This document shows positions 1-64,000 of a stretch of DNA of 64,000 nt, one piece after another. This stretch comes from a virus: IMG/VR virus record IMGVR_UViG_3300033066_000693, positions 64,001-128,000 of that record; one strand, written 5' to 3'. The translations under genes were made by a program, and so were the position numbers. The stretch's first letter is position 1. Each line of letters opens with the position of its first letter. The notes beneath the pieces were generated by a model. It was not told the origin of the DNA, searched no databases, and worked only from the letters and a program-made list of their open reading frames with translations.

Positions 1-45
1 CAACAGATTGCTGTATCTTGGGCCAACAGATTATAGCGGCGGGAA

Positions 46-1596
46 TCATGCCAAGATTGTATCGGCTTGCTCTTGAGCTTTCTGTCTAAAGTTATGAGAA
101 ACAGATATTCCCTTGATACATCTTATCTTGTATCCTAATCCTAATACCTCGTCTGACAGATTAGCCATGTTGTTGATAGGATCTTCAGAACTCAATACAA
201 GTTCCAATGCGCTATGAGGGAAAACATACATGCCGCCATACAAAGAACCTACTTCTGGCATATCAAGAATGTCGTCTGGTCTTGTTCGTAGGTCTGGGGC
301 TACTTGATAGTCCGTTCGAATAGCTCCATATGAAATGTCATTTTTCTTGTCCGCGAAATCCGTGCTTGCTGTACAAAAAACAGAGTCTTCATGGTTCATG
401 TATGCGGCTATGGATTTTTCAATGTAAAGCTTAGGAACCTTTACGTGCCCGTCTATCACAACGATAAGCTTGCCGCTTGACCGCTTGAAGGCGATTCCAA
501 GGGCTTCCATGTATGACTTGCCGCCGGGAACTATCCGAACTCCGTCGATTCTTGACAGCAGCTTCTTGTCATTCTCGCTCAAACAAAACTCTGACACGAT
601 AATCTCGTCAGGTCGAACGTTGCGCGGAATGATAGCTCTCAAAACTGCGTCATAGACTGTCACGGCTTTGTCGTCTGGGATAACGATAACTGTTATCTTA
701 GGAATCTCAACTTTCTTTGGGATTACTTCTTGAGCTTTAGCTGCAATCTCTGGATAACTTGTCAAAACTCTTCTAAGCAAACGACCATGCAAATCAGAAG
801 ATGATTGTTTCTCACATGACGCATGAGCATAGTTCATTGCTCGTACTCGTTGTACGTTTGTCAAGAATCTGGGGTTTAGACCTTCCTCTTTGCATATCGC
901 ATAAGGAAGATACTCGTCAAGCGTATACTTTGGAACATAACCGTTTATAACGGAATCAGGAAACTTCTCCCTAGCTGCTTTCTGTATCAAAAATAGATCA
1001 TGTTCGCTATTGATATTGGCTACATCAAGTATGGTTTGCGCATACTTACGGAAAAACTCAAGATTCGAGCCTCCAACAATGCTTGTTCTAAACACCTTTA
1101 TCTTGCTTGATGTAAGATGCTTATTCCAGCATTCTGGCAGGCCTTTGATGTTTCCAAATAGGTCAGGACGATGGAATATGGCTCTACTTGAAACTATCTT
1201 TTCTGGCAACAAATCAAACATCATCATAGACTCAAAGAGTATATCAGCTTTTGCCAACTCTTCTGGAATAGGATCGAATAGATAGGCGTCATAATCAACA
1301 TGCAAGAACGGTTCTGTCTGCATGCTTATCGCATAAGCTCGTCCTTGAGTAGTTAAGCGAGGATTAGTAGTTGATAGATCGTCCAACCCTGTATCTATGG
1401 AAGCGAAGTCTAAGCCTAGCGTATCAACAAGGAACTTAGCTCCTCTGGTATCTGTATAGAGGTGCGGTTTGCCATAAAGCTTAGTAACAGAAGCTACCGA
1501 CAAGAGCCATGATATATTCCACGACGCTTCATTGAACCAACGATTATGGATATTCTGAACATATGGTTCAGACCAAAATGACATAATAGGCTTCAT
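46..1596 (-). CDS. hypothetical protein, 516 aa; C-terminal half has a weak GT-A-like pattern (ITVIVIPDD...IVVIDGH)
   Basis: Long minus-strand ORF with an ATG start. The sequence AGGAATAACTG lies just upstream. It tiles tightly with the downstream gene. I recognise no confident domain. Confidence 0.4.
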   Translation of the reverse strand: MKPIMSFWSEPYVQNIHNRWFNEASWNISWLLSVASVTKLYGKPHLYTDTRGAKFLVDTLGLDFASIDTGLDDLSTTNPRLTTQGRAYAISMQTEPFLHVDYDAYLFDPIPEELAKADILFESMMMFDLLPEKIVSSRAIFHRPDLFGNIKGLPECWNKHLTSSKIKVFRTSIVGGSNLEFFRKYAQTILDVANINSEHDLFLIQKAAREKFPDSVINGYVPKYTLDEYLPYAICKEEGLNPRFLTNVQRVRAMNYAHASCEKQSSSDLHGRLLRRVLTSYPEIAAKAQEVIPKKVEIPKITVIVIPDDKAVTVYDAVLRAIIPRNVRPDEIIVSEFCLSENDKKLLSRIDGVRIVPGGKSYMEALGIAFKRSSGKLIVVIDGHVKVPKLYIEKSIAAYMNHEDSVFCTASTDFADKKNDISYGAIRTDYQVAPDLRTRPDDILDMPEVGSLYGGMYVFPHSALELVLSSEDPINNMANLSDEVLGLGYKIRCIKGISVSHNFRQKAQEQADTILA

Positions 1597-1605
1597 CAGT
1601 TATTC

Positions 1606-2982
1606 CTAAAGAGAACCAGTTCCTCCAAGTCCCTCAAATCCTCCTCCGGGGAAATGCATTGGATTTCCAATCGAAGTATCAAACGTTTTTGTATCAGTAA
1701 AAGTTCTTGTGGTGCTATTGCTATTGTGTACCAAAAACTCGTCTGCCAAGAACGTATTTACAGAACTGACTCCCAAGTTTGCAGTCTGTATTCTTTCGTC
1801 TACTCGTACAATGCTCTGAATAGGAATCTCTCCGCTAAGAGTCATTGCTATATATCCAACGATAAGATTTTCTGCTCGAACAAACTTCCATTCATCTTCA
1901 TCTGTCTTAACTAAGAATGGATGTTCAAAAGTAGCCTTAGTAGTACCATTGATCAAGTAGTAATATGGTTCTTCTCCCCTATGGACTTTATATACTTGTG
2001 CCGGGAAGAATGAAGAACCCTGTAGAGATAGCGCAGACCATTTCAAATAGGTCTTCTCTTCGTCTTCAGGAGGAAGGTCTGGTATGATTAGACCTACAAC
2101 GAGGTCGTCAACTGCGACTTCTTCGATAGGTTTACTTTTCCCGCTCGCCATTGTAACCATAGTTCCAAAAGCGAAACATCCGCCCGGGGGTGTAGGTGGG
2201 GGATTAGAAGGAGGTGGAGGCGGCGGAGGCGGTAGAGAAATGGGCGGCGGTGGGGGCGGTGGGGGCGGCGGGGGAGGCGGCGGGGGCGGCGGTGGCGGCG
2301 GTGGCGGCGGTGGCGGCGGTGGCGGTGGCGGCGGCGGGGGCGGCGGCGGGGGCGGCGGCGGCGGCGGCGGCGGTGCGCTTGGGGAAGGGGAAGGAGATGG
2401 CGAAGGAGACGAACTAGCAGAAGGGCTAGCCGAGGCCGGAGTACAATCTGTATCTAACTCATAACGATACGCCATCTTTGCATGAAGAACTGATAGGACA
2501 TTCAATGCATAAATAAGCTCATTGACCCTAGTACCAATAGCAATAGCAAAATCAACTACGTTATCAATACTTGCCGGGTCTGGCGACGGCGTAAAATCTA
2601 AACCATTAGGAACAACATTGCCTACCCCAACGATAGGAAGTCCATCATCAAAATGAAAGAATCCTAGATATACGTCGCAGTTAGGAAGCTTACCAAACTC
2701 CTCTAGAAGAGAACCTTCGGTAAGCTCTTTAATGGCGTCTTGAAAACGATCTATAGAATCAGATAGAGCAGACGGAGTTGTAGTATCGTATGATTCGATA
2801 TTGATGAATGCATTCTCTGGTATGTTGAAACCGATAGAAACGCCTGCTTGGCGCATTCTGATAGCTTCTGCTACCTGAGAGAAAATGGCATCAAAATCAG
2901 CAAACTGAAAAGTCTTCGGAGTATAACCCGAAAGCTTTTTGAAGCTGGTTACATATTGTGACAGTTCAAATGGGTCTGGCAT
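1606..2982 (-). CDS. Pro-rich protein: unknown N-terminal domain (~180 aa), SP repeats, a 44-residue polyproline tract, a 152-aa Hint/mini-intein domain (CFAFGTMV...TFEHPFLV...FLVHN|S) and a 38-aa Gly-rich C-terminal tail
   Basis: The translation shows Cys1-type block A (CFAFGTMVTMASGK), a block B TxxH motif (TFEHPF) and a terminal VHN followed by Ser. These are the hallmarks of a class-1 mini-intein/Hint domain. P44 is encoded by (CCG/CCC/CCA)n. Confidence 0.6.
   Translation of the reverse strand: MPDPFELSQYVTSFKKLSGYTPKTFQFADFDAIFSQVAEAIRMRQAGVSIGFNIPENAFINIESYDTTTPSALSDSIDRFQDAIKELTEGSLLEEFGKLPNCDVYLGFFHFDDGLPIVGVGNVVPNGLDFTPSPDPASIDNVVDFAIAIGTRVNELIYALNVLSVLHAKMAYRYELDTDCTPASASPSASSSPSPSPSPSPSAPPPPPPPPPPPPPPPPPPPPPPPPPPPPPPPPPPPPPPPPPPPPISLPPPPPPPPSNPPPTPPGGCFAFGTMVTMASGKSKPIEEVAVDDLVVGLIIPDLPPEDEEKTYLKWSALSLQGSSFFPAQVYKVHRGEEPYYYLINGTTKATFEHPFLVKTDEDEWKFVRAENLIVGYIAMTLSGEIPIQSIVRVDERIQTANLGVSSVNTFLADEFLVHNSNSTTRTFTDTKTFDTSIGNPMHFPGGGFEGLGGTGSL
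2242..2373. repeat. Imperfect (GGC/GGN)44 triplet tract on the plus strand, i.e. CCN44 on the coding strand; it encodes 44 consecutive prolines
   Basis: Directly visible as a ggcggcggtggcggcgg... run. Flanking Pro/Ser-Pro codons extend the G/C-rich region to about 2185-2400. Confidence 0.9.
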
Positions 2983-2999
2983 CTTTTAGTTCTTTCGGC

Positions 3000-5900
3000 T
3001 TATTGGTTCCAACTCGTGTAAGATCCACGACCTTGCAGCGCTGCTCTAGCTGCAATGTAGAGAAGCTTCTCATTGTTCGTTGAGTTAACCCCAACAACCG
3101 TTATCTTGGCTTGAGAGTTCTGCGCAAGAATAGAATCAACAGAAACATTGAAGTTCTGTTGCCATTCTGCCGTCGTGCTTCCGCAATCGCTGCAAGCTCC
3201 GTCTGATAGAATAACAACATTCTTCAAGTTGGTAAAGTTCTGAGGGATATTGGACAACGAGGCGTACAAGTTTGCCGTAGTAGAAGAAGCTATTAGATTC
3301 GTATTGACATAGTTGATAACTTCCGTAGCGTCTGAAACAGTACGAAGTTCCTTGGTAAACTGTCCAGTTGTATTGTTGTACCAACCTATTGTAATCTTGT
3401 CGCCATATCGAACATAGGTTCGTAGCATGCTTGCAAATGCAGCCTTTATTCTATCCAACTTAGGACCAGCCATAGAAGAACTAATCTGAACAAGGAAGTA
3501 CCAAGGCGCATCTCCTGCAAGGAATGGGAATGGAGAAATCCTTGAATCCTCTCCGTTCAAGCTTGTTGTACAACCAATCGGAGATCCTGTCGTTAGCTGA
3601 GGACCGCTGACAAGAACAGGATTACCAGTTGATTGATCTACTATAAACTGTTGTCCAGAAGGACTTGCAGCATATAGGATGTTAGAGCCAGTACCACCAA
3701 GAGGGTCTTGAGCAAAGTTAATAGTGAACATACCAGCCAAACCGCCTTGAGTGCCTACAAGCGTTGGAACTCCGAAGTTCGTATCTGCTTCTATACGCAC
3801 AGAATACAACGAGTTATCAATAATGCACAACGAGTCAGGACCGCTCTGAATAAATGCAAATCCTCCAATGCTGTTTATGGTTATGCCGTTAGGAGCAGCA
3901 GCATTAGCGTCTTGAGTTAGAGAAACTGTCAAGTTGTTGGAATTGTAATCTAACTGGAAATAGAATGCTTGTGCCGACGCTCCAACCTTCTTGCGGCTAC
4001 AGAACATCATGACCTTACCAGTATACCAATTGTATTCAATACTCTTGCGAATTCCGTCATTAGAAGACAATGGGAATACGCCTCCAAAGCTTGTTACATA
4101 ATCTACATTATCAATGAACTCTACAATATCTCCTAGAATAGCAGGAGTGCTTGAGCCGCTGCCGGGGAAGACTCTTCGAATGCCGTCTGTCGTTATGGCA
4201 AGCATGGAGTTATCAGTAGGAACCCATGTTATATCAAAGATCTCAATACCCGGAGCAATGCTTGTGTCTATGGTTCCTTTGTTCGCCAACTGGCTTGTTG
4301 CCAATCCAAAATCATAAGATACCAAGCTATAGCGACTTGCTCCAAGAGACGGAGAATCTAACAAGTACCACAAACGGGTTGGAGGGCTTTCGCTAGAATC
4401 TGGCGTCGATAGACCGGGGCTAGGAGCGGCCAAATCAAACAAGCAGCAACCTATCTGCGTATATACAGGCAAAATCGGGTATTGGAAGACATTGCTATTG
4501 AGACTTTCTGTTATGATAGGTGTATATGCGCCCGGATCAAGTCTTGTAGGAGCGATAGCAGAACAACTATCGTCAAACGGATCATATGCAGCCGTTTTAT
4601 AGAATCGGAAAGTACGACGGTTGTTCAAGTTTATAACGTCTTGATACGTATTGATATTGATGAGAGAAGAAGATAGGTTTGCCTTTGTAGGTCTGAAGAC
4701 AAAGTATCCGCCGGATTGAGTCTCGTCAAATGCTGGAACTGGAATGCTTACTGGAACATCGCAAACAACTGAGTTATCTGCATATGCGTATGTTATACTG
4801 CTGTTATTAGAAGCAGGAGCAGAAGATATTCCTGTATGGAACTCGTCTAGAATGGCATTGGTACTTCTATTGAGGATTTCCAAGTTAGCGTGCCACCATT
4901 TTCTGCGTATCTGCGATGCTCCCTCTTGAGGAGGAGGGGCGTCGTTGTATCCCCATGAGAATACCGCTCCATTGACGGCTACAGCACAATATGTTAGAGT
5001 TTCGTCTCCAACCGGCACTTCTCCTACATCATACTTATTGATTGTATTTGAAAGCTTCCAGCGAATGTAAATATCAAAACCGTCATTGTTCATTGCGGTA
5101 ATTTGAGCCTCATTCAGCGAAGTAATATCTAGAGCAATGGCTCTATCTCTTTCTCCTGAACGATATCTTTCAGCAAGTGTGGCAGACGAACTTGGAGGAA
5201 TCCAGTTGAAAGAGCCTATCTTGAAGTCTCGACAACTATAGTTATCATGATCAGACAGTCTGTAAAGAACTTCTCCGCTAGTGGCATTCTTGATGATTAC
5301 TTGATCAACAGAAACATAACCGCCAAAGACAAGCGTGCCATTTAGTTCTGCTGAATCTAGACATTCCACTCGACCTCTCCAAAGAACCCTGATTTCTTTG
5401 TTTCTTTGGTTGATAATAGAACCGATCTGTCCGTCTGCAAAATGGTACTTCAAGAACTCCGTAGTTCCCATAGTATCATTTGGAGAAGAACCCGGCGGAG
5501 CAGTAAGCATAGCGCTACAATCGCCAACTCCGCTTGTTGCAATCGTTGTATTAACAAGCAGCGCGTTGCTAGGAGAAGTCCATCCAACTTCTACGCCGCT
5601 TACAACTGGAACTCCTACAATAGATGCAGAAACAGCAGATACGCTATTTGCTGTTAATGGTATGGAGAAAAGACCCTTACGAGCAGGAGTATAGTAGATG
5701 TCAAGTTCAAACGAGTCAGTATATATAGTGTAAGGAACAGTAGAAGTAGGATATGCTGCAAATCTGAAACTTATACCTGTAAAGGTTGAAAAGGTATTGC
5801 AAAAAGTTCCTATATGCCGTCTATTACTACTTCCATAGTTCGCTGGATTAGAGCTATAGTAGAATGGAGAAAAATCAGTTCTGCCCGGAGGGGTGAATGA

Positions 5901-6386
5901 ACCTCCATAGTTTCCACCAGAAAAATCGTTATTTCCACCAGAAAACAGTGTAATGTAATCAGGACCACTGTGAGTAAAGCGACGGTCTAAAGCAAGCTGT
6001 TCATTACTAAAATCCGTAGGCACAGATCGGTCAGGCCATATGGATGTAGAAGGGTCATATCGCTCAAAACTTCCTATTCGTTGATTGGCGTCTCTAAAAA
6101 GAGCAACTTCATACGAACCCGTCCTAATATTAAGAGGATCAGCAATCTTATTTCCAATAAAGCGATATTTGAAACCGTCAATAACAGCATCATTTAGGCT
6201 AGAAGGGATGCTAAACTTCATTAGGCATGAGTCAGACCAATCATTTAGACCGTCTCTGAAATATACCGTAGCAGAACAGTATTGTCCGTTGGCGGTAAGC
6301 AAGTTTTGAGGATTATCCAATACAAAATCGTCAGGGGTTAGCCTGATTATAGAGCTTGGACGTAGATTGGCTAACACTAAACTCAT
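3000..6386 (-). CDS. Large Ser/Thr/Asn/Gly-rich putative virion structural protein (1128 aa) with a C-terminal vWA-like domain (FLVQISSSM ... ILSDGACSD ... ITVVGVN)
   Basis: Size and composition are typical of phage fiber/baseplate/adhesin proteins. The last ~170 aa show the beta-strand and MIDAS-like pattern of von Willebrand A domains, with Q replacing the first Asp. Confidence 0.45.
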   Translation of the reverse strand: MSLVLANLRPSSIIRLTPDDFVLDNPQNLLTANGQYCSATVYFRDGLNDWSDSCLMKFSIPSSLNDAVIDGFKYRFIGNKIADPLNIRTGSYEVALFRDANQRIGSFERYDPSTSIWPDRSVPTDFSNEQLALDRRFTHSGPDYITLFSGGNNDFSGGNYGGSFTPPGRTDFSPFYYSSNPANYGSSNRRHIGTFCNTFSTFTGISFRFAAYPTSTVPYTIYTDSFELDIYYTPARKGLFSIPLTANSVSAVSASIVGVPVVSGVEVGWTSPSNALLVNTTIATSGVGDCSAMLTAPPGSSPNDTMGTTEFLKYHFADGQIGSIINQRNKEIRVLWRGRVECLDSAELNGTLVFGGYVSVDQVIIKNATSGEVLYRLSDHDNYSCRDFKIGSFNWIPPSSSATLAERYRSGERDRAIALDITSLNEAQITAMNNDGFDIYIRWKLSNTINKYDVGEVPVGDETLTYCAVAVNGAVFSWGYNDAPPPQEGASQIRRKWWHANLEILNRSTNAILDEFHTGISSAPASNNSSITYAYADNSVVCDVPVSIPVPAFDETQSGGYFVFRPTKANLSSSLININTYQDVINLNNRRTFRFYKTAAYDPFDDSCSAIAPTRLDPGAYTPIITESLNSNVFQYPILPVYTQIGCCLFDLAAPSPGLSTPDSSESPPTRLWYLLDSPSLGASRYSLVSYDFGLATSQLANKGTIDTSIAPGIEIFDITWVPTDNSMLAITTDGIRRVFPGSGSSTPAILGDIVEFIDNVDYVTSFGGVFPLSSNDGIRKSIEYNWYTGKVMMFCSRKKVGASAQAFYFQLDYNSNNLTVSLTQDANAAAPNGITINSIGGFAFIQSGPDSLCIIDNSLYSVRIEADTNFGVPTLVGTQGGLAGMFTINFAQDPLGGTGSNILYAASPSGQQFIVDQSTGNPVLVSGPQLTTGSPIGCTTSLNGEDSRISPFPFLAGDAPWYFLVQISSSMAGPKLDRIKAAFASMLRTYVRYGDKITIGWYNNTTGQFTKELRTVSDATEVINYVNTNLIASSTTANLYASLSNIPQNFTNLKNVVILSDGACSDCGSTTAEWQQNFNVSVDSILAQNSQAKITVVGVNSTNNEKLLYIAARAALQGRGSYTSWNQ

Positions 6387-9300
6387 GACTCATCCTGATT
6401 GTAATAATAACGGTAGCACATCTTCATTTCAGGCGAAGAGAAAACGCCTTGGGGCAAGAGCATTCCAACTCCCACTATTACATCGTCTTGACGGAAACCA
6501 TTTGTCCAATTCTTGAAGGTATACCCAATGCCTACAACAACAATCTCATTTTCTCCGCAATCCTTGATCACATCTGTCGGCGGTATATAGAACTTTGGTC
6601 TTACCCATAGATATGAAGTCTCTGTTTGTAATAGAGACTGAATCTCAGATATATCGTCAATCGGATCTGGATTATTAGGAAGCAACAGGAATTCTTTATT
6701 GAGTCTGCGAATAAGAGGCAAGTTCAAAGAAATAGGCGTGCAGTTAGAAAATTCCATAGTGTCTAGCTGATTGCCAGTTGGGAAATAGAAGCTTTGGATC
6801 TCTGCGGTATACAAAGTCTTGAGCAACAACAATGCATTACCGTTCATGAACGTCGGAATATTGCCAACGCTTACTAGAACAGGAACATTCATGGAAATGT
6901 TGTTATTGATTGGCGTTGTTAGATTGTTGCAATCAATAAGAGTTTGATAAGCAATCTCAAGACGATTCTGGATAATTTCAGGACCGCTTGGCTTTGGAGG
7001 ATCAATCAAGTTCCAGAAGTAATCGCAGAGGCCTATATCATAGACGCAAGTAAAGTCATGGAATACGCTAACTCTTGCCGTTCCTTGAACGCCGCTAGTT
7101 CTGCCTGTAACCAAGAAATCAATATCTATTGAACATCCATTAAGAGAGTTCTCGTCATTTCTAGCAGCTATCAGATCTGCAAGATATTTCTTAACAGGAT
7201 ACTCTAAAGTTAGAACCCAAACCTGAGGATTTCCCGGTAGCGGTTTTATTGAAACTGCATTTCGTATCGCCGCTGGAAGGCTAGTGGATATAGTAAAGTC
7301 ATAACCCTCGTCGTCATTGAGTATAGTACGAGAATAAAGAGTTCCTAGATGCGATAGGGTTCCATTTCGATCTACTTCTAGAATAGCTTCCGGAGAAATC
7401 AAAACGTCCCATGATGCTCTATTATCTAGAACAAGTCCATATGCTCTACCAAGTCTAGATTTTGTCTGCGACTTGTTATTATTTGTGCGGTTGACGGCCA
7501 AGAAACCGAAATTGTCCAATGAACTTGGAGCATTCAATATCTGCAAATGGATAGATTCAAGCTCTGTAGTATCCTCAATAGTTACGTCAATGGTATTGGC
7601 ATTTACAGGCACGATAACTGCCGCCGGTACCCCTAAAGTTCCGCCTTCGTTCCAAACAGCAGTAAAACGAGGGTCTGTAGGCGCAAATGGATTAAGAGGA
7701 TAAGACGGAGAGCCATTGCTATATGTCGCCAAGCCAGAGTAATGCGAGGCTGTTGAAGTATAAGTGCTTGAGTTTAGAGTCTTTCTTGTTCTTACAAGCA
7801 AATAAACAACGTCTGCGTCTGTAACTCGGAAAGAAATAGGCGAAATGGAGTTTTGAACTGGCTCAAAGAACTGATTAGGAGCAGTATTAGGGAAGAATGT
7901 ACCGTTACGCTCGAATCCTCCAATAGCAACTTGGATTCCGCTTTCTTCTGTAGGCGGAATAGTTGTAGGAAGCGTTATATCGAAGCTCAAAGTTACGTCA
8001 GCAGTTGGAGTGCTTACTCCGGGCAAGACTTGAACCGAACCGCTGAAAACATGAGGCTGAGTACCCGTAGTTATTGTTTGAGAGTCTGTAAGTAGGTTTG
8101 CTGGGATAGCGTCAGAATGCTGCACAGTACCAGAGTCTATCGTAACAAGAACGCCTGCTCGACCCGGACCCCAATCTCTATCAATATTCTGCGCAAGCAA
8201 AGTAAGAGTAGGATTGGTTGAGAACGGATACGTTCTAATATACGGAACAAGAACTGATCCAGAAAGATTTACTATCGTTCCAGCAACATTGATAGGAGTA
8301 GAAAATGGGCTAAGTCCAGAGACATCCAAGCTTGCATAAATAGGGTCAAGCAGTTCGGCATGAAGAAGATCTCCGTGGGCTGCGTTTACATTTGTGTTAA
8401 CAAGCTCGGATATAGTAGTACCAGAAACAGTAGGTATTTGGAAGTTATGAGTCAAAGTAATAGGCTGATAATCGTCGGACGGGCTAGTAGCTCCATTTCC
8501 AAAACGCATCTCATTTACTTGACCAAACGGAGTAAAGCTAACATTTCCCGGCAACGTTGAGAACGACGGAGGAGTGGTATTTGGGAAAGTTGGCCCGCCA
8601 AGTCCATGAACATTTTGATGATATCCTAGATACGAAGAGTTTTCTGCTGCATAGTAAGAAACTACGTCAAACTCCAAACTTATAGACGGTATGCCAACAA
8701 ATGCCGGAAACTTAGATGTTGCAGAGCCGTCAACAATCGCTTGGAATGCAGTCGCAACATCTTCTACAGTTGTTGTAGTAGCCGTATTGAAAGACAACTC
8801 AGGAGAGGCAACTGAATCTGCTACATATTGTCCTTCATACAAACTAGATTGGAAGAAGTTTGTTTGCGCATAAATGGAGACCGGCGTTGAAACCGCTCCA
8901 AGGCTGGGATTATTGGCATTGCTAGTGTAAATAGTCTGAGTAGAAGAAGTTCCCGCTCCTGCCCTAGTAAACAAGACAGGGATAGCTGGCAGATTTTCCC
9001 AATCTGGCCACGGTCTAATGTTTCTAGGATCTCCAACAAGATATTGGGTAACTCCGTCCAGACCAAGAACTCTATCTCGATTCCAGTTTATATCAAGACC
9101 ATAGCTTCCGAATGTGTCAACAACCCAATCAAAAACTTCTTTGAGCGTAGTTCCGCCAACTCCCTCAACAAGTCTTTTTTCAAACCTACCATTGATAGCA
9201 GGAACCGTAATTCTTAGCGCTCTAGACTCGAACAAGCTAGAAAAGCCTACATACGTAACCGTATTCAAATATATGCACTTAGCATAGCGAAGATGATCAC

Positions 9301-10573
9301 CGCTAGCTATGGTTATTCCAGCAGCAAACGCAGGAACAGCGTCTATAAGAGCTTGCATTCCTTGTATTGCTTGTTCGATTATTGTTGTAGTTGTAAAGTT
9401 GTAAACAAACGAATGAGGTATGCCGTTTACGCTTCCTTCTATAGTAAACGTTCTTGCTGTAGCGTCTATAGCAATCTTGCTGAACAATACTCCGTGCGCA
9501 GAAATCCTTATTGCGAAACGACCGGGCTGAGGAACGGTAGTAAAGACTCCGGGCGAAGTATAGAACTGCGTATCAAAGAAATCAATAGCGAAGAATGTAT
9601 TTCCTCCGCTAGTATAAGGAGCATAAAACGCATTAGCTCCCGGGAACATTCCTATCGTAAACATAGGAACAGAACCGCCGCCATTAGCGATTCCATACTC
9701 GCAGGAAAGATTTAGACGGCGGAAGCCAGCAGGATTAGCGGTAGAGTTAAGAAATGGCCTCCATAGTATAGAGGAAATCTTGACAGCATATCCCGCTCCG
9801 TCGCTCTGAGAAGTAATAGGAGATACTCCTGTAGGACGGATATAGATAGCAGCTTGGTCTGTAGCATCTTCGCTGTAATCAACAAATATGAACGAGTCAG
9901 CAAGTTGCTTGCTAATGTTGATATAGTTGAATCGTCTTGCTCCTGAAATGGTAGATCCATTCTCTATGGATATCAAATCAGCAGTAGTAAAGATATCTCC
10001 TGCGTCGATTATGAGCTTCGCATTATCTCGATCTACATGAACGCCAATAGGATTGGTAAACTGAGTAGTATTTACCAAAGACCCGTCAAATGCCAAGAAA
10101 GGTATGACAAATGTTGTAGGCTCAATATGTATGTTTGTGTCGTCATATGGAATTGTGATATCGAAAACTCTAGCGCCAGAGCTAGCGATAGGAATAAGGC
10201 TCATCTGAAGGCTTGTGAGCGAACCTATACCAGTAGGCGAAGTAACTTCTGTCAATGAAACAGAGTTACGTATTCGACTAATTTGAGTAGATGTTAGTCC
10301 TGCTCCGCTAATGGTAATCGCAGGAGTTCCATTGATCGGATTTCTACGGATTTGAAACTGACCGCTATAAGTTGTCCCGTCTGCGTCTACGCCGGGAACG
10401 CCTTGAACGTCCAAAACGATCAAATCTCTTTCTATAGCTTGAGTCTGGGCGCTAATCGTAATATCAAACGCAAATGGTGATTCTTCGTCAATGACGGTAG
10501 GGCCACTTACAGACGTTGTACCGATAAAACGCTGTTCAGTTTTGATTATCTTCTGTACGAACGACTGCGCCAT
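6383..10573 (-). CDS. Giant putative virion structural protein (1396 aa), Thr/Ser/Asn/Gly-rich
   Basis: A 4.2-kb ORF overlapping its neighbours by 4 nt. The composition is fibre-like. No catalytic motifs recognised. Confidence 0.4.
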   Translation of the reverse strand: MAQSFVQKIIKTEQRFIGTTSVSGPTVIDEESPFAFDITISAQTQAIERDLIVLDVQGVPGVDADGTTYSGQFQIRRNPINGTPAITISGAGLTSTQISRIRNSVSLTEVTSPTGIGSLTSLQMSLIPIASSGARVFDITIPYDDTNIHIEPTTFVIPFLAFDGSLVNTTQFTNPIGVHVDRDNAKLIIDAGDIFTTADLISIENGSTISGARRFNYINISKQLADSFIFVDYSEDATDQAAIYIRPTGVSPITSQSDGAGYAVKISSILWRPFLNSTANPAGFRRLNLSCEYGIANGGGSVPMFTIGMFPGANAFYAPYTSGGNTFFAIDFFDTQFYTSPGVFTTVPQPGRFAIRISAHGVLFSKIAIDATARTFTIEGSVNGIPHSFVYNFTTTTIIEQAIQGMQALIDAVPAFAAGITIASGDHLRYAKCIYLNTVTYVGFSSLFESRALRITVPAINGRFEKRLVEGVGGTTLKEVFDWVVDTFGSYGLDINWNRDRVLGLDGVTQYLVGDPRNIRPWPDWENLPAIPVLFTRAGAGTSSTQTIYTSNANNPSLGAVSTPVSIYAQTNFFQSSLYEGQYVADSVASPELSFNTATTTTVEDVATAFQAIVDGSATSKFPAFVGIPSISLEFDVVSYYAAENSSYLGYHQNVHGLGGPTFPNTTPPSFSTLPGNVSFTPFGQVNEMRFGNGATSPSDDYQPITLTHNFQIPTVSGTTISELVNTNVNAAHGDLLHAELLDPIYASLDVSGLSPFSTPINVAGTIVNLSGSVLVPYIRTYPFSTNPTLTLLAQNIDRDWGPGRAGVLVTIDSGTVQHSDAIPANLLTDSQTITTGTQPHVFSGSVQVLPGVSTPTADVTLSFDITLPTTIPPTEESGIQVAIGGFERNGTFFPNTAPNQFFEPVQNSISPISFRVTDADVVYLLVRTRKTLNSSTYTSTASHYSGLATYSNGSPSYPLNPFAPTDPRFTAVWNEGGTLGVPAAVIVPVNANTIDVTIEDTTELESIHLQILNAPSSLDNFGFLAVNRTNNNKSQTKSRLGRAYGLVLDNRASWDVLISPEAILEVDRNGTLSHLGTLYSRTILNDDEGYDFTISTSLPAAIRNAVSIKPLPGNPQVWVLTLEYPVKKYLADLIAARNDENSLNGCSIDIDFLVTGRTSGVQGTARVSVFHDFTCVYDIGLCDYFWNLIDPPKPSGPEIIQNRLEIAYQTLIDCNNLTTPINNNISMNVPVLVSVGNIPTFMNGNALLLLKTLYTAEIQSFYFPTGNQLDTMEFSNCTPISLNLPLIRRLNKEFLLLPNNPDPIDDISEIQSLLQTETSYLWVRPKFYIPPTDVIKDCGENEIVVVGIGYTFKNWTNGFRQDDVIVGVGMLLPQGVFSSPEMKMCYRYYYNQDES

Positions 10574-10578
10574 TTATG

Positions 10579-13335
10579 TTATACCTTTACGAACTTTGCA
10601 GGTAGTTCAGTCCCGATTTCAACCTTAAGCTTCTTATCTTTGTCGTATTGGAGCATAACATGCGTTCCGCTCTTTTCTACAACCTTGTAAGTTCTATCTT
10701 TCCCTGACTGGAAAGCGACTCCAACGCCTTTGCTGCGGTAGATATCTCCTACAGATACCATAGAAGCTTCGCCGGGCGACCTATAAATCATGGTCTTGAC
10801 GCCTTCCCATTGGGGTTCTGGACCTTCGCTAATGAGACGGCCTCCCGTACCAAAAGACGAACCAGAGCTAGCGTCTGCTTGCTTAGCCTTACCATACCAA
10901 TTATTCGCTTGCTTTCCTTGGGGATTGCCGTACATAGTTTGCACTTCTCCTCTAATAGACTCTACAAACTGAACAGCTTGAGCTTGATCAGCGATATTGC
11001 CTGCCAGTTGCTCGTCCATTAGCTTGTCCTGTATGTACTTGATAAAGTTAGGCTGTCCCTTTGGCGGCTTTAGAGAAAGACCCGGGAACATCTTCTGTAG
11101 CATCATTCCGTCTACAAGAGGCTTCATCTGTATTGGAACAGGACGATTCCTATATTCATTCATCTGACGAATATGCTCTTCCTTAAGGTCATAGTCAGCC
11201 TGATCGCCTTCTTCCGACTTAGCCATAGTATCAGCTTGAGCATGCATCATTACAAACTGCCAGACATCCTCTCTATTCGAGCCGGGTATCTGCGTGTCTC
11301 TCATGAACTTACCCATAGACTTGTTTGACCAAGAATCGGTATGCGGCCTCATATGTTGCTTTACAACCATCTGAACGAACTTTCTATCGTCTTCTCCGAT
11401 TCCAATTCGCTTCAATATAGCGTCAGCGATGTCCGCAGACTTATCTTCATGTCCAGCATAGCCAAACTCTCCCGGATCATTAGGCTTTTCCTTACCAATC
11501 TCGGGATGAGCCTTGCCGTAATCATGGAATACAGCAGCCATGAGCATAAGAATGCGGTCGTTCTTATCAACCTTCTTTTGCTTCATGATTCTATCGAGGT
11601 TCTCGACAACTCTAAGAGTGTGTTCAAGAAGATTGAACTTATGGTGCCTGTTCTTTTGGTCCATAGTTAGCGGATGAAGACCCTGAACTTCGGGAGCGTC
11701 AAAAACAGCCTTGTCCATGCCTGTTGCAAACAAGGCACGAATGGCTTCTGCTGGGCGTTCTGCTCCGAACATTTTCAAAATTTCTGGTCCTGCCCTTTCT
11801 GGCGAAACCTTCTTGCGATAGGCTTCATGAACAGCAGGATTGGACATCGCATCCATCGTCCCCTTCTCAATAGTGGCCTTTGGGTATCTGCTAAAGAAGC
11901 GGAATACTCTAAGCATTCTAAGAGGGTCGTCCATGAACGTCTTAGTAGGGTCTAGCGGAGTGCGAAGCGTCATTGTCTGAAGGTCTTGCATTCCTCCGAC
12001 ATAATCTTCAATCTGTTGATTATTGACGTTGTAGAACATAGAGTTGATGGTCAAATCTCTTCTTTGCGCGTCAACTTTGGGATCGTTAGAGAGCTTCATA
12101 GTAGGGATTCTACTATCTCCATAGCTTTCGTCTCGCAGATTGACAAAATCAATCTTTAGTCCTGCGATATCAAGAGCGGTAGTCTCAAGATGCTTTGATT
12201 TTTCTGCATTCTGCTTAACAACGTATGCAGAGTCCATATTGATAGGAGCGTTTGGATTTGACTGCTTGTATATTTCAGCCTTATCAACAAACTGCTGTCC
12301 TGTCATCTTGTCTAGAGCAATATCTATGTCGTCGCTTGGAGTACCTAGCAACTTATCTCGAACCCAGCCACCAGCAACTCGGAATGTTATACCTAGGTTG
12401 AGCTTGTTATTGATATCCAATAGCGTAGCAAAAATCTGCTGCTCCTGCGTAGTAAGCTCTAGCTTAGGAGCTTGCTGAGGTTGCTGCATTGGTTGCGGCT
12501 GCTGTGGTTGCGATTGTTGAGGCGGCACTTGGGCTGCTTTCTGATGACCTATTTCTCTAACGATATTTTCCATGAAGCCAGACCTAGCCCAAAACTCGGC
12601 GCTAAAGTTCTCTGGCTTTCGCTTGAAATCCGCCTTATCTGGGCGTCTATCCCAGCGTATAGCAAGGATATCTCGGAGAGCGCTGATAGGATCAACAGAT
12701 CTACACTTCTCAGTATGAATTCCCAATGTTGGAAGATTGACTTCAAACAAGCGAAGAGGCTTTGCAAACTTGTATTTATCTATGCCGGGGACATAGGCTG
12801 TCGTATAGACAGGACAAGTCGGACAGAACTCTTGCACAATGCTCTCAACTACGGCTACCGAGTGGTATTCTCCGCTCTCAACAACTATAGAGCTAAGGCA
12901 GTCAGAGATGTCAATCCAGTTAGTATCAAAGACTGCCATGCCTCCAAATATATCAACCTTACATCCATTCTTTTCCGCAAGCTGCTTGGGGCCAAGATTT
13001 ACAACAACCTGAAGCTTTTGGTCCTTGATGATCTTGCCTGCAACAGCATTGGAGAACATGATTACCTTAGACAGCGCATGTATTCTGTTTGACGACAGAA
13101 CAGAACGCAACTGAATGATATCCATAGCAAAGACGCACTTGTTATAGAAATCGCCCTTCTCGAAAACCGCTTGGAGCAAGTGGCGTGGAGAGCTTTGCAG
13201 AATCTTTTCTGAATCGCGCACAGAAAGAAGAGAACGCAAGGCATGGTCTGCCTGCTCTTCGGTTAAACGAGAACCTTGATTGGCTTGATAGACCAACATG
13301 GCGTCTTGTATCATTTTGTCGAAGTCAGCGGCCAT
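10579..13335 (-). CDS. cca: tRNA nucleotidyltransferase (CCA-adding enzyme)/poly(A) polymerase head domain plus HD domain, embedded in a 918-aa protein with an unknown ~290-aa N-terminal domain, a Q/P-rich linker and a ~200-aa C-terminal extension
   Basis: GGWVRDKLLG...DIDIA is the class II nucleotidyltransferase head motif, and FHDYGKAHPEIGKEK is an HD-domain motif. The linker QQSQPQQPQPMQQPQQ lies at about 12470-12530. Confidence 0.65.
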   Translation of the reverse strand: MAADFDKMIQDAMLVYQANQGSRLTEEQADHALRSLLSVRDSEKILQSSPRHLLQAVFEKGDFYNKCVFAMDIIQLRSVLSSNRIHALSKVIMFSNAVAGKIIKDQKLQVVVNLGPKQLAEKNGCKVDIFGGMAVFDTNWIDISDCLSSIVVESGEYHSVAVVESIVQEFCPTCPVYTTAYVPGIDKYKFAKPLRLFEVNLPTLGIHTEKCRSVDPISALRDILAIRWDRRPDKADFKRKPENFSAEFWARSGFMENIVREIGHQKAAQVPPQQSQPQQPQPMQQPQQAPKLELTTQEQQIFATLLDINNKLNLGITFRVAGGWVRDKLLGTPSDDIDIALDKMTGQQFVDKAEIYKQSNPNAPINMDSAYVVKQNAEKSKHLETTALDIAGLKIDFVNLRDESYGDSRIPTMKLSNDPKVDAQRRDLTINSMFYNVNNQQIEDYVGGMQDLQTMTLRTPLDPTKTFMDDPLRMLRVFRFFSRYPKATIEKGTMDAMSNPAVHEAYRKKVSPERAGPEILKMFGAERPAEAIRALFATGMDKAVFDAPEVQGLHPLTMDQKNRHHKFNLLEHTLRVVENLDRIMKQKKVDKNDRILMLMAAVFHDYGKAHPEIGKEKPNDPGEFGYAGHEDKSADIADAILKRIGIGEDDRKFVQMVVKQHMRPHTDSWSNKSMGKFMRDTQIPGSNREDVWQFVMMHAQADTMAKSEEGDQADYDLKEEHIRQMNEYRNRPVPIQMKPLVDGMMLQKMFPGLSLKPPKGQPNFIKYIQDKLMDEQLAGNIADQAQAVQFVESIRGEVQTMYGNPQGKQANNWYGKAKQADASSGSSFGTGGRLISEGPEPQWEGVKTMIYRSPGEASMVSVGDIYRSKGVGVAFQSGKDRTYKVVEKSGTHVMLQYDKDKKLKVEIGTELPAKFVKV

Positions 13336-13544
13336 TAGGCTTTTTTCCTTCTACATCCGCCGCAGCCGGGCTTGGCTGGCGGAGGAGTTGGTTGTCTTGG
13401 TGGGGTCGGAGGCGGCGGCGGCTTGTTAGGCGGAGGCGTCTGAGGGTTAGATTGATTGAATCTTATGTTCTGTGCCATTTGCGGTGTTCCTAAACCTATC
13501 TTGTTAAGAAGAACTTTCTTCTGAAAGAGATCATTTATTGGCAT
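13335..13544 (-). CDS. Small Pro-rich protein (69 aa) ending in PGCGGCRRKKA
   Basis: ATG start with GGAG upstream. Its stop overlaps the downstream start as TAATG (translational coupling). Low-complexity composition lowers confidence. Confidence 0.35.
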   Translation of the reverse strand: MPINDLFQKKVLLNKIGLGTPQMAQNIRFNQSNPQTPPPNKPPPPPTPPRQPTPPPAKPGCGGCRRKKA

Positions 13545-14190
13545 TGGTTACGATCTCCGTTTCTTTTACAACCAAATCTACAATCTCGGCAATCGCTCGC
13601 TTGGCTTCGTCCGTCTTGGCCTCGCTATACTTTACAGTCATGACCGTATTTAGTCTTTCAACAAGAATACGGATTGGCTCATTCTCTTGCTTCATGGCAC
13701 GAATGCGTTCTTGAACCTTAGTAGCTTGGTCAATGAGCTTGATAAGAGTTTCTTGCCCTCTTCTCATATCTTCAGAGCTTACTCGACTGATTGTAGACCC
13801 AAGAGTATGAATCTGTTGATCAAGAAGAGTGGCATATGTATGCAATCTCTCTTCTTCGTCTACCTTGATGCGCGAATAATCTTGTAGGTTCTCTGCGTAT
13901 GCCTTGATGCGTTGTTCGTATATTGGCTTATTGTAATGTTCTACGAAGTGATTGTTAACTCCATGAGCAGATAGGTCTTCGCCCTTGGTCTTGAGCCATT
14001 TATAAACCCAATGGGCTGGCTTTCCATCGGCATAGAGTTCTTCTGCCTCTTTTCGATAGATGGAGTTGCACATCTTACAATTTGGCCTGACTATTGGCTC
14101 GCACTTCATATTCTTGACGTAATCAAAAATATTGGTGTAAGAAGGGTCAGACTTTATGCTTTTTTCTATAGCTTTTGGTTCGTCAGCCAC
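13531..14190 (-). CDS. hypothetical protein, 219 aa; an N-terminal Cys cluster (CEPIVRPNCKMC) is followed by a coiled-coil region
   Basis: ORF tiles with its neighbours. No recognised family. Confidence 0.4.
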   Translation of the reverse strand: MADEPKAIEKSIKSDPSYTNIFDYVKNMKCEPIVRPNCKMCNSIYRKEAEELYADGKPAHWVYKWLKTKGEDLSAHGVNNHFVEHYNKPIYEQRIKAYAENLQDYSRIKVDEEERLHTYATLLDQQIHTLGSTISRVSSEDMRRGQETLIKLIDQATKVQERIRAMKQENEPIRILVERLNTVMTVKYSEAKTDEAKRAIAEIVDLVVKETEIVTNANK

Positions 14191-14200
14191 AAATCTCTCC

Positions 14201-14605
14201 TCAATATAAGCCCTTCTTGGGCTTTGATGGATCTAGTAAACCGTGGGAAAAATCATTGCGAAGCTTGATGAGCTTCTTTACTTTCTGGTCTAGCTCGAAA
14301 GCTGCTGACTTGCACAAATCAGCAAATCTTGCAGGAGAATCCAATGCTATGCTGTCAGCTTGATCTAATATCTCAATGACAATAGGAAAAGACGAGACTT
14401 TCTTATTGCTACGGATCTTAGCAACTACGCCTCTAGCCCCTCGCTGGGTCTGATATACCAACTGCGAACAATATCTCAGTAAGTCAGAGATATCTTCTAA
14501 TGCTCGTATTTGAGCATTGACAATGTTTCTATCTGAAAAGTCTTCAATGACGAAGCCATTGTCTTTCAGTTTAGGTTTCTTTTCTTGGGCTAGAGTGTAC
14601 CACAT
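14201..14605 (-). CDS. hypothetical protein, 134 aa
   Basis: Tiling minus-strand ORF. Confidence 0.35.
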   Translation of the reverse strand: MWYTLAQEKKPKLKDNGFVIEDFSDRNIVNAQIRALEDISDLLRYCSQLVYQTQRGARGVVAKIRSNKKVSSFPIVIEILDQADSIALDSPARFADLCKSAAFELDQKVKKLIKLRNDFSHGLLDPSKPKKGLY

Positions 14606-15324
14606 TACTTGTCTTTCTCCACTAGAACTTTGTAAGACTCCGTTACGTCTGAAAAATCGCCATTCTCGTCCTTTCTTAGAACTACGCCATCAACAGTATC
14701 GCCGTTTACTTGCAAATAAAAGGCCTCCCCGCCAGTAAACGACCCTTTGGCCGACATCGAGAACTTATTGCCCAAAATACTAAACACAACCCTCATTCCG
14801 CTATCGCTCTGGTAGAACTTCTGAGCATTTTTGGCTAGAGCCTTGGTATTAGCAACAATTTTCTGTATCTTGAGTTCATTTCCAGCTTGCTTGACCGCCT
14901 TGGTAATAGCAGCTATCTCGTTACGGTAGTTATCTTCTGAAAATGGGATTTGCTGCAACTCTTCCCAAATAGGCTGAAATAGCCCCAAGTCTAGATCTGC
15001 GCTATTATTTGCGGTTTTCCCTTTAGTGGAAGATTTCTTAACAGGAGCCATCCCAATTGAAGAGGCCACAGACGAAGCAACGGCTCCCATATCAAGATGG
15101 AAGCCTTGTTTGTCCATTACTTGACCTTCTACAAGCTCGGTGTCGCCTATGATATCAGGTCCGTCAGGTTCTCCCGATTCGTCTACGCTAGCTCCTGCGG
15201 CCTTTGCTGCGCCTTTGAGCAAAGCGTTCTTAATTGTCTCTTCATCGAGGTGAACGCCTTGACGGTCTACTATTCTACCGTCTACTTGTTCGGCTTCTCC
15301 TCGCATATTGTCACTGGGCGGCAT
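14605..15324 (-). CDS. hypothetical protein, 239 aa, with an internal tandem repeat (IVDRQGVHLDEET / VMDKQGFHLDMGA)
   Basis: Tiling ORF. The repeat is visible in the translation. Confidence 0.4.
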   Translation of the reverse strand: MPPSDNMRGEAEQVDGRIVDRQGVHLDEETIKNALLKGAAKAAGASVDESGEPDGPDIIGDTELVEGQVMDKQGFHLDMGAVASSVASSIGMAPVKKSSTKGKTANNSADLDLGLFQPIWEELQQIPFSEDNYRNEIAAITKAVKQAGNELKIQKIVANTKALAKNAQKFYQSDSGMRVVFSILGNKFSMSAKGSFTGGEAFYLQVNGDTVDGVVLRKDENGDFSDVTESYKVLVEKDK

Positions 15325-15937
15325 TGAGTTGTCTCCTGAGATATTCTGCGATCAATAGAGCTTCGGCTTTTCCGTCGTCCTTTTTTAGCTCAAACTCTTC
15401 GCTCAAGTTAGGATACAACTTTCCGGCCAATTCTCTTGCATGGTCTTTGGCTAGTTTTTTAGCCTTGTCCATTTCTTGCTTATGCAATACCTTGGCTTCT
15501 TTATGCTTTTTCCTATCCGTAGCAGAGAGGCGATTGACTTCAACAGGACTTAGCTTAAGTATCTCGGGCTTTTCCAGCTTCTTCAAAAGCTGATCACCAT
15601 ATTCTTTTTTCCATGTCATAGGCGAAATAAGTAACAAGTTCAAACGCAATGCCCCAACAATGCCTTTAAGAATACCAAAGCCTTCGCCAAAATTGAACAT
15701 AGAAACATTTCCGTTTCCGGGCATAGGAGCAATTCGCTCGATCCCGACATATGTTCTGTCCTTAGGCAATCCTTCAAGAAGTTTAACTATACTCGCTATA
15801 TCATATTCAGTTTTGTTTTTGCCATTCTTCTTTGATTTAATCACGGGCATATAAAGCGTATCAATTACATTTCCATTTAGTATAGCAATAGCTCCTGAAT
15901 AACCCGGATCAATCCCAACAAATACATTCATAGTCAC
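15311..15937 (-). CDS. ruvC: RuvC-like Holliday junction resolvase
   Basis: The N-terminal VFVGIDPGYSGAIAIL matches the RuvC catalytic Asp motif (IILGIDPGSR...). Later acidic residues and the length (208 aa) are consistent. Confidence 0.6.
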   Translation of the reverse strand: MTMNVFVGIDPGYSGAIAILNGNVIDTLYMPVIKSKKNGKNKTEYDIASIVKLLEGLPKDRTYVGIERIAPMPGNGNVSMFNFGEGFGILKGIVGALRLNLLLISPMTWKKEYGDQLLKKLEKPEILKLSPVEVNRLSATDRKKHKEAKVLHKQEMDKAKKLAKDHARELAGKLYPNLSEEFELKKDDGKAEALLIAEYLRRQLNAAQ

Positions 15938-16650
15938 CTCATCTTGTAGATTTTTTCTTGTTCATCGAAAAACACAATTTTTCTATCTAATAGCTCTTTG
16001 AGTAGCTTACCTACACTGGCGTGTGCATTTATATGTTCCTTAACGGAACACAGACACAGGTTTTCAATCCTGTTGTCGGTTTTTACGCCATTAATGTGAT
16101 GAACGACTTCATCCTTTCTAAGAAATCTACCTAATTTCTCTTCCATTACTAGGCGGTGTTCATATACAAAATTGGCTCTTGCAAACGGATGTTCGGGGGC
16201 ATATCTCAATATATGTCCTGAACATTTTCTAACTTTAGTAAAACCCTTCCAGTTTACGTTCAACGGTCCAGATTGGAGTATATATCTGCATTTGTCAGAA
16301 CAGACATGATTCTTGGCTTTGTTCATTGATACAAAAGACGACTTCCCGCAATTACTACACACTATCTGCTTGATAGGTCTTCTTAGTTTTCTTCCTCCAT
16401 AGGGATAAAATATAAAATAGGTGTTACTTCTAGTGCTTTTGTAAACTCTGTCCCCATTGAAATAATGCTCTGTTTCAACAAAAGGGTGTGCAGCTCTATG
16501 AGAATCAGGCTTAGATCGAATAGAGACGCCATTTTTAATTAGCGTCTTGATAACAAAATGATGATCCTTCCCAATTTCTTTGCCTATACTATTGGCACTT
16601 CGGTTTTTGGCATATTCTTGTACTATAAAGTCGTCAGGATTTTTCATCAT
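15934..16650 (-). CDS. HNH homing-type endonuclease with a zinc-binding Cys cluster
   Basis: HHINGVKTDNRIENLCLCSVKEH is the HNH motif. CSNCGKS...CSDKC is a zinc ribbon. Confidence 0.65.
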   Translation of the reverse strand: MMKNPDDFIVQEYAKNRSANSIGKEIGKDHHFVIKTLIKNGVSIRSKPDSHRAAHPFVETEHYFNGDRVYKSTRSNTYFIFYPYGGRKLRRPIKQIVCSNCGKSSFVSMNKAKNHVCSDKCRYILQSGPLNVNWKGFTKVRKCSGHILRYAPEHPFARANFVYEHRLVMEEKLGRFLRKDEVVHHINGVKTDNRIENLCLCSVKEHINAHASVGKLLKELLDRKIVFFDEQEKIYKMR

Positions 16651-16670
16651 TCATTCCAAAATAGAACAAC

Positions 16671-16700
16671 CACACCCTATCATCGGCTAAATAGGGCGTG
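16671..16700 (-). terminator. Hairpin (10-bp stem with one G.U, 10-nt loop) followed by a U-rich stretch on the minus-strand transcript, between the epimerase and the HNH gene
   Basis: cacaccctat / atagggcgtg form an inverted repeat. The minus-strand RNA continues GUUGUUCUAUUUUGG. Confidence 0.3.
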
Positions 16701-16727
16701 GAAGTTTAGTTTTGAAATATAGAGACT

Positions 16728-17663
16728 TTACAAGTTCAACGAGTTTATGGTTTTGTTCAACCCATTCTCGAAGGAAACCATTGGTTGATAACCTATTACT
16801 TCTTTCGCGAGGTCAATAGAAGCTCTCGTTCTCATGATATCTCCCTCTCGGAAAGGAGCTTGTTTGATATCAAACTTGAAGCGGCTCTTGAGCATATCAA
16901 GAATCTCATTGTTTGATATCTCAACGCCGCTAGCGATGTTCAAAGCTATACCATTGAGATTCTTCTTGCAAGTAGCCGCAAGGATGTTGGCATTTACAAT
17001 GTCGTCAACGAACACCATATCTCTGCTCTGTTCGCCTGTTCCGTCTTTTCGGAGCGGTTCGCCGTCTTTGATTGCGTTTAGCCAGCAGCTTACAGCAGTT
17101 GCGTATACTCCCTTGTTGTACTGATAAGGGCCATATGCATTGAAGTATCTTAGAGATACAGAATCTACATCAGAAGTCCTGCTATTAAGTTCTAGGAGTT
17201 GTTCGCAGATGTATTTCTGCAAACCATATGGAGATTCAGCTACTTTAGGAGAATCTTCGGTAACAGGAAGAACCTTGCTATTTCCATATACAGCAGCCGA
17301 AGACGCAAAAACTATTCGCCCTATATTGCGGCCTCTTCTAGCTTCGTCAAGCATTAGAACTGTTGTATCTTGAACATTATTACGGAACGATACATATGGC
17401 TTCTCTACAGAATAGAGAACGCTCGGCAGCGCCGCCTGATGGAAGACGACATCAAAATCATCAAACTTCGAAGTGATAACGTAGCGTCTAAGGTCTTGGA
17501 AATGAATCTTGACCGTGCCTGCTTTTCTCAGAATAAGCCTTCGCTTTTCATGATACTCGGTCTTGCCACTGTCAACAATGGTTACGTCCCAACCAAGCGA
17601 CATGCACTTGAGGGCGATGTTACATCCTATGAATCCTAGTCCGCCTGTTACGAGAACTTTCAT
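16728..17663 (-). CDS. NAD-dependent sugar epimerase/dehydratase (UDP-hexose 4-epimerase-like SDR)
   Basis: N-terminal Rossmann motif VLVTGGLGFIGCN. A YxxxK catalytic motif (YGLQKY). Length 311 aa. Confidence 0.65.
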   Translation of the reverse strand: MKVLVTGGLGFIGCNIALKCMSLGWDVTIVDSGKTEYHEKRRLILRKAGTVKIHFQDLRRYVITSKFDDFDVVFHQAALPSVLYSVEKPYVSFRNNVQDTTVLMLDEARRGRNIGRIVFASSAAVYGNSKVLPVTEDSPKVAESPYGLQKYICEQLLELNSRTSDVDSVSLRYFNAYGPYQYNKGVYATAVSCWLNAIKDGEPLRKDGTGEQSRDMVFVDDIVNANILAATCKKNLNGIALNIASGVEISNNEILDMLKSRFKFDIKQAPFREGDIMRTRASIDLAKEVIGYQPMVSFENGLNKTINSLNL

Positions 17664-17857
17664 GTTTCACCCGCATAACGATTCTGGACCTATCAAAACT
17701 TCTATTTGCTTTGCACCGTCTAAAAACTTCTTGACTTCTTCTCGTTTTGCAGGAGCAAGCTCAGATATGATTCTAAGCAAATGCTCATTTACTTCTTCGT
17801 CGCCTCTTGTAAAGCGAATGGTTCCGTCTGGTAAAACGTCAATGGCTATGTCTTGCA

Positions 17858-18277
17858 CTATCTGCGACTCCGCGCCTTCGCTTTCTTCTTAGAAACTTTC
17901 TTTGACAACTTCTTTGTTACATTCTTCTTTGCTGTCTTCTTGACCTTTTTGCGAACCTTAGCCTTAGCAGCAGGTGCAGGCTCAGAAAGAACAGGAATAG
18001 ACTGCTCAGCAGGAGGCATCTTTACGACAAAGCTAATAGCTCCTGCCGCTGCTTCTTTTTGCAAGTTAGACAATAGCATCCAAACTTCGCCAGCAATTCT
18101 TCCTACAATCTGTCTAAACTCAGCCCCGGGGTCTTTGCGGATAGAGACAACTGTAAAGATGTCATTATATGACGCATTGCTATAGTTAAAAGTACAGCCA
18201 ACTGGGAAGTTGTATTTTTCTAGACTCTTGCGATCATAAATCGCACCTTGGAAGATTACTTGTTCATTTGGCGGCAT
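17858..18277 (-). CDS. hypothetical protein with a histone H1-like Lys-rich C-terminal tail (KAKVRKKVKKTAKKNVTKKLSKKVSKKKAKARSRR)
   Basis: Tiling ORF. The tail suggests nucleic-acid binding. Confidence 0.4.
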   Translation of the reverse strand: MPPNEQVIFQGAIYDRKSLEKYNFPVGCTFNYSNASYNDIFTVVSIRKDPGAEFRQIVGRIAGEVWMLLSNLQKEAAAGAISFVVKMPPAEQSIPVLSEPAPAAKAKVRKKVKKTAKKNVTKKLSKKVSKKKAKARSRR

Positions 18278-18280
18278 GTG

Positions 18281-19378
18281 CTACTCCTTTTTCATATACT
18301 TCAGCAGCTTAGACCTTGATTGCATGGTCCTAGGTAGAGTATCGGCATTTTCGATAGCTCTAAGCTTCTTTGCGAGCTTTTCAACCTCTTCTGAGGTCTT
18401 CATAGTTTCTGACTGAACAACAACAATCAGATCTTCTCTTTCACGAGAGCTTGAAAACAATCCCTTGCCCCTAAACCAGAACTTATCCCCGTGATTAGTT
18501 CCTGCCGGGATAACAAGAGATTCTGGCTTGCCGTCAATCATCGGGATATCTAGAGTAACGCCCATTATTAGTTCTGACGGACTAAGATACAAAGGCAATA
18601 CCAGATCAAAATTTGAGGTCATCTCGAAAAACTCATGCTTCTCTGGTACAATCCTGAGATAAACATGACCCTTACGACCCTTAGGATTGATATAGCGTCC
18701 TCTATTAACAAGACGCAATGCTGCTCCAAGATGTATTCCGGCAGGAATGTCTACTTCTATTTTCTCTTCTACGTCGCAAAGACCATTCTTGCATTTCTCG
18801 CAACGGTCTTCGTCATTAACAGTAACGCCAGACCCTTCGCACTTGTTACATATGGAAGCAATCTGAACAATACGTCTTCCGCCGAAGTCTTGGGTAGTTA
18901 CTACTTGGCCTTTACCCTTACACTTTGTGCAAGTTCCCTTTCGGGCATTTTTCTTTAGTCCTTCGCCATTGCAAGTTTTGCAGACTTCATTGGTATGAAG
19001 AGTAAGGTTTCTGGATTTTCCGCGAATTGTTTCTTCGAAAGAGCAGCGGATCTCAAGCTCAACGTCCTGCCCTTCCATTTGGGCTTGATGCTGAGTATTT
19101 CTATAGAACTCGTTGAAGACATCATTGACAGAAGTATGCCTTACTCTGGCGGTTGCTGGGTCGGCCCCGGTTCGCCTAAAAAAGTCATAGTTATGACGCT
19201 TGCTCTCATCTGAGAGTGTATCATAAGCTTCTTGTATTGTCTTGAATCTTGCTTCCGCTTCTTTATCGTTCGGATGAAGGTCCGGATGGCACTTCTTAGC
19301 TAGATCCCGGTACGCCTTCTTGATCTCGTCCGCCGTTGCCGATTCGGTAACGCCGAGAGACTCATAGTAGTTCGTCAT
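18281..19378 (-). CDS. dnaJ: DnaJ/Hsp40 co-chaperone (J domain plus four CxxCxGxG zinc-finger repeats plus C-terminal domain)
   Basis: YYESLGV...AYRDLAKKCHPDLHP carries the HPD motif. The zinc-finger repeats are CKTCNGEG, CTKCKGKG, CNKCEGSG and CEKCKNG. Confidence 0.8.
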   Translation of the reverse strand: MTNYYESLGVTESATADEIKKAYRDLAKKCHPDLHPNDKEAEARFKTIQEAYDTLSDESKRHNYDFFRRTGADPATARVRHTSVNDVFNEFYRNTQHQAQMEGQDVELEIRCSFEETIRGKSRNLTLHTNEVCKTCNGEGLKKNARKGTCTKCKGKGQVVTTQDFGGRRIVQIASICNKCEGSGVTVNDEDRCEKCKNGLCDVEEKIEVDIPAGIHLGAALRLVNRGRYINPKGRKGHVYLRIVPEKHEFFEMTSNFDLVLPLYLSPSELIMGVTLDIPMIDGKPESLVIPAGTNHGDKFWFRGKGLFSSSREREDLIVVVQSETMKTSEEVEKLAKKLRAIENADTLPRTMQSRSKLLKYMKKE

Positions 19379-19578
19379 ATGACCTCAGGTATTGCGCTGA
19401 CAGTTCTGCCCTTTTACATGGTCGTCGTAGAACTCGGGCTTTCGATCTTCTTTCATGTTCTTACCGAGAGCGTCTATAAACTGCTGAGCAGTTTTAGAGC
19501 ATCCGTCTCCCTCAAAGCCATGAAGCTCGATTTCGATTGCACCGTCTGGCTTTATCTTGATTTCGACTTGCTTTTCCA

Positions 19579-19917
19579 TTAGATATCATCCTCCAAATCT
19601 TCGTCGTCCATTTCGTCTTGGTCTTCCTCGCCAGTCACATCGGGATTGCCCTGTTGCGACTGAATCAAAGCCTCTAGCGCCGTGCGAATAACGTCGTCTA
19701 GCTCAAGAATGCTTTGCGTGAGATTCCAAATGTTCTGCAAAGAAGCCGTTACTTCGTTAATCTCCGCAGCGTTCTTTGGAGACGACTCCTCAATAACGTA
19801 CTTCTGATGAAGCCTCTCGATCATCTTCTCGCAAATCTCAAGAATGCGGTCATGATCGATTCCATAATCGTCCAACGGTGGTTCGGCATCTTCTGGTTTG
19901 TTATCGCTCATTTGCAT
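19579..19917 (-). CDS. small acidic protein (112 aa; C-terminal EEDQDEMDDEDLEDDI)
   Basis: Tiling ORF. Three other small ORFs (19385-19579, 19920-20192, 20189-20413) are also probably genes of unknown function. Confidence 0.35.
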   Translation of the reverse strand: MQMSDNKPEDAEPPLDDYGIDHDRILEICEKMIERLHQKYVIEESSPKNAAEINEVTASLQNIWNLTQSILELDDVIRTALEALIQSQQGNPDVTGEEDQDEMDDEDLEDDI

Positions 19918-20414
19918 CCTTACAGTTTGTAACCCATGTCTGTTTCATTAGCATCAACTTCTATCTCTTCAGCATCTTCGCTGGCGGTAATCTCTTTGAG
20001 GAATGAGATACAACAGCTTTGCATATCTTCGCTTTGAGTCTGGTAGAGTTCTGCTAGCTTGGCAAGCTTTTCAATGTTCTCTTGAGAAAGCTCAAGAGCT
20101 AGACTTCTAGCCGTCTCATTGATATTAACTACCGTTGTAACAATACCCATAAGCTTTTGACTAAAACGATTGAGTTGAACAATTTCTTTCATTTCTTCTC
20201 CGATTCTGCAATCAGTCTCTTCAATATTTCAAATCGTTGAATAATGCAAAAAGTATCTTCTGCTACACTCATTCCGCTGTCATAATGCTTTTTGAGCCTC
20301 ATGATTTCGGCATTTAACAAAGCTGCTTCTTTGATTATCTGAGGGCTTCCGCTTAGCTGGGCTTCCTTACGGAAGTTGGTCATTCTTTCACACATTCGAT
20401 TTATCGAATCCATG

Positions 20415-21572
20415 CTAAACCCTCGTCTTCATAATGCTTTTCTGCATTCGATTGATTATCTTAGAGTCCATCGAACCGCATACGGTCATAAGGACAGTAT
20501 CGGCTATCAAAAACGCTTCATTCTCGCTAGTAGAAGATCTAATCAATATTGAGGCGTCTTCCAAAGCCTTGACAATCAGATACAGGTCTTTCCTGTTATA
20601 CAGATCAACTGCTGGCGTTCTCCCATTGAAACCGTCCATAGCAGAAGTAAGAGGCATGGTGGACCAAAGAGTTGCAGGCTTTCCAGCATTTGGCCCAGTC
20701 TCTACTAGATTGACCTTGGTTCTAGCAAAGAACCCCATTCCGTCATAAGAAATCTTACGCATCGCCAAGGCCTGAGCCAGAATGGTCTGTCTATCAACCT
20801 TTGAGGCCTTCTTCTCTTTGAGGAATAATAGAAGCCTAAACTTCCATAGCAGGGTACTCATCATTTGCGCAATTCCTTCGATTGCGTTGTCTGAGAGGGA
20901 CGACGCCTTGGACAGCATATTTAGGCATTTCTCGTAGTCTTTCTCGTCGCAGGCGTTGAGCAAGTCCCAAATGACAAAGTTCTCGTAGAAGACCGCAGTT
21001 GCCACTACGTCAAACGTGTCATAACTCTTCTTGGTTGGAGCATAGAGAATCAATCTTCGAAGCGCCATCTCAAGAACGTCGATGGGGATTCCCTTACCGC
21101 CAGAATCAATACCGCTGTTCTCGGCCAAGGCAATCGCCGCGTTCTGCTCAATCGCTACGCCAAGCTCTGTCGCTCGACGGACTATCCATCCAGAAGCTTC
21201 TCTGACTGGAACGCTTGTATCAAAGTCATAAATCTTTCCGACCTTTTCTACAATCGAAAAAAGAGCCTTTTCTTTGGTAGGATTGATCATAAAGAAGACT
21301 ACGAATACGTCGTCAGCAATAGTCTCTAGAGAAGCTTTGAGCTTCTTTTTTTGAGTCTCCGTCATATCTGGAATGCCAAAGACCATGACGATTCTCTTGG
21401 TAGAGAAGCAATGATTGCTCTCGATTTCATTGAGAAGCTCCATTGGGTCGCTATCTTCGGTAATATGGACAGGAGAAGCGTCCTTGAACTTCTCTTTGAT
21501 CTTGTCAAAGAGTTCCTTGGCGCGGTGATATCCGCCGCTTACCCATGCTACGTTTATTTTCTTGTCGCTCAT
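20415..21572 (-). CDS. hypothetical protein, 385 aa; possible clamp-loader delta/HolA-like accessory subunit
   Basis: Loose resemblance to the pol III delta N-terminal pattern (KRIVMVFGIPDM). It sits next to the clamp gene. This is weak inference. Confidence 0.25.
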   Translation of the reverse strand: MSDKKINVAWVSGGYHRAKELFDKIKEKFKDASPVHITEDSDPMELLNEIESNHCFSTKRIVMVFGIPDMTETQKKKLKASLETIADDVFVVFFMINPTKEKALFSIVEKVGKIYDFDTSVPVREASGWIVRRATELGVAIEQNAAIALAENSGIDSGGKGIPIDVLEMALRRLILYAPTKKSYDTFDVVATAVFYENFVIWDLLNACDEKDYEKCLNMLSKASSLSDNAIEGIAQMMSTLLWKFRLLLFLKEKKASKVDRQTILAQALAMRKISYDGMGFFARTKVNLVETGPNAGKPATLWSTMPLTSAMDGFNGRTPAVDLYNRKDLYLIVKALEDASILIRSSTSENEAFLIADTVLMTVCGSMDSKIINRMQKSIMKTRV

Positions 21573-21585
21573 GCTAAAACATGAA

Positions 21586-21601
21586 GCCCTATTTCTAGGG
21601 C
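21586..21601 (-). terminator. Short hairpin (gcccta-tttc-tagggc) followed by UUCAUGUUUUAG on the minus transcript, between the clamp gene and the next gene
   Basis: Inverted repeat within a 42-bp intergenic gap. Confidence 0.25.
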
Positions 21602-21614
21602 GTCATGCAATGGT

Positions 21615-22901
21615 TTAGTTTTTCTTGAGAGTTGCAAAGAACTCAGAATACCGCTCTTGAATGCCGTCGTCATTGGGCTTCTTGAGCGTCAAAGGATCTC
21701 GGAAATCTGGCGCTGCGTAGTGACGAATGATAACTGGCATGCTCTCGTCTTCAATCTCGATCTGAATATGGTCTTCGTCGTCGGCTTGATTGATAACGTC
21801 CTTGATGTAGTTGGTATTGCAACGAATGCTCAACTCTTGAGTATCCTCATTGGTAGCAATGTTATCTATGGCAATCTTTCGGTTGGACCGTAGGCCCAAT
21901 TCGCTCTTGGCCTGTATGATCTTTTTATCAAGGTCGAAGCTGAGCAAACAATTCGGCAACTGGTTCTGCTTCTTAGCGTCGTCAGTATAGGTTGCGATGA
22001 CGCCTTTGAGAGCATTGCGCCAGTTACCTACCTTGGTAACAAAGTTGAACTTGCTCGGTCTACGAAGAACCTTCTCCTCGTCAGGCCATGCAACCGTTGG
22101 GTCGCAAGTATACATGATAACCTTGACATTATCGCATGTAACAACGATGCAGCGGTCCTGAGACTCGATATGGACATTCTCTCCCTTGAGAAGGGACAGA
22201 ACGCCTGTCAAGGTTGGCGTCTGGGCATTTGGGAAGTTGATGATCATATCGCCCTTGGCATCGCTAATATTGGCTCCCTCAAGCTCAACAATAGCAAAGC
22301 GATTCCCTGTTCCAGCGGCAAATCTTAGGCTTCCCGAGTTGAAAGAACGAAGAATCCAATAGGTGAACATCTTTAGCTGCTGCTGGAATCCATGAGCAAA
22401 GACAAGCTTGTTTGCATAGGACGTAAATACGTCTCTGCGAAGAGTAATCTTGCTTGTCTTCTTGGTGCTTGTAGCTTGCTGATGAAACTCAACAACTGTA
22501 TCAAAAACCGCAAGAGACTGCATCTCTTCAATATCAGACTCTTTCATGATAACCAGTTCCTTTCCAACCAAGGAACCGTCTGCTGCCTTCTTCTCTTGCA
22601 GTTCCACAATGACGGTATCGCTTTCAGCGAAGGAACCAAGCACATTTTGGAAATCTGTAACCGCAAGAGTGACAGAGCCGGGCTCAATCATCTTATAGTC
22701 AAGACCGCTGTACATGATGTCGTTGATTTCATTCTTTGCGCTTACGTGCCCGCCGTCAGCTACAGCCTCTAGCGCTGTAGGGGTTGCGGTAAGCGTTACC
22801 AGAGACGCATGCGGATAGTCGTCCGCCGTTCCCTTAGTTGCTACTGTAAAAATGGGCTTTACGCCCGCTGCCAACCCCTCAACCTTTGCCTTGAACTTCA
22901 T
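21615..22901 (-). CDS. DnaN-like DNA polymerase sliding clamp (beta clamp family)
   Basis: The C-terminal LSIRCNTNYIKDVINQADDEDHIQIEIEDESMPVIIR parallels the conserved beta-clamp C-terminus (fNpkYllDal...l.l.....P.li). The repeated domain pattern, the 428-aa length and the adjacency to the clamp loader all fit. Confidence 0.5.
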   Translation of the reverse strand: MKFKAKVEGLAAGVKPIFTVATKGTADDYPHASLVTLTATPTALEAVADGGHVSAKNEINDIMYSGLDYKMIEPGSVTLAVTDFQNVLGSFAESDTVIVELQEKKAADGSLVGKELVIMKESDIEEMQSLAVFDTVVEFHQQATSTKKTSKITLRRDVFTSYANKLVFAHGFQQQLKMFTYWILRSFNSGSLRFAAGTGNRFAIVELEGANISDAKGDMIINFPNAQTPTLTGVLSLLKGENVHIESQDRCIVVTCDNVKVIMYTCDPTVAWPDEEKVLRRPSKFNFVTKVGNWRNALKGVIATYTDDAKKQNQLPNCLLSFDLDKKIIQAKSELGLRSNRKIAIDNIATNEDTQELSIRCNTNYIKDVINQADDEDHIQIEIEDESMPVIIRHYAAPDFRDPLTLKKPNDDGIQERYSEFFATLKKN

Positions 22902-23775
22902 CGCTTTCTCCTTCGTCTTTGTCGTACTCGTTTGCTATTTCGTTTGCTTTCTTCTTCACTCGCTGAATCGCATTGTCAATGCTTCTAGCATTGATTGGCT
23001 CGTCATGCTTCTCGTTGGCCTCGTACTTTTCAAGTATCTCTTTGGCCTTATGCTTGATTCGGCTAAGGGCGTTATCGACGCCCTTGATATTTACCCTGAC
23101 CTTTGCACGCTTCGCATTTATTCGGTCTGCTATCTCGTCGTATGAATAGCGCTGAGCATAAAGCAGATACACTTCTTTCTCGAATCGAGAAAGAGAGTTG
23201 AGTAACATGGTTTGAAGATTGCGGTAGTATTCGTCTTCTCCAACGGAGGTTATCAAATCCTGACCGTCTGGATCGGCAATAACATGGGCTAAAGATAGAT
23301 CATCTTCGCCGCCATTACCGTTGTTTGATTCTTTGTCTAATGAAACGCTGTGATTTAGAACTCTCTTCTTATTCTGATACGAAGACTTGAACTCTGTAGC
23401 CAAATGTCTTCGTATGCACAATAATGCGAACTTATCGAACGGAGCAGGGCCTTCGCCTGATCCTCTTGTCTTGTCGTAGTCTTTGATAGCTTTGAACTGA
23501 AGGGCAACAAGAGCTTCCTGCATTATGTCGTCGTGATTACAACCCGGAATATTAAACCTAGATATCAGTTTTTGAATCTTCGGGATAAGTTTCTGAAGTA
23601 TTGCTTCAAAAGCCTTATCAGTTGTTTCTTTGTCTTTGTTCTTTCTGATTATGTTTATGAGTTGAACATACTTCAGGTTGTCATCATATTCTTGCTTAGC
23701 GGGATCTTTTACTTCGGCAACTGGTTTGGACTTCTTAGCTCTTTTTGCCCCAACCTTCTTCGTGCGTTTGGGCAT
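22879..23775 (-). CDS. sigma-70 family RNA polymerase sigma factor (regions 2 and 4 present)
   Basis: Region 2 (DIMQEALVALQFKAIKDYDKTRG...FDKFALLCIRRHLATEF) and the region 4 HTH (YSYDEIADRINAKRAKVRVNIKGVDNALSRIK) are recognisable. Confidence 0.6.
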   Translation of the reverse strand: MPKRTKKVGAKRAKKSKPVAEVKDPAKQEYDDNLKYVQLINIIRKNKDKETTDKAFEAILQKLIPKIQKLISRFNIPGCNHDDIMQEALVALQFKAIKDYDKTRGSGEGPAPFDKFALLCIRRHLATEFKSSYQNKKRVLNHSVSLDKESNNGNGGEDDLSLAHVIADPDGQDLITSVGEDEYYRNLQTMLLNSLSRFEKEVYLLYAQRYSYDEIADRINAKRAKVRVNIKGVDNALSRIKHKAKEILEKYEANEKHDEPINARSIDNAIQRVKKKANEIANEYDKDEGESDEVQGKG

Positions 23776-23786
23776 TCATGACTCCA

Positions 23787-24896
23787 TTACCCAGCCGCTT
23801 TATTCTCCGTTCTGTTGAAGATGATAGAACAAATCACAAACTTCTCTAGCATTGTCTGCGCGTTCATGTTCAAAGAAATGCCCTTGTTGACTTCGGAGAT
23901 CAGATCAATCATTTGAAGCAAGAGCGGTATTGAAACATTTTGCGCCTGATGAGAGTAGCGTTTCTTTTCTTCTTCGGTCAGGAATAGGAGCTTAGCGGTG
24001 TCTTTCGCGGTCTTAATAACAAGCAGAGTCCTAATATGACCTACAAGGCCGTTAAGAACCTCCCCGACATCGCGCCCATCTCCCATAATATGATCGATGA
24101 TTCGCATAGCCTCACCGGCGTCGGGTTTCACTATAACATCGACCAAATCGAAGAATTTGTTCTCATCTATAGCAGATAACGCCTGCTGAGCAAGCTCTGC
24201 TGTAATTTTTGCACCGTTAGCAACGGTTATCATAATCTGCAAGTTTTGCAAAGAGTTCCTGACTGAACCCTTGGAAAGCCTTGCTGCTATCTTCAATGCT
24301 GCCTCGTCTACGTCTATGTTTTCAGCAGCTACGACCCTCTTCAGATTGACAAGGATTTGGTCCCATGCAACCTTGTTGAATCGTAGAGGAAGACAACGGC
24401 TATGTATCGTGTCTTTTAGGTCTTCTGCGTTAGTCGTACAGAGGATGAAAATGACATTCGGCGGCGGCTCTTCAATCATCTTCAGCGCAGCTTCCGCAGC
24501 GGCTCCGCTTAGCCTATGAGCCTCGTCAATAATAACGAAGCGATACTTAGAGCGAATAGGCGCATACCGAATAGCGTCCTTTAGCTCTCGAATCTCGTCA
24601 ACCTTGCCCTTGGAGCCTGCGTCAAACTCCATAACGTCGATGGACTTGCCATCGAAGATTGCTTGAATGTCTGGGTCTTCAAGGTCTGGTTCAGTTGTCA
24701 TACCTCTCTTATCGTTTACGGCTGCCGCAAAGATACGAGCGCTAGAAGTCTTGCCGCATCCAAACTTACCTGCAAAGATGTAGGCATGATGGAGCTTTCC
24801 AGACTGAATCGAGTTGGTCAAAACTCTAGTAACTGCTTCTTGACCAATAAGATCAGCAAGCTTCTTGGGGCGGTACTTATTTGCGAGTATGCTCAT
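23787..24896 (-). CDS. AAA+ clamp loader ATPase (T4 gp44/RFC/pol III gamma-like)
   Basis: KYRPKKLADLIGQ, a Walker A (GKFGCGKTS), DEAH-like (IIDEAHRL) and the SRC motif (HSRCLPLRF). Confidence 0.75.
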   Translation of the reverse strand: MSILANKYRPKKLADLIGQEAVTRVLTNSIQSGKLHHAYIFAGKFGCGKTSSARIFAAAVNDKRGMTTEPDLEDPDIQAIFDGKSIDVMEFDAGSKGKVDEIRELKDAIRYAPIRSKYRFVIIDEAHRLSGAAAEAALKMIEEPPPNVIFILCTTNAEDLKDTIHSRCLPLRFNKVAWDQILVNLKRVVAAENIDVDEAALKIAARLSKGSVRNSLQNLQIMITVANGAKITAELAQQALSAIDENKFFDLVDVIVKPDAGEAMRIIDHIMGDGRDVGEVLNGLVGHIRTLLVIKTAKDTAKLLFLTEEEKKRYSHQAQNVSIPLLLQMIDLISEVNKGISLNMNAQTMLEKFVICSIIFNRTENKAAG

Positions 24897-25750
24897 TTAC
24901 TTTCCTTTGCTGCCATAATTCCGTTAACCCAATGTCGAACCATAAGGTTCTTCAAACCGATATCCGCACTCGACGGAACAACGAATGCACTTGGTATTGA
25001 AGACCAGTTTATATTGTCCAAAGAAGTTTCGCTTGGATGATTGTCATTGAAAAGCTTTCGTTCAAGTCTTACTATGAACCCGCCAGCCTTTTCAACGGCT
25101 TCAAGTTCAGAAGGGAATCTAAGGTCGGCAATAATGGCGATCTTCGGATTATCCTTCTGTATCTTGCGAATACAAGCATTTACCCAGACCATAGGACTAA
25201 ACATATTCCTCATGATATCTGTGCCAAATACTTGCATGACCTCGCGAGCGGTCATTGGTCCCTTTTTATACTCATTGACAACTTGAGTATCTGTAACATA
25301 TTCCATTGGACTTGATACAATCTCTGTCCTAGAAGAAATGATAGGACGGAAGTTTGTCGGAAACTTCTCCCAAAGAAACTCGGTAGGAACATTCTTCTGC
25401 TCGTCCGTTCCATAGACTTGCTCTGGCTTAATTCCAAGAACGTCTATACAAAACTCTTTGATAGGATCAGCAAAAGAGTATATCTTGACGTTTTCAGTTA
25501 GCTGCTTATTTTTCCCTAGCCCGGCGATTTGTAGGACTCTTTGCCATTCAGTTTTGTTGTCCAAACTACCGCCGGGCGCGGCTGGCGTTGATGGAGCGAT
25601 GTAGACTTTATCTCCATCAGGAGACTGAACTAGGCGATCTTCATCGAATTTGATGTCATTGTACTTAAGTTCAAAGTAAGCTCTCAAGTATGTAGCAAGA
25701 CTGCTCTTTCCGCTTTGCTTCTTGCCGGAAAGTCCAATGATTATCGCCAT
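24893..25750 (-). CDS. T4 gp1-like deoxynucleoside monophosphate kinase
   Basis: GLSGKKQSGKSS, FADPIKEF, REVMQVFGTDIMRNMFSPMVWV and IADLRFPSELEAVEKAGGFIVRLER parallel T4 gp1 blocks. I chose the internal ATG at 25750 because AAAAGGAGCAGAAAC lies immediately upstream. The track ORF extends to 25810. Confidence 0.7.
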   Translation of the reverse strand: MAIIIGLSGKKQSGKSSLATYLRAYFELKYNDIKFDEDRLVQSPDGDKVYIAPSTPAAPGGSLDNKTEWQRVLQIAGLGKNKQLTENVKIYSFADPIKEFCIDVLGIKPEQVYGTDEQKNVPTEFLWEKFPTNFRPIISSRTEIVSSPMEYVTDTQVVNEYKKGPMTAREVMQVFGTDIMRNMFSPMVWVNACIRKIQKDNPKIAIIADLRFPSELEAVEKAGGFIVRLERKLFNDNHPSETSLDNINWSSIPSAFVVPSSADIGLKNLMVRHWVNGIMAAKESK

Positions 25751-25763
25751 GTTTCTGCTCCTT

Positions 25764-26228
25764 TTAGACTTTTCTAATGAAGTAGACAGTCTTCTTCTGA
25801 AGACTCTCATGGGTCAAGCTCGTAACTGGCCGACCCTTGCTATCCTTCATGTAGAGTCGAGTTTCTACCTTACTCTTGTCGGGCTGCTTAGCGAACTTGG
25901 AGCCAATATACACTCGAACGCTTGTCGTCTTAGGATCAAGAACCGCAAGGTCATTACTGCCGACCTTCATTGCGCGATGCTTGCCGTCTGGACGGGCGCT
26001 GGCGTATACAACGGAGTTATCTGCTTCTCCATTACCATCAACAAACTCGATCAAGTAAGCCTCTACAGAGCTAAGTTGCTCGCTTGCCGTAAGCGAGTTA
26101 CCAAAGTTGGCGTCTGTAACAAGCTGACTTGCCTTATTCATTGCTTGAACATGGCTTGTTGGACCGTCAAACGTGCCAACAATCGACCCTGTACCGTACT
26201 CGTCTTGCGACCAAAGTTGAACCTTCAT
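25764..26228 (-). CDS. hypothetical protein, 154 aa
   Basis: Tiling ORF. Confidence 0.35.
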   Translation of the reverse strand: MKVQLWSQDEYGTGSIVGTFDGPTSHVQAMNKASQLVTDANFGNSLTASEQLSSVEAYLIEFVDGNGEADNSVVYASARPDGKHRAMKVGSNDLAVLDPKTTSVRVYIGSKFAKQPDKSKVETRLYMKDSKGRPVTSLTHESLQKKTVYFIRKV

Positions 26229-26237
26229 CGTCTCTCC

Positions 26238-26684
26238 TTAGTATTGTTCTGTTTTCCAATCCACTTTACCTGCAAGCAGATTGGGGATAGTGGCTGTATC
26301 CATGAAATCCACTCCGAGCGTTCGGAAAATGAGTCCGTGACCCTTCTTGTCAAATGGAACCGTCTTACCTTCTCCGTCTGGAGAGATAGAAAGCAGAACC
26401 TCGGCAACCAAAGCTGCGCGATGCGGCTCGCTCAAAGCCTGCCAATCCGAAGAATGCACCGTAATGAAATACGTCTTGGGGCAGAAAAGAGTTACTGGCG
26501 CAGTAATGGGCTTGAGTTCCCACATCTGAGTCTTCTTCTCTGGACGGTCCTTATTGGTAATCTGAACAGCAGCTAGCTTGTCTGCTTCTACGTCTGGGAA
26601 AACAGACGGGTAAAGGTCAATGAGCTTCTTAGCTATCTCAAGAAACTCTGGAAGTTGTTCATAATTCGGTTTCGTCTGCGGCAT
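26238..26684 (-). CDS. hypothetical protein, 148 aa
   Basis: Tiling ORF. Confidence 0.35.
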   Translation of the reverse strand: MPQTKPNYEQLPEFLEIAKKLIDLYPSVFPDVEADKLAAVQITNKDRPEKKTQMWELKPITAPVTLFCPKTYFITVHSSDWQALSEPHRAALVAEVLLSISPDGEGKTVPFDKKGHGLIFRTLGVDFMDTATIPNLLAGKVDWKTEQY

Positions 26685-26904
26685 CGCTATCTCCTTGGTC
26701 GTCTTGAATTGATGTCGGGGTTACATGGCCCCAATCAAACTTTGCGTTGTTTTTTTCGTCCACTCGGACGGCATAGAAGATGTCGGCATCCATGTCTGCT
26801 ATCTCGACAAGAACACCATTATCATTTCTGCTGACTCTGAGCATGAGAGTTCCGTCATTAGAAACATACTCTCCTGCCTTCAGTCCTCTAACTTCGTTTT
26901 TCAT
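26659..26904 (-). CDS. hypothetical acidic protein, 81 aa
   Basis: Normal amino-acid composition. ATG start. Confidence 0.35.
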   Translation of the reverse strand: MKNEVRGLKAGEYVSNDGTLMLRVSRNDNGVLVEIADMDADIFYAVRVDEKNNAKFDWGHVTPTSIQDDQGDSDAADETEL

Positions 26905-27111
26905 AAACTACTCATTCTGTGTAAGTCTTGAATATAAACCTTACGTCCTCTGAACACTTTTGGAAACCTTATAGAACAACAAGTCGAAAGGGGATGAATG
27001 GCTATTTCTCTATTCCATATTGACCAACCAGCATCTACAAAAGTTGCTCTATTCATTCTACAGAGTCTTTGATAGAACTCTAAATTGAGTTTTTTGAATC
27101 GCCTATTGACT
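26905..27111. promoter_or_regulatory. Largest apparently non-coding, AT-rich gap in the window (~207 bp), with short direct repeats (ctctattc x2, tattgac x2); candidate promoter/operator region
   Basis: The only ORF here (26901-27146) has a K/R-rich, low-complexity translation typical of AT-rich non-coding DNA. Confidence 0.35.
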
Positions 27112-27852
27112 TTATGGTTTAGATACATCTTTATCCCATGTCGCAAATGGCTTAATAAAGCGAGAGCTACCTAGAAACTCGTTCTTAAACGGAACAGTCC
27201 AAGGCGTCTTGTGTAGACTCTGTTCAGGTTTTTCTGTTAGCGCATAAGAAAGAACAGCAACAAGCTCTATATTGCCGCCATTGAGGATTTCAAATCCCCA
27301 CTCATAAAGACGTATCTTCGTAATGTTAGGCAGTACGAAAACACTCTTAGCCTTGTATGATATTGATTTCTTTAGCTGTTCTGTTCGTTCTAGTTCATTA
27401 TCAGGAATATCTTCCCATCCTTGGTATATCTTCTTGTCTCCATTCCAATCAGACGAGAAAGAGCATGTCGTAGAACCGTCCTTAAAGGGAGAGATTCTAA
27501 AGACTGGTAGGCTGTTGAGATATTGGAAACAAATCCTCTCTGACGCATTCCCATGAACATAAAAACAGTTAAGACAGTTAGCTCTAGAAGAGAAAGTGTT
27601 GAATATAAGCGTTAGAATAGTCCTAAGATCTGGGATCTTGCTATCTTCTAGAGTTGGAGGGATTACTCTGCTTGTCATATCTGTGTCATTGACACTAGAC
27701 ATGCTATCTTCCTCTTTTCTAGAGGGAACCCAATTGATCCAATTGCCTATGGAAGAGCCAGATACTATATAGGTATGCAATCCACCTTGTCCATTAGAAA
27801 TGGACGATGAAAAGAAGCTATCCGAAGGACCATTTGGAACAGGAGTAGTCAT
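27112..27852 (-). CDS. hypothetical protein, 246 aa
   Basis: Tiling ORF. Overlaps the topA start by 4 nt. Confidence 0.4.
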   Translation of the reverse strand: MTTPVPNGPSDSFFSSSISNGQGGLHTYIVSGSSIGNWINWVPSRKEEDSMSSVNDTDMTSRVIPPTLEDSKIPDLRTILTLIFNTFSSRANCLNCFYVHGNASERICFQYLNSLPVFRISPFKDGSTTCSFSSDWNGDKKIYQGWEDIPDNELERTEQLKKSISYKAKSVFVLPNITKIRLYEWGFEILNGGNIELVAVLSYALTEKPEQSLHKTPWTVPFKNEFLGSSRFIKPFATWDKDVSKP

Positions 27853-29846
27853 TTCTTCTTCTTGAACTTCCTGAAGCGATTAAATCCCTTAGGCTTATCG
27901 CCTTCTGCTTTGGGGACTATCGGAGCATTTGTTGCGTCTCGCATACCCCTACACTTAGGATACTTTTCACATCCAAAGAAATCGCCCTTGTATCCCTTAC
28001 GCTGTATCATCTTGTTGTTACAGAGATGACAAGGCTCGCTGCAATAGACTTTCTCAACAACTACTCGTTCCTTGGGCTGTCCATTCTCGTCCATGTTGCA
28101 TGTAAACTTGCATTCCTTATCAGGACAAGCAAAGAACGATCCAAACTTTCCATGCTTGGCAAGGAGCTTCTGCTTACACTTCGGACAATCGAAGTTAGTA
28201 ACAGACAAGTTTTTCTTCATGGTCGTGGCGTTGTCAATATCGCACTTGAGACGAGTCCAGAACTCGTCCAAAACGCCCAGCTTCTTAAGCTCCTTCTCTC
28301 CAATCTTGTCAAGCTTATCTTCCATTTGGGAAGTAAAATTCAAGTCCATGAAACAGAACTTAGCTCCTACGAGGAAGTCGCATACCTTGATGCCAAGATC
28401 GGTTACCTGATATGAGTTTCCGCAAGGCTCGATATACCCTCTTGCTTTCAAGGTTTTAGTAATGCTTGCATAAGTAGCAGGACGACCAATGCCGGATTCT
28501 TCATACATCTTTGTAATAGAAGACTTGGTGTACCGAGAAGGAGGCTGAGTAAACTTCTGCTCAGAAGTTACTGCGGTAATATCGCACTTATCTCCAACCT
28601 TGAGCAGAGGCAATGGCTTATCTTCGCCTGTAGACCAATGCCAAACCTTTCGCCATCCGTCAAAGACCGAAACGCTTCCATTTGCGCCTAGTTCATAGTT
28701 ATCAACTGCAAATCTCGCAGAAACAGCCAAGTTCCTGCCTTTCTCCATCTGACTAGCAACGGTTCGTCGCCAAATCATGTCATACAGTTTCCTATGGTCT
28801 GCTTCTCCGACAATCTGCTCTACCGTAATATCAACGGGACGGATAGCTTCATGGGCCGCTTGCGCTGCCGCCTTGTTGCTGTAAACTTGAACCGTCTTAG
28901 GCAAATACTCGGGAGCATGTCCGCATTTAATGAAGTCTCTGGTTGCCGCCAAAAACTGAGGAACAATGGTTACGGAGTCGGTACGCATATAGGTGATACG
29001 ACCGTCTTCGTACAATCTCTGCGCTACTCTCATTGTCTTGTCTTGGTCCCAGCCAAACAAACTTGCGGCTGTCTGTTGAATCGTTGAAGTCGTAAACGGA
29101 GCGCGAGGAGAAGTAGATACTTCCTTGCTGTCATACTTGGTTACGGTAACAACTTTCTTTGTAAGATCGGCTACAATCTTGTCTGCTTGCTCTTTATTCT
29201 TGATGTCCATCTTTTCTGGCTTGACAAGAGACGCTGAGATCTTCTCCTTCTTAGGAGTAAGCAGGTCTGCGCCAATATCCCAGTATTCAACAGGCACGAA
29301 TGAGCGGATTTCTTTTTCGCGCTCAGCAAGAACCCTCAGAGCAGCGCTCTGAACTCGCCCAGCAGACTTTCCGCCAGTAGCGGACGTAGTAATGAACGAG
29401 CATTTATAGCCCACCAGCCTATCAAGAATGCGTCTAGTTTCATAGCTATCAACTAGTTCATAGTCTATGTCGCCTGCGTTCTTAATGGCGTCCTCAACGG
29501 CTTGTTTGGTAATGCTATTAGTCTTGGCCCTCTTGAATGGCTTACCTTTAGGAAGTTGTTTGCTTAGGTGCCAAGCGATTGCTTCTCCCTCTCGGTCTTC
29601 GTCGCTCATGAGATAGATAAGGTCTGCCTTCTTCGCCTCGTCTACTATGCCAGCGACAACGCCTTCCTTGCCGGGCATGATGGCATAGTTAGGAAGGAAG
29701 TCTTTCTTGATGTCTACGTTGAGGCCCTTTGCGGGAAGGTCTATAACATGACCAACAGACGCTAGGACTTTATACTCTTTGCCCAAATAGCCTTGAATCT
29801 TCTTGGCTTTTTCAGGGGATTCTACGATTACTAGGTACTTTGCCAT
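27849..29846 (-). CDS. topA: Type IA DNA topoisomerase (TopA-like) with C-terminal zinc ribbons
   Basis: The N-terminal Toprim LVIVESPEKAKKI matches E. coli TopA (ALVIVESPAKAKTI). Length 665 aa. C-terminal CPKCKQK...CPDKEC and CHLCNNK...CEKYPKC are zinc ribbons. Confidence 0.8.
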   Translation of the reverse strand: MAKYLVIVESPEKAKKIQGYLGKEYKVLASVGHVIDLPAKGLNVDIKKDFLPNYAIMPGKEGVVAGIVDEAKKADLIYLMSDEDREGEAIAWHLSKQLPKGKPFKRAKTNSITKQAVEDAIKNAGDIDYELVDSYETRRILDRLVGYKCSFITTSATGGKSAGRVQSAALRVLAEREKEIRSFVPVEYWDIGADLLTPKKEKISASLVKPEKMDIKNKEQADKIVADLTKKVVTVTKYDSKEVSTSPRAPFTTSTIQQTAASLFGWDQDKTMRVAQRLYEDGRITYMRTDSVTIVPQFLAATRDFIKCGHAPEYLPKTVQVYSNKAAAQAAHEAIRPVDITVEQIVGEADHRKLYDMIWRRTVASQMEKGRNLAVSARFAVDNYELGANGSVSVFDGWRKVWHWSTGEDKPLPLLKVGDKCDITAVTSEQKFTQPPSRYTKSSITKMYEESGIGRPATYASITKTLKARGYIEPCGNSYQVTDLGIKVCDFLVGAKFCFMDLNFTSQMEDKLDKIGEKELKKLGVLDEFWTRLKCDIDNATTMKKNLSVTNFDCPKCKQKLLAKHGKFGSFFACPDKECKFTCNMDENGQPKERVVVEKVYCSEPCHLCNNKMIQRKGYKGDFFGCEKYPKCRGMRDATNAPIVPKAEGDKPKGFNRFRKFKKKK

Positions 29847-29863
29847 AAGCGTGTATCGACAAG

Positions 29864-29896
29864 AAAAGGGCGCGAGGTTTATGCCTCACGCCCTTT
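29864..29896 (-). terminator. Rho-independent terminator-like hairpin (13-bp GC-rich stem, 6-nt loop) followed by UUUUCUU on the minus-strand transcript, immediately upstream of the topA start
   Basis: aaaagggcgcgagg tttatg cctcacgcccttt. The minus-strand RNA reads AAAGGGCGUGAGG-CAUAAA-CCUCGCGCCCUUUUCUUG. Confidence 0.45.
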
Positions 29897-29923
29897 GAAT
29901 AATCAAGCTACAAGCAGAAAGTG

Positions 29924-30145
29924 TTAGTTGCTGGAAACGGTCTTCAAACTGTACAAGTTACGGGCGGTCGTACTCTGTAGATACGTGCCTTGGCTGCTGC
30001 TGACTACTCGGACTCCGGCGATTCTCGAACGATTGGCGAGCTTGACTGCCTCTGCGCGGCTGACCCTGCGGTTACCTGAGAGGAGGAAGCCTACCGTATG
30101 ACCCTTGCTGTTAATGACTCTCTTCTGTATTGACAATGCTTTCAT
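29924..30145 (-). CDS. small hypothetical protein, 73 aa
   Basis: Tiling ORF upstream of the terminator. Confidence 0.3.
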   Translation of the reverse strand: MKALSIQKRVINSKGHTVGFLLSGNRRVSRAEAVKLANRSRIAGVRVVSSSQGTYLQSTTARNLYSLKTVSSN

Positions 30146-30177
30146 TCTATCTCCTTAAATCTGCTATTGCAGCTTGA

Positions 30178-30762
30178 TTAATACTCTGGATCTTCGTGGT
30201 CTTCTAACTCATCTATGTCTTCGTCTCGGATGTCATGTTGCTTCTTTAGGTTATTGAATGCGTCTTTCATGTTATTGAGAGACTGAGAACCCAGCGAAGA
30301 TTCAAACACTTCCATCCTTAGCTTGTGTTCAAGCTCCATCTCGCATTTTTTCAGCACGCCAAACAACATGATGTTGGCTAGTAGTTTTTGCATAGCTGGT
30401 TTTTCTACGGCCTCTACAACCTCGGCTAGCTCTGCTGGTGTGAAGTCTTTTTTCAGTTCTGTTTCTAACGCGATAGTTAGCTCTTCAATGACGCTTGGCA
30501 AGATCTTTACATATGAAGGTTCATACGCATTGATCATCTGCATGTTTACGGCTATGAGACAATCCTTGGCATACTCAATGCGTTTTTCATTGATGTTAGG
30601 GTTTTGCTTCTTAGCCTTGGCAGCAAAATCTTCCATCCGCTCTTTCAAGTCTTCCTCGATTTGTTTGCGAGATTCTTTGATAAGAACCCGCCCGTCGAGA
30701 TACGACCTAAAAGGACGTATAAAAGCTATGGCTACTTTACTAGCTAAAGAAATCTTTGCCAT
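30178..30762 (-). CDS. hypothetical protein, 194 aa, acidic C-terminus
   Basis: Tiling ORF. The ORFs at 30762-31160, 31141-31497 and 31490-32239 are also probably genes of unknown function. Confidence 0.35.
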   Translation of the reverse strand: MAKISLASKVAIAFIRPFRSYLDGRVLIKESRKQIEEDLKERMEDFAAKAKKQNPNINEKRIEYAKDCLIAVNMQMINAYEPSYVKILPSVIEELTIALETELKKDFTPAELAEVVEAVEKPAMQKLLANIMLFGVLKKCEMELEHKLRMEVFESSLGSQSLNNMKDAFNNLKKQHDIRDEDIDELEDHEDPEY

Positions 30763-32248
30763 TATCCCCTCGTTTTTCTAGCTGTCCCCATTTCTTGACG
30801 CAACCGAGCCTTGCCAATGAACCCGGAAGCAAGTCCGGCAATATGGCACCAAGCCTTAGCGCATTGGGTTATCTCATCCTCCGTCTGCGCCTGAGACATC
30901 TTTAGTTCTCTAGCGTCCAACAGAGGACACTCGGGAGAGAAGATGCCGTTGATTTGCAGTCTCTTATAGGCGATCTCAAGGATATATGGAGGAGTGCCGA
31001 TTGCGTCGGCAAGGTCATTCAGCTTGGGAGAAACGCCTTGCAGGTAAGCAAGGCAAATGGCGATTCCATAACCGCCGTCTCTCTCGTCCATAGGAATCGT
31101 GTCAGATTCCCAATCGTCGCCGCAAATGTATCGAACTGGCCTATCGTAGTGTGATTTCATATGCTTTCTTGCTCTTTATCTCAAACTTAGTTGAGTAACG
31201 AAGAAACACCTGAGCATCTCCAAACTTTTCGAAGATTAGTGGCTCGGCATTCTTATCATCGTCTACAAACTCTCCGGTCTTGCTCAAAACACACGGAAGC
31301 GAAATATATGGATTCGGAGAAATAGGAAAATGATGATGGATGACCCAACCCCGAGTATCAACATTTACCGCTCCGTCCAGACAAGGGACTGAATAAGGAA
31401 CAATAAAGATCTGCTTCTGAGTATACCACCAGTTTAGGTCGCTTCTCGTATTGTCGGAATGGTACTTCTCAACAAAGATTTCAACTTTTTCACGCATTTT
31501 GTAGCCTTCTTTTCAACTCGATTATTCCGCTATCCAAATCGTAAACAACAAGGTCAATCTTATGCTTAGCTAGAAACGCTCTGGTTTTCTCTCTATATTC
31601 AGGAAGAATGATAATCAGAAGACGATTGGTTTTAGCAAAATGCCTCAAAACCTTTCTAGACAATTCGCTTCTGTAACAAATCTGAATCTCATTGTCTTTG
31701 TCGTTCTCTTTATCCCGATAAGTTCCCTTGCAAGAGATTCTCCATAGACCCGGGATCGCAGTCTTGTTGCCATTTGAATCCTGATAATATGTAAGAACCA
31801 AATCTGGCTTGGTCCCGTCTTCCATTTCTCCTATACGAGTGGCTGTCATTCCAACCATCTTAAGAAGATACTGTATATTGTCTTCTAGGCTTTTTCCTGC
31901 GGCAGGCATTGCCCTCTGAGAAATAGAATCTACAACCGCTTTTATCCACAAGTAGCTATCCATAGGAGTAATTGCATTCTCGTTAATAAGAGTATGCCGC
32001 TTTTCTTGCTCTTCTGCTCCTATCTGGTTTGTAACCAGATTCCACTTGTCATCTTTCATCTTATAGAGAGCAATACACTTATCATTTAGAGAGTCTTGAG
32101 TTTTTGCGCAATCGTCAATCTGCGAATCTGAAAAAGTCTTCGCTTCTTCAAACCTCGCCCCATATGTCTCTTCCATGTAGGAATAAACCGGGCTATCATT
32201 ACGACGCTTACTAGAGCGATTTTTTGGTGCTGCTATCATAATTCCCTT

Positions 32249-33331
32249 TTACTGACTACGCAAAGCATGAGGTGTACTTTCAACCCAAGCATGATGCCCT
32301 ATCTCAATACAAGTAGCCGTATCTTGAAGCTCTGCGATGCTCCCTACTCCCGAGTAGGTAAATCCTGAACGAATCCCGCCGCAAAGCTCTTCTATAATCG
32401 GGCGTACAGGCCCTTTTGTCTTGATTTCTATGGCTTCGCCTTCTGCTGCAACTCCAACCTTACCAAGATCGTTCAAGAAGTGCCTAGAAGATTGGCCTCT
32501 ATAAAGCTTGAACGAGCCTTCTCTTGTTCTGATAGGTTCGCCCGGAGTTTCGTCGCATCCAGAAAGCATATTGCCAATCATTACTGCGTCAGCGCCAGCC
32601 GCCAAAGCCTTGACAATATCTCCGCTATTACGAATGCCTCCGTCTGCAATGATTCCTGTCCTGCCGCCCTTATCTACAAGTGCCTTCTTGACATTCATAA
32701 TGGCAGAAAGCTGAGGAATTCCATGACCAGTAACAAGACGAGTCGTGCATACAGAACCGCATCCAACCCCTACCTTGATACAGTCTGCGCCGCAGTCTAC
32801 TAAATCAACTGCGCCCTCGGGAGTTGCTACGTTTCCGGCAATGATGAAGATGTTTGAGAGCTTTCTCAACTCTCGGACAGTATCCATAGCCTGTTCCATA
32901 TGTCCATGAGCAACGTCAAGACATACGATCAACTCTTTAGCAAGAGATTCGTGGAAATCGTCGTTTATATCATTGACAAACCTTACCCAAGTCTCTCCGC
33001 ATCCTACGCTAAAACCAATCCTCATACGAATCTTGGCAACTTCATGAATAGCCGCTGCATAATCGCTTAGGCTTGGATAGAACCTATGAAGGATGCCAAG
33101 ACCTCCGATCTGAGACATTTCTATAGCCATAGCGGTACCAGTTACGGTATCCATGTTGGCGCTAATAATCGGAAGGTCTAGATACTGCTCTGAACCCAGA
33201 TGGGTTTTGAGAGAAATAGTCTTATCGTTACGAGATTTGAAGCGAGAGCGTCTAGGCCTCAGTAGAACATCATTGAAGGTTAGCCATGAAGTAGGTTCAT
33301 AGGTATAGCCCTGTGCGTCCACGAACTCCAT
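32249..33331 (-). CDS. guaC: GMP reductase (GuaC; IMPDH/GMPR family)
   Basis: [21 protein letters not shown]...[10 protein letters not shown] parallels E. coli GuaC (DVLIRPKRSTLKSRSDVEL...PIIAANMDTV). Catalytic Cys loop [11 protein letters not shown]. Length 360 aa. Confidence 0.7.
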
Positions 33332-33344
33332 TATCTTCTCCTAT

Positions 33345-33758
33345 TTAGTCAGTAACGAGCTTGAGCTTATTGATTGCTTCGGACTGTGCAGCATTAGGAA
33401 CCAAGAGTTGCGGAGCTTGCTGAGCCTTGGCCTTTGCTTCCTGCTCTGCTTTCAACTGAGCAATAGCCGCCTGCGCCGCAGACTCATATCTCTCAAATGC
33501 TTCCTTGCGAGTGGCAGCCTCAATAGGGAATCTCATTTCCTGAGGACGAGCAGCGATAACCTCACCATTACGGCCTTGAATCGCAACAGGAATCATGAGC
33601 ATTCCCAAGTAAACCATTGAAGGCTCAGGAGTATCTCCCATTTCCGCCTTGATTTGCTCATCCGTAGGAGCGGCCCCCGTCTCTGCATCAAGAAGCTGAA
33701 GCTCTTCGAGCTTCTCTCCATTGGGGCCATAAAACTGGTAAACAGATCGCATCAGCAT
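33345..33758 (-). CDS. hypothetical protein, 137 aa
   Basis: Tiling ORF. Confidence 0.35.
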   Translation of the reverse strand: MLMRSVYQFYGPNGEKLEELQLLDAETGAAPTDEQIKAEMGDTPEPSMVYLGMLMIPVAIQGRNGEVIAARPQEMRFPIEAATRKEAFERYESAAQAAIAQLKAEQEAKAKAQQAPQLLVPNAAQSEAINKLKLVTD

Positions 33759-33811
33759 TGAATCATTCCTTTCGAGTTAGCCTTTTATCGTCTTGGGGCG
33801 AGGTCTTTCTG

Positions 33812-34765
33812 TCAGCTATCACGTAAATCCCAATCGACCATGAGTTTGCACAAATCCTGCATAGAAGTGGAGGCTTTCCACCCGAGCTTCATTTCGGCCT
33901 TAGTGGAATCTCCTAGCAAATAGTTCACTTCGGACGGTCTGTAGTATTTTGGATCGATTACCACAAACTCTTCCCAATTAAGACCTACATAGCTAAACGC
34001 TTCCTTCAAGAAGTCTTTTACCGTATAGCTCTTGCCAGTTGCAATTACAAAATCGTCAGCCTTATCCTGCTGAAGCATAAGATACATCGCCTCTACGTAT
34101 TCCTTGGCATAACCCCAATCTCTTTTTGCGTCCAAGTTACCTAGCTTTAGATCCTTCTGAAGACCCTTCTTGATCCTAGCAACTGCTTTGGTAATCTTCT
34201 TTGTTACAAAGGTTTCGCCTCGTCTGGGACTTTCATGATTGAACAGAATCCCATTGCAAATGAACATGCCATAAGACTCTCGGTAGTTTCGGCATAGATA
34301 ATGAGCGCCTACTTTTCCGCAAGCATAGGGACTCTGCGGCAAGAAAGCGGTGTTCTCATTTTGAGGAGCAGGGGACGCCCCAAACATCTCGCTCGAAGAG
34401 GCATTATAGATCTTACAGCCCTTGATTCCAGCGCTTCTTACCGACTCAAGAACATTCAATGTTCCTAGAGTTGTAGACATTACTGTATCATGCGGTATCT
34501 CAAAACTTACCTTGACATGAGACATGGCTCCAAGGTTATAGACTTCATTAGGCCTAACCTCTTGAATGATTTTAGAAATGCTATTCTGATCCGTAAGATC
34601 TGCATAATGGAGATTGAGTCTATCAAAGATATGGTCAATTCGTCCTGTATTGAACGAGCTTGAACGTCGCACCGTGCCATGAACTTCATAGCCTTTAGAC
34701 AGAAGGAGTTCCGCTAGATATGAACCGTCTTGACCAGTGATGCCAGTAATCAATGCTTTGTACAT
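33812..34765 (-). CDS. gmd: GDP-mannose 4,6-dehydratase
   Basis: [58 protein letters not shown] and [18 protein letters not shown] are near-identical in pattern to bacterial Gmd. The likely start is the internal MYKALITG; the track ORF extends to 34795. Confidence 0.85.
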
Positions 34766-35670
34766 GCTAGCCCTCCTATGTTTTCTAAGAACCAATCATA
34801 GGTACTCTTGAGTCCAGCATCCAAATCCGTAAACGGCTCTAGCTCGAACTCAGAAGAAACCTTCTCTATACTAACGTCTTTTCTATGAATACCGTCTAGC
34901 CGTCCGTTGAAATACGTAGAACCAAAGAATCCTACAGTCCTCTGAACTGCTTGAGAGATTTCAGCGATACTATAGTTTCTAGGATTAGCAAAATTGAAAT
35001 CGCCATGCTTCCCCGTTTTCAAGAACTTAACAATCTGTTTTGTCAAATCGTCTACATAAGTAAGTTGTCTAAGAGCAAGACCAGATCCGTATAGCTCCAC
35101 GCCCTTGTCAGTATCTTTAGCGTTATGATATTTGAGCATGAGGGCTGGAATAACATGGCTCTTTTGCAAGTCAAACGTGTCATTAGGACCATACAGATTG
35201 CTTGGGTAGATTACCGTCCATTTGAATCCGTACTGTTGTCTCGCTGCGTCTATTTGCACTTGCATCATTCGTTTTGCGAATGCATAGCCATAGTTCGTCT
35301 GCTCTGGATATCCCTTATGCAAAACTTCTTCTTTGATAGGATAAGAGTCTACAACCGCAGGATATACGCAAGTGCTTGACATAGCAATGAGTTGTGGCAC
35401 TCTTAGCTGAGTACAAGCGTTGACAACGTTTGTATTGATTTTGAGGTTCTCAACAAAGTAATCATACAAGAAGTCTGAGTTATCTTTGATTCCTCCGACT
35501 CTTGCAGCCAAATGGATTACTACGTCAGGATTGCAGGTATTGAACACCATATTGGTGCTTTTTTCATCTCTAAGATCGCAGTCCGCTGAACTTAGATAAA
35601 TAGCTTCAGGAATAAGCTTCTTCAAAGATTTCCCAACCATTCCGCTTCCGCCTGTAACTAGAATTTTCAT
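34750..35670 (-). CDS. fcl: GDP-L-fucose synthase (GDP-4-keto-6-deoxymannose 3,5-epimerase/4-reductase)
   Basis: [35 protein letters not shown] and STYDWFLEN parallel E. coli Fcl ([30 protein letters not shown]). Confidence 0.75.
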
Positions 35671-35679
35671 GATTTCTCC

Positions 35680-36045
35680 TTAGAAGCAAAAACCTTCTTC
35701 AATAAGTTCATCGGGCATATCTTCCGGAAAGACAAATGTTTCGTCTGGGACTTTCTTTTCCGGCGGCGGCTGTATCGTGTAGTAAAGACCGTCAGGCTTT
35801 ATTTGCTTCTTAAACGATATTTGACAGTCCTTGAGAATGTTCTCAATCATTGGACTGTTTGCAGGATCAACTACAATTTGTTGCTCTACTCGCTTAAGCT
35901 GGGTATTATTGATTACAACATATACCTCGTCCATATTCATGCCAATGATATGAACTATTTTGGCTGGCTTCTTTCGTCTACGGGGCTTCTTAGTCTTAGG
36001 ACTGGATTTATCCGCAGATTTCTTTAGCGCTTTGTCTTTATGCAT
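35680..36045 (-). CDS. hypothetical protein, 121 aa, basic N-terminus
   Basis: A strong SD (AGGAGGT) lies 5 nt upstream of the ATG. Confidence 0.45.
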   Translation of the reverse strand: MHKDKALKKSADKSSPKTKKPRRRKKPAKIVHIIGMNMDEVYVVINNTQLKRVEQQIVVDPANSPMIENILKDCQISFKKQIKPDGLYYTIQPPPEKKVPDETFVFPEDMPDELIEEGFCF

Positions 36046-36119
36046 TCATAACCTCCTGAAACAAATGATATTGTGACTTCGGAGGTAAATATAACCAGAA
36101 AGCGCATTTCACCAAAATG

Positions 36120-36803
36120 TTATGGCAATCTTGGATTGAACCCTATTCTTTTTCTGCGCTCATACGTTCTACCGTCATATGTATAGAAGGACTCGTTCTT
36201 CAGATGAAGTTGGTCCTTTCCTGTATAGTCTATCCAAGAATGCTTGATTATGACGTTATCAATGTAGGTTGCTTTCCCCATTCCATAGGTAACATCATGG
36301 AATTCGTTGTCACAGTAAACACTAACGTAGCTTGGATGGTAAATATAGCCAAAGTAGTCATACATAGGCTTACCCATGATAGAAAGCGTATTCAAACGAG
36401 TTCCTACCCTGCCGTCATTGTAATGCAGAACCCCATTCAAATCAGGGTAGTATTTGAGCATGTCGTCTAGGATTATCTTGTCATATCCATGTTGAACCGG
36501 CGTCATATCGTCGCTAGCCAAAAGGACTATCTTCCAATCCTTATGGTGATGCATGTCTGCGTTTATGGCTTGAACCTTGGTTTTTGAGTCCCCATAGTAG
36601 TAGAATATGTTCTGCCGACCGCCATTGGCGGGGCTGAGCCACCACTTCATGTCCTCATTGTTCATCGTAGCGTCGTCCGAGTCCATAGAGACTACGAATT
36701 TTACCTTGGTCTGCCCAGAAAGCATACTGTAATATTTGTCAAACTGATTACGGAACTTATCAGGTCTTGCCCTAGTTGGAATCTTGATTAGCAGATCAAA
36801 CAT
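36120..36803 (-). CDS. hypothetical protein, 227 aa (possible glycosyltransferase)
   Basis: Tiling ORF in the glycan island. No confident motif. Confidence 0.3.
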   Translation of the reverse strand: MFDLLIKIPTRARPDKFRNQFDKYYSMLSGQTKVKFVVSMDSDDATMNNEDMKWWLSPANGGRQNIFYYYGDSKTKVQAINADMHHHKDWKIVLLASDDMTPVQHGYDKIILDDMLKYYPDLNGVLHYNDGRVGTRLNTLSIMGKPMYDYFGYIYHPSYVSVYCDNEFHDVTYGMGKATYIDNVIIKHSWIDYTGKDQLHLKNESFYTYDGRTYERRKRIGFNPRLP

Positions 36804-37263
36804 TTTGTCTCCAATACTTCTTGAGTATTCCTACATAGTCAGAGCAAATCCCATAAACCTTCACCTCTTCATACTTGGACATCAAAGATTCCAAAGACAA
36901 AAGCGGTATAATCGACTTCTCATCCGCTTCTTCCAAGTTGTGCGACCAAATCAGTTTGCAGTTATGAATAATGGTATGCTTCTCTTGTTCATGGAAGAAT
37001 ATTCTGAGGTTGCTGTCAATCAGTGTTCGTAGCGCAGAGAAGTTCTTGGTATGGACCCATAGCTTATCATTGCGGGCATACATCCACGCTGGATCGAACT
37101 CATACTGAGGGCCGTCATGCCCTAAGAAAAAACGCCCATCCTTTACCCATACGTCTACTTCTACTTCATATCCTGCGTCTATTGCTGCTTGAATATACTC
37201 AAGGCGATTTTCCATTTCTGGCTTGATATTATCAATGTTACCTCTATGGGATATCAATATCAT
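36796..37263 (-). CDS. glycerophosphodiester phosphodiesterase (GDPD)-like protein, short (155 aa)
   Basis: ISHRG...ENRLEYIQAAIDAGYEVEVDVWVKDGRFFLGHD matches the GDPD N-terminal signature (HRG...ENT...E.DV..TKDG..V..HD). Confidence 0.4.
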   Translation of the reverse strand: MILISHRGNIDNIKPEMENRLEYIQAAIDAGYEVEVDVWVKDGRFFLGHDGPQYEFDPAWMYARNDKLWVHTKNFSALRTLIDSNLRIFFHEQEKHTIIHNCKLIWSHNLEEADEKSIIPLLSLESLMSKYEEVKVYGICSDYVGILKKYWRQNV

Positions 37264-37628
37264 AGTTCCTCGATTCGTTTGGCTTTATCGTCAATTACTA
37301 TATCGAACAAAGGCTTCTTATCGCCCATAACAAGAGTATGGAATTTTGCATTCCATCGCTCAAGTTGTTCTATGGTCAGCTTGCGTAGCGCTTCAACCCT
37401 CTCGCCATTCTCGGGCTGCGTACTTCCTCTGGCGGTCCAATAAACTATAGTCCATCCTTCGTCATACATCTTGTTGATTTTGGCTATGTTCTTATGGCTT
37501 GGGATGGCGTCTTCGTAGATATATCCATTCTCATAGAAACATATCGTGTCGTCTATGTCAACATATGCTGTGGGGGTCTTGTTATTCTTACTGTGGGTTT
37601 CTTTCATGGTATGACTTCCAATAATCAT
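37260..37628 (-). CDS. HAD-superfamily phosphatase-like protein
   Basis: DxDxT motif (VDIDDTIC), motif II Thr (VYWTARG) and motif IV (GDKKPLFDIVIDD). Confidence 0.45.
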   Translation of the reverse strand: MIIGSHTMKETHSKNNKTPTAYVDIDDTICFYENGYIYEDAIPSHKNIAKINKMYDEGWTIVYWTARGSTQPENGERVEALRKLTIEQLERWNAKFHTLVMGDKKPLFDIVIDDKAKRIEEL

Positions 37629-38430
37629 AAGACCTTATCAAATCGACATGATCTTTGATGTGTTGCGGCGAGTTCAAAATCGTTTTCCATGCCTCAAAGG
37701 TTCTGACTTCTTCGGGAGTACCAAATACAGTAACGTACTTAGTAGGATAAACGTCCACCTTCAATCCGTCCTCAATCAAAAGATTGTACACCAAAGTTAC
37801 ATAGTATTCGCCATTGTAGTTGATGTTCTTATCAATGAGGGACTGGAAATACTTACGGACATAGCTGCCCTTCTTGAAGTAATACGTGCCTGTAGAAGCA
37901 TGCTCGCTTGAAGGATCATTCCAGTTGTACGGCTCTTTTTCCTTGATAGCCAAGACTCTACCATTGTCGTCTTTGATATGCGCCATAAAGGTAGGGCTGA
38001 GACGATGGGGATGAAATCCAACATGGCTCAAGATACAGCCGTCGCTATTGTTTGCCGCTACATACTCTTTGAAATGAGCATAATCCCAAATGTAAGGGTT
38101 ATCGCAGTACGTAATGATGACTTCTTTATCGTCCTCGATATACTGCATAACTTCTGAATCAAGAACAGTAAAGACTGGTCCCTTTTTATGAGGCGGGATG
38201 GAGAGTATTTTTGCGTTTGGAACCAATCCCAGCAAGACAGAACGCATTTCTGTTGTAGCTAGATGCGTCTCATTACAAATGAATACAAACTCGTCGTTCT
38301 TCGTATCAAACATCTCGCAGATGTATTCGATTATTCGCTTACCGCCAACTTTGATAAGAGGTTTTGGGTCGGTGTATCCCGCTCTGATAAAACGGTCCCC
38401 AGTTCCGGCCATTGGTACAATCACTCGCAT
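37588..38430 (-). CDS. sugar-phosphate (or small phospho-alcohol) nucleotidyltransferase, LicC/RfbF-like
   Basis: N-terminal MRVIVPMAGTGDRF...PKPLIKVGGKRIIEY is the NTP-transferase signature. Confidence 0.55.
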   Translation of the reverse strand: MRVIVPMAGTGDRFIRAGYTDPKPLIKVGGKRIIEYICEMFDTKNDEFVFICNETHLATTEMRSVLLGLVPNAKILSIPPHKKGPVFTVLDSEVMQYIEDDKEVIITYCDNPYIWDYAHFKEYVAANNSDGCILSHVGFHPHRLSPTFMAHIKDDNGRVLAIKEKEPYNWNDPSSEHASTGTYYFKKGSYVRKYFQSLIDKNINYNGEYYVTLVYNLLIEDGLKVDVYPTKYVTVFGTPEEVRTFEAWKTILNSPQHIKDHVDLIRSYDYWKSYHERNPQ

Positions 38431-38439
38431 GTTTTACCC

Positions 38440-39915
38440 TTATATAGACTGTCGATGTTTCTCAGATTCAAGACTCAACAAAGCCTTGACTTGATCATCG
38501 GTCAAATGTCTAACATTACCCATTTGGCCTCCAATACTATTAACATAGTTATGGGCTGCTATGGTTTCTCTCTTTGCAGGATTGTTATAGAAGATAACGG
38601 CGTCAGGAAATGGGTATAGAGCATAAGTATTCTTGTCCGCGAAAGAAATATCGAACTCTTCGAAACCGCCTACCCTGCATATATACTCTTTAGCGATTGC
38701 ATGAATATGGTTAAGAAGATCAACAGCTTCTTTTAAGTTATCGCTAGAGATAACAATGCCATGATTTTCTAAGAAGTAAACCGGCTTAGAAGGCAGTCCT
38801 TTGAAAGCCACAAAAAGGTCATGTCCCGGAGTCGCATAATCAACATACTCATAATCCAAGTCAGAGTACAGCGCAGAAATGATTTCCTTGGAGTTTTCTA
38901 GACAAAGAAGAAGAGTTGGATAAATGGCATGGGTATGGATTACATACTTCCTTAATAGCAAATGTACGCCAACTTCCATTGAGGGAGTTTTATGACGAAC
39001 ATGAACTTTCTTGAGGATTCCATTGAGTTCAGAATCGTTTTGGCTATTCAATATATCATGCTTCTCTGCTGGCATAATAACAGAATACCCGCGCAGACAA
39101 CTAATGTCTTTGATATCATACCCAGAAGCCTTGATAATCATGAAGTCGTCAGACTTTACAGAAATGTTACCGCCGCCGTTCTGACAAATATCTATGCTCT
39201 GACCAATGGTTTCAGCAATCTTCGTAAAGTCGCTAAAGTCAGAGAGGTAGTTTTCAATGAACTCCAAAAGTCCCTTAGGAACTTCCGTATCTTTCTTCTT
39301 CTCTACAGTTACGGCTATTTCAACCGTCTCATGCTTGTTACCAAGATTATGAATGGCAGAAATAGTGTCGATCTTAACAACTGCGTCTGCTAGACCAATC
39401 TGTTTATCTCTTAGATGTCCATTATCAAGGCTTCGTTTCTTGATAATCTCTAATACGTCATTGTACTTGTAGCCTCTTTCTTCGGTATCTCTTAGCAGCT
39501 TCCAATGCGTTATGAGGTTCCTATCAGCGTCAACAAATATCTTGAGGTCGATAAGCGATTGACTGATATCCGTGTAGAAGGCATGCAATCCTTCTATGAT
39601 AATGAATGACTGCGGCTCTATCTTCTTAGGCGGATTAAACCAGCCTGTCTTATGATTGTACACAGAACGATATATGGGCTTGCCAATCACCAAGTCCTGT
39701 AAATGAAAATCCCCAAGCTCTAGATTGTTTGCATTGGGGTTGAGGTGAGTTATGCTAGACCAAGCTGGATTGTGTCTTTCCCATTTGTGAAGATCGTCTG
39801 TACTTATGATAGCCGTATTATGTTCTCCGAAAAATAGCGAGATAATCTCAGCTAGAGTAGACTTACCAACTCCTGATTCGCCAGATATCCCTATAATGTA
39901 CGGCTTGCTAATCAT
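38440..39915 (-). CDS. Fusion protein: N-terminal uridine kinase/PRK-family P-loop kinase plus C-terminal class II aldolase/adducin (fuculose-P aldolase/ribulose-5-P epimerase) domain
   Basis: Walker A IIGISGESGVGKSTLAE at the N-terminus. The C-terminal half has NGGGNISVK, IIKASGYD and HTHAIYPT, characteristic of class II aldolases. Confidence 0.5.
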   Translation of the reverse strand: MISKPYIIGISGESGVGKSTLAEIISLFFGEHNTAIISTDDLHKWERHNPAWSSITHLNPNANNLELGDFHLQDLVIGKPIYRSVYNHKTGWFNPPKKIEPQSFIIIEGLHAFYTDISQSLIDLKIFVDADRNLITHWKLLRDTEERGYKYNDVLEIIKKRSLDNGHLRDKQIGLADAVVKIDTISAIHNLGNKHETVEIAVTVEKKKDTEVPKGLLEFIENYLSDFSDFTKIAETIGQSIDICQNGGGNISVKSDDFMIIKASGYDIKDISCLRGYSVIMPAEKHDILNSQNDSELNGILKKVHVRHKTPSMEVGVHLLLRKYVIHTHAIYPTLLLCLENSKEIISALYSDLDYEYVDYATPGHDLFVAFKGLPSKPVYFLENHGIVISSDNLKEAVDLLNHIHAIAKEYICRVGGFEEFDISFADKNTYALYPFPDAVIFYNNPAKRETIAAHNYVNSIGGQMGNVRHLTDDQVKALLSLESEKHRQSI

Positions 39916-40817
39916 TAGTCTAACATACCAACCTTTCTTAGAAGATTTTCAGTTGCTCTCGTTCTAATCTTGCAGTTTTCTTCAGAAAGAAAATGAGGAA
40001 AAGGACGAACCGCATGAAGGTTCTTGTATTGACCTGTTCTTATTCTTTCTTCGTCAACCTCATATTCGCCTTTTTCTGCATTATACATAGACGAATGTAC
40101 ATGATTCCCGTCCGTTCTTCCAACTCCGCTCTTTAGGAAGAACCCTGTAAACTTTACGTCTTTGTTGAATATGCTATTTCGCAAAGCCCTCGTAGATCTA
40201 AGCTCTTCAGCGCACCACAAGTTATGCTGCTCAATAGGATCGCATTCTCTAAATGCCCTAGTTCCATTGTATCGCTTACTTGTTACTATGTTGCTAATGC
40301 TTTCCTCGAACCCGCCTTCTATGTCCAAAGCATACTTCATTAGGCCGCCCTTAGCGCAATGATATTGAGCAGGGAGGTTCGTATCGTGTCCAAGATCTTT
40401 TTGGTTCTGCGGCGTAATAACCTTGTTGGCCCAGCCGTATTGCGTTCCATTTAGCTGCGTGATTCCGTCTGCGTCAAGATGCAAATAATGGTCGTCAGCA
40501 AAGTCGGCTATTTGCGTTGTTAGCCAGTCGGTTGCCAATGGGTACATATCCATATCACCGATTAGCCAAGTCGTATCAGGCTCTAAGGTAGGCCAAAAGA
40601 ACTTGCTCCATGTAATTTGAATCAATAGAGGCCAGTTTGGCATAATGGGAACCTCGATTACCTTCCCATACTCTTCGCTCATATTTGTCTTCGATCTATC
40701 TCCAAATAACAAGCACACGGGTTCTATCCCAAGCTTTGTCTTGAAGACCTTGGCATTCAAGTTCCAGAATACGCTAAACGTTTCTGAAGTAGAAAATATG
40801 ACTTTATCAATCTTCAC
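39915..40817 (-). CDS. putative glycosyltransferase, paralog A1 (300 aa) of the 42360-43265 gene
   Basis: About 45% identical in pattern to the 301-aa ORF at 42360-43265 (…IEPVCLLFGD.SKTNMSEEYGK… GDMDMYPL / GDMDLLPL). Confidence 0.35.
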   Translation of the reverse strand: MKIDKVIFSTSETFSVFWNLNAKVFKTKLGIEPVCLLFGDRSKTNMSEEYGKVIEVPIMPNWPLLIQITWSKFFWPTLEPDTTWLIGDMDMYPLATDWLTTQIADFADDHYLHLDADGITQLNGTQYGWANKVITPQNQKDLGHDTNLPAQYHCAKGGLMKYALDIEGGFEESISNIVTSKRYNGTRAFRECDPIEQHNLWCAEELRSTRALRNSIFNKDVKFTGFFLKSGVGRTDGNHVHSSMYNAEKGEYEVDEERIRTGQYKNLHAVRPFPHFLSEENCKIRTRATENLLRKVGMLD

Positions 40818-41698
40818 AATCCAGCCTCTTCTACTTGATATACGCTTTTGAAGTTCTTCTTGCCAATAAGCGAAGGAAAACGGCTAAAAGACGAATAACG
40901 ATTAGACGCTACATTTAGGCTGCTCTTAGACATTGTTGCCATATCAAAATATGTCTGTTGCCATTTTGGTAGCATGGGCGGAATTGATATGATGTTCTTG
41001 TTCTTTTTAACAAGGAAGTCCACAAACTCCGCCTTCTTCTCGTCCTCGTCGCTGCATATGAAAAACGTATCGTAGACCTTTACCGCCTTTTCCATGCACT
41101 TGTAAGTAAGCTCATTTAGTTCTTCAATCTGAGTAGAATGAATAAAGGTTCCGTCTGTAGCTTCTGGGCGAACCTTATCTCCTCTTCGAATATGAAGAGT
41201 CATAAACTTTTCTGGTAGAGTGCTTAGATACGCATTTATAGTATCGCAAAATCCAAACTCTTTCGCAACCTCGTCAAAACGATTCTGAAACTCTTCAAAA
41301 GTCAACCTGTCTTGAAGATGCTTAAGCCAAAATGCACGAGGGTCCGTTGTTCCTCCTACAGCGTGTTCAAACGTTGGATAAGTAGCTCGTATGAGCTTCA
41401 TTTCTTCTGGATCTACAATCCATTCTTTTAGAAACTTACCCTGAATCTCAACGTAAGGAACAACAATGGTATTGGACGGAAACCTTATATACTTTCTTAC
41501 ATTTTCAAGTTGCGTATCTATATAACGGAAAGATGGATCTAGCTGTCTGATTGTTCTATTTTCGTGCCCTCGATAAGTAGTCCATGTAACGAAAATATCT
41601 GTCTGCAAAATCCTTGCATATGTTGCGACATATAGGATATCAGAGAGTCTATCTCCAAGGCCGCTTTCCGTAGGTTTAGTCCAAAATATAGGCATCAA
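40814..41698 (-). CDS. fucosyltransferase-superfamily protein (GT11/GT23-like)
   Basis: LHIRRGDKV matches the HxRRxD motif shared by alpha1,2- and alpha1,6-fucosyltransferases. It sits in the same locus as gmd/fcl. Confidence 0.45.
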   Translation of the reverse strand: MMPIFWTKPTESGLGDRLSDILYVATYARILQTDIFVTWTTYRGHENRTIRQLDPSFRYIDTQLENVRKYIRFPSNTIVVPYVEIQGKFLKEWIVDPEEMKLIRATYPTFEHAVGGTTDPRAFWLKHLQDRLTFEEFQNRFDEVAKEFGFCDTINAYLSTLPEKFMTLHIRRGDKVRPEATDGTFIHSTQIEELNELTYKCMEKAVKVYDTFFICSDEDEKKAEFVDFLVKKNKNIISIPPMLPKWQQTYFDMATMSKSSLNVASNRYSSFSRFPSLIGKKNFKSVYQVEEAGL

Positions 41699-42348
41699 TT
41701 CTTCCTAAAATAGGCCAATGTATCTCTAAAATCTGGTAACAAATCTTGGAAGTCCACAAACCCTGCTTCTTCAACTATCTTCTTGTTCAAAGCCAAGTCC
41801 ATATAGAACCAACAGCCGCCAGTTGGCGATGGATTAGAATACTTGTATGCATGCAGATATTCCTCGGTAGCATTCTTATGATCAGGATGCCTGTCGAAGT
41901 TGGCAAACATGATTATCGCATGACCTCCGGGCTTCATTTTCTTGTACAGATTTGTCAGATATGAGGCCTGCGCTTCTCCTGATAGATGGCAAAACACCCC
42001 AAAACTAAAGGCGAAATCAATACTGCTGTCTTGGACGCCAGTACAGAAAAAGTCCTTATTGCTTAGCTGTATATAGTCGCAGTCGCCTTGAAACTTTTGA
42101 GGTACTACATCCAAGCATACGACTCGCTTGAAGTTTGGGATAAGGAAGTTTCTAGTCCACATACCTCCGCCGCATCCTATCTCAAGACAAATATGGTCTT
42201 TGTTGTAATACTTAGCCATTGCCGCAACAACATCGTCTCTGGTATACTTCGTAAGACCCTCATTGATATAGCCTTCGAATGACTCTTCATAGCCTCCGGG
42301 CCATAGCGTATTAAACACGTCAGCGGTTGTATCTCTATTGAATTCCAT
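41695..42348 (-). CDS. class I SAM-dependent methyltransferase
   Basis: Motif I LEIGCGGGMWTRNF. Motif post-I VVCLD. Confidence 0.55.
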   Translation of the reverse strand: MEFNRDTTADVFNTLWPGGYEESFEGYINEGLTKYTRDDVVAAMAKYYNKDHICLEIGCGGGMWTRNFLIPNFKRVVCLDVVPQKFQGDCDYIQLSNKDFFCTGVQDSSIDFAFSFGVFCHLSGEAQASYLTNLYKKMKPGGHAIIMFANFDRHPDHKNATEEYLHAYKYSNPSPTGGCWFYMDLALNKKIVEEAGFVDFQDLLPDFRDTLAYFRKN

Positions 42349-42359
42349 GAGAACCTTTC

Positions 42360-43265
42360 TTAGTGAAGTATACCCGATATCTCAATGATTCGCTGCAAAG
42401 CGTGAGCTTGCGGCGCATATGGACGCACCTGACAACAATGAATGTCTACGATTTCTTTTCTGCGCAAATGAAGCTCATTGTATGTGTAGTTGTTGGCTGG
42501 CTTGTCCCATTGCCAGATTCGTTCTCTGTTGTTATCGTAGTTGATGCCGTCATAGAATACTTGATTGTTTCTAATGGCATTTGTTAGACATTCAGAGGTA
42601 TAGTTCTCTTCCGCCAACCAATACCACCAGAACTGCCCGCAGCCTTGGAATGGAGGAAGAATCTCGGTCTTCTTTTCAATAGGCCATCCAGAGTGCGCTC
42701 CCATTCCGTAGATATCAGCCTTGTATATGTACCTTACAATGTCTTCAAATGATCTATCTTGGAAGAAGAGCTTGTTGAATAGCTTTCCTTTGGCAACATG
42801 GTAATGGGCTGGAATATCGCATCCAACTCTGCCCTCTCTCCTTCCATGCACTTCCGATCCAAAAGTACGAAAAGCGTCTGCTCTGCCGCACCTAGGCAGT
42901 CCAATGCCAGCGTTATTGAGACATAGATAATGGTCGTCAGGATATGGCTCAATCTTACTTGTAAAGTGATGTTTTTGCAATGGAAGCAAATCCATATCGC
43001 CAGTTATCCAAACTGTTTCTGGTTCGGTAATAGTATGGTAGAACTTGCTCATAGTAAGTTGAATAGCCCAAGGAACGTCAGGAATAAGTTCCTTTTCTAT
43101 GATCTTTCCATGCTCTTCAGTCATGTTGGTATTAGCCTTCTTGCCATAGAGCAAGCAGATAGGCTCAATCCCAAGACCTTGTTTGTAAAGACGAGCTTGG
43201 GTATTCCAATATGAACTATATATGTCAGGCTCGGTAACGGAGAAAATGGCTTTTTGAATACGCAT
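42360..43265 (-). CDS. putative glycosyltransferase, paralog A2 (301 aa)
   Basis: Paralogous to 39915-40817. Confidence 0.35.
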   Translation of the reverse strand: MRIQKAIFSVTEPDIYSSYWNTQARLYKQGLGIEPICLLYGKKANTNMTEEHGKIIEKELIPDVPWAIQLTMSKFYHTITEPETVWITGDMDLLPLQKHHFTSKIEPYPDDHYLCLNNAGIGLPRCGRADAFRTFGSEVHGRREGRVGCDIPAHYHVAKGKLFNKLFFQDRSFEDIVRYIYKADIYGMGAHSGWPIEKKTEILPPFQGCGQFWWYWLAEENYTSECLTNAIRNNQVFYDGINYDNNRERIWQWDKPANNYTYNELHLRRKEIVDIHCCQVRPYAPQAHALQRIIEISGILH

Positions 43266-43277
43266 AGTTGTTTCGCT

Positions 43278-43952
43278 TTATGTTATTTGATACCAATGAA
43301 CTTCTTTTTCCAACGGTCTTACTGCAACAAGTTCATAGTTCAAATTATGTTCTTCCCAAAAATCATGCAACGCTTTTCTTGCTCCAACGAGAGCATAGTC
43401 GTCTATGATAACGAATCCGCCTTTTTGAACCTTGTGATGCAAATGGTCTAAACAGACCTTAGTTGAGTCATACAAGTCGCCGTCAAGACGCAAGAGAGAA
43501 ATTTTGTCTATGGTATTTACAGGAACCGTATCCTGAAACCATCCCTCAACAAATACGTAGTTTTCAATCATAAGACGCCATCGCTTGCCAATGTTGTCTT
43601 TTACTACATCTAGACCATGAACGGTAATACCGCTGCTAACAAGCAACTCTCTTGGGTCTTTTGGTAATGCTCTATTTGGATCAACAGGGCCTACTCCGGG
43701 TTGGTCTGCGTCAAACTGACCAGCCAAAGGAATGCCCTGATAACTGTCATATGCATAGATCTTCTTAGGAGAAGACAGCTTCTTGCATACATGCCCCATA
43801 ACCCCAATCTGAGAACCGGCAGCAACGCCGCACTCAACAAAATCGCCTTCGATTCCATTGACAATAGCTTTGCATGCAAGGTCATAGGTGTTCTGTATAG
43901 TGTCAACATTCGAATACGCAAGATCTGCGTATGTTTTTAGCTCGTCCAACAT
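43278..43952 (-). CDS. TylF/MycF-family O-methyltransferase (macrocin O-MTase-like)
   Basis: GDFVECGVAAGSQ and LRLDGDLYDSTKVCLDHL match the TylF family signature (metal-dependent sugar O-methyltransferases). Confidence 0.55.
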   Translation of the reverse strand: MLDELKTYADLAYSNVDTIQNTYDLACKAIVNGIEGDFVECGVAAGSQIGVMGHVCKKLSSPKKIYAYDSYQGIPLAGQFDADQPGVGPVDPNRALPKDPRELLVSSGITVHGLDVVKDNIGKRWRLMIENYVFVEGWFQDTVPVNTIDKISLLRLDGDLYDSTKVCLDHLHHKVQKGGFVIIDDYALVGARKALHDFWEEHNLNYELVAVRPLEKEVHWYQIT

Positions 43953-44004
43953 GCTTCGTCTCCTTCATTATGATATGGTATTCGACTCATTGATTTCATT
44001 CCCT

Positions 44005-44844
44005 TTATTTCCATTCCCAACCCAAACTCTTCTCAATTTGAGTAACCTGATCGCATTTTTCTTTGTTTCCATACTCGTTATAGAAATCGACTATTTCCTT
44101 AGCAGAGAACGAGCCTCTTGAGGTATTACAACCAACCGCTCCAATGTAGTTAGTGAAATCATCTCCTCGATTTCTAACATGCTCAGGAATGTCCTGCATA
44201 TTTGCTTCGGTAACGTTCTTATTAGCAGAACGATCATTAGGGCCTTCCAAGCGATGAATACAAGAAGACTGTTGAGTAGGAGGCCATATGATATTAGTCA
44301 AGAAATCTTGATCGTATCCATATATAGTCGATCCTTCCTCTCGGAACTTGCCTCGCAGAAGGTCGTCCAAAGAGCTTACTCTGAAGATATCAAGAAAAGC
44401 TTTCGTATTGAATCCGCACATACCGCCCATCAATGGAATGCAATGACTTCGATTGTCGTTGATACCATGAACGGCCTTGCCTGTAGAGATGAATGCTCTG
44501 ACGCACTGTAACTGTCTGGGAGTAAGAATGGAATCAAGATCTCGGCAGAACACAAACTCTGTATTTTCCCATATGGGAAGCATTCTCCACAACATCATTG
44601 TGCATCTAAGATGTCTCTGATAGAACTGTCCTGCGTCTGGAACAACCGTAACTCTAATAAGTCCTTCGGCGGCCAACTTTCGCAATACTGGGCAGTATCC
44701 TTGGTCATTTAGTTCATGATCAGTATAGACCCATAGAACCCATGACGGATCATGATAAAGAGTAAAATGCTGCCTAATATTTGTTCCCAAATACGCAGCC
44801 CATCTTTGCTTATCACCAAATAGGGAAAAGCTGTTCACTTTCAT
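44005..44844 (-). CDS. hypothetical protein, paralog B1 (279 aa), probable glycosyltransferase
   Basis: Shares blocks with 44841-45626 (VHGINDNRSHCIPLMGGMCGFN vs LHCMRDHVEHNVPILGGMWGCKKG). Confidence 0.3.
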   Translation of the reverse strand: MKVNSFSLFGDKQRWAAYLGTNIRQHFTLYHDPSWVLWVYTDHELNDQGYCPVLRKLAAEGLIRVTVVPDAGQFYQRHLRCTMMLWRMLPIWENTEFVFCRDLDSILTPRQLQCVRAFISTGKAVHGINDNRSHCIPLMGGMCGFNTKAFLDIFRVSSLDDLLRGKFREEGSTIYGYDQDFLTNIIWPPTQQSSCIHRLEGPNDRSANKNVTEANMQDIPEHVRNRGDDFTNYIGAVGCNTSRGSFSAKEIVDFYNEYGNKEKCDQVTQIEKSLGWEWK

Positions 44845-45626
44845 TGAATGATCTCCCCTACATGAACCCCATGCGTCATCTTCTCATGAGGAGGGAATGG
44901 GCGAAGTTCATGTGGCCCAAAGAATGTTAGTGGGTCATAGATGTATTCTGGCATTTGAGGCGGCGGCGGGGCCTCTTCGCCTTCTTGCACAACCGGAGGA
45001 TCGTAATGGAAAATGTATCCCTCTTTCATTTCCCCATTGATAATAGTCAATCCTTGATAGAACTTATCATGAACAAGGGCATGCTTCTTTAGCTTATCCC
45101 AGACTACCTCTCTAAGAAAATCCTGATCGCAACCCTTATAGTCTTTCTTCTGCCATTCGTCAATAAACTGCGGCATATCTATCAAGATGCCTTTCTTACA
45201 GCCCCACATACCTCCCAATATTGGAACGTTATGCTCTACATGATCTCTCATACAATGAAGAGGCTTATCGCTTCGTAACCATTCATTTACGGCTGCTTGC
45301 TCTCTTACATTTACTCTAGAGTCAATGTCTCTAGAAATGAAGATATCAACGTTTTGCTCTCCCGCTGGCAAGAACCTCCAGAAAAGACCCTCCCACGGAC
45401 TGGAAATCGTTTTCTTAACAACTATCTGCGCTCCAAGGCTCTCAGCTTCTTTCATGAAAGAACGAGATACCTCTTCGTCACAATAAAAACGAACGTCCCA
45501 ACCGGGATATATCTCTTTACAGAGATGAATGTTCTCGATAGAGCCGTCAAGATATGACTTCCTATCGCCCCATACGCTAAATGATACAAGCTTAGACATT
45601 TCCGCCCTCTTAATTAACTCTACCAT
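44841..45626 (-). CDS. hypothetical protein, paralog B2 (261 aa), probable glycosyltransferase
   Basis: Paralogous to 44005-44844. 4-nt overlap. Confidence 0.3.
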   Translation of the reverse strand: MVELIKRAEMSKLVSFSVWGDRKSYLDGSIENIHLCKEIYPGWDVRFYCDEEVSRSFMKEAESLGAQIVVKKTISSPWEGLFWRFLPAGEQNVDIFISRDIDSRVNVREQAAVNEWLRSDKPLHCMRDHVEHNVPILGGMWGCKKGILIDMPQFIDEWQKKDYKGCDQDFLREVVWDKLKKHALVHDKFYQGLTIINGEMKEGYIFHYDPPVVQEGEEAPPPPQMPEYIYDPLTFFGPHELRPFPPHEKMTHGVHVGEIIQ

Positions 45627-46407
45627 CTATGTGTTTTTGAAGGTCTTCCTTCAGGCTGGCCACTCTTACTTCCATCGGAGTACCAATCGTTTCGTCGTAC
45701 ACTGTCCCATTTTGGCTATAATGATGCTGTCTCTTGTGATTCAGATGCAGTAGAGGTGCGTCTCTGCTCTCATGTAGTTTACATAAGGTGCTTATACGAG
45801 TCCAAAACTCGCAATCTTCGCTTCCGTATCCTACAAACTTCTCGTTCATACCGCCTATCTTATAGAAAGCATCTTTAGTAAAACCAATGCTTCCTCCTGT
45901 AAAATAATCAGACCTCTTTCCTCCTCGCCAAATCACTCCAAAGCGCAAGAGATCCATATTGTAGATCTCTTTAGCTATAAAACAAGCCTCATACTCGTAA
46001 AGTATATTGCTAACTCTAAAGATGTAATCTCTAGGCAAAATTATGTCTGCGTCATTCATTAGAATGGACTTGTAGGTTGCTGCAACCACGCCTGCGTTTA
46101 CTGCCTTGCATTTATTGAAAGGAGAACCATTGCTCTTGGTATAGATTTTTCGAACTCTAGAGTCTTGTCTAAAGTCGTCAAGCTTGACTATCTCTCTTTG
46201 ATCTTCCTCTGAAATAATGATTTCAATTGGCTCTACATTCTGCTGCAACAATCGAGATACGCAATACCTAAGATTAGGGATTCTTTCAATACCTCGTATT
46301 GGAATAACTACAGTAACGCCCGGTATTGACCTGACTGGCGAAGTAGCGTATTCAAACTTTCTCTGAACTTCTTGCGGAAGATTTGTAATCATTCTCGAAT
46401 GAATCAT
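45610..46407 (-). CDS. family 2 glycosyltransferase (GT-A fold)
   Basis: VVIPIRGIERIPNLRYCVSRLL...EIIISEED and a later NDADIIL (DxD). Confidence 0.5.
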   Translation of the reverse strand: MIHSRMITNLPQEVQRKFEYATSPVRSIPGVTVVIPIRGIERIPNLRYCVSRLLQQNVEPIEIIISEEDQREIVKLDDFRQDSRVRKIYTKSNGSPFNKCKAVNAGVVAATYKSILMNDADIILPRDYIFRVSNILYEYEACFIAKEIYNMDLLRFGVIWRGGKRSDYFTGGSIGFTKDAFYKIGGMNEKFVGYGSEDCEFWTRISTLCKLHESRDAPLLHLNHKRQHHYSQNGTVYDETIGTPMEVRVASLKEDLQKHIDGRVN

Positions 46408-47028
46408 TTACCAGCCTCTAATACGTGGGTGAATAGGAACGCCTCTACTATTTGGAGGTGGCACTTGAGAAGGCTGATTAGGCGGTCCTCCCTTTTCATA
46501 CAAGTAATGGTAGATTACTCCGGGAATGAATCGCTCTTCCTTCAACAAGGGCAACAATCTAGTTGAATAGTCTCGATCTTCTCCAAAATTGGACTCAGGA
46601 AACTTAACCTGCAATGCTAGCTCTCTTTTGACAGGGTTCAAATGGTTTGGACAGCGATAGTAAATCTTGTTTTGCTCAAACCACTCTTTATACTTGAGCG
46701 AATGAATGAACATTCTAGGCGAAGATCCTTGGAACGTGATAATTCCCTGAAGACCGCAGCAATCTGGTTTTGTTTCAATAGCGCTTAGTATCTTAGAAAC
46801 ATAATCTTCAGATACCAAATCGTCGTCGTCTACAAAGCAAACGTATTCGCCTTGAGCTTCGTCTAGTAGAAGATTACGCTTCCTTCCAATAGGGATTTGT
46901 CCCTCGTCTGTCTTCACAATGATCTCTACGTCATTATGAGCTTGCGGCTGTAGCACATTCAGAAGCCTTTGTAGTTTATCTACTCTAGACCCTAGAGAAC
47001 AAATCAAAATTGACAGTTTCTTACTCAT
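46408..47028 (-). CDS. family 2 glycosyltransferase
   Basis: LSILICSLGSR...LNVLQPQ.....VEIIV and FVDDDDLVSEDY (DxD). Confidence 0.55.
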   Translation of the reverse strand: MSKKLSILICSLGSRVDKLQRLLNVLQPQAHNDVEIIVKTDEGQIPIGRKRNLLLDEAQGEYVCFVDDDDLVSEDYVSKILSAIETKPDCCGLQGIITFQGSSPRMFIHSLKYKEWFEQNKIYYRCPNHLNPVKRELALQVKFPESNFGEDRDYSTRLLPLLKEERFIPGVIYHYLYEKGGPPNQPSQVPPPNSRGVPIHPRIRGW

Positions 47029-47852
47029 ACTATTTTCCCTCTTCTGGACAAGCGAATAGCTCGCTGTTTTTCAAAGTTCTTTACCCATTTATTCATTGCA
47101 GCGGTCCTTTTATCTATCGGAGCATTGGGCAAAAGCCCCTTCGGTATCTGCTCATTCTGGTCTGCTAACCGCTGTATGCCTTTACCTTCTTCTCGAATAG
47201 CCCATTGCACAAAATGCTTATTACCTCTGTTATAGCCGCTCGCCATTATCCAAGGCCTTCCTAGGTCTTTTAGAACAACGCTGCTATTATCAAAGGGGAA
47301 GTATATGAAACTCTCTTTACGATACTGGTTCTTAAGATTTCGGAGTTGTACCTCAGGATTATCGGAGGTATTGAGTTTTTCGCCCATCTCTCTACAGAAG
47401 GTTCCTCGTATGAAGCTGGGAGCTAACCAGAAGTCTTGTTGAACGTTTTTCCAAGCTCGCAATGCTACTTGCTGGACATGCGGAGCTATAAAGAACTGGT
47501 TGAAGGACGACATCTTGAACGGAGCTAAAAGTTCCCAATCGTCCTCTAAATGGAAGTTATAGTATGTTTCTATCTTAGAGAAGCACCATTTTATAGCCGA
47601 AGCGAAGTTTGGAGTATCTGGCATATTGACAATAACATTGCCAAAATACGTTCTAGCTATAGCAGCGACTTCTTCTCTTTTATGGTCGTCTTTGCCGTCA
47701 GGAAACCTATCTATATTGAGATATAGAGTCACTTGTTTGAAATCTATGCCTTGTAAGTTCTTTGTAAAGGAATCATAAGTAGCCTTAATCAACTCTGGAC
47801 GAGGCATAGCAGTTGTAGTAAAACTAAGCGTTTTCTCGGTTATTGGGTACAT
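47025..47852 (-). CDS. hypothetical protein, paralog C1 (275 aa; FHLEDDW motif), possible nucleotide-sugar transferase
   Basis: Shares TTTAMPRPELI and (F)HLEDDW(E/L)LL blocks with 47855-48628. Confidence 0.3.
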   Translation of the reverse strand: MYPITEKTLSFTTTAMPRPELIKATYDSFTKNLQGIDFKQVTLYLNIDRFPDGKDDHKREEVAAIARTYFGNVIVNMPDTPNFASAIKWCFSKIETYYNFHLEDDWELLAPFKMSSFNQFFIAPHVQQVALRAWKNVQQDFWLAPSFIRGTFCREMGEKLNTSDNPEVQLRNLKNQYRKESFIYFPFDNSSVVLKDLGRPWIMASGYNRGNKHFVQWAIREEGKGIQRLADQNEQIPKGLLPNAPIDKRTAAMNKWVKNFEKQRAIRLSRRGKIV

Positions 47853-47854
47853 AG

Positions 47855-48628
47855 TTAGAGCTTAGACCTATCAATCTCTGCGTTCTGGTCTCTTATCTTT
47901 TGCTCTCTTTCCAGAGCTAATGGGTTCCGTACAATGTTCCATTTGGTGAACTCGTCGCCACCTCTCGCAAAGTTCGTCTTCTTCATCCAAGTTCTACCAG
48001 TATCTTGTAGAATGACTTTCTCCTCTTCGAACGGCCAATAGATAAAAACATCTTCTGGCTTATATGGGTTGGCAGCCCTGATTTGATTCTCAGGATTCTT
48101 TGAAGGATTCAATGATTTTGCCATAAGGTTGCAAAAAGAAGTCCTCATGATATTGGGACTTAGACAGAACCTTGGATTGGATATCTTCCATGCGCGAAAT
48201 GAAACTTGCATGATCTTCTCGTTATCGAAGAACTCGCCTATGCTCTCAGGAATATCAGAAAGCAATAGCCAATCATCCTCTAAATGGAAGACGAACTCAG
48301 AGTTGGCATTCGTGAACAACCACTGAACAGCCAAAGAGAAGTTCGGTATGTTAGTAACCAGAGTCTCTTCGTTGCGACAGACAACTTTGCCAAAGAACGT
48401 TCTAGCTATTCTAATGACTTCGGCGGTTTCTGCTACGCCTGTTGTATCTGGCAAGCGGTCTACGCTCAAGAATAGAGTCATCTTCTTGAAATCGAGCCAC
48501 GGCATTCGTTCTTGAAACGATTGATATGTAGGCCCTATAAGCTCGGGCCTTGGCATTGCGGTTGTAGTTATACAGGTATTCGAAGTAGAAGGTCTGCTCA
48601 TGCTACAATTATCGGGCAATTGCAGCAA
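47855..48628 (-). CDS. hypothetical protein, paralog C2 (257 aa)
   Basis: Paralogous to 47025-47852. Confidence 0.3.
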   Translation of the reverse strand: MLQLPDNCSMSRPSTSNTCITTTAMPRPELIGPTYQSFQERMPWLDFKKMTLFLSVDRLPDTTGVAETAEVIRIARTFFGKVVCRNEETLVTNIPNFSLAVQWLFTNANSEFVFHLEDDWLLLSDIPESIGEFFDNEKIMQVSFRAWKISNPRFCLSPNIMRTSFCNLMAKSLNPSKNPENQIRAANPYKPEDVFIYWPFEEEKVILQDTGRTWMKKTNFARGGDEFTKWNIVRNPLALEREQKIRDQNAEIDRSKL

Positions 48629-49584
48629 TCTACTCTACGAACTTCTGTTGTTAGAGATTCCCGTACCGCAATAGTCTCATTGCAGTTAGGACACTTGGTA
48701 TTTTGCAGACCGTCTTGACTATACACGCTTTGTTGATAAACGTGCTTTGACTTAGACGAATACAGCTTGGCTATCTTCTGAAGCAATCCGTCAGAAGTCA
48801 CCTGACACAGTACGTCTTTATAGGCAGGATAGATCTTGAGAAGGTGAAGCGGAACAAGCGGGGTCTTGCTCATAAACTCGGCAAAAGCCAAATGCTCTCC
48901 CACAGTTGCGTCATGATATACAGGAATGCTTATTTCAACATGCAATCTGGAAACGGCATAATCTATGCAGTCAAGTACGGTTTTTTCAAATGCCCTAGCC
49001 ACAGACTGATATCTCTGTTCATTGCCCTTCCAGTCTATGTTCATGGCAGACGCCACCTCGCATAGCTTAGCCCATATAGGAAGCTCGGCAAACGCATTGG
49101 TTTTCAGAATCAGTTCTATCCCTTTGCTTTTGCAAGCAAGTCCAAGATCTAAAATGTACTCAAAGTAAACAATAGGCTCGTTGTATGTGAAACAAACAGC
49201 TAAACAGTTCTTGGCAACCGCCAAATCAACTACTTGTTGCGGAGATAAAGATGCGGCTGGCTGCTCGTCGTCTTTTTGACTGACCATCCAGTTTTGACAA
49301 AAAGAACAAGCCATCGAACAACCATAACCTCCAATAGACAAGGTTCTAAGGTTTGGCTTGTAATGATAGATTGGCTTCTTTTCTATTGGCTCAACCGCAG
49401 CATGAGATATCTTCCCATAAGCACGCAGATTGATGCCGTCTCCTGCTTGACGAACCTGACAAACACCTGTTTGTCCCGTGCGAAGCTTGCATTTATGAGG
49501 ACAGACTAAACATTCAAAGCGACCGTCGCCAGTCGCTTGATATGTTATCGCTTGAGCATTTTGGACGGCTTCAGCATGAGCCAT
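48598..49584 (-). CDS. radical SAM enzyme, PflA-like/AmmeMemoRadiSam-type
   Basis: CSMACSFCQNW is a Cx3Cx2C cluster. It is preceded by N-terminal CLVCPHKCKL...GVCQVR and EPIEKKPIYHYKPNLRTLSIGGYGC, which closely follows the AmmeMemoRadiSam radical SAM signature. Confidence 0.6.
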   Translation of the reverse strand: MAHAEAVQNAQAITYQATGDGRFECLVCPHKCKLRTGQTGVCQVRQAGDGINLRAYGKISHAAVEPIEKKPIYHYKPNLRTLSIGGYGCSMACSFCQNWMVSQKDDEQPAASLSPQQVVDLAVAKNCLAVCFTYNEPIVYFEYILDLGLACKSKGIELILKTNAFAELPIWAKLCEVASAMNIDWKGNEQRYQSVARAFEKTVLDCIDYAVSRLHVEISIPVYHDATVGEHLAFAEFMSKTPLVPLHLLKIYPAYKDVLCQVTSDGLLQKIAKLYSSKSKHVYQQSVYSQDGLQNTKCPNCNETIAVRESLTTEVRRVDCCNCPIIVA

Positions 49585-49868
49585 ACTTCGTCCGTATTCT
49601 TAAGGTCTGAGTTAAGTTGAGGAGGGTTCTTGATGATAGAGTAAAAAAGGTTCTCAGCGCATAGACCCTGACAAAGAGGAAGGCTATCTTTGTGGATATT
49701 GACATACATTGCTTTGGATACATTGTCGTCAAACCAAAAACGAAGAGACTCTCTAATAGACTGGACAACGCAAGCGGCGTCATAGCCTTGACGAAAAGCT
49801 GCGTCATACTGATCTAAGTATATAAGTTTGATCTCTTTGATCATGAGGCTCCTCCCTGATTGTTTCAA
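49545..49868 (-). CDS. hypothetical protein, 107 aa
   Basis: Tiling ORF. Confidence 0.3.
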   Translation of the reverse strand: MKQSGRSLMIKEIKLIYLDQYDAAFRQGYDAACVVQSIRESLRFWFDDNVSKAMYVNIHKDSLPLCQGLCAENLFYSIIKNPPQLNSDLKNTDEVWLMLKPSKMLKR

Positions 49869-49891
49869 GGAAGAGTGCCTCAGACCCTTTA

Positions 49892-50311
49892 TTATGCATG
49901 CACTCGGAGCTTAATAGTTGTGACTCCGCTGTTGTCAGTATTTTGAGAGTCCCACTGATAAGGTCCGTTTTGCACCATCTTCATTACAACATCTTGTGCA
50001 TAATGCATCACAAGTTTTGGGAAATTCTGATCCCAATGGTACTTATCGTTTCCCGCCACATGAATATTGTAGGTTCCGTCTTCCTCGCGAGAAAGACCAA
50101 TCTCGCTATTGACCTTCATTGTCATATTTCTTTGGATGACAATGTTGGCCTTGGCTTCTCTACGTTCTGCGCCATTCAGCCCCACAGCCTCGTTGTGAAG
50201 GCTGTACTTATACCCAACCTTCTCCAGCGCCGTAAGAACAGACACCTCATGCTGAACCTTCAATTGACATGCTACAGTATGAAAAACGCTCATATTTACT
50301 CCATTACCCAA
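49892..50311 (-). CDS. hypothetical protein, 139 aa
   Basis: Tiling ORF. Confidence 0.3.
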   Translation of the reverse strand: MGNGVNMSVFHTVACQLKVQHEVSVLTALEKVGYKYSLHNEAVGLNGAERREAKANIVIQRNMTMKVNSEIGLSREEDGTYNIHVAGNDKYHWDQNFPKLVMHYAQDVVMKMVQNGPYQWDSQNTDNSGVTTIKLRVHA

Positions 50312-50787
50312 GTTAGCTTGCGAAGTCTATAGAAGTATCGAATAATTTCGTATACAGCCCCATCTCCTGCCCTTGCATGAGCGCCGTACATGGCATGCTC
50401 ATAAACCTCAGGGATAGCATTCGATGGACAACCAGAAAACGCCGCTTCGCAAATACACTTGTAATCGTTCTCGGCGTCACCAATATAGGCAACATTATCC
50501 CAAGTTAACTCATTCTCCAATAGATGTTTGCTCAAATCAGCAAACTTATCCTTTGAACCGGAGATAATAGTATGTCCCCATTTACCCATTTTAGCATGGA
50601 TTACCCTATCTGTAGAACCAGTTATAATGACGATCTTGAAACCGTCCTTAGCAGCCCTATAGATGCCATGCATGTCTCTTGTATTGAAGTTCTTAGACAA
50701 ACCGCCGTTCTCTGCAACCAAGTAGTTGCCGTCCGTAATGGTTCCGTCCACATCAATAGCGATAAGTTTAACTGCGTCGATACTCAT
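50296..50787 (-). CDS. KdsC-family HAD phosphatase (KDO-8-P/KDN-9-P phosphatase type)
   Basis: KLIAIDVDGTITDG (DxDGT). The ~163-aa size, later GSTDRV and GDAENDYK motifs match the KdsC subfamily. Confidence 0.65.
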   Translation of the reverse strand: MSIDAVKLIAIDVDGTITDGNYLVAENGGLSKNFNTRDMHGIYRAAKDGFKIVIITGSTDRVIHAKMGKWGHTIISGSKDKFADLSKHLLENELTWDNVAYIGDAENDYKCICEAAFSGCPSNAIPEVYEHAMYGAHARAGDGAVYEIIRYFYRLRKLTWVME

Positions 50788-50795
50788 TGAGTGCC

Positions 50796-51665
50796 TTAGA
50801 TTGAAGAGTCTTTGTCAGAGCGAAGTTTCTTCCTCTGTTGTAGCTCTTCTTCGTCTGGCAGAGGGTCAGAGAACGTAAAACCACGTCGAACGTTCTTCAG
50901 ATCCCTGCACAGCCTTCGCAGCCCTTCAGGTTCAAGACTTGCGGCAGCGTCGGTATGCTTGAGCGTTCTGTCGTCTACAAAGTGTCTCTCAATAAACTCT
51001 GCGCCCAAGATCCAACCTGCTACGTCTGCCGCAATACCGTATCCATGATTGCTAAAGCCTATGCGGATTCCTAGCTCTCCATAGAACTCAACAAACTTTT
51101 TGATATCACAGAGATGTAGCTTTTCAAATGGACATGGATAAATGCTAGTGCAATGATATAGAACGAATCTCTTTGGGTCTTTTCTGGCAAACTCTGCCAT
51201 CTTATCAATCTCGGCATGAGACGACATTCCAGTAGAAATATGAATATCACCCTTGTACTCTGAGAAAAGATACTGAAGCATTTCCATGTCATTATTGCAT
51301 GGGCTTCCAACCTTAATAAACTCAGGATTGATAGAAACGATCTCTCTTGCAGAGGTCATATCCCAAACAGAACAAACATACTTGATGCCAATGAGCTTAC
51401 AATATTCAGCTATCTCTCTGTGCTGATCAACCGTAAGCTCTAAAGCCTTACGATGTTCCAAATACGTTTTGCCATAAGAGAATATCTGGTTTGGATGAGG
51501 CTGGTGCTTAAGGGACTCGGACACGCACTCGTCTGGATTCCGCTTCTGAAACTTTGCATAGTCTGCTCCGCAGATCTTGGCTAGATTTGCCAAGTTCTTT
51601 GCTCGCTCCATAGAGCCAAGATGTACGCATCCTATCTCCGCAATAACCTTGGCTTCATGAATCAT
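50796..51665 (-). CDS. NeuB-family nonulosonate (sialic/KDN-type) synthase, short form without C-terminal AFP/SAF domain
   Basis: VIAEIGCVHLGSMERAKNLANLAKICGADYAKFQKR matches the NeuB signature IAEIGxNHNG...GADAVKFQ. Length 289 aa. Confidence 0.6.
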   Translation of the reverse strand: MIHEAKVIAEIGCVHLGSMERAKNLANLAKICGADYAKFQKRNPDECVSESLKHQPHPNQIFSYGKTYLEHRKALELTVDQHREIAEYCKLIGIKYVCSVWDMTSAREIVSINPEFIKVGSPCNNDMEMLQYLFSEYKGDIHISTGMSSHAEIDKMAEFARKDPKRFVLYHCTSIYPCPFEKLHLCDIKKFVEFYGELGIRIGFSNHGYGIAADVAGWILGAEFIERHFVDDRTLKHTDAAASLEPEGLRRLCRDLKNVRRGFTFSDPLPDEEELQQRKKLRSDKDSSI

Positions 51666-52372
51666 AGAAATCCCCCGTAATGGTTAAACATCTTGGACAT
51701 TATTGCTAGATCGTCCATATTATCAATCTGCATGCTTTCAAACTGCGGCGTTTCATACAGATAAGTGTTTCCAGATACTCGTATCTTTGTCTTCAAAAAA
51801 CACTTGCATTTGGTTATGTAGATATTACCATTGTCATGAAAGTAATAATCGCTTTCTTTGAGTTCTTGCCTCATAGGGCGATTCTTTAGATCATAGGTGC
51901 AAAAAGGAACTTCTGAAACAGCATTTTTGCGCCAGAAAAACGGCGTCACCTTTTCTACTGTTATCAAGCTATCATAATCTTCTATTACTGCTTTCTCAAT
52001 ACACTTGCTAAGCAGATCAAACCTGCGAGCAGGAGAAGTTCCTTGCAGAATTACAAGATAGTCATAATCTGGATAGTGTTCCAGAAGATGCTCGATAGCT
52101 GCTTCCGTCTTAGACGTAGGAGTACACAACTCGTCTGGTCTTTGTAGAAACTCAAATCTTTCGTCTAGCGAAGAAAAAGCCTCTATCTTCTTACGAACAT
52201 CAGGATCGTTAGAAGAAGTTACGACCTTATCAATAGACAAGCAACGAGAAGCTGCCATGAGCGTCCACTGAAGTAGCGAATAATCTCCGATCTTCCTGAA
52301 CAGCTTGCCGGGAAGACCAACAGAGCCAGTTTTTCCCGGCACGAATGCGAGAACCTTTTTATCTCGAATCAT
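51662..52372 (-). CDS. CMP-nonulosonate (CMP-NeuAc/CMP-KDN/CMP-KDO-type) cytidylyltransferase
   Basis: KVLAFVPGKTGSVGLPGKLFRKIGDYSLLQW matches the acylneuraminate cytidylyltransferase N-terminal signature. Confidence 0.6.
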   Translation of the reverse strand: MIRDKKVLAFVPGKTGSVGLPGKLFRKIGDYSLLQWTLMAASRCLSIDKVVTSSNDPDVRKKIEAFSSLDERFEFLQRPDELCTPTSKTEAAIEHLLEHYPDYDYLVILQGTSPARRFDLLSKCIEKAVIEDYDSLITVEKVTPFFWRKNAVSEVPFCTYDLKNRPMRQELKESDYYFHDNGNIYITKCKCFLKTKIRVSGNTYLYETPQFESMQIDNMDDLAIMSKMFNHYGGFL

Positions 52373-52989
52373 TTAGCCTTCTTCTTTCTCTTATATGTTC
52401 TCTTAGGAGCAACTATTTCTATTACTGGAACCAAAGACAAGGCTTCTCTGCGAATCATTTCTTTTGTAGGGGCAGGAGCATAATATCGAAAATTGAACTT
52501 CAAATTAAGAACGTTCAACTTGTTTTGAAGCTGTTCAACAGCGATCCCAACCATAAACTTTTCTACAAAACCTACATCTGCCCCATTCATAGAATTCACA
52601 TGTCTAATGTATTCAACGCATGATAAAATATCCTCAAAAATCTGGATTTCACTAGAAAACAAACCTAGTTCATGAACATATCTCATAAACAAAGGATCTA
52701 TTCTAAATTCTCGCCTCTCTTTAGAAGAGGCTTGCTTATCTATATGCCGTAGAGTGTTTATCACACACGACATCCTATCTTCTCTATCCCTGCCTTTATG
52801 AATAAGACCGCTTGATAACTGCTTTGTTATTTCCTTATCAAGGAATCTTCTCTCTTTCGCAACTTGCTTGGCGCTCATCTTTGGAAGGCGCTTTGCGGGC
52901 GGCATCTTATCAAGAGTTTCTTTTGCAGCTTCCATTTGACGAGTCAAAGAGAACATATCTACAGGCACTACAAACTTTTCTTTGTTCAT
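52369..52989 (-). CDS. hypothetical protein, 207 aa
   Basis: Start taken at the internal ATG 52987-52989 (MNKEKF), which forms an ATGA overlap with the upstream gene's stop. The track ORF extends to 53154 and would overlap the upstream gene by 169 nt. Confidence 0.35.
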   Translation of the reverse strand: MNKEKFVVPVDMFSLTRQMEAAKETLDKMPPAKRLPKMSAKQVAKERRFLDKEITKQLSSGLIHKGRDREDRMSCVINTLRHIDKQASSKERREFRIDPLFMRYVHELGLFSSEIQIFEDILSCVEYIRHVNSMNGADVGFVEKFMVGIAVEQLQNKLNVLNLKFNFRYYAPAPTKEMIRREALSLVPVIEIVAPKRTYKRKKKAK

Positions 52990-53756
52990 GGGCTTCCTTT
53001 CTTTCTGCTTCCATATTGGTTCAGCACTTCTTCCATCGTCATCTTTGGAAAGACATCCAGAATCCCTATTGGGGATACGTAGATGATTCTTCCTTTGGTT
53101 GCCTCGGGATTGACCTCGGCAAAATGATTCCAGTACAGGTTCATCTGTACGCAATGAATATCCACTGGCTTGTCTTTGATTGTTCCCTGATTAGGCGTAG
53201 AGAAGATACGATTGTTATATTCAATGGCTCTCGTCTCTCCGGGGAACTGCCAAAAGTATCGGTTCTTGCCCTCATAGCAGCAATCGTGCCCGAGAAGAAC
53301 AATAGGGTCGCATCCCATGATCCAAGCAAAGTGCATGGCCGTCGCCTGAGAAGTCCTTGCTCCTATGATCGGAATCTCAGGATCGTCTGTCAACTTTAGA
53401 TTCTCTTTATGGAATAGTAACTGTCCGCCGGGCTGAGGAGTGGCCCATTGTCTGTGGTCAAAAAATACCACTTCCTCAGGACGAAAATGCCCAACATGGT
53501 TCTTGAGCTTTTCTTCATATAGAAGCTTTGTACACTTACTATCTCTAGCTGTGATTTGCCAGTAGTTCCATGTCTTTACGCCGTCGTCGTCGGTTACGAA
53601 ATAATCGCAGTCAGGGAACTTGAGGATTCCCGAGTTGGCGGTAAAGGTTACATAGTCCTTGGTTATAGATGGACTTATATGCCTAAGAGAAGGCCCTGCT
53701 CCTGCTACAAAAGCGAGCTTGCCTTTATGCTTGTCTTTGAGACTTGATAGAGTCAT
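52986..53756 (-). CDS. Cst-II/GT42-like sialyltransferase or DUF115 (Maf/MptE-like) nonulosonate transferase
   Basis: LAFVAGAGPSLRHI parallels Cst-II VIIAGNGPSLKEI. RTSQATAMHFAWIMGCDPIVLLGHDCCY parallels ITSGVYMCAVAIALGYKEIYLSGIDFY. Confidence 0.45.
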   Translation of the reverse strand: MTLSSLKDKHKGKLAFVAGAGPSLRHISPSITKDYVTFTANSGILKFPDCDYFVTDDDGVKTWNYWQITARDSKCTKLLYEEKLKNHVGHFRPEEVVFFDHRQWATPQPGGQLLFHKENLKLTDDPEIPIIGARTSQATAMHFAWIMGCDPIVLLGHDCCYEGKNRYFWQFPGETRAIEYNNRIFSTPNQGTIKDKPVDIHCVQMNLYWNHFAEVNPEATKGRIIYVSPIGILDVFPKMTMEEVLNQYGSRKKGSP

Positions 53757-54133
53757 GAGAGGTCCAATATGCTAAACTTGCTATCTTCTTCAGTAACTTC
53801 TTTCATTTCTTCATTGTGGAATGGCTGAACAATTATGCATTGATACTTGTTCTTCCTAGGGTTGTAAACGTAAGAGAAAAACATGGCGTCAAAGTTTCCA
53901 ACTCCTATGATAGAAATAACGCATGGAGCATTCAAGGTTTCTTTGTCATAGACGATGGCTCCTCGTCTCATTTCATTCTCTACAAACGCTCCTTGTAGGG
54001 CTGTATCTACATTTAGCTCATAAGTAATCACTCGTCGTTCAAAGTTGATATTGACAATGCTTAGCCCTCTGAATGGGAGGCGGGCGCTCTTATAGTGCAA
54101 GGAATCTTGTTGAGAAGCTATAGGGAGATTCAT
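53753..54133 (-). CDS. hypothetical protein, 126 aa
   Basis: Tiling ORF. Confidence 0.3.
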   Translation of the reverse strand: MNLPIASQQDSLHYKSARLPFRGLSIVNINFERRVITYELNVDTALQGAFVENEMRRGAIVYDKETLNAPCVISIIGVGNFDAMFFSYVYNPRKNKYQCIIVQPFHNEEMKEVTEEDSKFSILDLS

Positions 54134-55122
54134 GAGAGTATCGTGCCAAAACTACTCAACCGCTGCTCGGCTAGCTTGACGTATTCTTTTTTACCTTCAA
54201 TTCCAATGAAGTCTCTTTGATTCTGCATTGCCACTACACCTGTCGTCCCAGAACCGCAGAATGGATCTAAGATAACACACTGGTTTCTTTCTTCAGTCTT
54301 GCAAGAGCATGCCTTATCCCATCCTATAGTTCTTGTCTCCGTAAGATGTCTTCCTGAATCCCTATTGGCAAAGCCGGTATTGTCTATCTTGTTATTGAGG
54401 CCGGGCCTTGTAGCATACCGATGCTTCTCAATCCTACGAACATAGGAAGCTCCGCATTCCTTGCAGCATCCGTAATCGCTTGTTGACGCCAAGATACAAG
54501 GCTCTATAAGCTTAGGAGGGAATACGGCAAAATGAGCGCCCTTATATGAGGCAATAGGAACGTTCCAAACGTCTCTCTTGAGTCGTTTCTTGAATGTTCC
54601 GTCCTTATTCATTTCGGTAGCGTTTTCTTTAGTCGCCTCCGTATCGTAATAGTAGTCTTCTTTCTTCGAAAACAGGAAGAAGTATTCATGGGAACTAATG
54701 GGACGGTCGCTTACTCCGCCCGGCAGAGGATTAGGCTTAGCCCAAATGATATCGCTTCTCAAGTACCATCCGTCCGCTCGCATAGCGAAAGCAAACATCC
54801 AAGGAATGCCTATTAGGTCATTAGGTTTGATTAGATCATAAGGCTTAGACGCATAAGTATCTCCAAGGTTCACCCATAACGTGCCGTCGTCTCGAAGAGC
54901 TTTACGCATCAATGAAAAAACGCCCACGAGCTTTTGGATATACTCTTCGGGCGTCTTTTCTAAGCCTATCTGTTTCGAAAACCCGTAGTCCCTCATCTTG
55001 TAGTACGGCGGAGACGTTATGGAAGAATGTATAGTCTTTTCAGGAAGGCTAGATAGACCTTCTCTTACGTCGTCAAAGATTAGTTTGTAGCTCATTGATA
55101 CCTCTTTCAAGGTATCGACCAA
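54130..55122 (-). CDS. beta-class DNA methyltransferase (N4-cytosine or N6-adenine; the SPPY motif favours N4C)
   Basis: Motif IV TSPPY near the N-terminus and motif I DPFCGSGTTG near the C-terminus give the beta-class permutation. No adjacent restriction enzyme, so it is an orphan MTase. Confidence 0.7.
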   Translation of the reverse strand: MVDTLKEVSMSYKLIFDDVREGLSSLPEKTIHSSITSPPYYKMRDYGFSKQIGLEKTPEEYIQKLVGVFSLMRKALRDDGTLWVNLGDTYASKPYDLIKPNDLIGIPWMFAFAMRADGWYLRSDIIWAKPNPLPGGVSDRPISSHEYFFLFSKKEDYYYDTEATKENATEMNKDGTFKKRLKRDVWNVPIASYKGAHFAVFPPKLIEPCILASTSDYGCCKECGASYVRRIEKHRYATRPGLNNKIDNTGFANRDSGRHLTETRTIGWDKACSCKTEERNQCVILDPFCGSGTTGVVAMQNQRDFIGIEGKKEYVKLAEQRLSSFGTILS

Positions 55123-55142
55123 AGGCTACGCTAAACTTGCGC

Positions 55143-57122
55143 CTACAAACCTCTTGGACTGTCCCCTTTGATTACTCTTACCTTATTCATCAGGTCAGCT
55201 TCAGTAAGAAAACGGCTAGGGACTGTATTCTGGAAGCTAACATGACCATTCTTGTATCTCTGCATTCTTTGCGCGGGAAAAGAGATAATCAAGTTCTTCT
55301 CTGCTCTTGTCATGCCAACATAACAAAGCCTACGCTCTTCCTCTAGACCGTCCCGCTCTGCGACCGCTCGCTTATGCGGCATCATGCCCTCTTCCATACA
55401 AGGCATGAATACAACAGGGAACTCCAATCCCTTGCTCGCATGAATAGACATAAGGGATACAGAGTTTTCCTCAGCCTTCTTATCCGAAGAAGTTTGCAAA
55501 GCTATGTTATTCAGATAGGCTGCGATGTCTTGGCCTCTCTTTTCTCCATAGAGGGCGCAGGCGTTGATAAGCTCTTGAATGTTGTCCTTGCGGTCGTCAA
55601 GCTCTTTCTTCTCAAACTTGCTCTCCAAGAACTCTTTGTAGCGTAGCTTCTGCAAGAGCGCTCCCAGAGCCTCTCCAATCGTTAGCTTTGTATAGTCAAA
55701 GTTGAAAGCCTCTACGATTTCCTTGCAACCGCTAACAACTCTAACTCGATCAGCGCCGCTGGTAATGTACTCCTCAACCCTCTTCATTGCCTCAATGAGG
55801 TTTATCCCTTGGTCATTGGCGAAGTTCTCAATCTTGCCTAAGCTCGTCTCTCCAATGCGTCTAGACGGCTTGTTGATAAACCTAGACAGCGCCATTCCAT
55901 CGTTAGTATTGATGAGGAATCTAAGCATTGCCAAAGCGTCTCGAATCTCAGCCCTATCAAAGAAGCTGAATCCTCCAATAACTTGATAGCTCATGCCAGC
56001 ATTGAGCATTCCTTGCTCAATCGTTCGAGACATTGAGTTAAGGCGATATAAAACGGCAAACTCATGGGGCTTATAGCCCTCGTCTTCTACCATTTTACGG
56101 ATACGCTGGGCAATCCACAATCCCTCATGCTCCGGCGTTGGCAAGCAATAGCATTCAACAGGGCGACCGCTAGGGTTGTTAGTCCTAAACTCCATCTTCT
56201 GTTGACGATTCGGATTCTTCTGTATGAGGGTAGAGGCCACTTTCACAATCTCAGGAGTAGATCTATAGTTGTGAGGCAAGGAAACGACCTTGGCCTTGTT
56301 GATATTCACAAAGTCTTCAATGTTCTTGTAGCGAGCGCCACGCCATGAATAGATACCCTGATCCGGATCTCCAACGATTAGTACGTTGTTATGCGCTCCG
56401 ATAAGTTGAACAATCTTGAACTGCGCGTAGTTTGTATCTTGCGCTTCGTCTACCTGAATAAAGTCAAAACGGGACTGTAGCTTGCTCAATACTTCTGGGT
56501 CTTTCTCAAGCAAACGAACTGTCTCGGAGAGTAGACCGCTGAAATCAATCTGACTGTTCTTTCGCATACGAGCGATATACTCAAGAACGATGTTGGACTC
56601 AGCCTCGTCAGTGAAATAGCTTGCAAAATCGCACTCAGGAATTAGCTTCTCTCGCAGGTCGTTGGCTTTCCAGATCAAGCTCTTAATAAGGGGAGCGGGC
56701 ATTTCATGTCCTGCCTGCCGAGCGCATTGAGACATAAGGCCTTCTTGATCGTCGTCGTCCAAGATAGTCGTATTGGCCTTATATCCAATGTATGCGCCAA
56801 ACTTGCGGATTATGGTTGCGCAAAGAGCATGGAAGGTAGAAATGTAAATAGCGTCAGCCTCGCCGCCCATGCGCTTCGAGATACGCTCTTTCATCTCCGT
56901 AGCTGCTTTGTTTGTGAACGTAATACAAAGAATGGTTCTAGGATTATGTCCCTTCTGAACCAATCTGATTGTTCGCTCTACAATAACTCTGGTCTTACCT
57001 GAACCGGGACAGGCAAGAACAAAACAAGGGCCATGCAGATGGTCTGCGGCCTCTTCTTGTTCAGGATTTAGAACGATTTTTCCTGCCGCATTGGACGCAG
57101 CCTGACTTGGAATTGCTGTCAT
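55143..57122 (-). CDS. UvrD/Rep/PcrA-family SF1 DNA helicase
   Basis: LACPGSGKTRV (Walker A), TFTNKAA, VDEAQDT, YRS-type and VGMTRA motifs. Length 659 aa. Confidence 0.8.
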   Translation of the reverse strand: MTAIPSQAASNAAGKIVLNPEQEEAADHLHGPCFVLACPGSGKTRVIVERTIRLVQKGHNPRTILCITFTNKAATEMKERISKRMGGEADAIYISTFHALCATIIRKFGAYIGYKANTTILDDDDQEGLMSQCARQAGHEMPAPLIKSLIWKANDLREKLIPECDFASYFTDEAESNIVLEYIARMRKNSQIDFSGLLSETVRLLEKDPEVLSKLQSRFDFIQVDEAQDTNYAQFKIVQLIGAHNNVLIVGDPDQGIYSWRGARYKNIEDFVNINKAKVVSLPHNYRSTPEIVKVASTLIQKNPNRQQKMEFRTNNPSGRPVECYCLPTPEHEGLWIAQRIRKMVEDEGYKPHEFAVLYRLNSMSRTIEQGMLNAGMSYQVIGGFSFFDRAEIRDALAMLRFLINTNDGMALSRFINKPSRRIGETSLGKIENFANDQGINLIEAMKRVEEYITSGADRVRVVSGCKEIVEAFNFDYTKLTIGEALGALLQKLRYKEFLESKFEKKELDDRKDNIQELINACALYGEKRGQDIAAYLNNIALQTSSDKKAEENSVSLMSIHASKGLEFPVVFMPCMEEGMMPHKRAVAERDGLEEERRLCYVGMTRAEKNLIISFPAQRMQRYKNGHVSFQNTVPSRFLTEADLMNKVRVIKGDSPRGL

Positions 57123-57465
57123 TGCTAGCTTTCTTTAGTTCGTCTATGTTGACGTTCTTCAATGCCACTTCTTTATTGACATTGAAGAACTGCTCTAGTT
57201 GCTTGGAAAAATCTCTCATCTTCTCAACAAAGACAAGAGGATTGATATAGCCTATATGGTTGAAAAACGCCTTGTTATTGTCGGCATACAAAGCTTGTAA
57301 GTGAGGAAGCTCGTCTACCTTGTTCTTCTCGCATAGCTCGTCATTTTCGGCTGCGTCTGCGTCAATGTATTCGAATGGAATCGCATGATAATCGAAAGCT
57401 TTCACTACCGATTGGCATTTCTCGCATTCCTTAGTCCCAAAGATACGGATTTTTAGTTCGCTCAT
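57061..57465 (-). CDS. glutaredoxin/NrdH-like thioredoxin-fold protein with a CxxC motif
   Basis: IRIFGTKECEKCQSVVKAF...IPFEYIDAD...ELPHLQ follows the glutaredoxin pattern. A C-terminal CVQCGR is also present. Confidence 0.4.
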   Translation of the reverse strand: MSELKIRIFGTKECEKCQSVVKAFDYHAIPFEYIDADAAENDELCEKNKVDELPHLQALYADNNKAFFNHIGYINPLVFVEKMRDFSKQLEQFFNVNKEVALKNVNIDELKKASNDSNSKSGCVQCGRKNRSKS

Positions 57466-57854
57466 TGTTCTTTCGTCCCTTCGATTTCGTCTTTGAAAAT
57501 GTTTCGGATATCTTCTTGGAGCCTGTCATTTTCCTCTACCGTAATCAAAGGCTCAGGAAGCTCAGGTTCTTTGTCAATGACAAAGTTGATTTCTTTACCC
57601 TGCATATCGCTACAAAACTTATGAATCATAGCGGCTGTCACGGTTCCTTTGATATTGAGAGCAGTAAGCAAATCTACGCTGGGCCAAACATACATCTGTT
57701 CTAGCCCGTCGTCTAAGAAATGCAAACTCCATTGAATTAGATCGCTCTCTTCTACATACTTACTTTGGAGTATCTTCACTCTTCGTGCTGGAATCATTTC
57801 CCTCGGTGTTTGCACTTTTCTTCTCCTTGAACTTTCGTAGAGCGTCCATGACAC
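57462..57854 (-). CDS. hypothetical protein, 130 aa
   Basis: Tiling ORF. The true start is possibly internal. Confidence 0.3.
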   Translation of the reverse strand: MSWTLYESSRRRKVQTPREMIPARRVKILQSKYVEESDLIQWSLHFLDDGLEQMYVWPSVDLLTALNIKGTVTAAMIHKFCSDMQGKEINFVIDKEPELPEPLITVEENDRLQEDIRNIFKDEIEGTKEQ

Positions 57855-58554
57855 GAATGATGGTATGCTCTTTTTCTTGAGGCTGTCCTGTTTTTCGGAG
57901 TTGGCTCAAGTTTTCCATGCCTGCGTCACCCAATACATGAATCAATATATGGTCATGATAGGTTCTGTAACTACCCTGCGGCTGATCGTTTACAAGCTCT
58001 TTCTTGATCCCTATCCCGTATTCAATACCATTAAGCTCTAACCACCATCTATCCATATCTTCGGTTGTTACTTTATGTCCGTTATTGGTTGAGACAAGAT
58101 TGCATTGATCTCTAGCATCTGGATAGATGACCTTAAGCCTTTCATATCTAGGCTTAAACTCTTCCTCGGGTATGATGCCATACGTTCTGCAATTGAACGG
58201 TCTTGTCTCATGCTGACTACAAAGGTTCTTGCTCTTGTCCAAGAATACGCATCCTTTGTCTTTGTTTGGAAAGAGATACTTGCGCAAGCAACTCTCAATC
58301 AAGATTGCGATTTGCTCGTCAGTCCAGCTATGAGAAATATGATTCCAACTGTTTAGAAACTCAGAATAAAGAACCTGAGGATTTTGGGTCTTGCAACACC
58401 AAGCTCCGCAACCACCCTCAGATTCCGGCTTGGCTATATGCTCAAGACATCCTTTCGTGCTAGGAATCTTAGAATAGAGTATATTGAGCTTTTCTCTAGA
58501 TGATTTGAGCTTTTTCTTGTCATTCGTTGCGCCGTACATTAAACACACTCCCAT
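57760..58554 (-). CDS. YkgJ/UPF0153-like putative zinc- or iron-chelating Cys-rich protein
   Basis: CGAWCC plus C..FL.....C.QHETRPFNCRTYG follows the CxxCxxCC-family pattern (C.fL...C.iY..RP..Cr.yp). Confidence 0.35.
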   Translation of the reverse strand: MGVCLMYGATNDKKKLKSSREKLNILYSKIPSTKGCLEHIAKPESEGGCGAWCCKTQNPQVLYSEFLNSWNHISHSWTDEQIAILIESCLRKYLFPNKDKGCVFLDKSKNLCSQHETRPFNCRTYGIIPEEEFKPRYERLKVIYPDARDQCNLVSTNNGHKVTTEDMDRWWLELNGIEYGIGIKKELVNDQPQGSYRTYHDHILIHVLGDAGMENLSQLRKTGQPQEKEHTIIRVMDALRKFKEKKSANTEGNDSSTKSEDTPK

Positions 58555-59159
58555 TGATGGTTGAGCTTTGGGTCTATAAACCTAATCGACTCTTCCACGG
58601 CCTTTTCTGAAGGCAATTCCATTCCCTCAAAACAAAACTCTCGTAACCTGCCTATTGTTTCTGATGGATTCTTAGTAAGCTCATTGAAGTCGATTGCTAG
58701 ATTAGGAAGATCGTATCTCTGTATAAATGCTTCTCGCCTTGTCCTAACAAGATAATGCATGTATTCTATCTCTTCTCTAGTTTTTTCTGGATACTTTAGG
58801 AGAGAACTGCGAATACAACCTTCATAAGCTCTATCTATAGAAACAACTCTGCATTCTGCATGCGGAACGATGTACTTGCCCAGCGTTGATATTTGAGGCA
58901 TCTTGAGGCCCCATAGGGAAAGCTTATTTCTTTGAATAACGTAGTCTTCTATTCGTTTGTCTAGCTTTTCTTCTTCAGTACAGGTAGTAGAAAACTCCAC
59001 CAAATCTCGAAAGGCCATATCCTCAAAATGGCCTTTAGGATTCAGCGGAGTTTTTCCTAGCAAGGAGTCGCCCATATGGATTCCAAAAGTATGCAGAGCG
59101 CCAGCAACAGCCGACGAACCGCTACCCTGAGGTCCAATGACAAGAATACTCCGAGACAT
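58539..59159 (-). CDS. P-loop protein (sulfotransferase- or kinase-like)
   Basis: N-terminal ILVIGPQGSGSSAV is a P-loop-like motif. No further confident assignment. Confidence 0.3.
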   Translation of the reverse strand: MSRSILVIGPQGSGSSAVAGALHTFGIHMGDSLLGKTPLNPKGHFEDMAFRDLVEFSTTCTEEEKLDKRIEDYVIQRNKLSLWGLKMPQISTLGKYIVPHAECRVVSIDRAYEGCIRSSLLKYPEKTREEIEYMHYLVRTRREAFIQRYDLPNLAIDFNELTKNPSETIGRLREFCFEGMELPSEKAVEESIRFIDPKLNHQWECV

Positions 59160-59746
59160 TAGATATCAAGTTTGTCAAATGCATCAGCAGCCGTAGCATT
59201 GGACAAGGAAGGTATGCTAGCAATCGTAATCTCTGGCTTCGGGAACGATATGCTTACCGAAACATCATCAGGGCTTTTAGCAACAAAACCAGACGTATTG
59301 TTGTTTCTCTCAAGCTCGTCCAAAAGACTGTTCAAGTCTTTCTTCTTGAACTTCCAGTTCTGTTCGGAAACCTCTCCAAACTTGCCCAAAGATTCCAAGT
59401 GAGACTTCAGACCTTCTTCGTCAGTAATAGTCCAAGTTCCCTTGCTATTACGAAGAGATACCTTACCAACACCGGGGAAATCAAGAGACTTGTCTTTTGA
59501 CTTAGCCATGCACTTGCGAATAGCGTCTTTGAGCTTCTCGACTTTATCTTCTTCGCTGGTAATTTGAGCGTCAGCAAGAGCGGCTCGTCTCTTCTTGAGT
59601 TCCTTCAAGAAGTCAACCTTGCGATTCATTTCCTTGATCGCAGACAGAACATTTTCGATTTCGTACTTGTCTTTTAGTTCTTCGGTGCCGTTGATAAGAT
59701 TCCACAAACGGCTAGTATCTAAACCTGATTCTGTTTCGTCGTACAT
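59159..59746 (-). CDS. possible Mu Gam-like DNA-end-binding/host-nuclease inhibitor protein
   Basis: Size (195 aa), N-terminal coiled coil and a C-terminal beta-rich region with loose resemblance to the Gam family. Weak. Confidence 0.25.
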   Translation of the reverse strand: MYDETESGLDTSRLWNLINGTEELKDKYEIENVLSAIKEMNRKVDFLKELKKRRAALADAQITSEEDKVEKLKDAIRKCMAKSKDKSLDFPGVGKVSLRNSKGTWTITDEEGLKSHLESLGKFGEVSEQNWKFKKKDLNSLLDELERNNNTSGFVAKSPDDVSVSISFPKPEITIASIPSLSNATAADAFDKLDI

Positions 59747-59756
59747 TGAAAACTCC

Positions 59757-60068
59757 TTAGCGAGGCCCCACCTTTAGGACAATAGCTGTCTTATCCCCTC
59801 CATCGAACGAAGCGCTGTCGAAAGAAGGCTCAACCACTAGGTCTATGCCTTTTTTAGCCGCTTCACCTCTAGCAATGATTATGGCCTTCCACGCATTATT
59901 GCCTGATGAAGCTCCAACCGTTTTGAGCTTTGCATGTCCATGCTTGCCTATAACAGTCGTAATAGCAGAAGCCAGACTTTTAACATAATCCTTGCGGGCT
60001 TGATCGTCTGCGAAATTTGATTCGCCCTTTACTTTTAGGATTGTTATGTCTGGTACGTCGTTAGACAT
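59757..60068 (-). CDS. SpoVS-like protein (stage V sporulation protein S family, Alba-like fold)
   Basis: ITILKVKGESN...LASAITTVIGKHGHAKLKTVGASSGNNAWKAIIIARGEAAKKGIDLVVEPSF...DGGDKTAIVLKV parallels SpoVS (VLKVSAKSSP...AGAL...AEIQAIGAGALNQAVKAVAIARGFVAPSGVDL...PAF...DGEERTAIKL). Start taken at the internal MSNDVPD; the track ORF extends to 60140. Confidence 0.55.
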   Translation of the reverse strand: MSNDVPDITILKVKGESNFADDQARKDYVKSLASAITTVIGKHGHAKLKTVGASSGNNAWKAIIIARGEAAKKGIDLVVEPSFDSASFDGGDKTAIVLKVGPR

Positions 60069-60082
60069 TGGTGCCGACTCCT

Positions 60083-61102
60083 TTATTCGAGTACACCATA
60101 GAATTTCAATCGTTGTTGCAGAAGATCTGGCTTTTCCCATACCTTGCTACTGTGACATATCGACTGAAATTCGCAATACCTGCACTCGTATTCGTCCTTA
60201 GTAAGAGGACGAGGAGGCGGAAGTAGTTTCTCTTCTACCATGTCGTTCATCTTCGATGCTTGCTCTTGAATCTTTGACCAAAGATCAGGATTACGATCTA
60301 TCTTGTAAATCTTAGTTGAAGAATCGTCTTTGTTTTCATAGATAAGCACTCCATAATCCAAATCTAGGATATTGCAATAGATGACAAGCTGAGTTCTGTA
60401 GACCAGTGACGGTCCATGATCAAGCTTGCTCTTGAAGTTGAAAGAGTTGATGCTCTTCATATCAAGAACAATTGGTTTCTTTGGAAGATCTTCAACCTTG
60501 AAAAGAACGTCTACGGCATTCCCGCTCTTATACTTCTCTGGATCGAACTTCGAGAAGTCTAGAATCTGATCGCAATGCCCTCTGAAGTTGAGAGCCTTAT
60601 CTTCAACCGTTATTTCATGATACTCAAACTTGGTATTTCCGCACAAACATGCGTTTGGCTTGAAAACTCCAAGCTTTTCCTGCCTGCCATATACTCTGGT
60701 TTGGAAGTTGGCTAAAACTTCCGGAACCTTCAATCCGTCTCTTTGAAGAATATCCGGAAAGTAGTTGCCGTCTTCATCCCACAAATGACAGCATGGATTG
60801 GTGCATTGCCAAACGCCTCGTAGGACTCCTATCTTCTCAAAGTAAGAAGCCCAACGAGCATGAAGGCTATGCCCAGTATCGAATATACGCAGAGTCTTAG
60901 GGTCTTTGTCTTCTGGCTCAGTCTTGACCCAACCTCGCTCAGAATACCTTTGCATTTGCATTCTGCGCAAGCATCCGCCGAAGGCAGAAGGGTGATAAAC
61001 CTCATGACCTCTCGGAGGGCCATTGAGCGCAGACCATCGCAAGTGCGTATTGACAACGTTCATGATATTCGTAACTTCTGGCGGCTGTGCTACAGGAGGC
61101 AT
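60083..61102 (-). CDS. PD-(D/E)XK nuclease with a C-terminal Cys cluster (Cas4/RecB-nuclease-like exonuclease)
   Basis: GHCDQIL ... VLDMKSI give a D...D/E.K arrangement. C-terminal CRYCEFQSIC plus an N-terminal Cys are consistent with the Cas4-type Fe-S ligands. Confidence 0.5.
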   Translation of the reverse strand: MPPVAQPPEVTNIMNVVNTHLRWSALNGPPRGHEVYHPSAFGGCLRRMQMQRYSERGWVKTEPEDKDPKTLRIFDTGHSLHARWASYFEKIGVLRGVWQCTNPCCHLWDEDGNYFPDILQRDGLKVPEVLANFQTRVYGRQEKLGVFKPNACLCGNTKFEYHEITVEDKALNFRGHCDQILDFSKFDPEKYKSGNAVDVLFKVEDLPKKPIVLDMKSINSFNFKSKLDHGPSLVYRTQLVIYCNILDLDYGVLIYENKDDSSTKIYKIDRNPDLWSKIQEQASKMNDMVEEKLLPPPRPLTKDEYECRYCEFQSICHSSKVWEKPDLLQQRLKFYGVLE

Positions 61103-61111
61103 AGAGATTCC

Positions 61112-61897
61112 TTAGTCATTGAGACTTTTTAGTAATGTTGGATTGGCTTTAGCCAAGCTCTCGTAATAACCTATCGTGCCTAGTTCAAGCGTTTGAGCTT
61201 TGGCTTCTGCGAGTATTTTTGTGTATTCGCTCTTGGATTCTTTGTGTAGGAACTCATCGGGATCTTTATGCTTCGGAAGCAAGACAGGCACGAAAACAAT
61301 CCCAAATGATTGAAGGCCATACGACTTATACATCTTCATAGAACGAGTCAGGTTCTTATAGCCAGAATCGTCTGCGTCAAAGACCAGAAAAATCTCGCTG
61401 CAATAACGAGCAAGAACAGAAACATGATGCATGCTAAAGGCGCTTCCAAGAATGCCTACAGTAACATCAAATCCTCGAACATGCGAATAGCATGTATCGA
61501 ACTGTCCCTCTACAACAATTGCTTTTTGCCATCTAATGATGCTAGGTTTTGCGGCGGGTAGACCAAACAAATAGAACTTTTTATCAAACTCCTCATGAAG
61601 ATGAGGCATGCCGCTCTTGTCTTTACATCGAAAATCTCTTGACGTAAGAACGGTCAGATTATCATGTTGGTCATACAAAGGCATGATGAGCCTTCCGGCC
61701 CAATCATGCCCAGCTTTTTTCAACCGTTGAGGATAGTAGCCAAATCTGAAACGCTTAATAACGTCGTCAGATAGGCCTCGCTCCTCTCGGTAGTAACGAA
61801 GAGCTTCTGCTACGTCGTCTGTTACTTCATTCCACAAGGACTGCTGAGCTAGCTCAACAATCTTGTTTCTTTCTACTTCTGAAAAGTGAACAATCAT
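61112..61897 (-). CDS. DnaG-like primase Toprim-domain protein (no N-terminal zinc-binding domain seen)
   Basis: RLIMPLYDQHDNLTVLTSR and IVVEGQFDTCYSHVRGFDVTVGILGSAF...LVFDADDSG follow the DnaG RNA-polymerase/Toprim core pattern (EGxxD ... DxDxxG). Confidence 0.5.
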   Translation of the reverse strand: MIVHFSEVERNKIVELAQQSLWNEVTDDVAEALRYYREERGLSDDVIKRFRFGYYPQRLKKAGHDWAGRLIMPLYDQHDNLTVLTSRDFRCKDKSGMPHLHEEFDKKFYLFGLPAAKPSIIRWQKAIVVEGQFDTCYSHVRGFDVTVGILGSAFSMHHVSVLARYCSEIFLVFDADDSGYKNLTRSMKMYKSYGLQSFGIVFVPVLLPKHKDPDEFLHKESKSEYTKILAEAKAQTLELGTIGYYESLAKANPTLLKSLND

Positions 61898-63228
61898 AGT
61901 TCAGGATTATCGCTGCATGCTTCGGCTAGATCTTCCGTAGATTCGTCTTTAGCTCCGTCATTCAGAACTTCCATTACCTCTTCTTCCTTCGTCTGCTTCT
62001 TGGTTGCTGCTTGTTTGCCCTTCTCAAGCTTTGCCTTATTCTTCTCTGCAAATGCAACATGCTTCTCATAGTTCAATATAGCGCCCGGCAATACAATCTT
62101 GCTATCTTCTTCGGCGTCCTTCTTGATATCTGCAACAAGCTCTCCAACTTTGTTCTTAGCGATAAGCTCGGCAATGAACGCCTTCTTGCCTTCGACCTTG
62201 AGCTTGCCCCAAGAGAATACTCCACTGCGAACCGAGATGGTCTTGGTCTGCCGTCCCGTATTGAAGATAGTCTCTTCGATCTGCGGGAAATAGTTCTCGT
62301 AATAGATTGGAATAGTAATGCCACCGAAGTGAGGAGCAGCAAAACGATTCTTTCGAACGAAGATGTTGGCAGATCCAGCAATCATTCGCTCGTTACCCTC
62401 GTCGTCTTCAATGTAGGTATAAGCGTCTTTTCCGCCCTTTTTATTGATTTGGAGAATGATCGAGCATGCGTGTCCGATAGCATTTCCGCCCGGATATCCC
62501 TCAGGATTCTTGAACATAGCGCCGGGATTTACTCGTAGCTGATTAATGAAGATAACAAGAGTGTTGTTTGCGGCTGCAAGGCTGCAAATCTTGTTGACAG
62601 TTCTACCAAGAAGGCGAGCAAGCAACGCCATCGTTTCCTTCTCGGACGCATTTTCCATAACGTACTTAGGAACAAGAGACGCAACGGAGTCAAGAACTAC
62701 AACTCCTGCTCCCTTGCGACAAGCCTCCATTACAGCGTCAAGAGCGTACTCGCCGTCAAAGACCTTATCAGGCTCATTCTTGTCATACATTCCCTTGCGG
62801 CCTAGCCTCTTTAGGTCAACGCCATTGATCTTCGCTAGAGATTCGCTAAACGAGTTCTCTACGTCGATCCAAATAGGAATCTTGTTCAACTGTTGAGCAG
62901 CAGCGCAGCAGGCATAAGCCAACGAAGACTTGCCTCCACCGGGTTCTCCGTAGAACATTACAAGCTTGCCTGTTGGCAGGCCGCCTGTCTTGATCCCCTG
63001 TTCAACTAAATCGTTTGCTTCCGTATTAAGAAGCCCGCTAGCTATGATATAGTCTAGCTCGGCATGTCCTGTTGGAATAAACTCCGTAGGATTGCCCTCA
63101 TTTCCAAACTCGAAGCCCTCAAAATTCGACATTACTGCATCGCGTTTCTTCGACATTTCTTTTCTCCATTTCTCTATGTTTGAATGCACTCTGGGTGTCG
63201 GAATAAAAACGTCGCGGCGCTTTCGCAA
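61894..63228 (-). CDS. RecA/UvsX-family recombinase
   Basis: Walker A VMFYGEPGGGKSSLAY, Walker B VVVLDSVASL and the RecA loop GGNAIGHACSIILQI. The track ORF starts on a non-ATG codon, so the true start is probably an internal ATG (MSKKRD or MSNFEG, ~63130-63160). Confidence 0.7.
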   Translation of the reverse strand: MRKRRDVFIPTPRVHSNIEKWRKEMSKKRDAVMSNFEGFEFGNEGNPTEFIPTGHAELDYIIASGLLNTEANDLVEQGIKTGGLPTGKLVMFYGEPGGGKSSLAYACCAAAQQLNKIPIWIDVENSFSESLAKINGVDLKRLGRKGMYDKNEPDKVFDGEYALDAVMEACRKGAGVVVLDSVASLVPKYVMENASEKETMALLARLLGRTVNKICSLAAANNTLVIFINQLRVNPGAMFKNPEGYPGGNAIGHACSIILQINKKGGKDAYTYIEDDEGNERMIAGSANIFVRKNRFAAPHFGGITIPIYYENYFPQIEETIFNTGRQTKTISVRSGVFSWGKLKVEGKKAFIAELIAKNKVGELVADIKKDAEEDSKIVLPGAILNYEKHVAFAEKNKAKLEKGKQAATKKQTKEEEVMEVLNDGAKDESTEDLAEACSDNPEL

Positions 63229-63263
63229 CCACGACGCCTGTGTGTAATCAGCTAAGTTGTAGT

Positions 63264-63950
63264 TTAGAAGCCAAGATCGCTAGTATCGTTTGGCTTTCCC
63301 GCAGCAGCCGTTGCCGCCGCCGGAGCCGCAGTTGCGGCTACGGTAGCTGGCTTAGCAGAAGCGGTATGAGGGTAGAGCTTCGCTTCAATCTCCGCTTGAG
63401 GAGTTGCTTCGAAAATCTTCTCTAGGTCGTAAAGACCTTGCTTCTTGAGCATCTCTTGCTCTTCAGCGGTGAATGGCGTCTGGACGATTGGAGTCGTAGG
63501 ATACTCCGTTCGCTTGCGGTCCCCGTTGGCGGGAACCTTGACGCTAATCTCGAAGTCTGCGCCAAGATTCGTGCCGGGGTTATGGCCAGAAGCCTTTGCC
63601 CACTGCTTGATCTTGTCGAAAACGGACGGAGGAGCCTCAAGAACCTTGAGCTTACCGTCTGAGCGGTCGATAACGTTGACCGCATAGCGCATCTTCGGCT
63701 CAACCTGATACTTCTGCCGAATGATGCAGTTTGCTGGGTCGTCCGTTGTCGCCCTATTGAACTTCTTAGGATCGTCCGGAGACGCTACGTAGTAAGCGTA
63801 GAAAATATACGGCTTACCGACAGGGCGTACCTTGTACGTGTTGCCCGGAGAGAGCTTGAGGAACTTGTCATTTGTTCCGCCCTTGCCTCCGCTGCTGCCC
63901 TTATTGAACTTACCCGAATCAACCTCGCCCCAATCAATCAATTGTCCCAT
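63264..63950 (-). CDS. T4 gp32-like single-stranded DNA-binding protein
   Basis: Gly/Lys-rich N-terminal region followed by KLSPGNTYKVRPVG (compare gp32 KLKLDNAGNGQAVIRFLPS). Acidic/Ala-rich C-terminal tail. It sits beside the recombinase, as gp32 does with UvsX. Confidence 0.55.
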   Translation of the reverse strand: MGQLIDWGEVDSGKFNKGSSGGKGGTNDKFLKLSPGNTYKVRPVGKPYIFYAYYVASPDDPKKFNRATTDDPANCIIRQKYQVEPKMRYAVNVIDRSDGKLKVLEAPPSVFDKIKQWAKASGHNPGTNLGADFEISVKVPANGDRKRTEYPTTPIVQTPFTAEEQEMLKKQGLYDLEKIFEATPQAEIEAKLYPHTASAKPATVAATAAPAAATAAAGKPNDTSDLGF

Positions 63951-64000
63951 TTGAAATCTCCTTTATACTCTGGGAACTCTGAACTTTGAATACGTCTTTT

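Follow-up and report, generated by a model that had tools for sequence, protein, structure and literature searches.

An unbroken run of about 30 tightly packed genes, all on the minus strand, occupies positions 33812-54133 of the 64-kb window analysed here (64,000 nucleotides of IMG/VR record IMGVR_UViG_3300033066_000693) and would specify a methylated glycan with fucose and a nonulosonate among its sugars. The element carrying it is an uncultivated jumbo phage, and the island, which appears self-contained and cytoplasmic, probably serves, though this is held with modest confidence, to glycosylate the phage's own virion proteins before or during assembly. At least 20 island genes belong to sugar-nucleotide, glycosyltransferase or methyltransferase families by profile or fold evidence. 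The original prediction of a glycan-biosynthesis island of some 30 consecutive, co-oriented genes was borne out by HMM searches of the ORFs, which matched the sugar-nucleotide and transferase enzymes and the named pathways. The island limits correspond exactly to ORF boundaries, 33812 being the gmd stop and 54133 the start of a 126-aa ORF. Coding density is ∼0.99 across the whole window, where 38 of 72 gene junctions overlap.

Sugar-nucleotide pathways

GDP-mannose 4,6-dehydratase is encoded by gmd (33812..34795; PF16363, E=8e-131), which exceeds the TIGR01472 equivalog cut-off (467.8 bits against 415) and is likely to start at the ATG at 34765 (MYKALITG...). The neighbouring fcl-like gene (34750..35670) encodes a putative GDP-4-keto-6-deoxymannose 3,5-epimerase/4-reductase (GDP-L-fucose synthase), matching the human enzyme GFS (4e5y) at E=8.5e-54 and scoring 211 bits against the NCBIfam Fcl model, under the equivalog cut-off of 500. 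Its STC, YAFAK and KSHVIP segments align with Cys116, Tyr143, Lys147 and His186, so that every catalytic residue of GDP-fucose synthase is kept (residue roles from PMC12362431). The Gmd and Fcl pair that had been proposed is upheld by these matches, and its sequence features specify the predicted conversion of GDP-mannose to GDP-L-fucose.

A second group of genes follows a 121-aa ORF with a Lys/Arg-rich N-terminus (35680..36045), for which no Pfam match and no homologue in related loci were found. The glycosyltransferase at 36120..36803 belongs to a phage family (phrog_14945 'glycosyltransferase', E=2.3e-15), is 78% identical to a homologue in sister contig L013 and adds to the genes originally listed. 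The 155-aa protein at 36796..37263 had been called a GDPD-like enzyme; the N-terminal motif (HRG..EN..E.DV), read from the sequence, is present, but no Pfam or NCBIfam match was obtained at E<=1, and the sole match is to an unannotated family (phrog_34507, E=1.7e-33). A small HAD-type phosphatase with the DxDxT motif 'DIDDTI' (37260..37628; TIGR01689 capsule-biosynthesis phosphatase, E=0.0024) recurs beside NeuB and family C (see below) in unrelated viral contigs. It is followed by a sugar-1-phosphate nucleotidylyltransferase (37588..38430; PF00483, 31.7 bits, cut-off 21.2) with weak matches to GlmU/RmlA N-terminal-domain models and by a fusion of a PRK/uridine-kinase-like kinase (PRK, E=5.6e-32) to a class II aldolase/epimerase-like domain (38440..39915; Aldolase_II, E=4.9e-14). 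The nearest PDB chains to the fusion are cyanobacterial phosphoribulokinases (E=2.6e-36); it contains the P-loop GESGVGKST and the metal-site motifs E..H, HTH and NHG, and a 65% identical fusion is also found in L013. Together with the nucleotidyltransferase and the small HAD, it could serve in the activation of a third sugar.

At the other end of the island, three genes whose products are, by sequence similarity, a synthase of the NeuB family, a phosphatase of the KdsC type and a cytidylyltransferase make up a pathway that leads in three steps to a nine-carbon keto-sugar activated with CMP. The predicted nonulosonate (9-phosphate) synthase (50796..51665; PF03102, E=3.5e-61) is 289 aa long and gave no SAF match, lacking a C-terminal SAF/AFP-like domain; it scores 175 bits against NeuB and 133 bits against PseI, both below their cut-offs, and its PDB matches are PseI, Neisseria meningitidis NeuB and the 290-aa Leptospira enzyme 6ncs. 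The phosphatase (50296..50787) matches YrbI/KdsC structures and the 164-aa chains 3e81/3e8m/4hgo (E ∼1e-14). The CMP-nonulosonate synthetase (51662..52372) matches CTP_transf_3 (E=1.2e-9) and a PseF-like model (49.6 bits). Because a KdsC-type phosphatase implies a 9-phosphate intermediate and NeuC, Pse and Leg genes are absent, the nonulosonate would most simply be KDN made from mannose-6-phosphate, drawn from the same host pool that feeds GDP-mannose, although the KdsC (88 bits), YrbI-subfamily (81.8 bits) and KDN-9-P phosphatase (79.7 bits) models score alike, all below their cut-offs, and do not discriminate KDN from Neu5Ac or another nonulosonate.

The original NeuB/KdsC/CMP-synthetase/GT42-like block holds for the first three members. 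The fourth (52986..53756) matches not GT42 but PF01973 (35.6 bits, cut-off 34.6), making it an MptE-like (Maf/DUF115-type) protein and a candidate CMP-nonulosonate transferase. PF01973 is also assigned to its counterparts on relatives, and in the relatives compared the gene always heads the CMP-transferase/NeuB module; no PDB sequence match was found for the protein. On this weak profile match, it would be the enzyme that transfers the nonulosonate. It is flanked by a 206-aa ORF (52369..52989; also 206 aa in identical contigs) that has no homologue in other loci and fills a slot variable between relatives, and by the 126-aa ORF (53753..54133), which lies between it and a DNA methylase gene and is 34-54% identical in L007, L013 and L014.

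Transferases and modifying enzymes

Three tandem pairs of paralogous transferases had been proposed. Three pairs do exist (33%, 26% and 41% identity), but the members of the first (family A) are separated by two genes, and those of the second (family B) have no demonstrated homology to transferases. Families A and C have no Pfam model, and structure prediction assigns both unannotated families to the GT-A fold. Family A (39915..40817 and 42360..43265; 33% identical, E=2e-44) has 195 homologues, none of them annotated, and an invariant G-D-x-D; the AF2 model of copy 1 (pLDDT 95.4) has LgtC, WbbM, ABO transferases and glycogenin as its top Foldseek matches, consistent with a retaining-type-like glycosyltransferase. 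Family C (47025..47852 and 47855..48628; 41% identical, E=1.5e-61) occurs virus-wide, with 84 homologues, an invariant E103-D-D-W106 (the EDDW motif) and 80 IMG/VR loci; it is also present on a contig with the giant-virus marker genes DVNP and TFIIS. Its copy 1 model (pLDDT 91.6) matches SpsA, POMGnT1 and LH3/ColGalT1, the best viral fold match being a Tupanvirus ORFan. Copy 2 likely starts at 48601, so that it shares 4 nt with the radical SAM gene; it is 248 aa in gene calls of identical contigs.

Family B (44005..44844 and 44841..45626; 26% identical) consists of candidate transferases with an RDxDS-motif domain. Copy 1 gave no Pfam, NCBIfam or PHROG match; copy 2 retrieved 5,253 cluster representatives at E<=1e-3, but had no PDB match, and profile comparison did not connect it with families A or C. 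Homologues are often fused to GT2 or sulfotransferase domains or, in 16 of 40, to TPR repeats; such frequent fusion to protein-binding repeats is counted here towards a virion target.

The two GT2 enzymes, the TylF-like and class I SAM methyltransferases, the NTP-transferase and the kinase-aldolase fusion of the original prediction were all matched by profiles. The GT2 enzyme at 45610..46407 includes a Glyco_transf_7C region (E=2.2e-10; Glycos_transf_2, E=8.4e-7) and has PDB matches to the chondroitin synthase K4CP and beta4GalT7; that at 46408..47028 (Glycos_transf_2, E=2.3e-9) shows 71-81% identity across all close relatives. The class I SAM-dependent methyltransferase (41695..42348) matches Methyltransf_23 (E=8.5e-12) and Methyltransf_11 (E=7.9e-10), and the TylF-family (sugar) O-methyltransferase (43278..43952) matches PF05711 (E=1e-34, 120 bits, cut-off 23). 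In the HxRRxD protein (40814..41698), proposed as a member of the fucosyltransferase superfamily, H169-x-R171-R172-G-D174-K and S-x-FS are invariant among 13 aligned sequences, but profile support is weak, with GT11 matched by four of the 13 members (best E=0.0077), phrog_2644 'glycosyltransferase' at E=4.9e-4 and no PDB match; it is a candidate GT11-like fucosyltransferase.

The radical SAM enzyme (48598..49584; PF04055, E=2.4e-11), with its CX3CX2C motif at CSMACSFC, had been described as PflA-like. That identity was rejected at only 23 bits, the best match being the AmmeMemoRadiSam-type model TIGR04337 (191.5 bits, cut-off 220); no AMMECR1 or Memo partner is nearby. It would modify either a sugar or the acceptor. 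Translationally coupled to it is a gene for a 99-107-aa protein (49545..49868) that matches no family and is conserved at 50-66% identity in 10 related loci, followed by a DUF1257 protein (49892..50311; PF06868, E=4.9e-7) kept in most relatives.

Genomic context

The identification as a phage rests on features of both the window and its relatives. Within the window, 73 of the 77 ORFs point the same way and 62% of starts have a Shine-Dalgarno-like motif in front of them (18% background); no tRNA genes were found and no ribosomal-protein family was detected among the ORFs scanned. Window proteins occur on a 257,887-bp contig, the relatives carrying the island are viral contigs of 257-495 kb, and a co-linear island is found on six related IMG/VR contigs of 101-494 kb and one 495-kb contig, with a distant version in the published, curated 484-kb huge phage LR756508. 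UvrD and the DNA methylase lie upstream of the island, IMPDH-like and TopA genes downstream, and its flanks include PHROG-type replication/recombination genes, a PHROG resolvase, an HNH endonuclease, a Hint-domain 'virion structural protein' and Gp157. The wider neighbourhood is huge-phage-like (split DnaE, NAMPT, an aminoacyl-tRNA synthetase and Ro60).

It is very unlikely that the contig instead derives from a bacterium with a small genome, from a giant plasmid or from cellular DNA binned by mistake, and carries an ordinary surface-polysaccharide locus. Such an origin would account for the bacterial-type flanking genes (DnaX, delta, beta, TopA, DnaJ, UvrD, RecA, a sigma factor and a CCA-adding enzyme), for a 64-kb window with no capsid, portal, tail or terminase genes, and for one 2-kb homologous fragment binned in a Saccharimonadia MAG. 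However, bacterial-type replisomes, aminoacyl-tRNA synthetases and NAMPT are typical of published huge phages, the DnaJ-like matches include Lak and LR75xxxx phages, no megablast match to plasmids was obtained and polysaccharide export genes are absent; the near-uniform gene strand, the phage-type flanks and the viral relatives likewise argue against a bacterial LPS/capsule locus.

Two further sugar-related genes lie outside the island, also on the minus strand: an NDP-sugar epimerase/dehydratase (16728..17663; phrog_540, E=1e-62) and a DUF6734 protein with a weak GT2-like C-terminal domain (46..1596; PF20508, E=4.7e-33; Glycos_transf_2, E=0.0019). The DUF6734 gene adjoins large S/T-rich ORFs. 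For the stretch 1606-10573, originally proposed to encode Ser/Thr/Pro-rich virion proteins that might be O-glycosylated, a structural PHROG match was obtained for 1606-2982 only, through its Hint domain, and the 1128-aa and 1396-aa ORFs gave no informative profile matches.

Candidate targets of glycosylation

The island encodes nine soluble glycosyltransferase-type proteins (the PHROG enzyme, two of family A, the HxRRxD/GT11-like protein, two GT2, two of family C and the MptE/Maf-type protein), alongside the two family B candidates and the two methyltransferases (TylF and class I). In the 30 island proteins no 19-residue stretch is hydrophobic enough to attain a mean Kyte-Doolittle value of 1.6, and profile scans of the island detected no initiating phosphoglycosyltransferase, flippase (Wzx), polymerase (Wzy), ligase, ABC family or GtrA/B/C-type membrane protein. 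Virion-protein glycosylation is favoured because membrane and export machinery is lacking and because family C homologues (33-40% identical) lie inside head-morphogenesis modules of two unrelated small-phage lineages. In L103 the order is terminase, portal, capsid, cement, family C, CX3CX2C protein, Methyltransf_21, two ORFs and head-tail joining; the segment from terminase to CX3CX2C protein is kept in L020 at 50-75% identity, and the shorter L052 keeps this order from terminase to the start of family C. In L104 the order is portal, family C, GT2, Radical_SAM, Methyltransf_24, Mu F and capsid. This gene set matches the core of the island in function (radical SAM, C, C, GT2, GT2, TylF). PF01973 (Maf) enzymes attach nonulosonic acids to protein Ser/Thr, the activity ascribed to Maf glycosyltransferases in PMC11339370. 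Against a virion target, the island lies among replication genes in the window and not beside capsid genes, the window offers no capsid, portal or tail gene as a candidate acceptor, the head-module homologues are only 33-40% identical and come from much smaller phages, and the fucosyltransferase and MptE-transferase roles derive from weak profile matches.

Remodelling of the host surface is the main alternative, a possible but distinctly less probable one, in which the soluble enzymes would hijack the host lipid carrier and export system and alter LPS, capsule, S-layer or appendage glycans, blocking superinfection or keeping progeny from re-adsorbing to debris. Peripheral transferases without transmembrane segments also build LPS and capsule units on lipid carriers, and many bacterial O-unit transferases have no membrane segments, so the absence of membrane proteins is compatible with this target too. 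Maf-type enzymes normally modify host flagellins, and the placement of the island with early-type replication genes instead of structural genes fits this reading; in the lytic cyanomyovirus P-SSM2, 24 'LPS' genes have been interpreted in the same way (PMC1079782). It is less easily reconciled with the missing initiation, export and Gtr-type functions, with the recurrence of family C inside capsid-assembly modules, and with its Tupanvirus fold match and presence on the DVNP- and TFIIS-bearing contig, where bacterial envelope machinery is irrelevant. Hypermodification of phage DNA, with sugars placed on hydroxymethylated bases to evade restriction, is improbable, though in keeping with the DNA-metabolism genes that flank the island: in every relative the DNA methylase gene lies immediately upstream of it, and a dNMP kinase is encoded at 24893-25810. 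To our knowledge, no DNA glycan described so far contains nonulosonate, fucose or methyl groups. Some phage glycosyltransferases do assemble DNA glycans of several sugars (Pyle et al. 2024, as cited in PMC12619734), but the window ORFs scanned include no dCMP/dUMP hydroxymethylase and nothing resembling a thymidylate synthase, and the Maf-type domain and head-module contexts point to protein acceptors.

Cytoplasmic glycosylation of the phage's own virion proteins would resemble that of mycobacteriophages and chloroviruses. The gene density, initially considered extraordinary for a phage, was overstated, large sugar clusters in lytic phages being already known from P-SSM2. Comparable islands, with GT10, GT11 and GT25 genes or the same nonulosonate module, occur on other large aquatic phage contigs. 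The present island, with its probable role in decorating the particle, suggests that self-glycosylation is commoner among phages, and more elaborate, than the small number of cases studied so far would indicate.

Biosynthetic enzymes of the island

The island extends over window positions 33812–54133 and comprises approximately 30 genes on the minus strand, its predicted limits fitting ORF ends exactly: the gmd stop codon lies at 33812 and the start of a 126-aa ORF at 54133. The original prediction of its enzyme complement, made by inspection, was largely borne out by profile searches, which identified both Gmd and Fcl, confirmed the NeuB/KdsC/CMP-synthetase block, and matched the GT2 pair, the TylF and class I methyltransferases, the NTP-transferase, the kinase-aldolase fusion and the radical SAM enzyme. 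Gmd passes the curated equivalog model TIGR01472 (467.8 bits; cut-off 415). The whole of the Fcl-like SDR can be aligned with human GDP-L-fucose synthase (GFS; E = 8.5e-54), and in the aligned segments STC, YAFAK and KSHVIP the equivalents of Cys116, Tyr143, Lys147 and His186 are all kept; in GFS these residues act as general base (Cys116), reductase pair (Tyr143/Lys147) and general acid (His186; PMC12362431). It scores below the curated equivalog NF047922 (211 bits; cut-off 500) and is a divergent member, with nothing arguing against GDP-L-fucose as its predicted product. Loss of the catalytic histidine, considered on account of a GPHDNF to GPNDTF change, was rejected, the changed position being equivalent to His177, which is N, Y, H, E or D among viral homologues, and the catalytic His186 being kept in SHVIP. 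Near gmd, with a 137-aa ORF between, is a gene (32249–33331, minus strand) for an IMPDH/GMP-reductase-family enzyme lacking CBS domains, to which IMPDH and GuaC models give similar scores and which might tune guanine-nucleotide supply for GDP-sugars. An NDP-sugar epimerase is encoded outside the island (16728–17663, minus strand; phrog_540, E = 1e-62).

The nonulosonate module contains a 289-aa NeuB-family synthase (PF03102, E = 3.5e-61), without a SAF domain match, which adjoins a CTP_transf_3 cytidylyltransferase (PF02348, E = 1.2e-9), an adjacency kept in relatives. Its scores against the NeuB and PseI equivalogs are far under the cut-offs, and its solved relatives include PseI, Neisseria meningitidis NeuB and a 290-aa Leptospira enzyme. 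Also adjoining NeuB, in a conserved pairing, is a 163-aa HAD protein with sub-cut-off scores to KdsC (88 bits), YrbI (81.8 bits) and KDN-9-P phosphatase (79.7 bits) models; it matches YrbI/KdsC chains and the 164-aa PDB chains 3e81/3e8m/4hgo (∼1e-14), which we take to be BT1713, the Bacteroides KDN-9-P phosphatase. In Bacteroides thetaiotaomicron the KDN pathway employs a KDN-9-P synthase and the HAD phosphatase BT1713. The trio of synthase, phosphatase and cytidylyltransferase implies a 9-phosphorylated intermediate, and none of NeuC, PseB/C/H/G or LegB/C/H/G was found among the Pfam and NCBIfam matches of island ORFs. The most economical reading of these sequences is that the nonulosonate would be KDN, built from mannose-6-phosphate; the alternative is a Neu5Ac-9-P type of route starting from ManNAc-6-P.

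At the head of the module in every relative examined is the gene for an MptE-like protein (52986–53756), which matches PF01973 at 35.6 bits against a gathering cut-off of 34.6, the same domain also being recorded on relatives; single-sequence and profile searches of PDB sequences gave no meaningful match, whether to solved Maf proteins or to GT42 sialyltransferases. Characterised members of this Maf family put nonulosonic acids onto proteins, as is generally known and as stated in PMC11339370. Maf proteins carry flanking domains, whereas the MptE-like protein of the island is a bare 256-aa domain. The island resembles bacterial nonulosonate systems in pairing its NeuB-family synthase and KdsC-family phosphatase with a CMP-transferase and a candidate PF01973 transferase, but differs from them in that its NeuB lacks SAF, all scores fall under curated equivalog cut-offs, and there is no flagellin context.

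Among the other profile matches are a nucleotidylyltransferase for sugar 1-phosphates and a protein (38440–39915) in which a phosphoribulokinase/uridine-kinase-like domain is joined to one resembling class II aldolases. The methyltransferases are of the class I and TylF types (TylF, E = 1e-34), one of the two GT2 enzymes has a Glyco_transf_7C region, and a radical SAM enzyme (48598–49584) and a DUF1257 protein are also matched; a PHROG search adds a glycosyltransferase at 36120–36803 (E = 2.3e-15). The PRK-aldolase fusion has a single match in 185,579 representative prokaryote genomes, a 2-kb contig (L101, DATKHH010000060.1) binned in a Candidatus Saccharimonadia MAG and 58% identical to the kinase half. 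This contig may be phage DNA placed in the wrong bin, or may point to the host, but as it stands the match gives no lead on host or origin. The radical SAM enzyme scores under the cut-off for the AmmeMemoRadiSam type (TIGR04337, 191.5 bits; cut-off 220), and no AMMECR1 or Memo family member was found among the window ORFs scanned. It is preceded by a conserved 99–107-aa protein and the DUF1257 protein (48598–50311, minus strand), and the trio lies inside the island in most relatives.

Putative transferase families without Pfam models

Three tandem pairs of paralogous putative transferases had been predicted. An all-vs-all BLASTP comparison recovered all three pairs, each on the minus strand, and those of family B (44005–44844 and 44841–45626; 26% identical) and family C (47025–47852 and 47855–48628; 41% identical) are tandem, but the copies of family A (39915–40817 and 42360–43265; 33% identical) are parted by two genes. 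Family C, with 84 homologues, lacks a Pfam domain and has an invariant EDDW motif. Its AlphaFold model (pLDDT 91.6) matches the GT-A enzymes SpsA, POMGnT1 and LH3/ColGalT1, and the best match among viral models is a Tupanvirus ORFan, followed by GT2-like proteins of giant viruses and cyanophages. None of the 195 homologues of family A is annotated; a G-D-x-D motif is invariant, and the model (pLDDT 95.4) matches retaining GT-A enzymes, namely LgtC, WbbM, the ABO transferases and glycogenin. A tblastn search with family A against 50,697 GenBank phage records returned zero matches.

Family B is a very large one, with 5,253 cluster representatives at E ≤ 1e-3, and is marked by an RDxDS motif, again without a Pfam model. 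Its homologues are often fused, either to TPR repeats (16 of 40) or to GT2 or sulfotransferase domains. Sequence and profile searches of the PDB gave no meaningful match, hhalign detected no relation to families A and C, and family B is best regarded as a candidate transferase only. Among phages, the domain is present in LR756501 (735 kb) and Synechococcus phage S-SRM01.

The HxRRxD protein (40814–41698), originally assigned to the fucosyltransferase superfamily, which spans GT11, GT23, GT65 and GT68, belongs to a small family in which motif I, H169-I-R-R-G-D174-K, and a C-terminal S269-x-F271-S272 are invariant across 13 aligned sequences. Four of the 13 members match GT11, the alpha-1,2-fucosyltransferase family, weakly (best E = 0.0077), and the window protein matches the phrog_2644 glycosyltransferase (E = 4.9e-4); for the latter protein no Pfam match was obtained and PDB sequence and profile searches gave nothing meaningful. 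A role as a fucosyltransferase is a plausible candidate on these alignments.

Genomic setting and conservation

A greedy ORF call yields 77 ORFs in the window, of which 73 lie on the minus strand; of the four plus-strand ORFs at least two are shadows of minus-strand genes. Coding density is ∼0.99, genes overlap at 38 of 72 junctions (15 in ATGA style), and a Shine-Dalgarno-like tetramer precedes 45 of the 73 starts (background 18%), features which indicate a prokaryotic-type genome. GC content is 41–49% over the window and 41–44% within the island, with no compositional break, and a tRNA scan of the window found zero tRNA genes. Scans of 31000–50900 gave 33 sigma-70 promoters (shuffled expectation 41.5) and 22 intrinsic terminators (shuffled expectation 14.2), counts that are at or near expectation and uninformative on operon structure.

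Flanking genes encode a PHROG-type Holliday-junction resolvase, an HNH endonuclease, a CCA-adding enzyme, a DnaX-like clamp loader, subunits resembling delta and beta, a sigma-like factor, a dNMP kinase, TopA and a DnaJ-like protein, together with UvrD, a DNA methylase, Gp157, a PD-(D/E)XK nuclease, a Toprim primase and RecA; identical contigs carry, just beyond the window, a split DnaE, Ro60/TROVE-vWA, NAMPT and a class II aminoacyl-tRNA synthetase. The DnaX-like, delta-like, beta-like, sigma-like, TopA and DnaJ-like products of 18281–29846, with those encoded beyond the window (L092 and L098), amount to replication and maintenance machinery of bacterial type in a probable phage. The DnaE gene is split by inserted genes, a Dam-type methylase among them. 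The CCA-adding tRNA nucleotidyltransferase occupies the centre (residues ∼310–730) of a 918-aa protein (10579–13335, minus strand) with a Gln/Pro-rich linker and N- and C-terminal extensions of ∼200–300 residues without assigned function.

That the window belongs to a phage is very likely, and a cellular origin is correspondingly unlikely. Window proteins are found on a 257,887-bp JGI contig and relatives reach 495 kb, lengths above the 200 kb of a jumbo phage, which this one probably is; a family C pattern scan of IMG/VR recovered 80 viral loci, the close relatives (65–77% identical) being on contigs of 101–494 kb. Neither the island nor the first 25 kb has a megablast match among 50,697 phage records and 72,556 plasmids, and the lineage is therefore without a close sequenced relative in those two collections. 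Neither lineage nor island is described in the literature on moraphages and marine megaphages or in a 2026 review of jumbo-phage biology, in which the words glycosylation and glycan are absent. An apparent mention of NeuB in a Bacillus phage paper proved to be the author name Neubauer.

In the sister contig L013 (256,820 bp, IMGVR_UViG_3300020577_007233) island order is identical, at 45–78% identity, from the DNA methylase to the PHROG glycosyltransferase, where the locus ends, so that gmd and fcl are outside the comparison. Gene order in an ENA contig of 495,113 bp likewise begins UvrD – methylase – MptE – CMP – NeuB. The core of the clade runs methylase – (126 aa) – MptE – CMP-transferase – NeuB – HAD – (DUF1257) – 99–107-aa protein – (radical SAM) – C – C – GT2 – GT2/7C – B, with the radical SAM and DUF1257 genes missing from one sub-lineage of three relatives (L015, L017 and L018). 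The distal part is less constant, and in some relatives DegT, Gly_transf_sug or Methyltransf_21 genes stand in place of those for Gmd/Fcl, PRK-aldolase, family A, HxRRxD and TylF.

In 24 of the loci examined, NeuB and family C are no more than 10 kb apart. Unrelated contigs share a cassette of family C – NeuB – small HAD, and the MptE – CMP – NeuB – HAD genes occur in the same order (38–56% identity) in a 54-kb contig with quite different GT1 and GT9 genes. The published 484-kb uncultured huge phage LR756508 (GenBank) resembles the island in having a family C domain, Fcl, Gmd, NeuB and a small HAD (37260–37628 in the window) within ∼11 kb, but identity is only 29–50% and gene order is different; MptE-like, PRK-aldolase and family A genes were not detected in the 40 kb examined. 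The 230-kb phage-like contig L095 contains at 1–10663 a glycan island with GT11, GT10, GT25, GT2, two Methyltransf_21, Gmd-like SDRs and family C, adjoining adenylosuccinate synthase and CsrA genes.

Target of the glycan

No island protein contains a hydrophobic 19-mer with a Kyte-Doolittle mean of ≥1.6, and no Pfam match to flippase (Wzx), polymerase (Wzy), initiating phosphoglycosyltransferase or ABC exporter families was obtained among island ORFs; assembly would therefore be cytoplasmic and carried out by soluble enzymes. The same absence of Wzx/Wzy/ABC, initiating, chain-length and export families among its ORFs sets the island apart from a bacterial O-antigen or capsule locus, and with no membrane proteins and two short, soluble GT2 enzymes it does not constitute a GtrABC-type seroconversion cassette.

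The position of family C in small phages is the most informative evidence in this regard. In the 37.8-kb phage contig L103 a family C homologue (33% identical) lies between the cement (decoration) and head-tail joining genes, in the order terminase – portal – capsid – cement – family C – CX3CX2C protein – Methyltransf_21 – two more ORFs. The IMG/VR contig L020 keeps this order from terminase through the CX3CX2C protein at 50–75% identity, and the shorter IMG/VR contig L052 from terminase to the start of family C. The L103 cassette occupies 9599–13476, and the C-terminal half of the cement protein is S/T-rich. Besides family C, a radical SAM-type protein and a methyltransferase, the cassettes of these small contigs include other GT-like ORFs. 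The 38-kb contig L104 is unrelated, having different terminase, portal and capsid families, and includes in its head module family C, GT2, a Pfam-confirmed radical SAM protein and Methyltransf_24 (9265–14706, with the portal gene on one side and the Mu-F and capsid genes on the other), which is the same functional set as the island core. The radical SAM-type proteins beside family C in the window, L103 and L104 have no detectable mutual BLASTP similarity, and Pfam supports those of the window and L104 only, the L103 protein being named on its CX3CX2C motif alone. Another family C homologue is found in a contig with the giant-virus marker genes DVNP and TFIIS.

These head-module contexts, the Maf-type domain and the fusion of family B homologues to TPR repeats all favour proteins as acceptors, most likely virion proteins. 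Against this, in the window itself the island lies among replication genes, and glycosyltransferase genes are not beside capsid or decoration genes. Remodelling of the host surface during infection is a viable alternative, since lipid-linked units of the host can be substrates of peripheral transferases, and it is the reading proposed for the 24 LPS genes of P-SSM2. Hypermodification of DNA, by comparison, is unlikely, since no base-hydroxymethylating enzyme was found among the window ORFs scanned and such chemistry is, as far as known, without precedent.

P-SSM2 is a T4-like cyanomyovirus with putative LPS gene clusters whose function was inferred only (Sullivan et al., 2005, PMC1079782), but the replisome of the present lineage is bacterial-type, not T4-like, and a NeuB query of 50,697 GenBank phage records matched only three, P-SSM2 not among them. 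Mycobacteriophages with virion glycosylation have only a few glycosyltransferases each and, to our knowledge, no sugar-nucleotide synthesis. According to Freeman et al. (2023, cited in PMC12619734), capsid and tail-tube proteins are the substrates of their phage-encoded, cytoplasmic enzymes, and the genes lie beside capsid genes, as does family C in L103, L020, L052 and L104. The island differs in its 9–11 glycosyltransferase-type genes, in its complete pathways to at least two activated sugars, and in not being beside structural genes. Among giant viruses, the chlorovirus PBCV-1 possesses its own GMD and GMER and has methylated, fucose-containing capsid glycans, and the fibril glycans of mimivirus exemplify autonomous glycosylation. 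The island shares with them virus-encoded Gmd and Fcl, soluble glycosyltransferases, predicted sugar methylation and a predicted cytoplasmic location, but has prokaryotic genetics (Shine-Dalgarno motifs, overlapping genes and bacterial-type enzymes) and adds a nonulosonate module with a candidate Maf-type transferase.

The island does not open a new category, since lytic phages with large sugar-gene clusters, mycobacteriophages that glycosylate their virions and giant viruses with autonomous glycosylation are already known. Its novelty lies in combining GDP-fucose synthesis with a nonulosonate route that depends on a phosphatase, a bare candidate Maf-type transferase, the PRK-aldolase fusion and three Pfam-less families, in the conservation of this combination within a probable jumbo/huge-phage clade, and in a core GT-A family tied to capsid modules across very different viruses. 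Some 30 genes with two or three activated-sugar pathways, 9–11 transferase-type genes and no export machinery are conserved in a clade of probable phages of 250–500 kb. A tentative and rather speculative reading is that family C, radical SAM and O-methyltransferase form a virus-specific toolkit, shared by many uncultivated viruses from phage contigs of 14–38 kb through jumbo phages of 250–500 kb to contigs with giant-virus markers, which this clade may have expanded by GDP-fucose and CMP-KDN-type synthesis and a Maf-type transferase so as to coat its own capsids with methylated, nonulosonate-capped glycans. We know of few systems in which phage virion glycosylation has been shown by experiment; if the toolkit reading were true, these would be the first phage virions decorated with nonulosonate, and virion glycosylation would be widespread in environmental phages. 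A glycan coating the particle would also bear on how large phages escape non-productive adsorption, grazing and host recognition, on the recurrence of 'LPS genes' in aquatic phages, and on the roles of the three large families A, B and C.

The acceptors initially proposed, Ser/Thr/Pro-rich virion proteins encoded at 1606–10573, are weakly founded. The three ORFs (1606–2982, 3000–6386 and 6383–10573) have an S+T content of 15–19%. The first (minus strand) encodes a 458-aa protein in which an (SP)n tract and a run of ∼60 prolines are followed by a Hint/intein-like domain (CFAFGT...VHNS), and it matches phrog_38766, 'virion structural protein'. The second has a weak C-terminal vWA match and the third no match anywhere; a tblastn search of the phage collection with the 1396-aa S/T-rich ORF gave zero matches. 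Independent assemblies of the same phage break within the proline repeat of 1606–2982. Beside these large S/T-rich ORFs, and outside the island, is a gene (46–1596, minus strand) for a DUF6734 protein whose C-terminal domain is weakly GT2-like.

Follow-up and report, generated by a model that had tools for sequence, protein, structure and literature searches.

Can a bacteriophage make, activate and transfer its own sialic-acid-like sugar? A minus-strand locus raises this question. It lies in a stretch of 64,000 nucleotides of the IMG/VR record IMGVR_UViG_3300033066_000693, hereafter the window. The sequence-only reading had recognized in it a KdsC-family HAD phosphatase, a NeuB-family synthase, a CMP-sugar cytidylyltransferase and a Cst-II-like transferase, and all four proteins are present where it placed them (Table 1). 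It had put the transferase gene downstream of the pathway genes; along transcription this gene actually lies upstream of them.

Table 1. Genes of the module and of the adjoining glycan island, with positions in the window
Feature	Position	Strand	Length; Pfam match
DUF115/MptE-like (PF01973), Maf-like protein; putative CMP-nonulosonate (Kdn) transferase, first module gene	52986-53756	minus	256 aa
Lys-rich ORF between transferase and CMP-synthetase genes	52369-52989	minus	206 aa
CMP-nonulosonate synthetase, CMP-Kdn-synthetase-like	51662-52372	minus	236 aa; CTP_transf_3, E 1.2e-9
Short NeuB-family synthase without SAF domain; putative Kdn-9-phosphate synthase (PEP + Man-6-P)	50796-51665	minus	289 aa; NeuB, E 3.5e-61
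KdsC/YrbI-family type C0 HAD phosphatase; putative nonulosonate-9-phosphate phosphatase	50296-50787	minus	163 aa
DUF1257 protein	49892-50311	minus	DUF1257, E 4.9e-7
Small ORF, companion of the module	49545-49868	minus	
AmmeMemoRadiSam-like radical SAM enzyme	48598-49584	minus	Radical_SAM, E 2.4e-11
Two Pfam-blind GT-A glycosyltransferase paralogues, soluble	47855-48628, 47025-47852	minus	
Two GT2 glycosyltransferases, soluble GT-A	46408-47028, 45610-46407	minus	
Remaining island: Gmd, Fcl-like SDR, sugar-1-P nucleotidyltransferase; PRK-like kinase fused to class II aldolase/epimerase; TylF-type and class I methyltransferases; about ten unknown ORFs	33812-45626	minus	TylF, E 1e-34 (TylF-type enzyme)

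Results

The module is conserved among large phages

Start/stop overlaps of 4 nt occur within the module, whose genes are translationally coupled. The same gene order is found in about 30 independent viral contigs, with protein identities of 27-73%, and the arrangement is therefore far beyond chance. The source of the DNA is viral, as its relatives, 100-500 kb in length, are all contigs from IMG/VR; the module is conserved in at least 30 viral contigs, the largest of about 500 kb. The carrier is a very large, marine-type bacteriophage.

The 206-aa ORF overlaps each of its neighbours by 4 nt; the longest mechanical ORF at this site is of 261 aa. It is confined to the near-identical contigs L001-L003, no other syntenic locus having it, and gave no significant match in Pfam or PHROG.

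The synthase resembles Kdn-9-phosphate synthases

The NeuB-like ORF did match the NeuB profile of Pfam, as the earlier reading implied, and covers positions 3-274 of the 329-position model TIGR03569. It carries a signature made of K41/R42, the block G65-x-T67-Y68-x-x-H71-R72, R233 and R254, which is common to 75 Bacteroidota synthases, each encoded directly upstream of an orthologue of BT1713, a Kdn-9-P phosphatase that has been characterised, and which is not found in N. meningitidis NeuB or PseI when these are aligned. The motifs K-x-(Q/T)-K-R, G-x-T-Y-x-E-H-R and D-R-x-x-K-x-T-D, together with R254, are thus shared with the class of Bacteroides thetaiotaomicron BT1714 and not with the ManNAc- or Pse-type enzymes. 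BLAST bit scores rank the same way (140-146 for the BT1714 class, 90 for N. meningitidis NeuB, 75 for PseI). The positions that we take to be catalytic or metal-binding in N. meningitidis NeuB are kept in the alignment. As in the phage, BT1714 and its Bacteroidota orthologues lie directly upstream of a KdsC-family C0 HAD phosphatase gene (BT1713) in the same orientation.

The phage enzyme differs from this class, with which it shares about 32-35% identity, in being only 289 aa long as compared to 344-352 aa for most members: the C-terminal SAF (antifreeze-like) domain, retained by 75/75 BT1714-type enzymes, is absent. In N. meningitidis NeuB the SAF domain gives a substrate contact. Relatives of the phage synthase fall into about 265 clusters (50% identity) at E<=1e-30, and among the best 150 of these the proteins are mostly of 270-300 aa.

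The synthetase keeps the Kdn-gating arginine of PpNeuA

The cytidylyltransferase expected next to NeuB was confirmed, and its top match in the PDB is the CMP-Kdn synthetase PpNeuA of Prymnesium parvum (9t4z, E 2.3e-18), as compared to E 1e-9 for the mouse and Vibrio CMAS. At the PpNeuA sites it has Arg at the Arg196 gate, Thr at Thr89 and Val at Val23; Tyr183, Gln110 and Arg78 are also kept, no Lys stands at position 23, and Lys and Leu replace the conserved Arg19 and Asn29, respectively. The gate arginine is invariant in 27/27 phage-linked homologues, while pairwise alignment places Phe at this site in the Neisseria and Vibrio Neu5Ac enzymes and Leu in the mouse enzyme. In PpNeuA, Arg196 gates Kdn specificity: docking showed it to clash with an N-acetyl group at C5, and the R196L substitution moved the preference from Kdn to Neu5Ac (PMC12934254). 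Unlike the phage synthetase, PpNeuA comes from a eukaryote and is anchored to the membrane by its C-terminus (PMC12934254).

The phosphatase is catalytically intact

The phosphatase scored about equally on the NCBIfam models KdsC (88 bits, E 5.7e-25), which was marginally top, YrbI (81.8 bits) and Kdn-9-P phosphatase NF058599 (79.7 bits, E 2.6e-22), all three under their curated cut-offs; its PDB matches are KdsC and BT1713 chains. The HAD catalytic residues D10, D12, T54, K80, D103 and D107 (BT1713 numbering) are all kept. Hence the family named in the sequence-only reading stands; the specificity residues are those of neither KdsC nor BT1713. Position 56 is Ser, where BT1713 orthologues have Glu and KdsC (two chains) has Arg, and the set E56/R63/R64/K67, invariant in BT1713 orthologues, is missing: phage phosphatases show Ser/Ala56, Asp58 and Lys64 in place of Glu56, Thr58, Arg63, Arg64 and Lys67. 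By these residues, the enzyme belongs to a third subgroup, neither BT1713-type nor KdsC-type. Its gene follows NeuB in most related viral loci, and is missing or degenerate in some relatives (L007, L024/25 and L009).

The putative transferase is Maf-like

The N-terminus of the DUF115 protein reads FVAGAGPSL and the protein matches PF01973 (MptE-like/DUF115) with 35.6 bits, against a cut-off of 34.6. The proposed motif and DUF115 relationship were thus borne out, while membership of GT42 was rejected: no GT42 or GT29 Pfam model matched at E<=0.01, and in structure the protein is much closer to Maf than to Campylobacter Cst-I/Cst-II (GT42) or to GT29 sialyltransferases, its likeness to Cst-I being confined to the fold. 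The Maf flagellin nonulosonic-acid glycosyltransferases (Magnetospirillum, PDB 5mu5) have PF01973 as their central domain. The phage protein corresponds to this domain alone, with 13% sequence identity, whereas Maf, 632 residues long, has further domains at its N- and C-terminus. When PDB sequences were searched with a profile built from the phage family, no Maf chain came up. The protein stands outside a flagellin context. It probably transfers the nonulosonate.

The module caps a soluble glycan island

Conserved companions of the module, the DUF1257, small ORF and radical SAM genes (48598-50311) keep synteny with the HAD gene at many loci; the radical SAM enzyme scores 191.5 bits on TIGR04337 (cut-off 220). 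Beyond them the module caps an island of roughly 20 kb with soluble glycosyltransferases, methyltransferases and GDP-fucose genes, annotated also from precomputed Pfam on identical contigs. Gmd exceeds its cut-off (TIGR01472, 467.8 bits vs. 415), and the Fcl and PRK matches reach 211 and 191 bits. Hydrophobic or transmembrane segments were sought in the island proteins and found in none; the island also contains no flippase, polymerase, lipid-carrier enzyme, initiating phosphoglycosyltransferase or export component. It sits among replication-type genes, with no obvious capsid genes adjoining.

Discussion

On balance, we consider it probable that the genes of the phage suffice for a cytoplasmic pathway whose product is a 5-hydroxy nonulosonic acid activated with CMP, CMP-Kdn being the most likely one, with a virion protein as a plausible acceptor. 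The three-step phosphorylated route, which had been guessed from gene adjacency, and Kdn as its product are favoured by a NeuB signature that belongs to BT1713-linked synthases and is absent from the ManNAc- and Pse-type ones, by a synthetase closest to PpNeuA that keeps the Kdn-gating arginine of the latter, and by the catalytically intact KdsC-type phosphatase that follows NeuB in most related phages. The short NeuB would condense PEP and a hexose-6-phosphate (Man-6-P), both supplied by the host, into Kdn-9-P, the phosphatase would take off the 9-phosphate, and the cytidylyltransferase would convert Kdn and CTP into CMP-Kdn. The co-transcribed minimal Maf-like enzyme, of sialyltransferase fold, could then move Kdn onto the acceptor. 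All enzymes of the island, at least four GT-A transferases among them, are soluble, and neither a flippase nor a polymerase nor a lipid-carrier enzyme is encoded. The most likely acceptor is therefore a glycan that is assembled on a protein in the cytoplasm, and virion proteins of the phage itself are plausible carriers.

The same enzymes might instead form an auxiliary metabolic module that remodels the host surface (LPS, capsule, S-layer, flagellin or pilin), for example so that superinfection is blocked or progeny do not re-adsorb to debris. This would agree with the usual view of phage polysaccharide genes, such as the neuA/B/C genes of a virus from a lake (bioRxiv 10.1101/655167), with host flagellins being the natural Maf substrates and with the position of the island among replication-type genes, away from obvious capsid genes. 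However, export would then depend wholly on host machinery, as the island encodes no membrane protein, and the phage protein has neither of the terminal domains of Maf; we regard this alternative as rather unlikely. That the DUF115 protein is an MptE/thiamine-pyrophosphokinase-like diphosphokinase, or has some other role, and that Kdn is moved by an unannotated island protein or not at all, seems improbable to us.

As for the sugar, there is little likelihood that another nonulosonate is made, either Neu5Ac via ManNAc-6-P as in animals or a host-supplied N-acylated sugar. The best named NCBIfam models for the synthase are indeed NeuB_NnaB (175 bits) and PseI (133 bits), and the phospho-class human NANS also accepts ManNAc-6-P (PMC6200933, Table 2); but both scores are far under the cut-offs (400 and 340, respectively), the arginine gate is invariant and in PpNeuA works against the C5 N-acetyl group, and the window has no NeuC, GNE, NanK, NanE, aminotransferase, acetyltransferase or Pse/Leg-type genes. 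We think it very improbable that KdsC- and KdsB-like enzymes, as in LPS core synthesis, give an 8-carbon Kdo-like or other unusual ulosonic acid from a different aldose phosphate. The marginal preference of the phosphatase for the KdsC model and the weak KdsB match of the cytidylyltransferase (35 bits, NCBIfam) speak for it, and the conserved radical SAM and DUF1257 proteins nearby could alter the sugar; yet the synthase belongs to the NeuB family and not to KdsA, the phosphatase lacks the Arg56 of the two KdsC chains, and alignments of the cytidylyltransferase are much better to CMAS and to CMP-Kdn enzymes.

The favoured Kdn route has parallels in cellular organisms. BT1714 and the Prymnesium enzyme convert Man-6-P to Kdn-9-P, and in P. 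parvum the logic is the one inferred here, from Man-6-P through Kdn-9-P and Kdn to CMP-Kdn (PMC6200933). The phage has a homologue of a dedicated phosphatase, whereas none turned up in the alga; the phage module, being viral, also differs from the Bacteroides Kdn pathway by adding a CMP-synthetase and a transferase.

Giant viruses glycosylate their capsids or fibrils autonomously and mycobacteriophages glycosylate their capsids; like these systems, the phage combines sugar-nucleotide synthesis genes and soluble transferases in one virus. Viral neuA/B/C clusters were noted earlier bioinformatically (bioRxiv 10.1101/655167). With respect to known viral systems, the phage is set apart by its 9-phosphate (Kdn-type) route, dedicated phosphatase, Maf-like transferase and huge-phage lineage, and our literature search found no paper on a viral route of this type with such a phosphatase and transferase. 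A role of the sugar in immune evasion or mimicry is speculation; the phage may make a sugar coat of its own instead of relying on that of the host.

Organization of the module and its viral context

All real genes of the 64-kb window lie on the minus strand and are tightly packed. The sequence-only reading had named four proteins, which are indeed present and whose families were matched (see table), although the DUF115 gene, which had been placed downstream, is transcriptionally upstream of the pathway genes. Consecutive genes of the module either overlap by 4 nt or are separated by gaps of 2-8 nt, which suggests that they are co-transcribed. When the region between 48 and 57.5 kb was scanned, promoter-like sites occurred at chance level and the short intergenic gaps contained nothing terminator-like.

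Features of the nonulosonate module, the glycan island and other genes of the window
Feature	Position (nt)	Strand	Evidence or remarks
DUF115/MptE-like protein, 256 aa	52986-53756	-	N-terminal FVAGAGPSL; PF01973, 35.6 bits (cut-off 34.6)
ORF without functional annotation, 206 aa, Lys-rich	52369-52989	-	no significant family match
Cytidylyltransferase, 236 aa	51662-52372	-	CTP_transf_3, E 1.2e-9
NeuB-family synthase, 289 aa	50796-51665	-	PF03102, E 3.5e-61
KdsC-family HAD phosphatase, 163 aa	50296-50787	-	KdsC, E 5.7e-25; Kdn-9-P phosphatase model, E 2.6e-22; all below curated cut-offs
DUF1257 protein and AmmeMemoRadiSam-like radical SAM enzyme	48598-50311	-	radical SAM enzyme 191.5 bits (cut-off 220)
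PRK-like kinase fused to class II aldolase/epimerase, 491 aa	38440-39915	-	island; PRK model 191 bits (cut-off 236)
Gmd and Fcl-like reductase (SDR), with adjoining GMP-reductase/IMPDH-like protein	32249-35670	-	Gmd and reductase in island; Gmd 467.8 (cut-off 415)
Two GT2 enzymes	in island
TylF-type and class I methyltransferases	in island
Sugar-1-P nucleotidyltransferase	in island
About ten ORFs without assigned function	in island
Two very large proteins, 1128 and 1396 aa	3000-10573	-	19% Ser+Thr
tRNA nucleotidyltransferase (918 aa), HNH endonuclease, full DnaJ chaperone, SpoVS-like protein	10579-13335, 15934-16650, 18281-19378, 59757-60140	-	tRNA nucleotidyltransferase: PolyA_pol + HD

The gene order UvrD, (DNA methylase), one to three DUF115 genes, cytidylyltransferase, NeuB and HAD phosphatase, followed by the DUF1257 and radical SAM genes, was seen again in about 30 viral loci, and this recurrence rules out a chance juxtaposition. 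A chance or pseudogene cluster was rejected on the basis of this deep synteny and of identical copies on at least six independent metagenome contigs. The 206-aa ORF, which overlaps both the DUF115 gene and the cytidylyltransferase gene by 4 nt and whose sole family match (SacI endonuclease) is sub-threshold, is missing from every other syntenic phage locus. Since it is confined to the near-identical contigs L001-L003, it appears to be a recent insertion and may represent a selfish or regulatory gene.

Among the more distant relatives, the cytidylyltransferase gene of loci L018-L023, L027, L031 and L034 is preceded by DUF115/Maf-like paralogues, two or three in tandem; a second, divergent NeuB is present in L021 and L034, and a second cytidylyltransferase in L034. 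These paralogues hint at more than one nonulosonate or acceptor. In many related phages the DUF1257 protein and the radical SAM enzyme also adjoin the phosphatase, and they might modify the sugar.

The identical NeuB and its neighbours were found on several independent metagenome contigs, and protein relatives with 27-73% identity and conserved gene order on IMG/VR viral contigs of 100-498 kb and on one 421-kb assembly contig. Some homologues bear GOS and Tara labels, which indicate marine sources. The window contains phage-type replication genes (UvsX-like recombinase, Toprim primase, clamp-loader subunits, topoisomerase I and UvrD) and a PHROG virion structural protein; a tRNA scan of the window found none, and the DNA of the region gave no match in the reference phage collection. 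We conclude that the window comes from a huge phage whose lineage has been described little or not at all.

The NeuB-type synthase

The PF03102 TIM-barrel profile matched the phage NeuB with 207 bits over its positions 3-233 of 241. The residues of Neisseria meningitidis NeuB (NmNeuB) that we take to be catalytic or metal-binding (E25, K53, Q55, K129, S132, S154, Y186, S213, H215, E234, H236 and D247) are all identical in the alignment and invariant across the phage family; the exceptions in the phage enzyme are N184, replaced by Ser, and E134, which has no counterpart. The protein stops at 289 aa and lacks the C-terminal SAF (antifreeze-like) domain: the Pfam search gave no SAF match and the TIGR03569 match spans only positions 3-274 of 329. 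This holds for the phage-linked NeuB family as a whole, whose members are about 270-300 aa long and without SAF domain. About 265 clusters at 50% identity reached E<=1e-30; of the best 150 listed, the majority have 270-300 aa.

For comparison with a known phosphorylated route, the sequence of BT1713, the Kdn-9-P phosphatase of Bacteroides thetaiotaomicron, was read from a PDB alignment and used to retrieve 80 Bacteroidota loci. B. thetaiotaomicron itself is not among them, and BT1713 and the synthase BT1714 are represented here by orthologues with 64-75% identity. In nearly all of these loci a full-length NeuB, mostly of 344-352 aa, lies just upstream of the BT1713 orthologue, often abutting it, and this is the arrangement of BT1714-type Kdn-9-P synthases. 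We aligned 29 short phage NeuBs with 75 BT1714-type enzymes, NmNeuB and one PseI, and the residues that separate phosphatase-linked synthases from ManNAc- and Pse-type enzymes were defined empirically from the 75 Bacteroidota sequences. K41 and R42 (within K-x-(Q/T)-K-R), L75, R233 (within D-R-x-x-K-x-T-D), R254, K280 and L281 are common to the phage and BT1714 classes and different in NmNeuB and PseI, and the same is true of the block G65-x-T67-Y68-x-x-H71-R72. Several of the shared residues are basic and therefore plausible phosphate ligands. In BLAST, the phage NeuB scored 140-146 bits with the BT1714 class, 90 with NmNeuB and 75 with PseI. By its diagnostic residues the phage NeuB thus resembles the class forming 9-phosphates, and it would be a putative user of Man-6-P or ManNAc-6-P together with PEP.

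A tblastn search of the NeuB against reference phages returned three weak records; the two that were examined have short NeuBs beside small ORFs resembling sialyltransferases, but do not contain this module. Short NeuBs of 272 and 299 aa with a K-F-Q-K-R motif are present, unannotated, in two public records, respectively L128 (LR756508.1, a 484-kb uncultured phage) and L129 (Marine virus AG-345-L05, Kyanoviridae). Each of them adjoins a small ORF whose N-terminus resembles that of sialyltransferases (VIVGNSPLI in L128, ILGRGKSL in L129), L128 also carries Gmd and an Fcl-like gene, and no cytidylyltransferase or HAD gene was detected near either NeuB.

The phosphatase

The phosphatase scored below the cut-off with the Kdn-9-P phosphatase model NF058599 (79.7 bits vs. 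180) and with the KdsC and YrbI models (TIGR01670/NF007019; 88 vs. 208 and 81.8 vs. 106.95, respectively). The HAD catalytic residues D10, D12, T54, K80, D103 and D107 (BT1713 numbering) are kept in the window protein and in almost all phage homologues. The catalytic set is thus complete, and the protein belongs to the KdsC/YrbI group of type C0 HAD phosphatases.

The specificity positions were derived empirically from 82 BT1713 orthologues, in which Glu56, Arg64 and Lys67 are invariant and Arg63 is near-invariant; these four residues are presumably those tied to specificity in the BT1713 mutant structures. The window phosphatase has Ser56, Ala63, Lys64 and Lys67 and so does not match the BT1713-type set. 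In most phage homologues, position 56 is Ser or Ala and position 58 is Asp; Lys predominates at 64, and position 67 is variable. Position 56, which follows the motif-2 Thr-Gly, is Arg in two aligned KdsC structures. By these residues the protein forms a third subgroup, neither BT1713-type nor KdsC-type, and the genomic context suggests a nonulosonate-9-P as substrate.

The phosphatase gene is absent in the related viral loci L007 and L024/25, and in L009 the nucleophile Asp is replaced by Asn and a metal-binding Asp by Ser. On this account the phosphatase looks helpful but dispensable, in keeping with Prymnesium, for which redundant sugar phosphatases have been noted and no dedicated Kdn-9-P phosphatase homologue was found (PMC6200933). 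In L035, a HAD-like region and a cytidylyltransferase match share one 363-aa ORF, with the BT1713-type Glu56, Arg64 and Lys67 present.

The cytidylyltransferase and the identity of the sugar

The best solved relative of the cytidylyltransferase is the CMP-Kdn synthetase of Prymnesium parvum (PpNeuA, 9t4z; E 2.3e-18); the CMP-Neu5Ac synthetases of mouse and Vibrio reach 1e-9. In PpNeuA, Arg196 gates the specificity for Kdn, the R196L replacement switches the preference to Neu5Ac, and Leu is common at this position in Neu5Ac enzymes (PMC12934254). The equivalent residue in the C5 pocket is Arg in the window enzyme and in all 27 phage-linked homologues; in the Neu5Ac enzymes compared it is Phe (Neisseria and Vibrio) or, in the pairwise alignment, Leu (mouse). 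The Thr89 and Val23 positions are also Thr and Val in the window enzyme, as in PpNeuA; the latter is Val or Ile in most of the closest relatives, and among more remote phage homologues Lys prevails. As for the CTP-binding residues of PpNeuA, Ser22, Lys28 and Arg78 are kept, while Arg19 is replaced by Lys and Asn29 by Leu; more distant relatives have Arg and Asn at these two positions.

The window contains no NeuC, aminotransferase, acetyltransferase or Pse/Leg-type gene. Pseudaminic- or legionaminic-type products (Pse or Leg) were rejected, since PseB/C/H/G and LegB/C-type genes are missing and both the NeuB signature and the cytidylyltransferase gate are unsuitable. The product best supported by these data is Kdn or a close analogue with a 5-hydroxy group. 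With Man-6-P, PEP and CTP available from ordinary host metabolism, the three enzymes would suffice for the pathway. The three-step phosphorylated route put forward by the sequence-only reading thus gains support, in refined form, from the NeuB residue signature and the Arg at the gate position; the NeuB-like ORF does match the NeuB profile, and the phosphatase falls into the KdsC/YrbI group rather than among other HAD enzymes.

The putative DUF115 transferase

The DUF115-family profile, searched against PDB sequences, gave chance matches only and no real PDB chain; the assignment therefore rests on fold comparison. The two values of the comparison were highest for the Maf flagellin glycosyltransferase 5mu5 (17.3 and 196), followed by MptE HPPK (14.3 and 145), a GT29 sialyltransferase (9.7 and 156) and Cst-I of GT42 (9.1 and 166). 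The protein has a PF01973 (Maf_flag10/DUF115) domain with a Maf-like fold and a weak match to a PHROG family labelled sialyltransferase, and it is not a sequence member of the GT42 (Cst-I/Cst-II) profile. The central PF01973 domain of Maf has been likened to Cst-II (PMC11339370). The proposed likeness to Cst-II thus holds at the level of the fold and not as GT42 membership, and "minimal Maf-like" is the more accurate name: with 256 aa as compared to 632, the three-domain Maf architecture is absent and the central domain stands alone. Maf enzymes transfer CMP-activated nonulosonates onto Ser/Thr (O-glycosylation) and tolerate Neu5Ac and Kdo as donors. On the basis of its gene linkage to the CMP-synthetase, the DUF115 protein is a putative transferase of a CMP-nonulosonate to protein Ser/Thr. 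Uncultured phages commonly encode DUF115 proteins, and at least one giant virus has them as well.

The glycan island and its probable acceptor

The module caps one end of an island of sugar genes spanning about 20 kb (33.8-53.8 kb). The Gmd and Fcl-like SDR suggest a phage GDP-6-deoxyhexose branch, possibly tied, through the adjoining GMP-reductase/IMPDH-like protein, to guanine nucleotide supply. The 491-aa fusion, whose kinase part is a phosphoribulokinase/uridine-kinase-like P-loop kinase, adjoins the sugar-1-P nucleotidyltransferase and may represent a novel sugar-phosphate branch.

No hydrophobic segments were found in the island proteins, and no flippase, polymerase or lipid-carrier enzyme is encoded in the island. 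Such an all-soluble set without export genes favours assembly on a cytoplasmic acceptor, which most simply would be a protein; protein is also the acceptor of Maf enzymes and in the capsid glycosylation of giant viruses and mycobacteriophages. A serious alternative is that the phage sugars remodel the host surface, in which case the export machinery would be that of the host. Hypermodification of DNA is unlikely: although the island sits among replication genes, so complex a set, with at least 5 transferases, 2 methyltransferases and 2 sugar-nucleotide branches, is more in keeping with a glycan on protein or lipid. Elsewhere in the window, the 1128-aa and 1396-aa proteins, which gave no family matches, may speculatively be virion fibre or structural proteins and candidate targets of glycosylation.

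Discussion

The module described by the sequence-only reading is confirmed, and its functional reading is supported with the refinements reported here, all enzyme functions being predicted. In its chemistry the phage pathway follows the Kdn route known from B. thetaiotaomicron and Prymnesium, and the Neu5Ac-9-P route of animals. The phage system differs from the known systems in its synthase without SAF domain, its new phosphatase subgroup, its single-domain transferase and its huge-phage setting within an all-soluble glycan island. Phage enzymes modifying host nonulosonates are already known, and neuA/B/C genes have been noted in metagenomic viral genomes (bioRxiv 10.1101/655167); we came across no literature describing a 9-phosphate or Kdn-type pathway encoded by a phage, or a Maf-like transferase from one.

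Taken to its furthest, and only tentatively since we consider it rather unlikely, the evidence would describe a widespread lineage of huge phages with an autonomous cytoplasmic factory that builds a methylated deoxyhexose glycan, caps it with self-made Kdn and attaches it to the phage's own virion proteins. Its enzyme set would be pared down to a Kdn-9-P synthase without SAF domain, a KdsC-like phosphatase of a new subgroup and a Maf with one domain only. If true, this would be the equivalent, among bacteriophages, of the self-glycosylation of giant viruses, and the first coat of the sialic-acid type to be made by a virus.

Sugars of the sialic-acid type on cell surfaces shape recognition, charge and resistance to enzymes. 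The NeuB-type genes of viromes would not all be host-surface genes of the NeuC/ManNAc type. If the phage both makes and attaches Kdn, some 20 kb of sugar genes would have a testable reason, for instance virion shielding, adhesion or the evasion of recognition by host or grazer, and minimal forms of the synthase (SAF-less), the phosphatase (new subgroup) and the Maf-like transferase (single-domain) would be on offer for glyco-engineering. Autonomous glycosylation would then also reach the huge phages, beyond giant eukaryotic viruses and a few mycobacteriophages.
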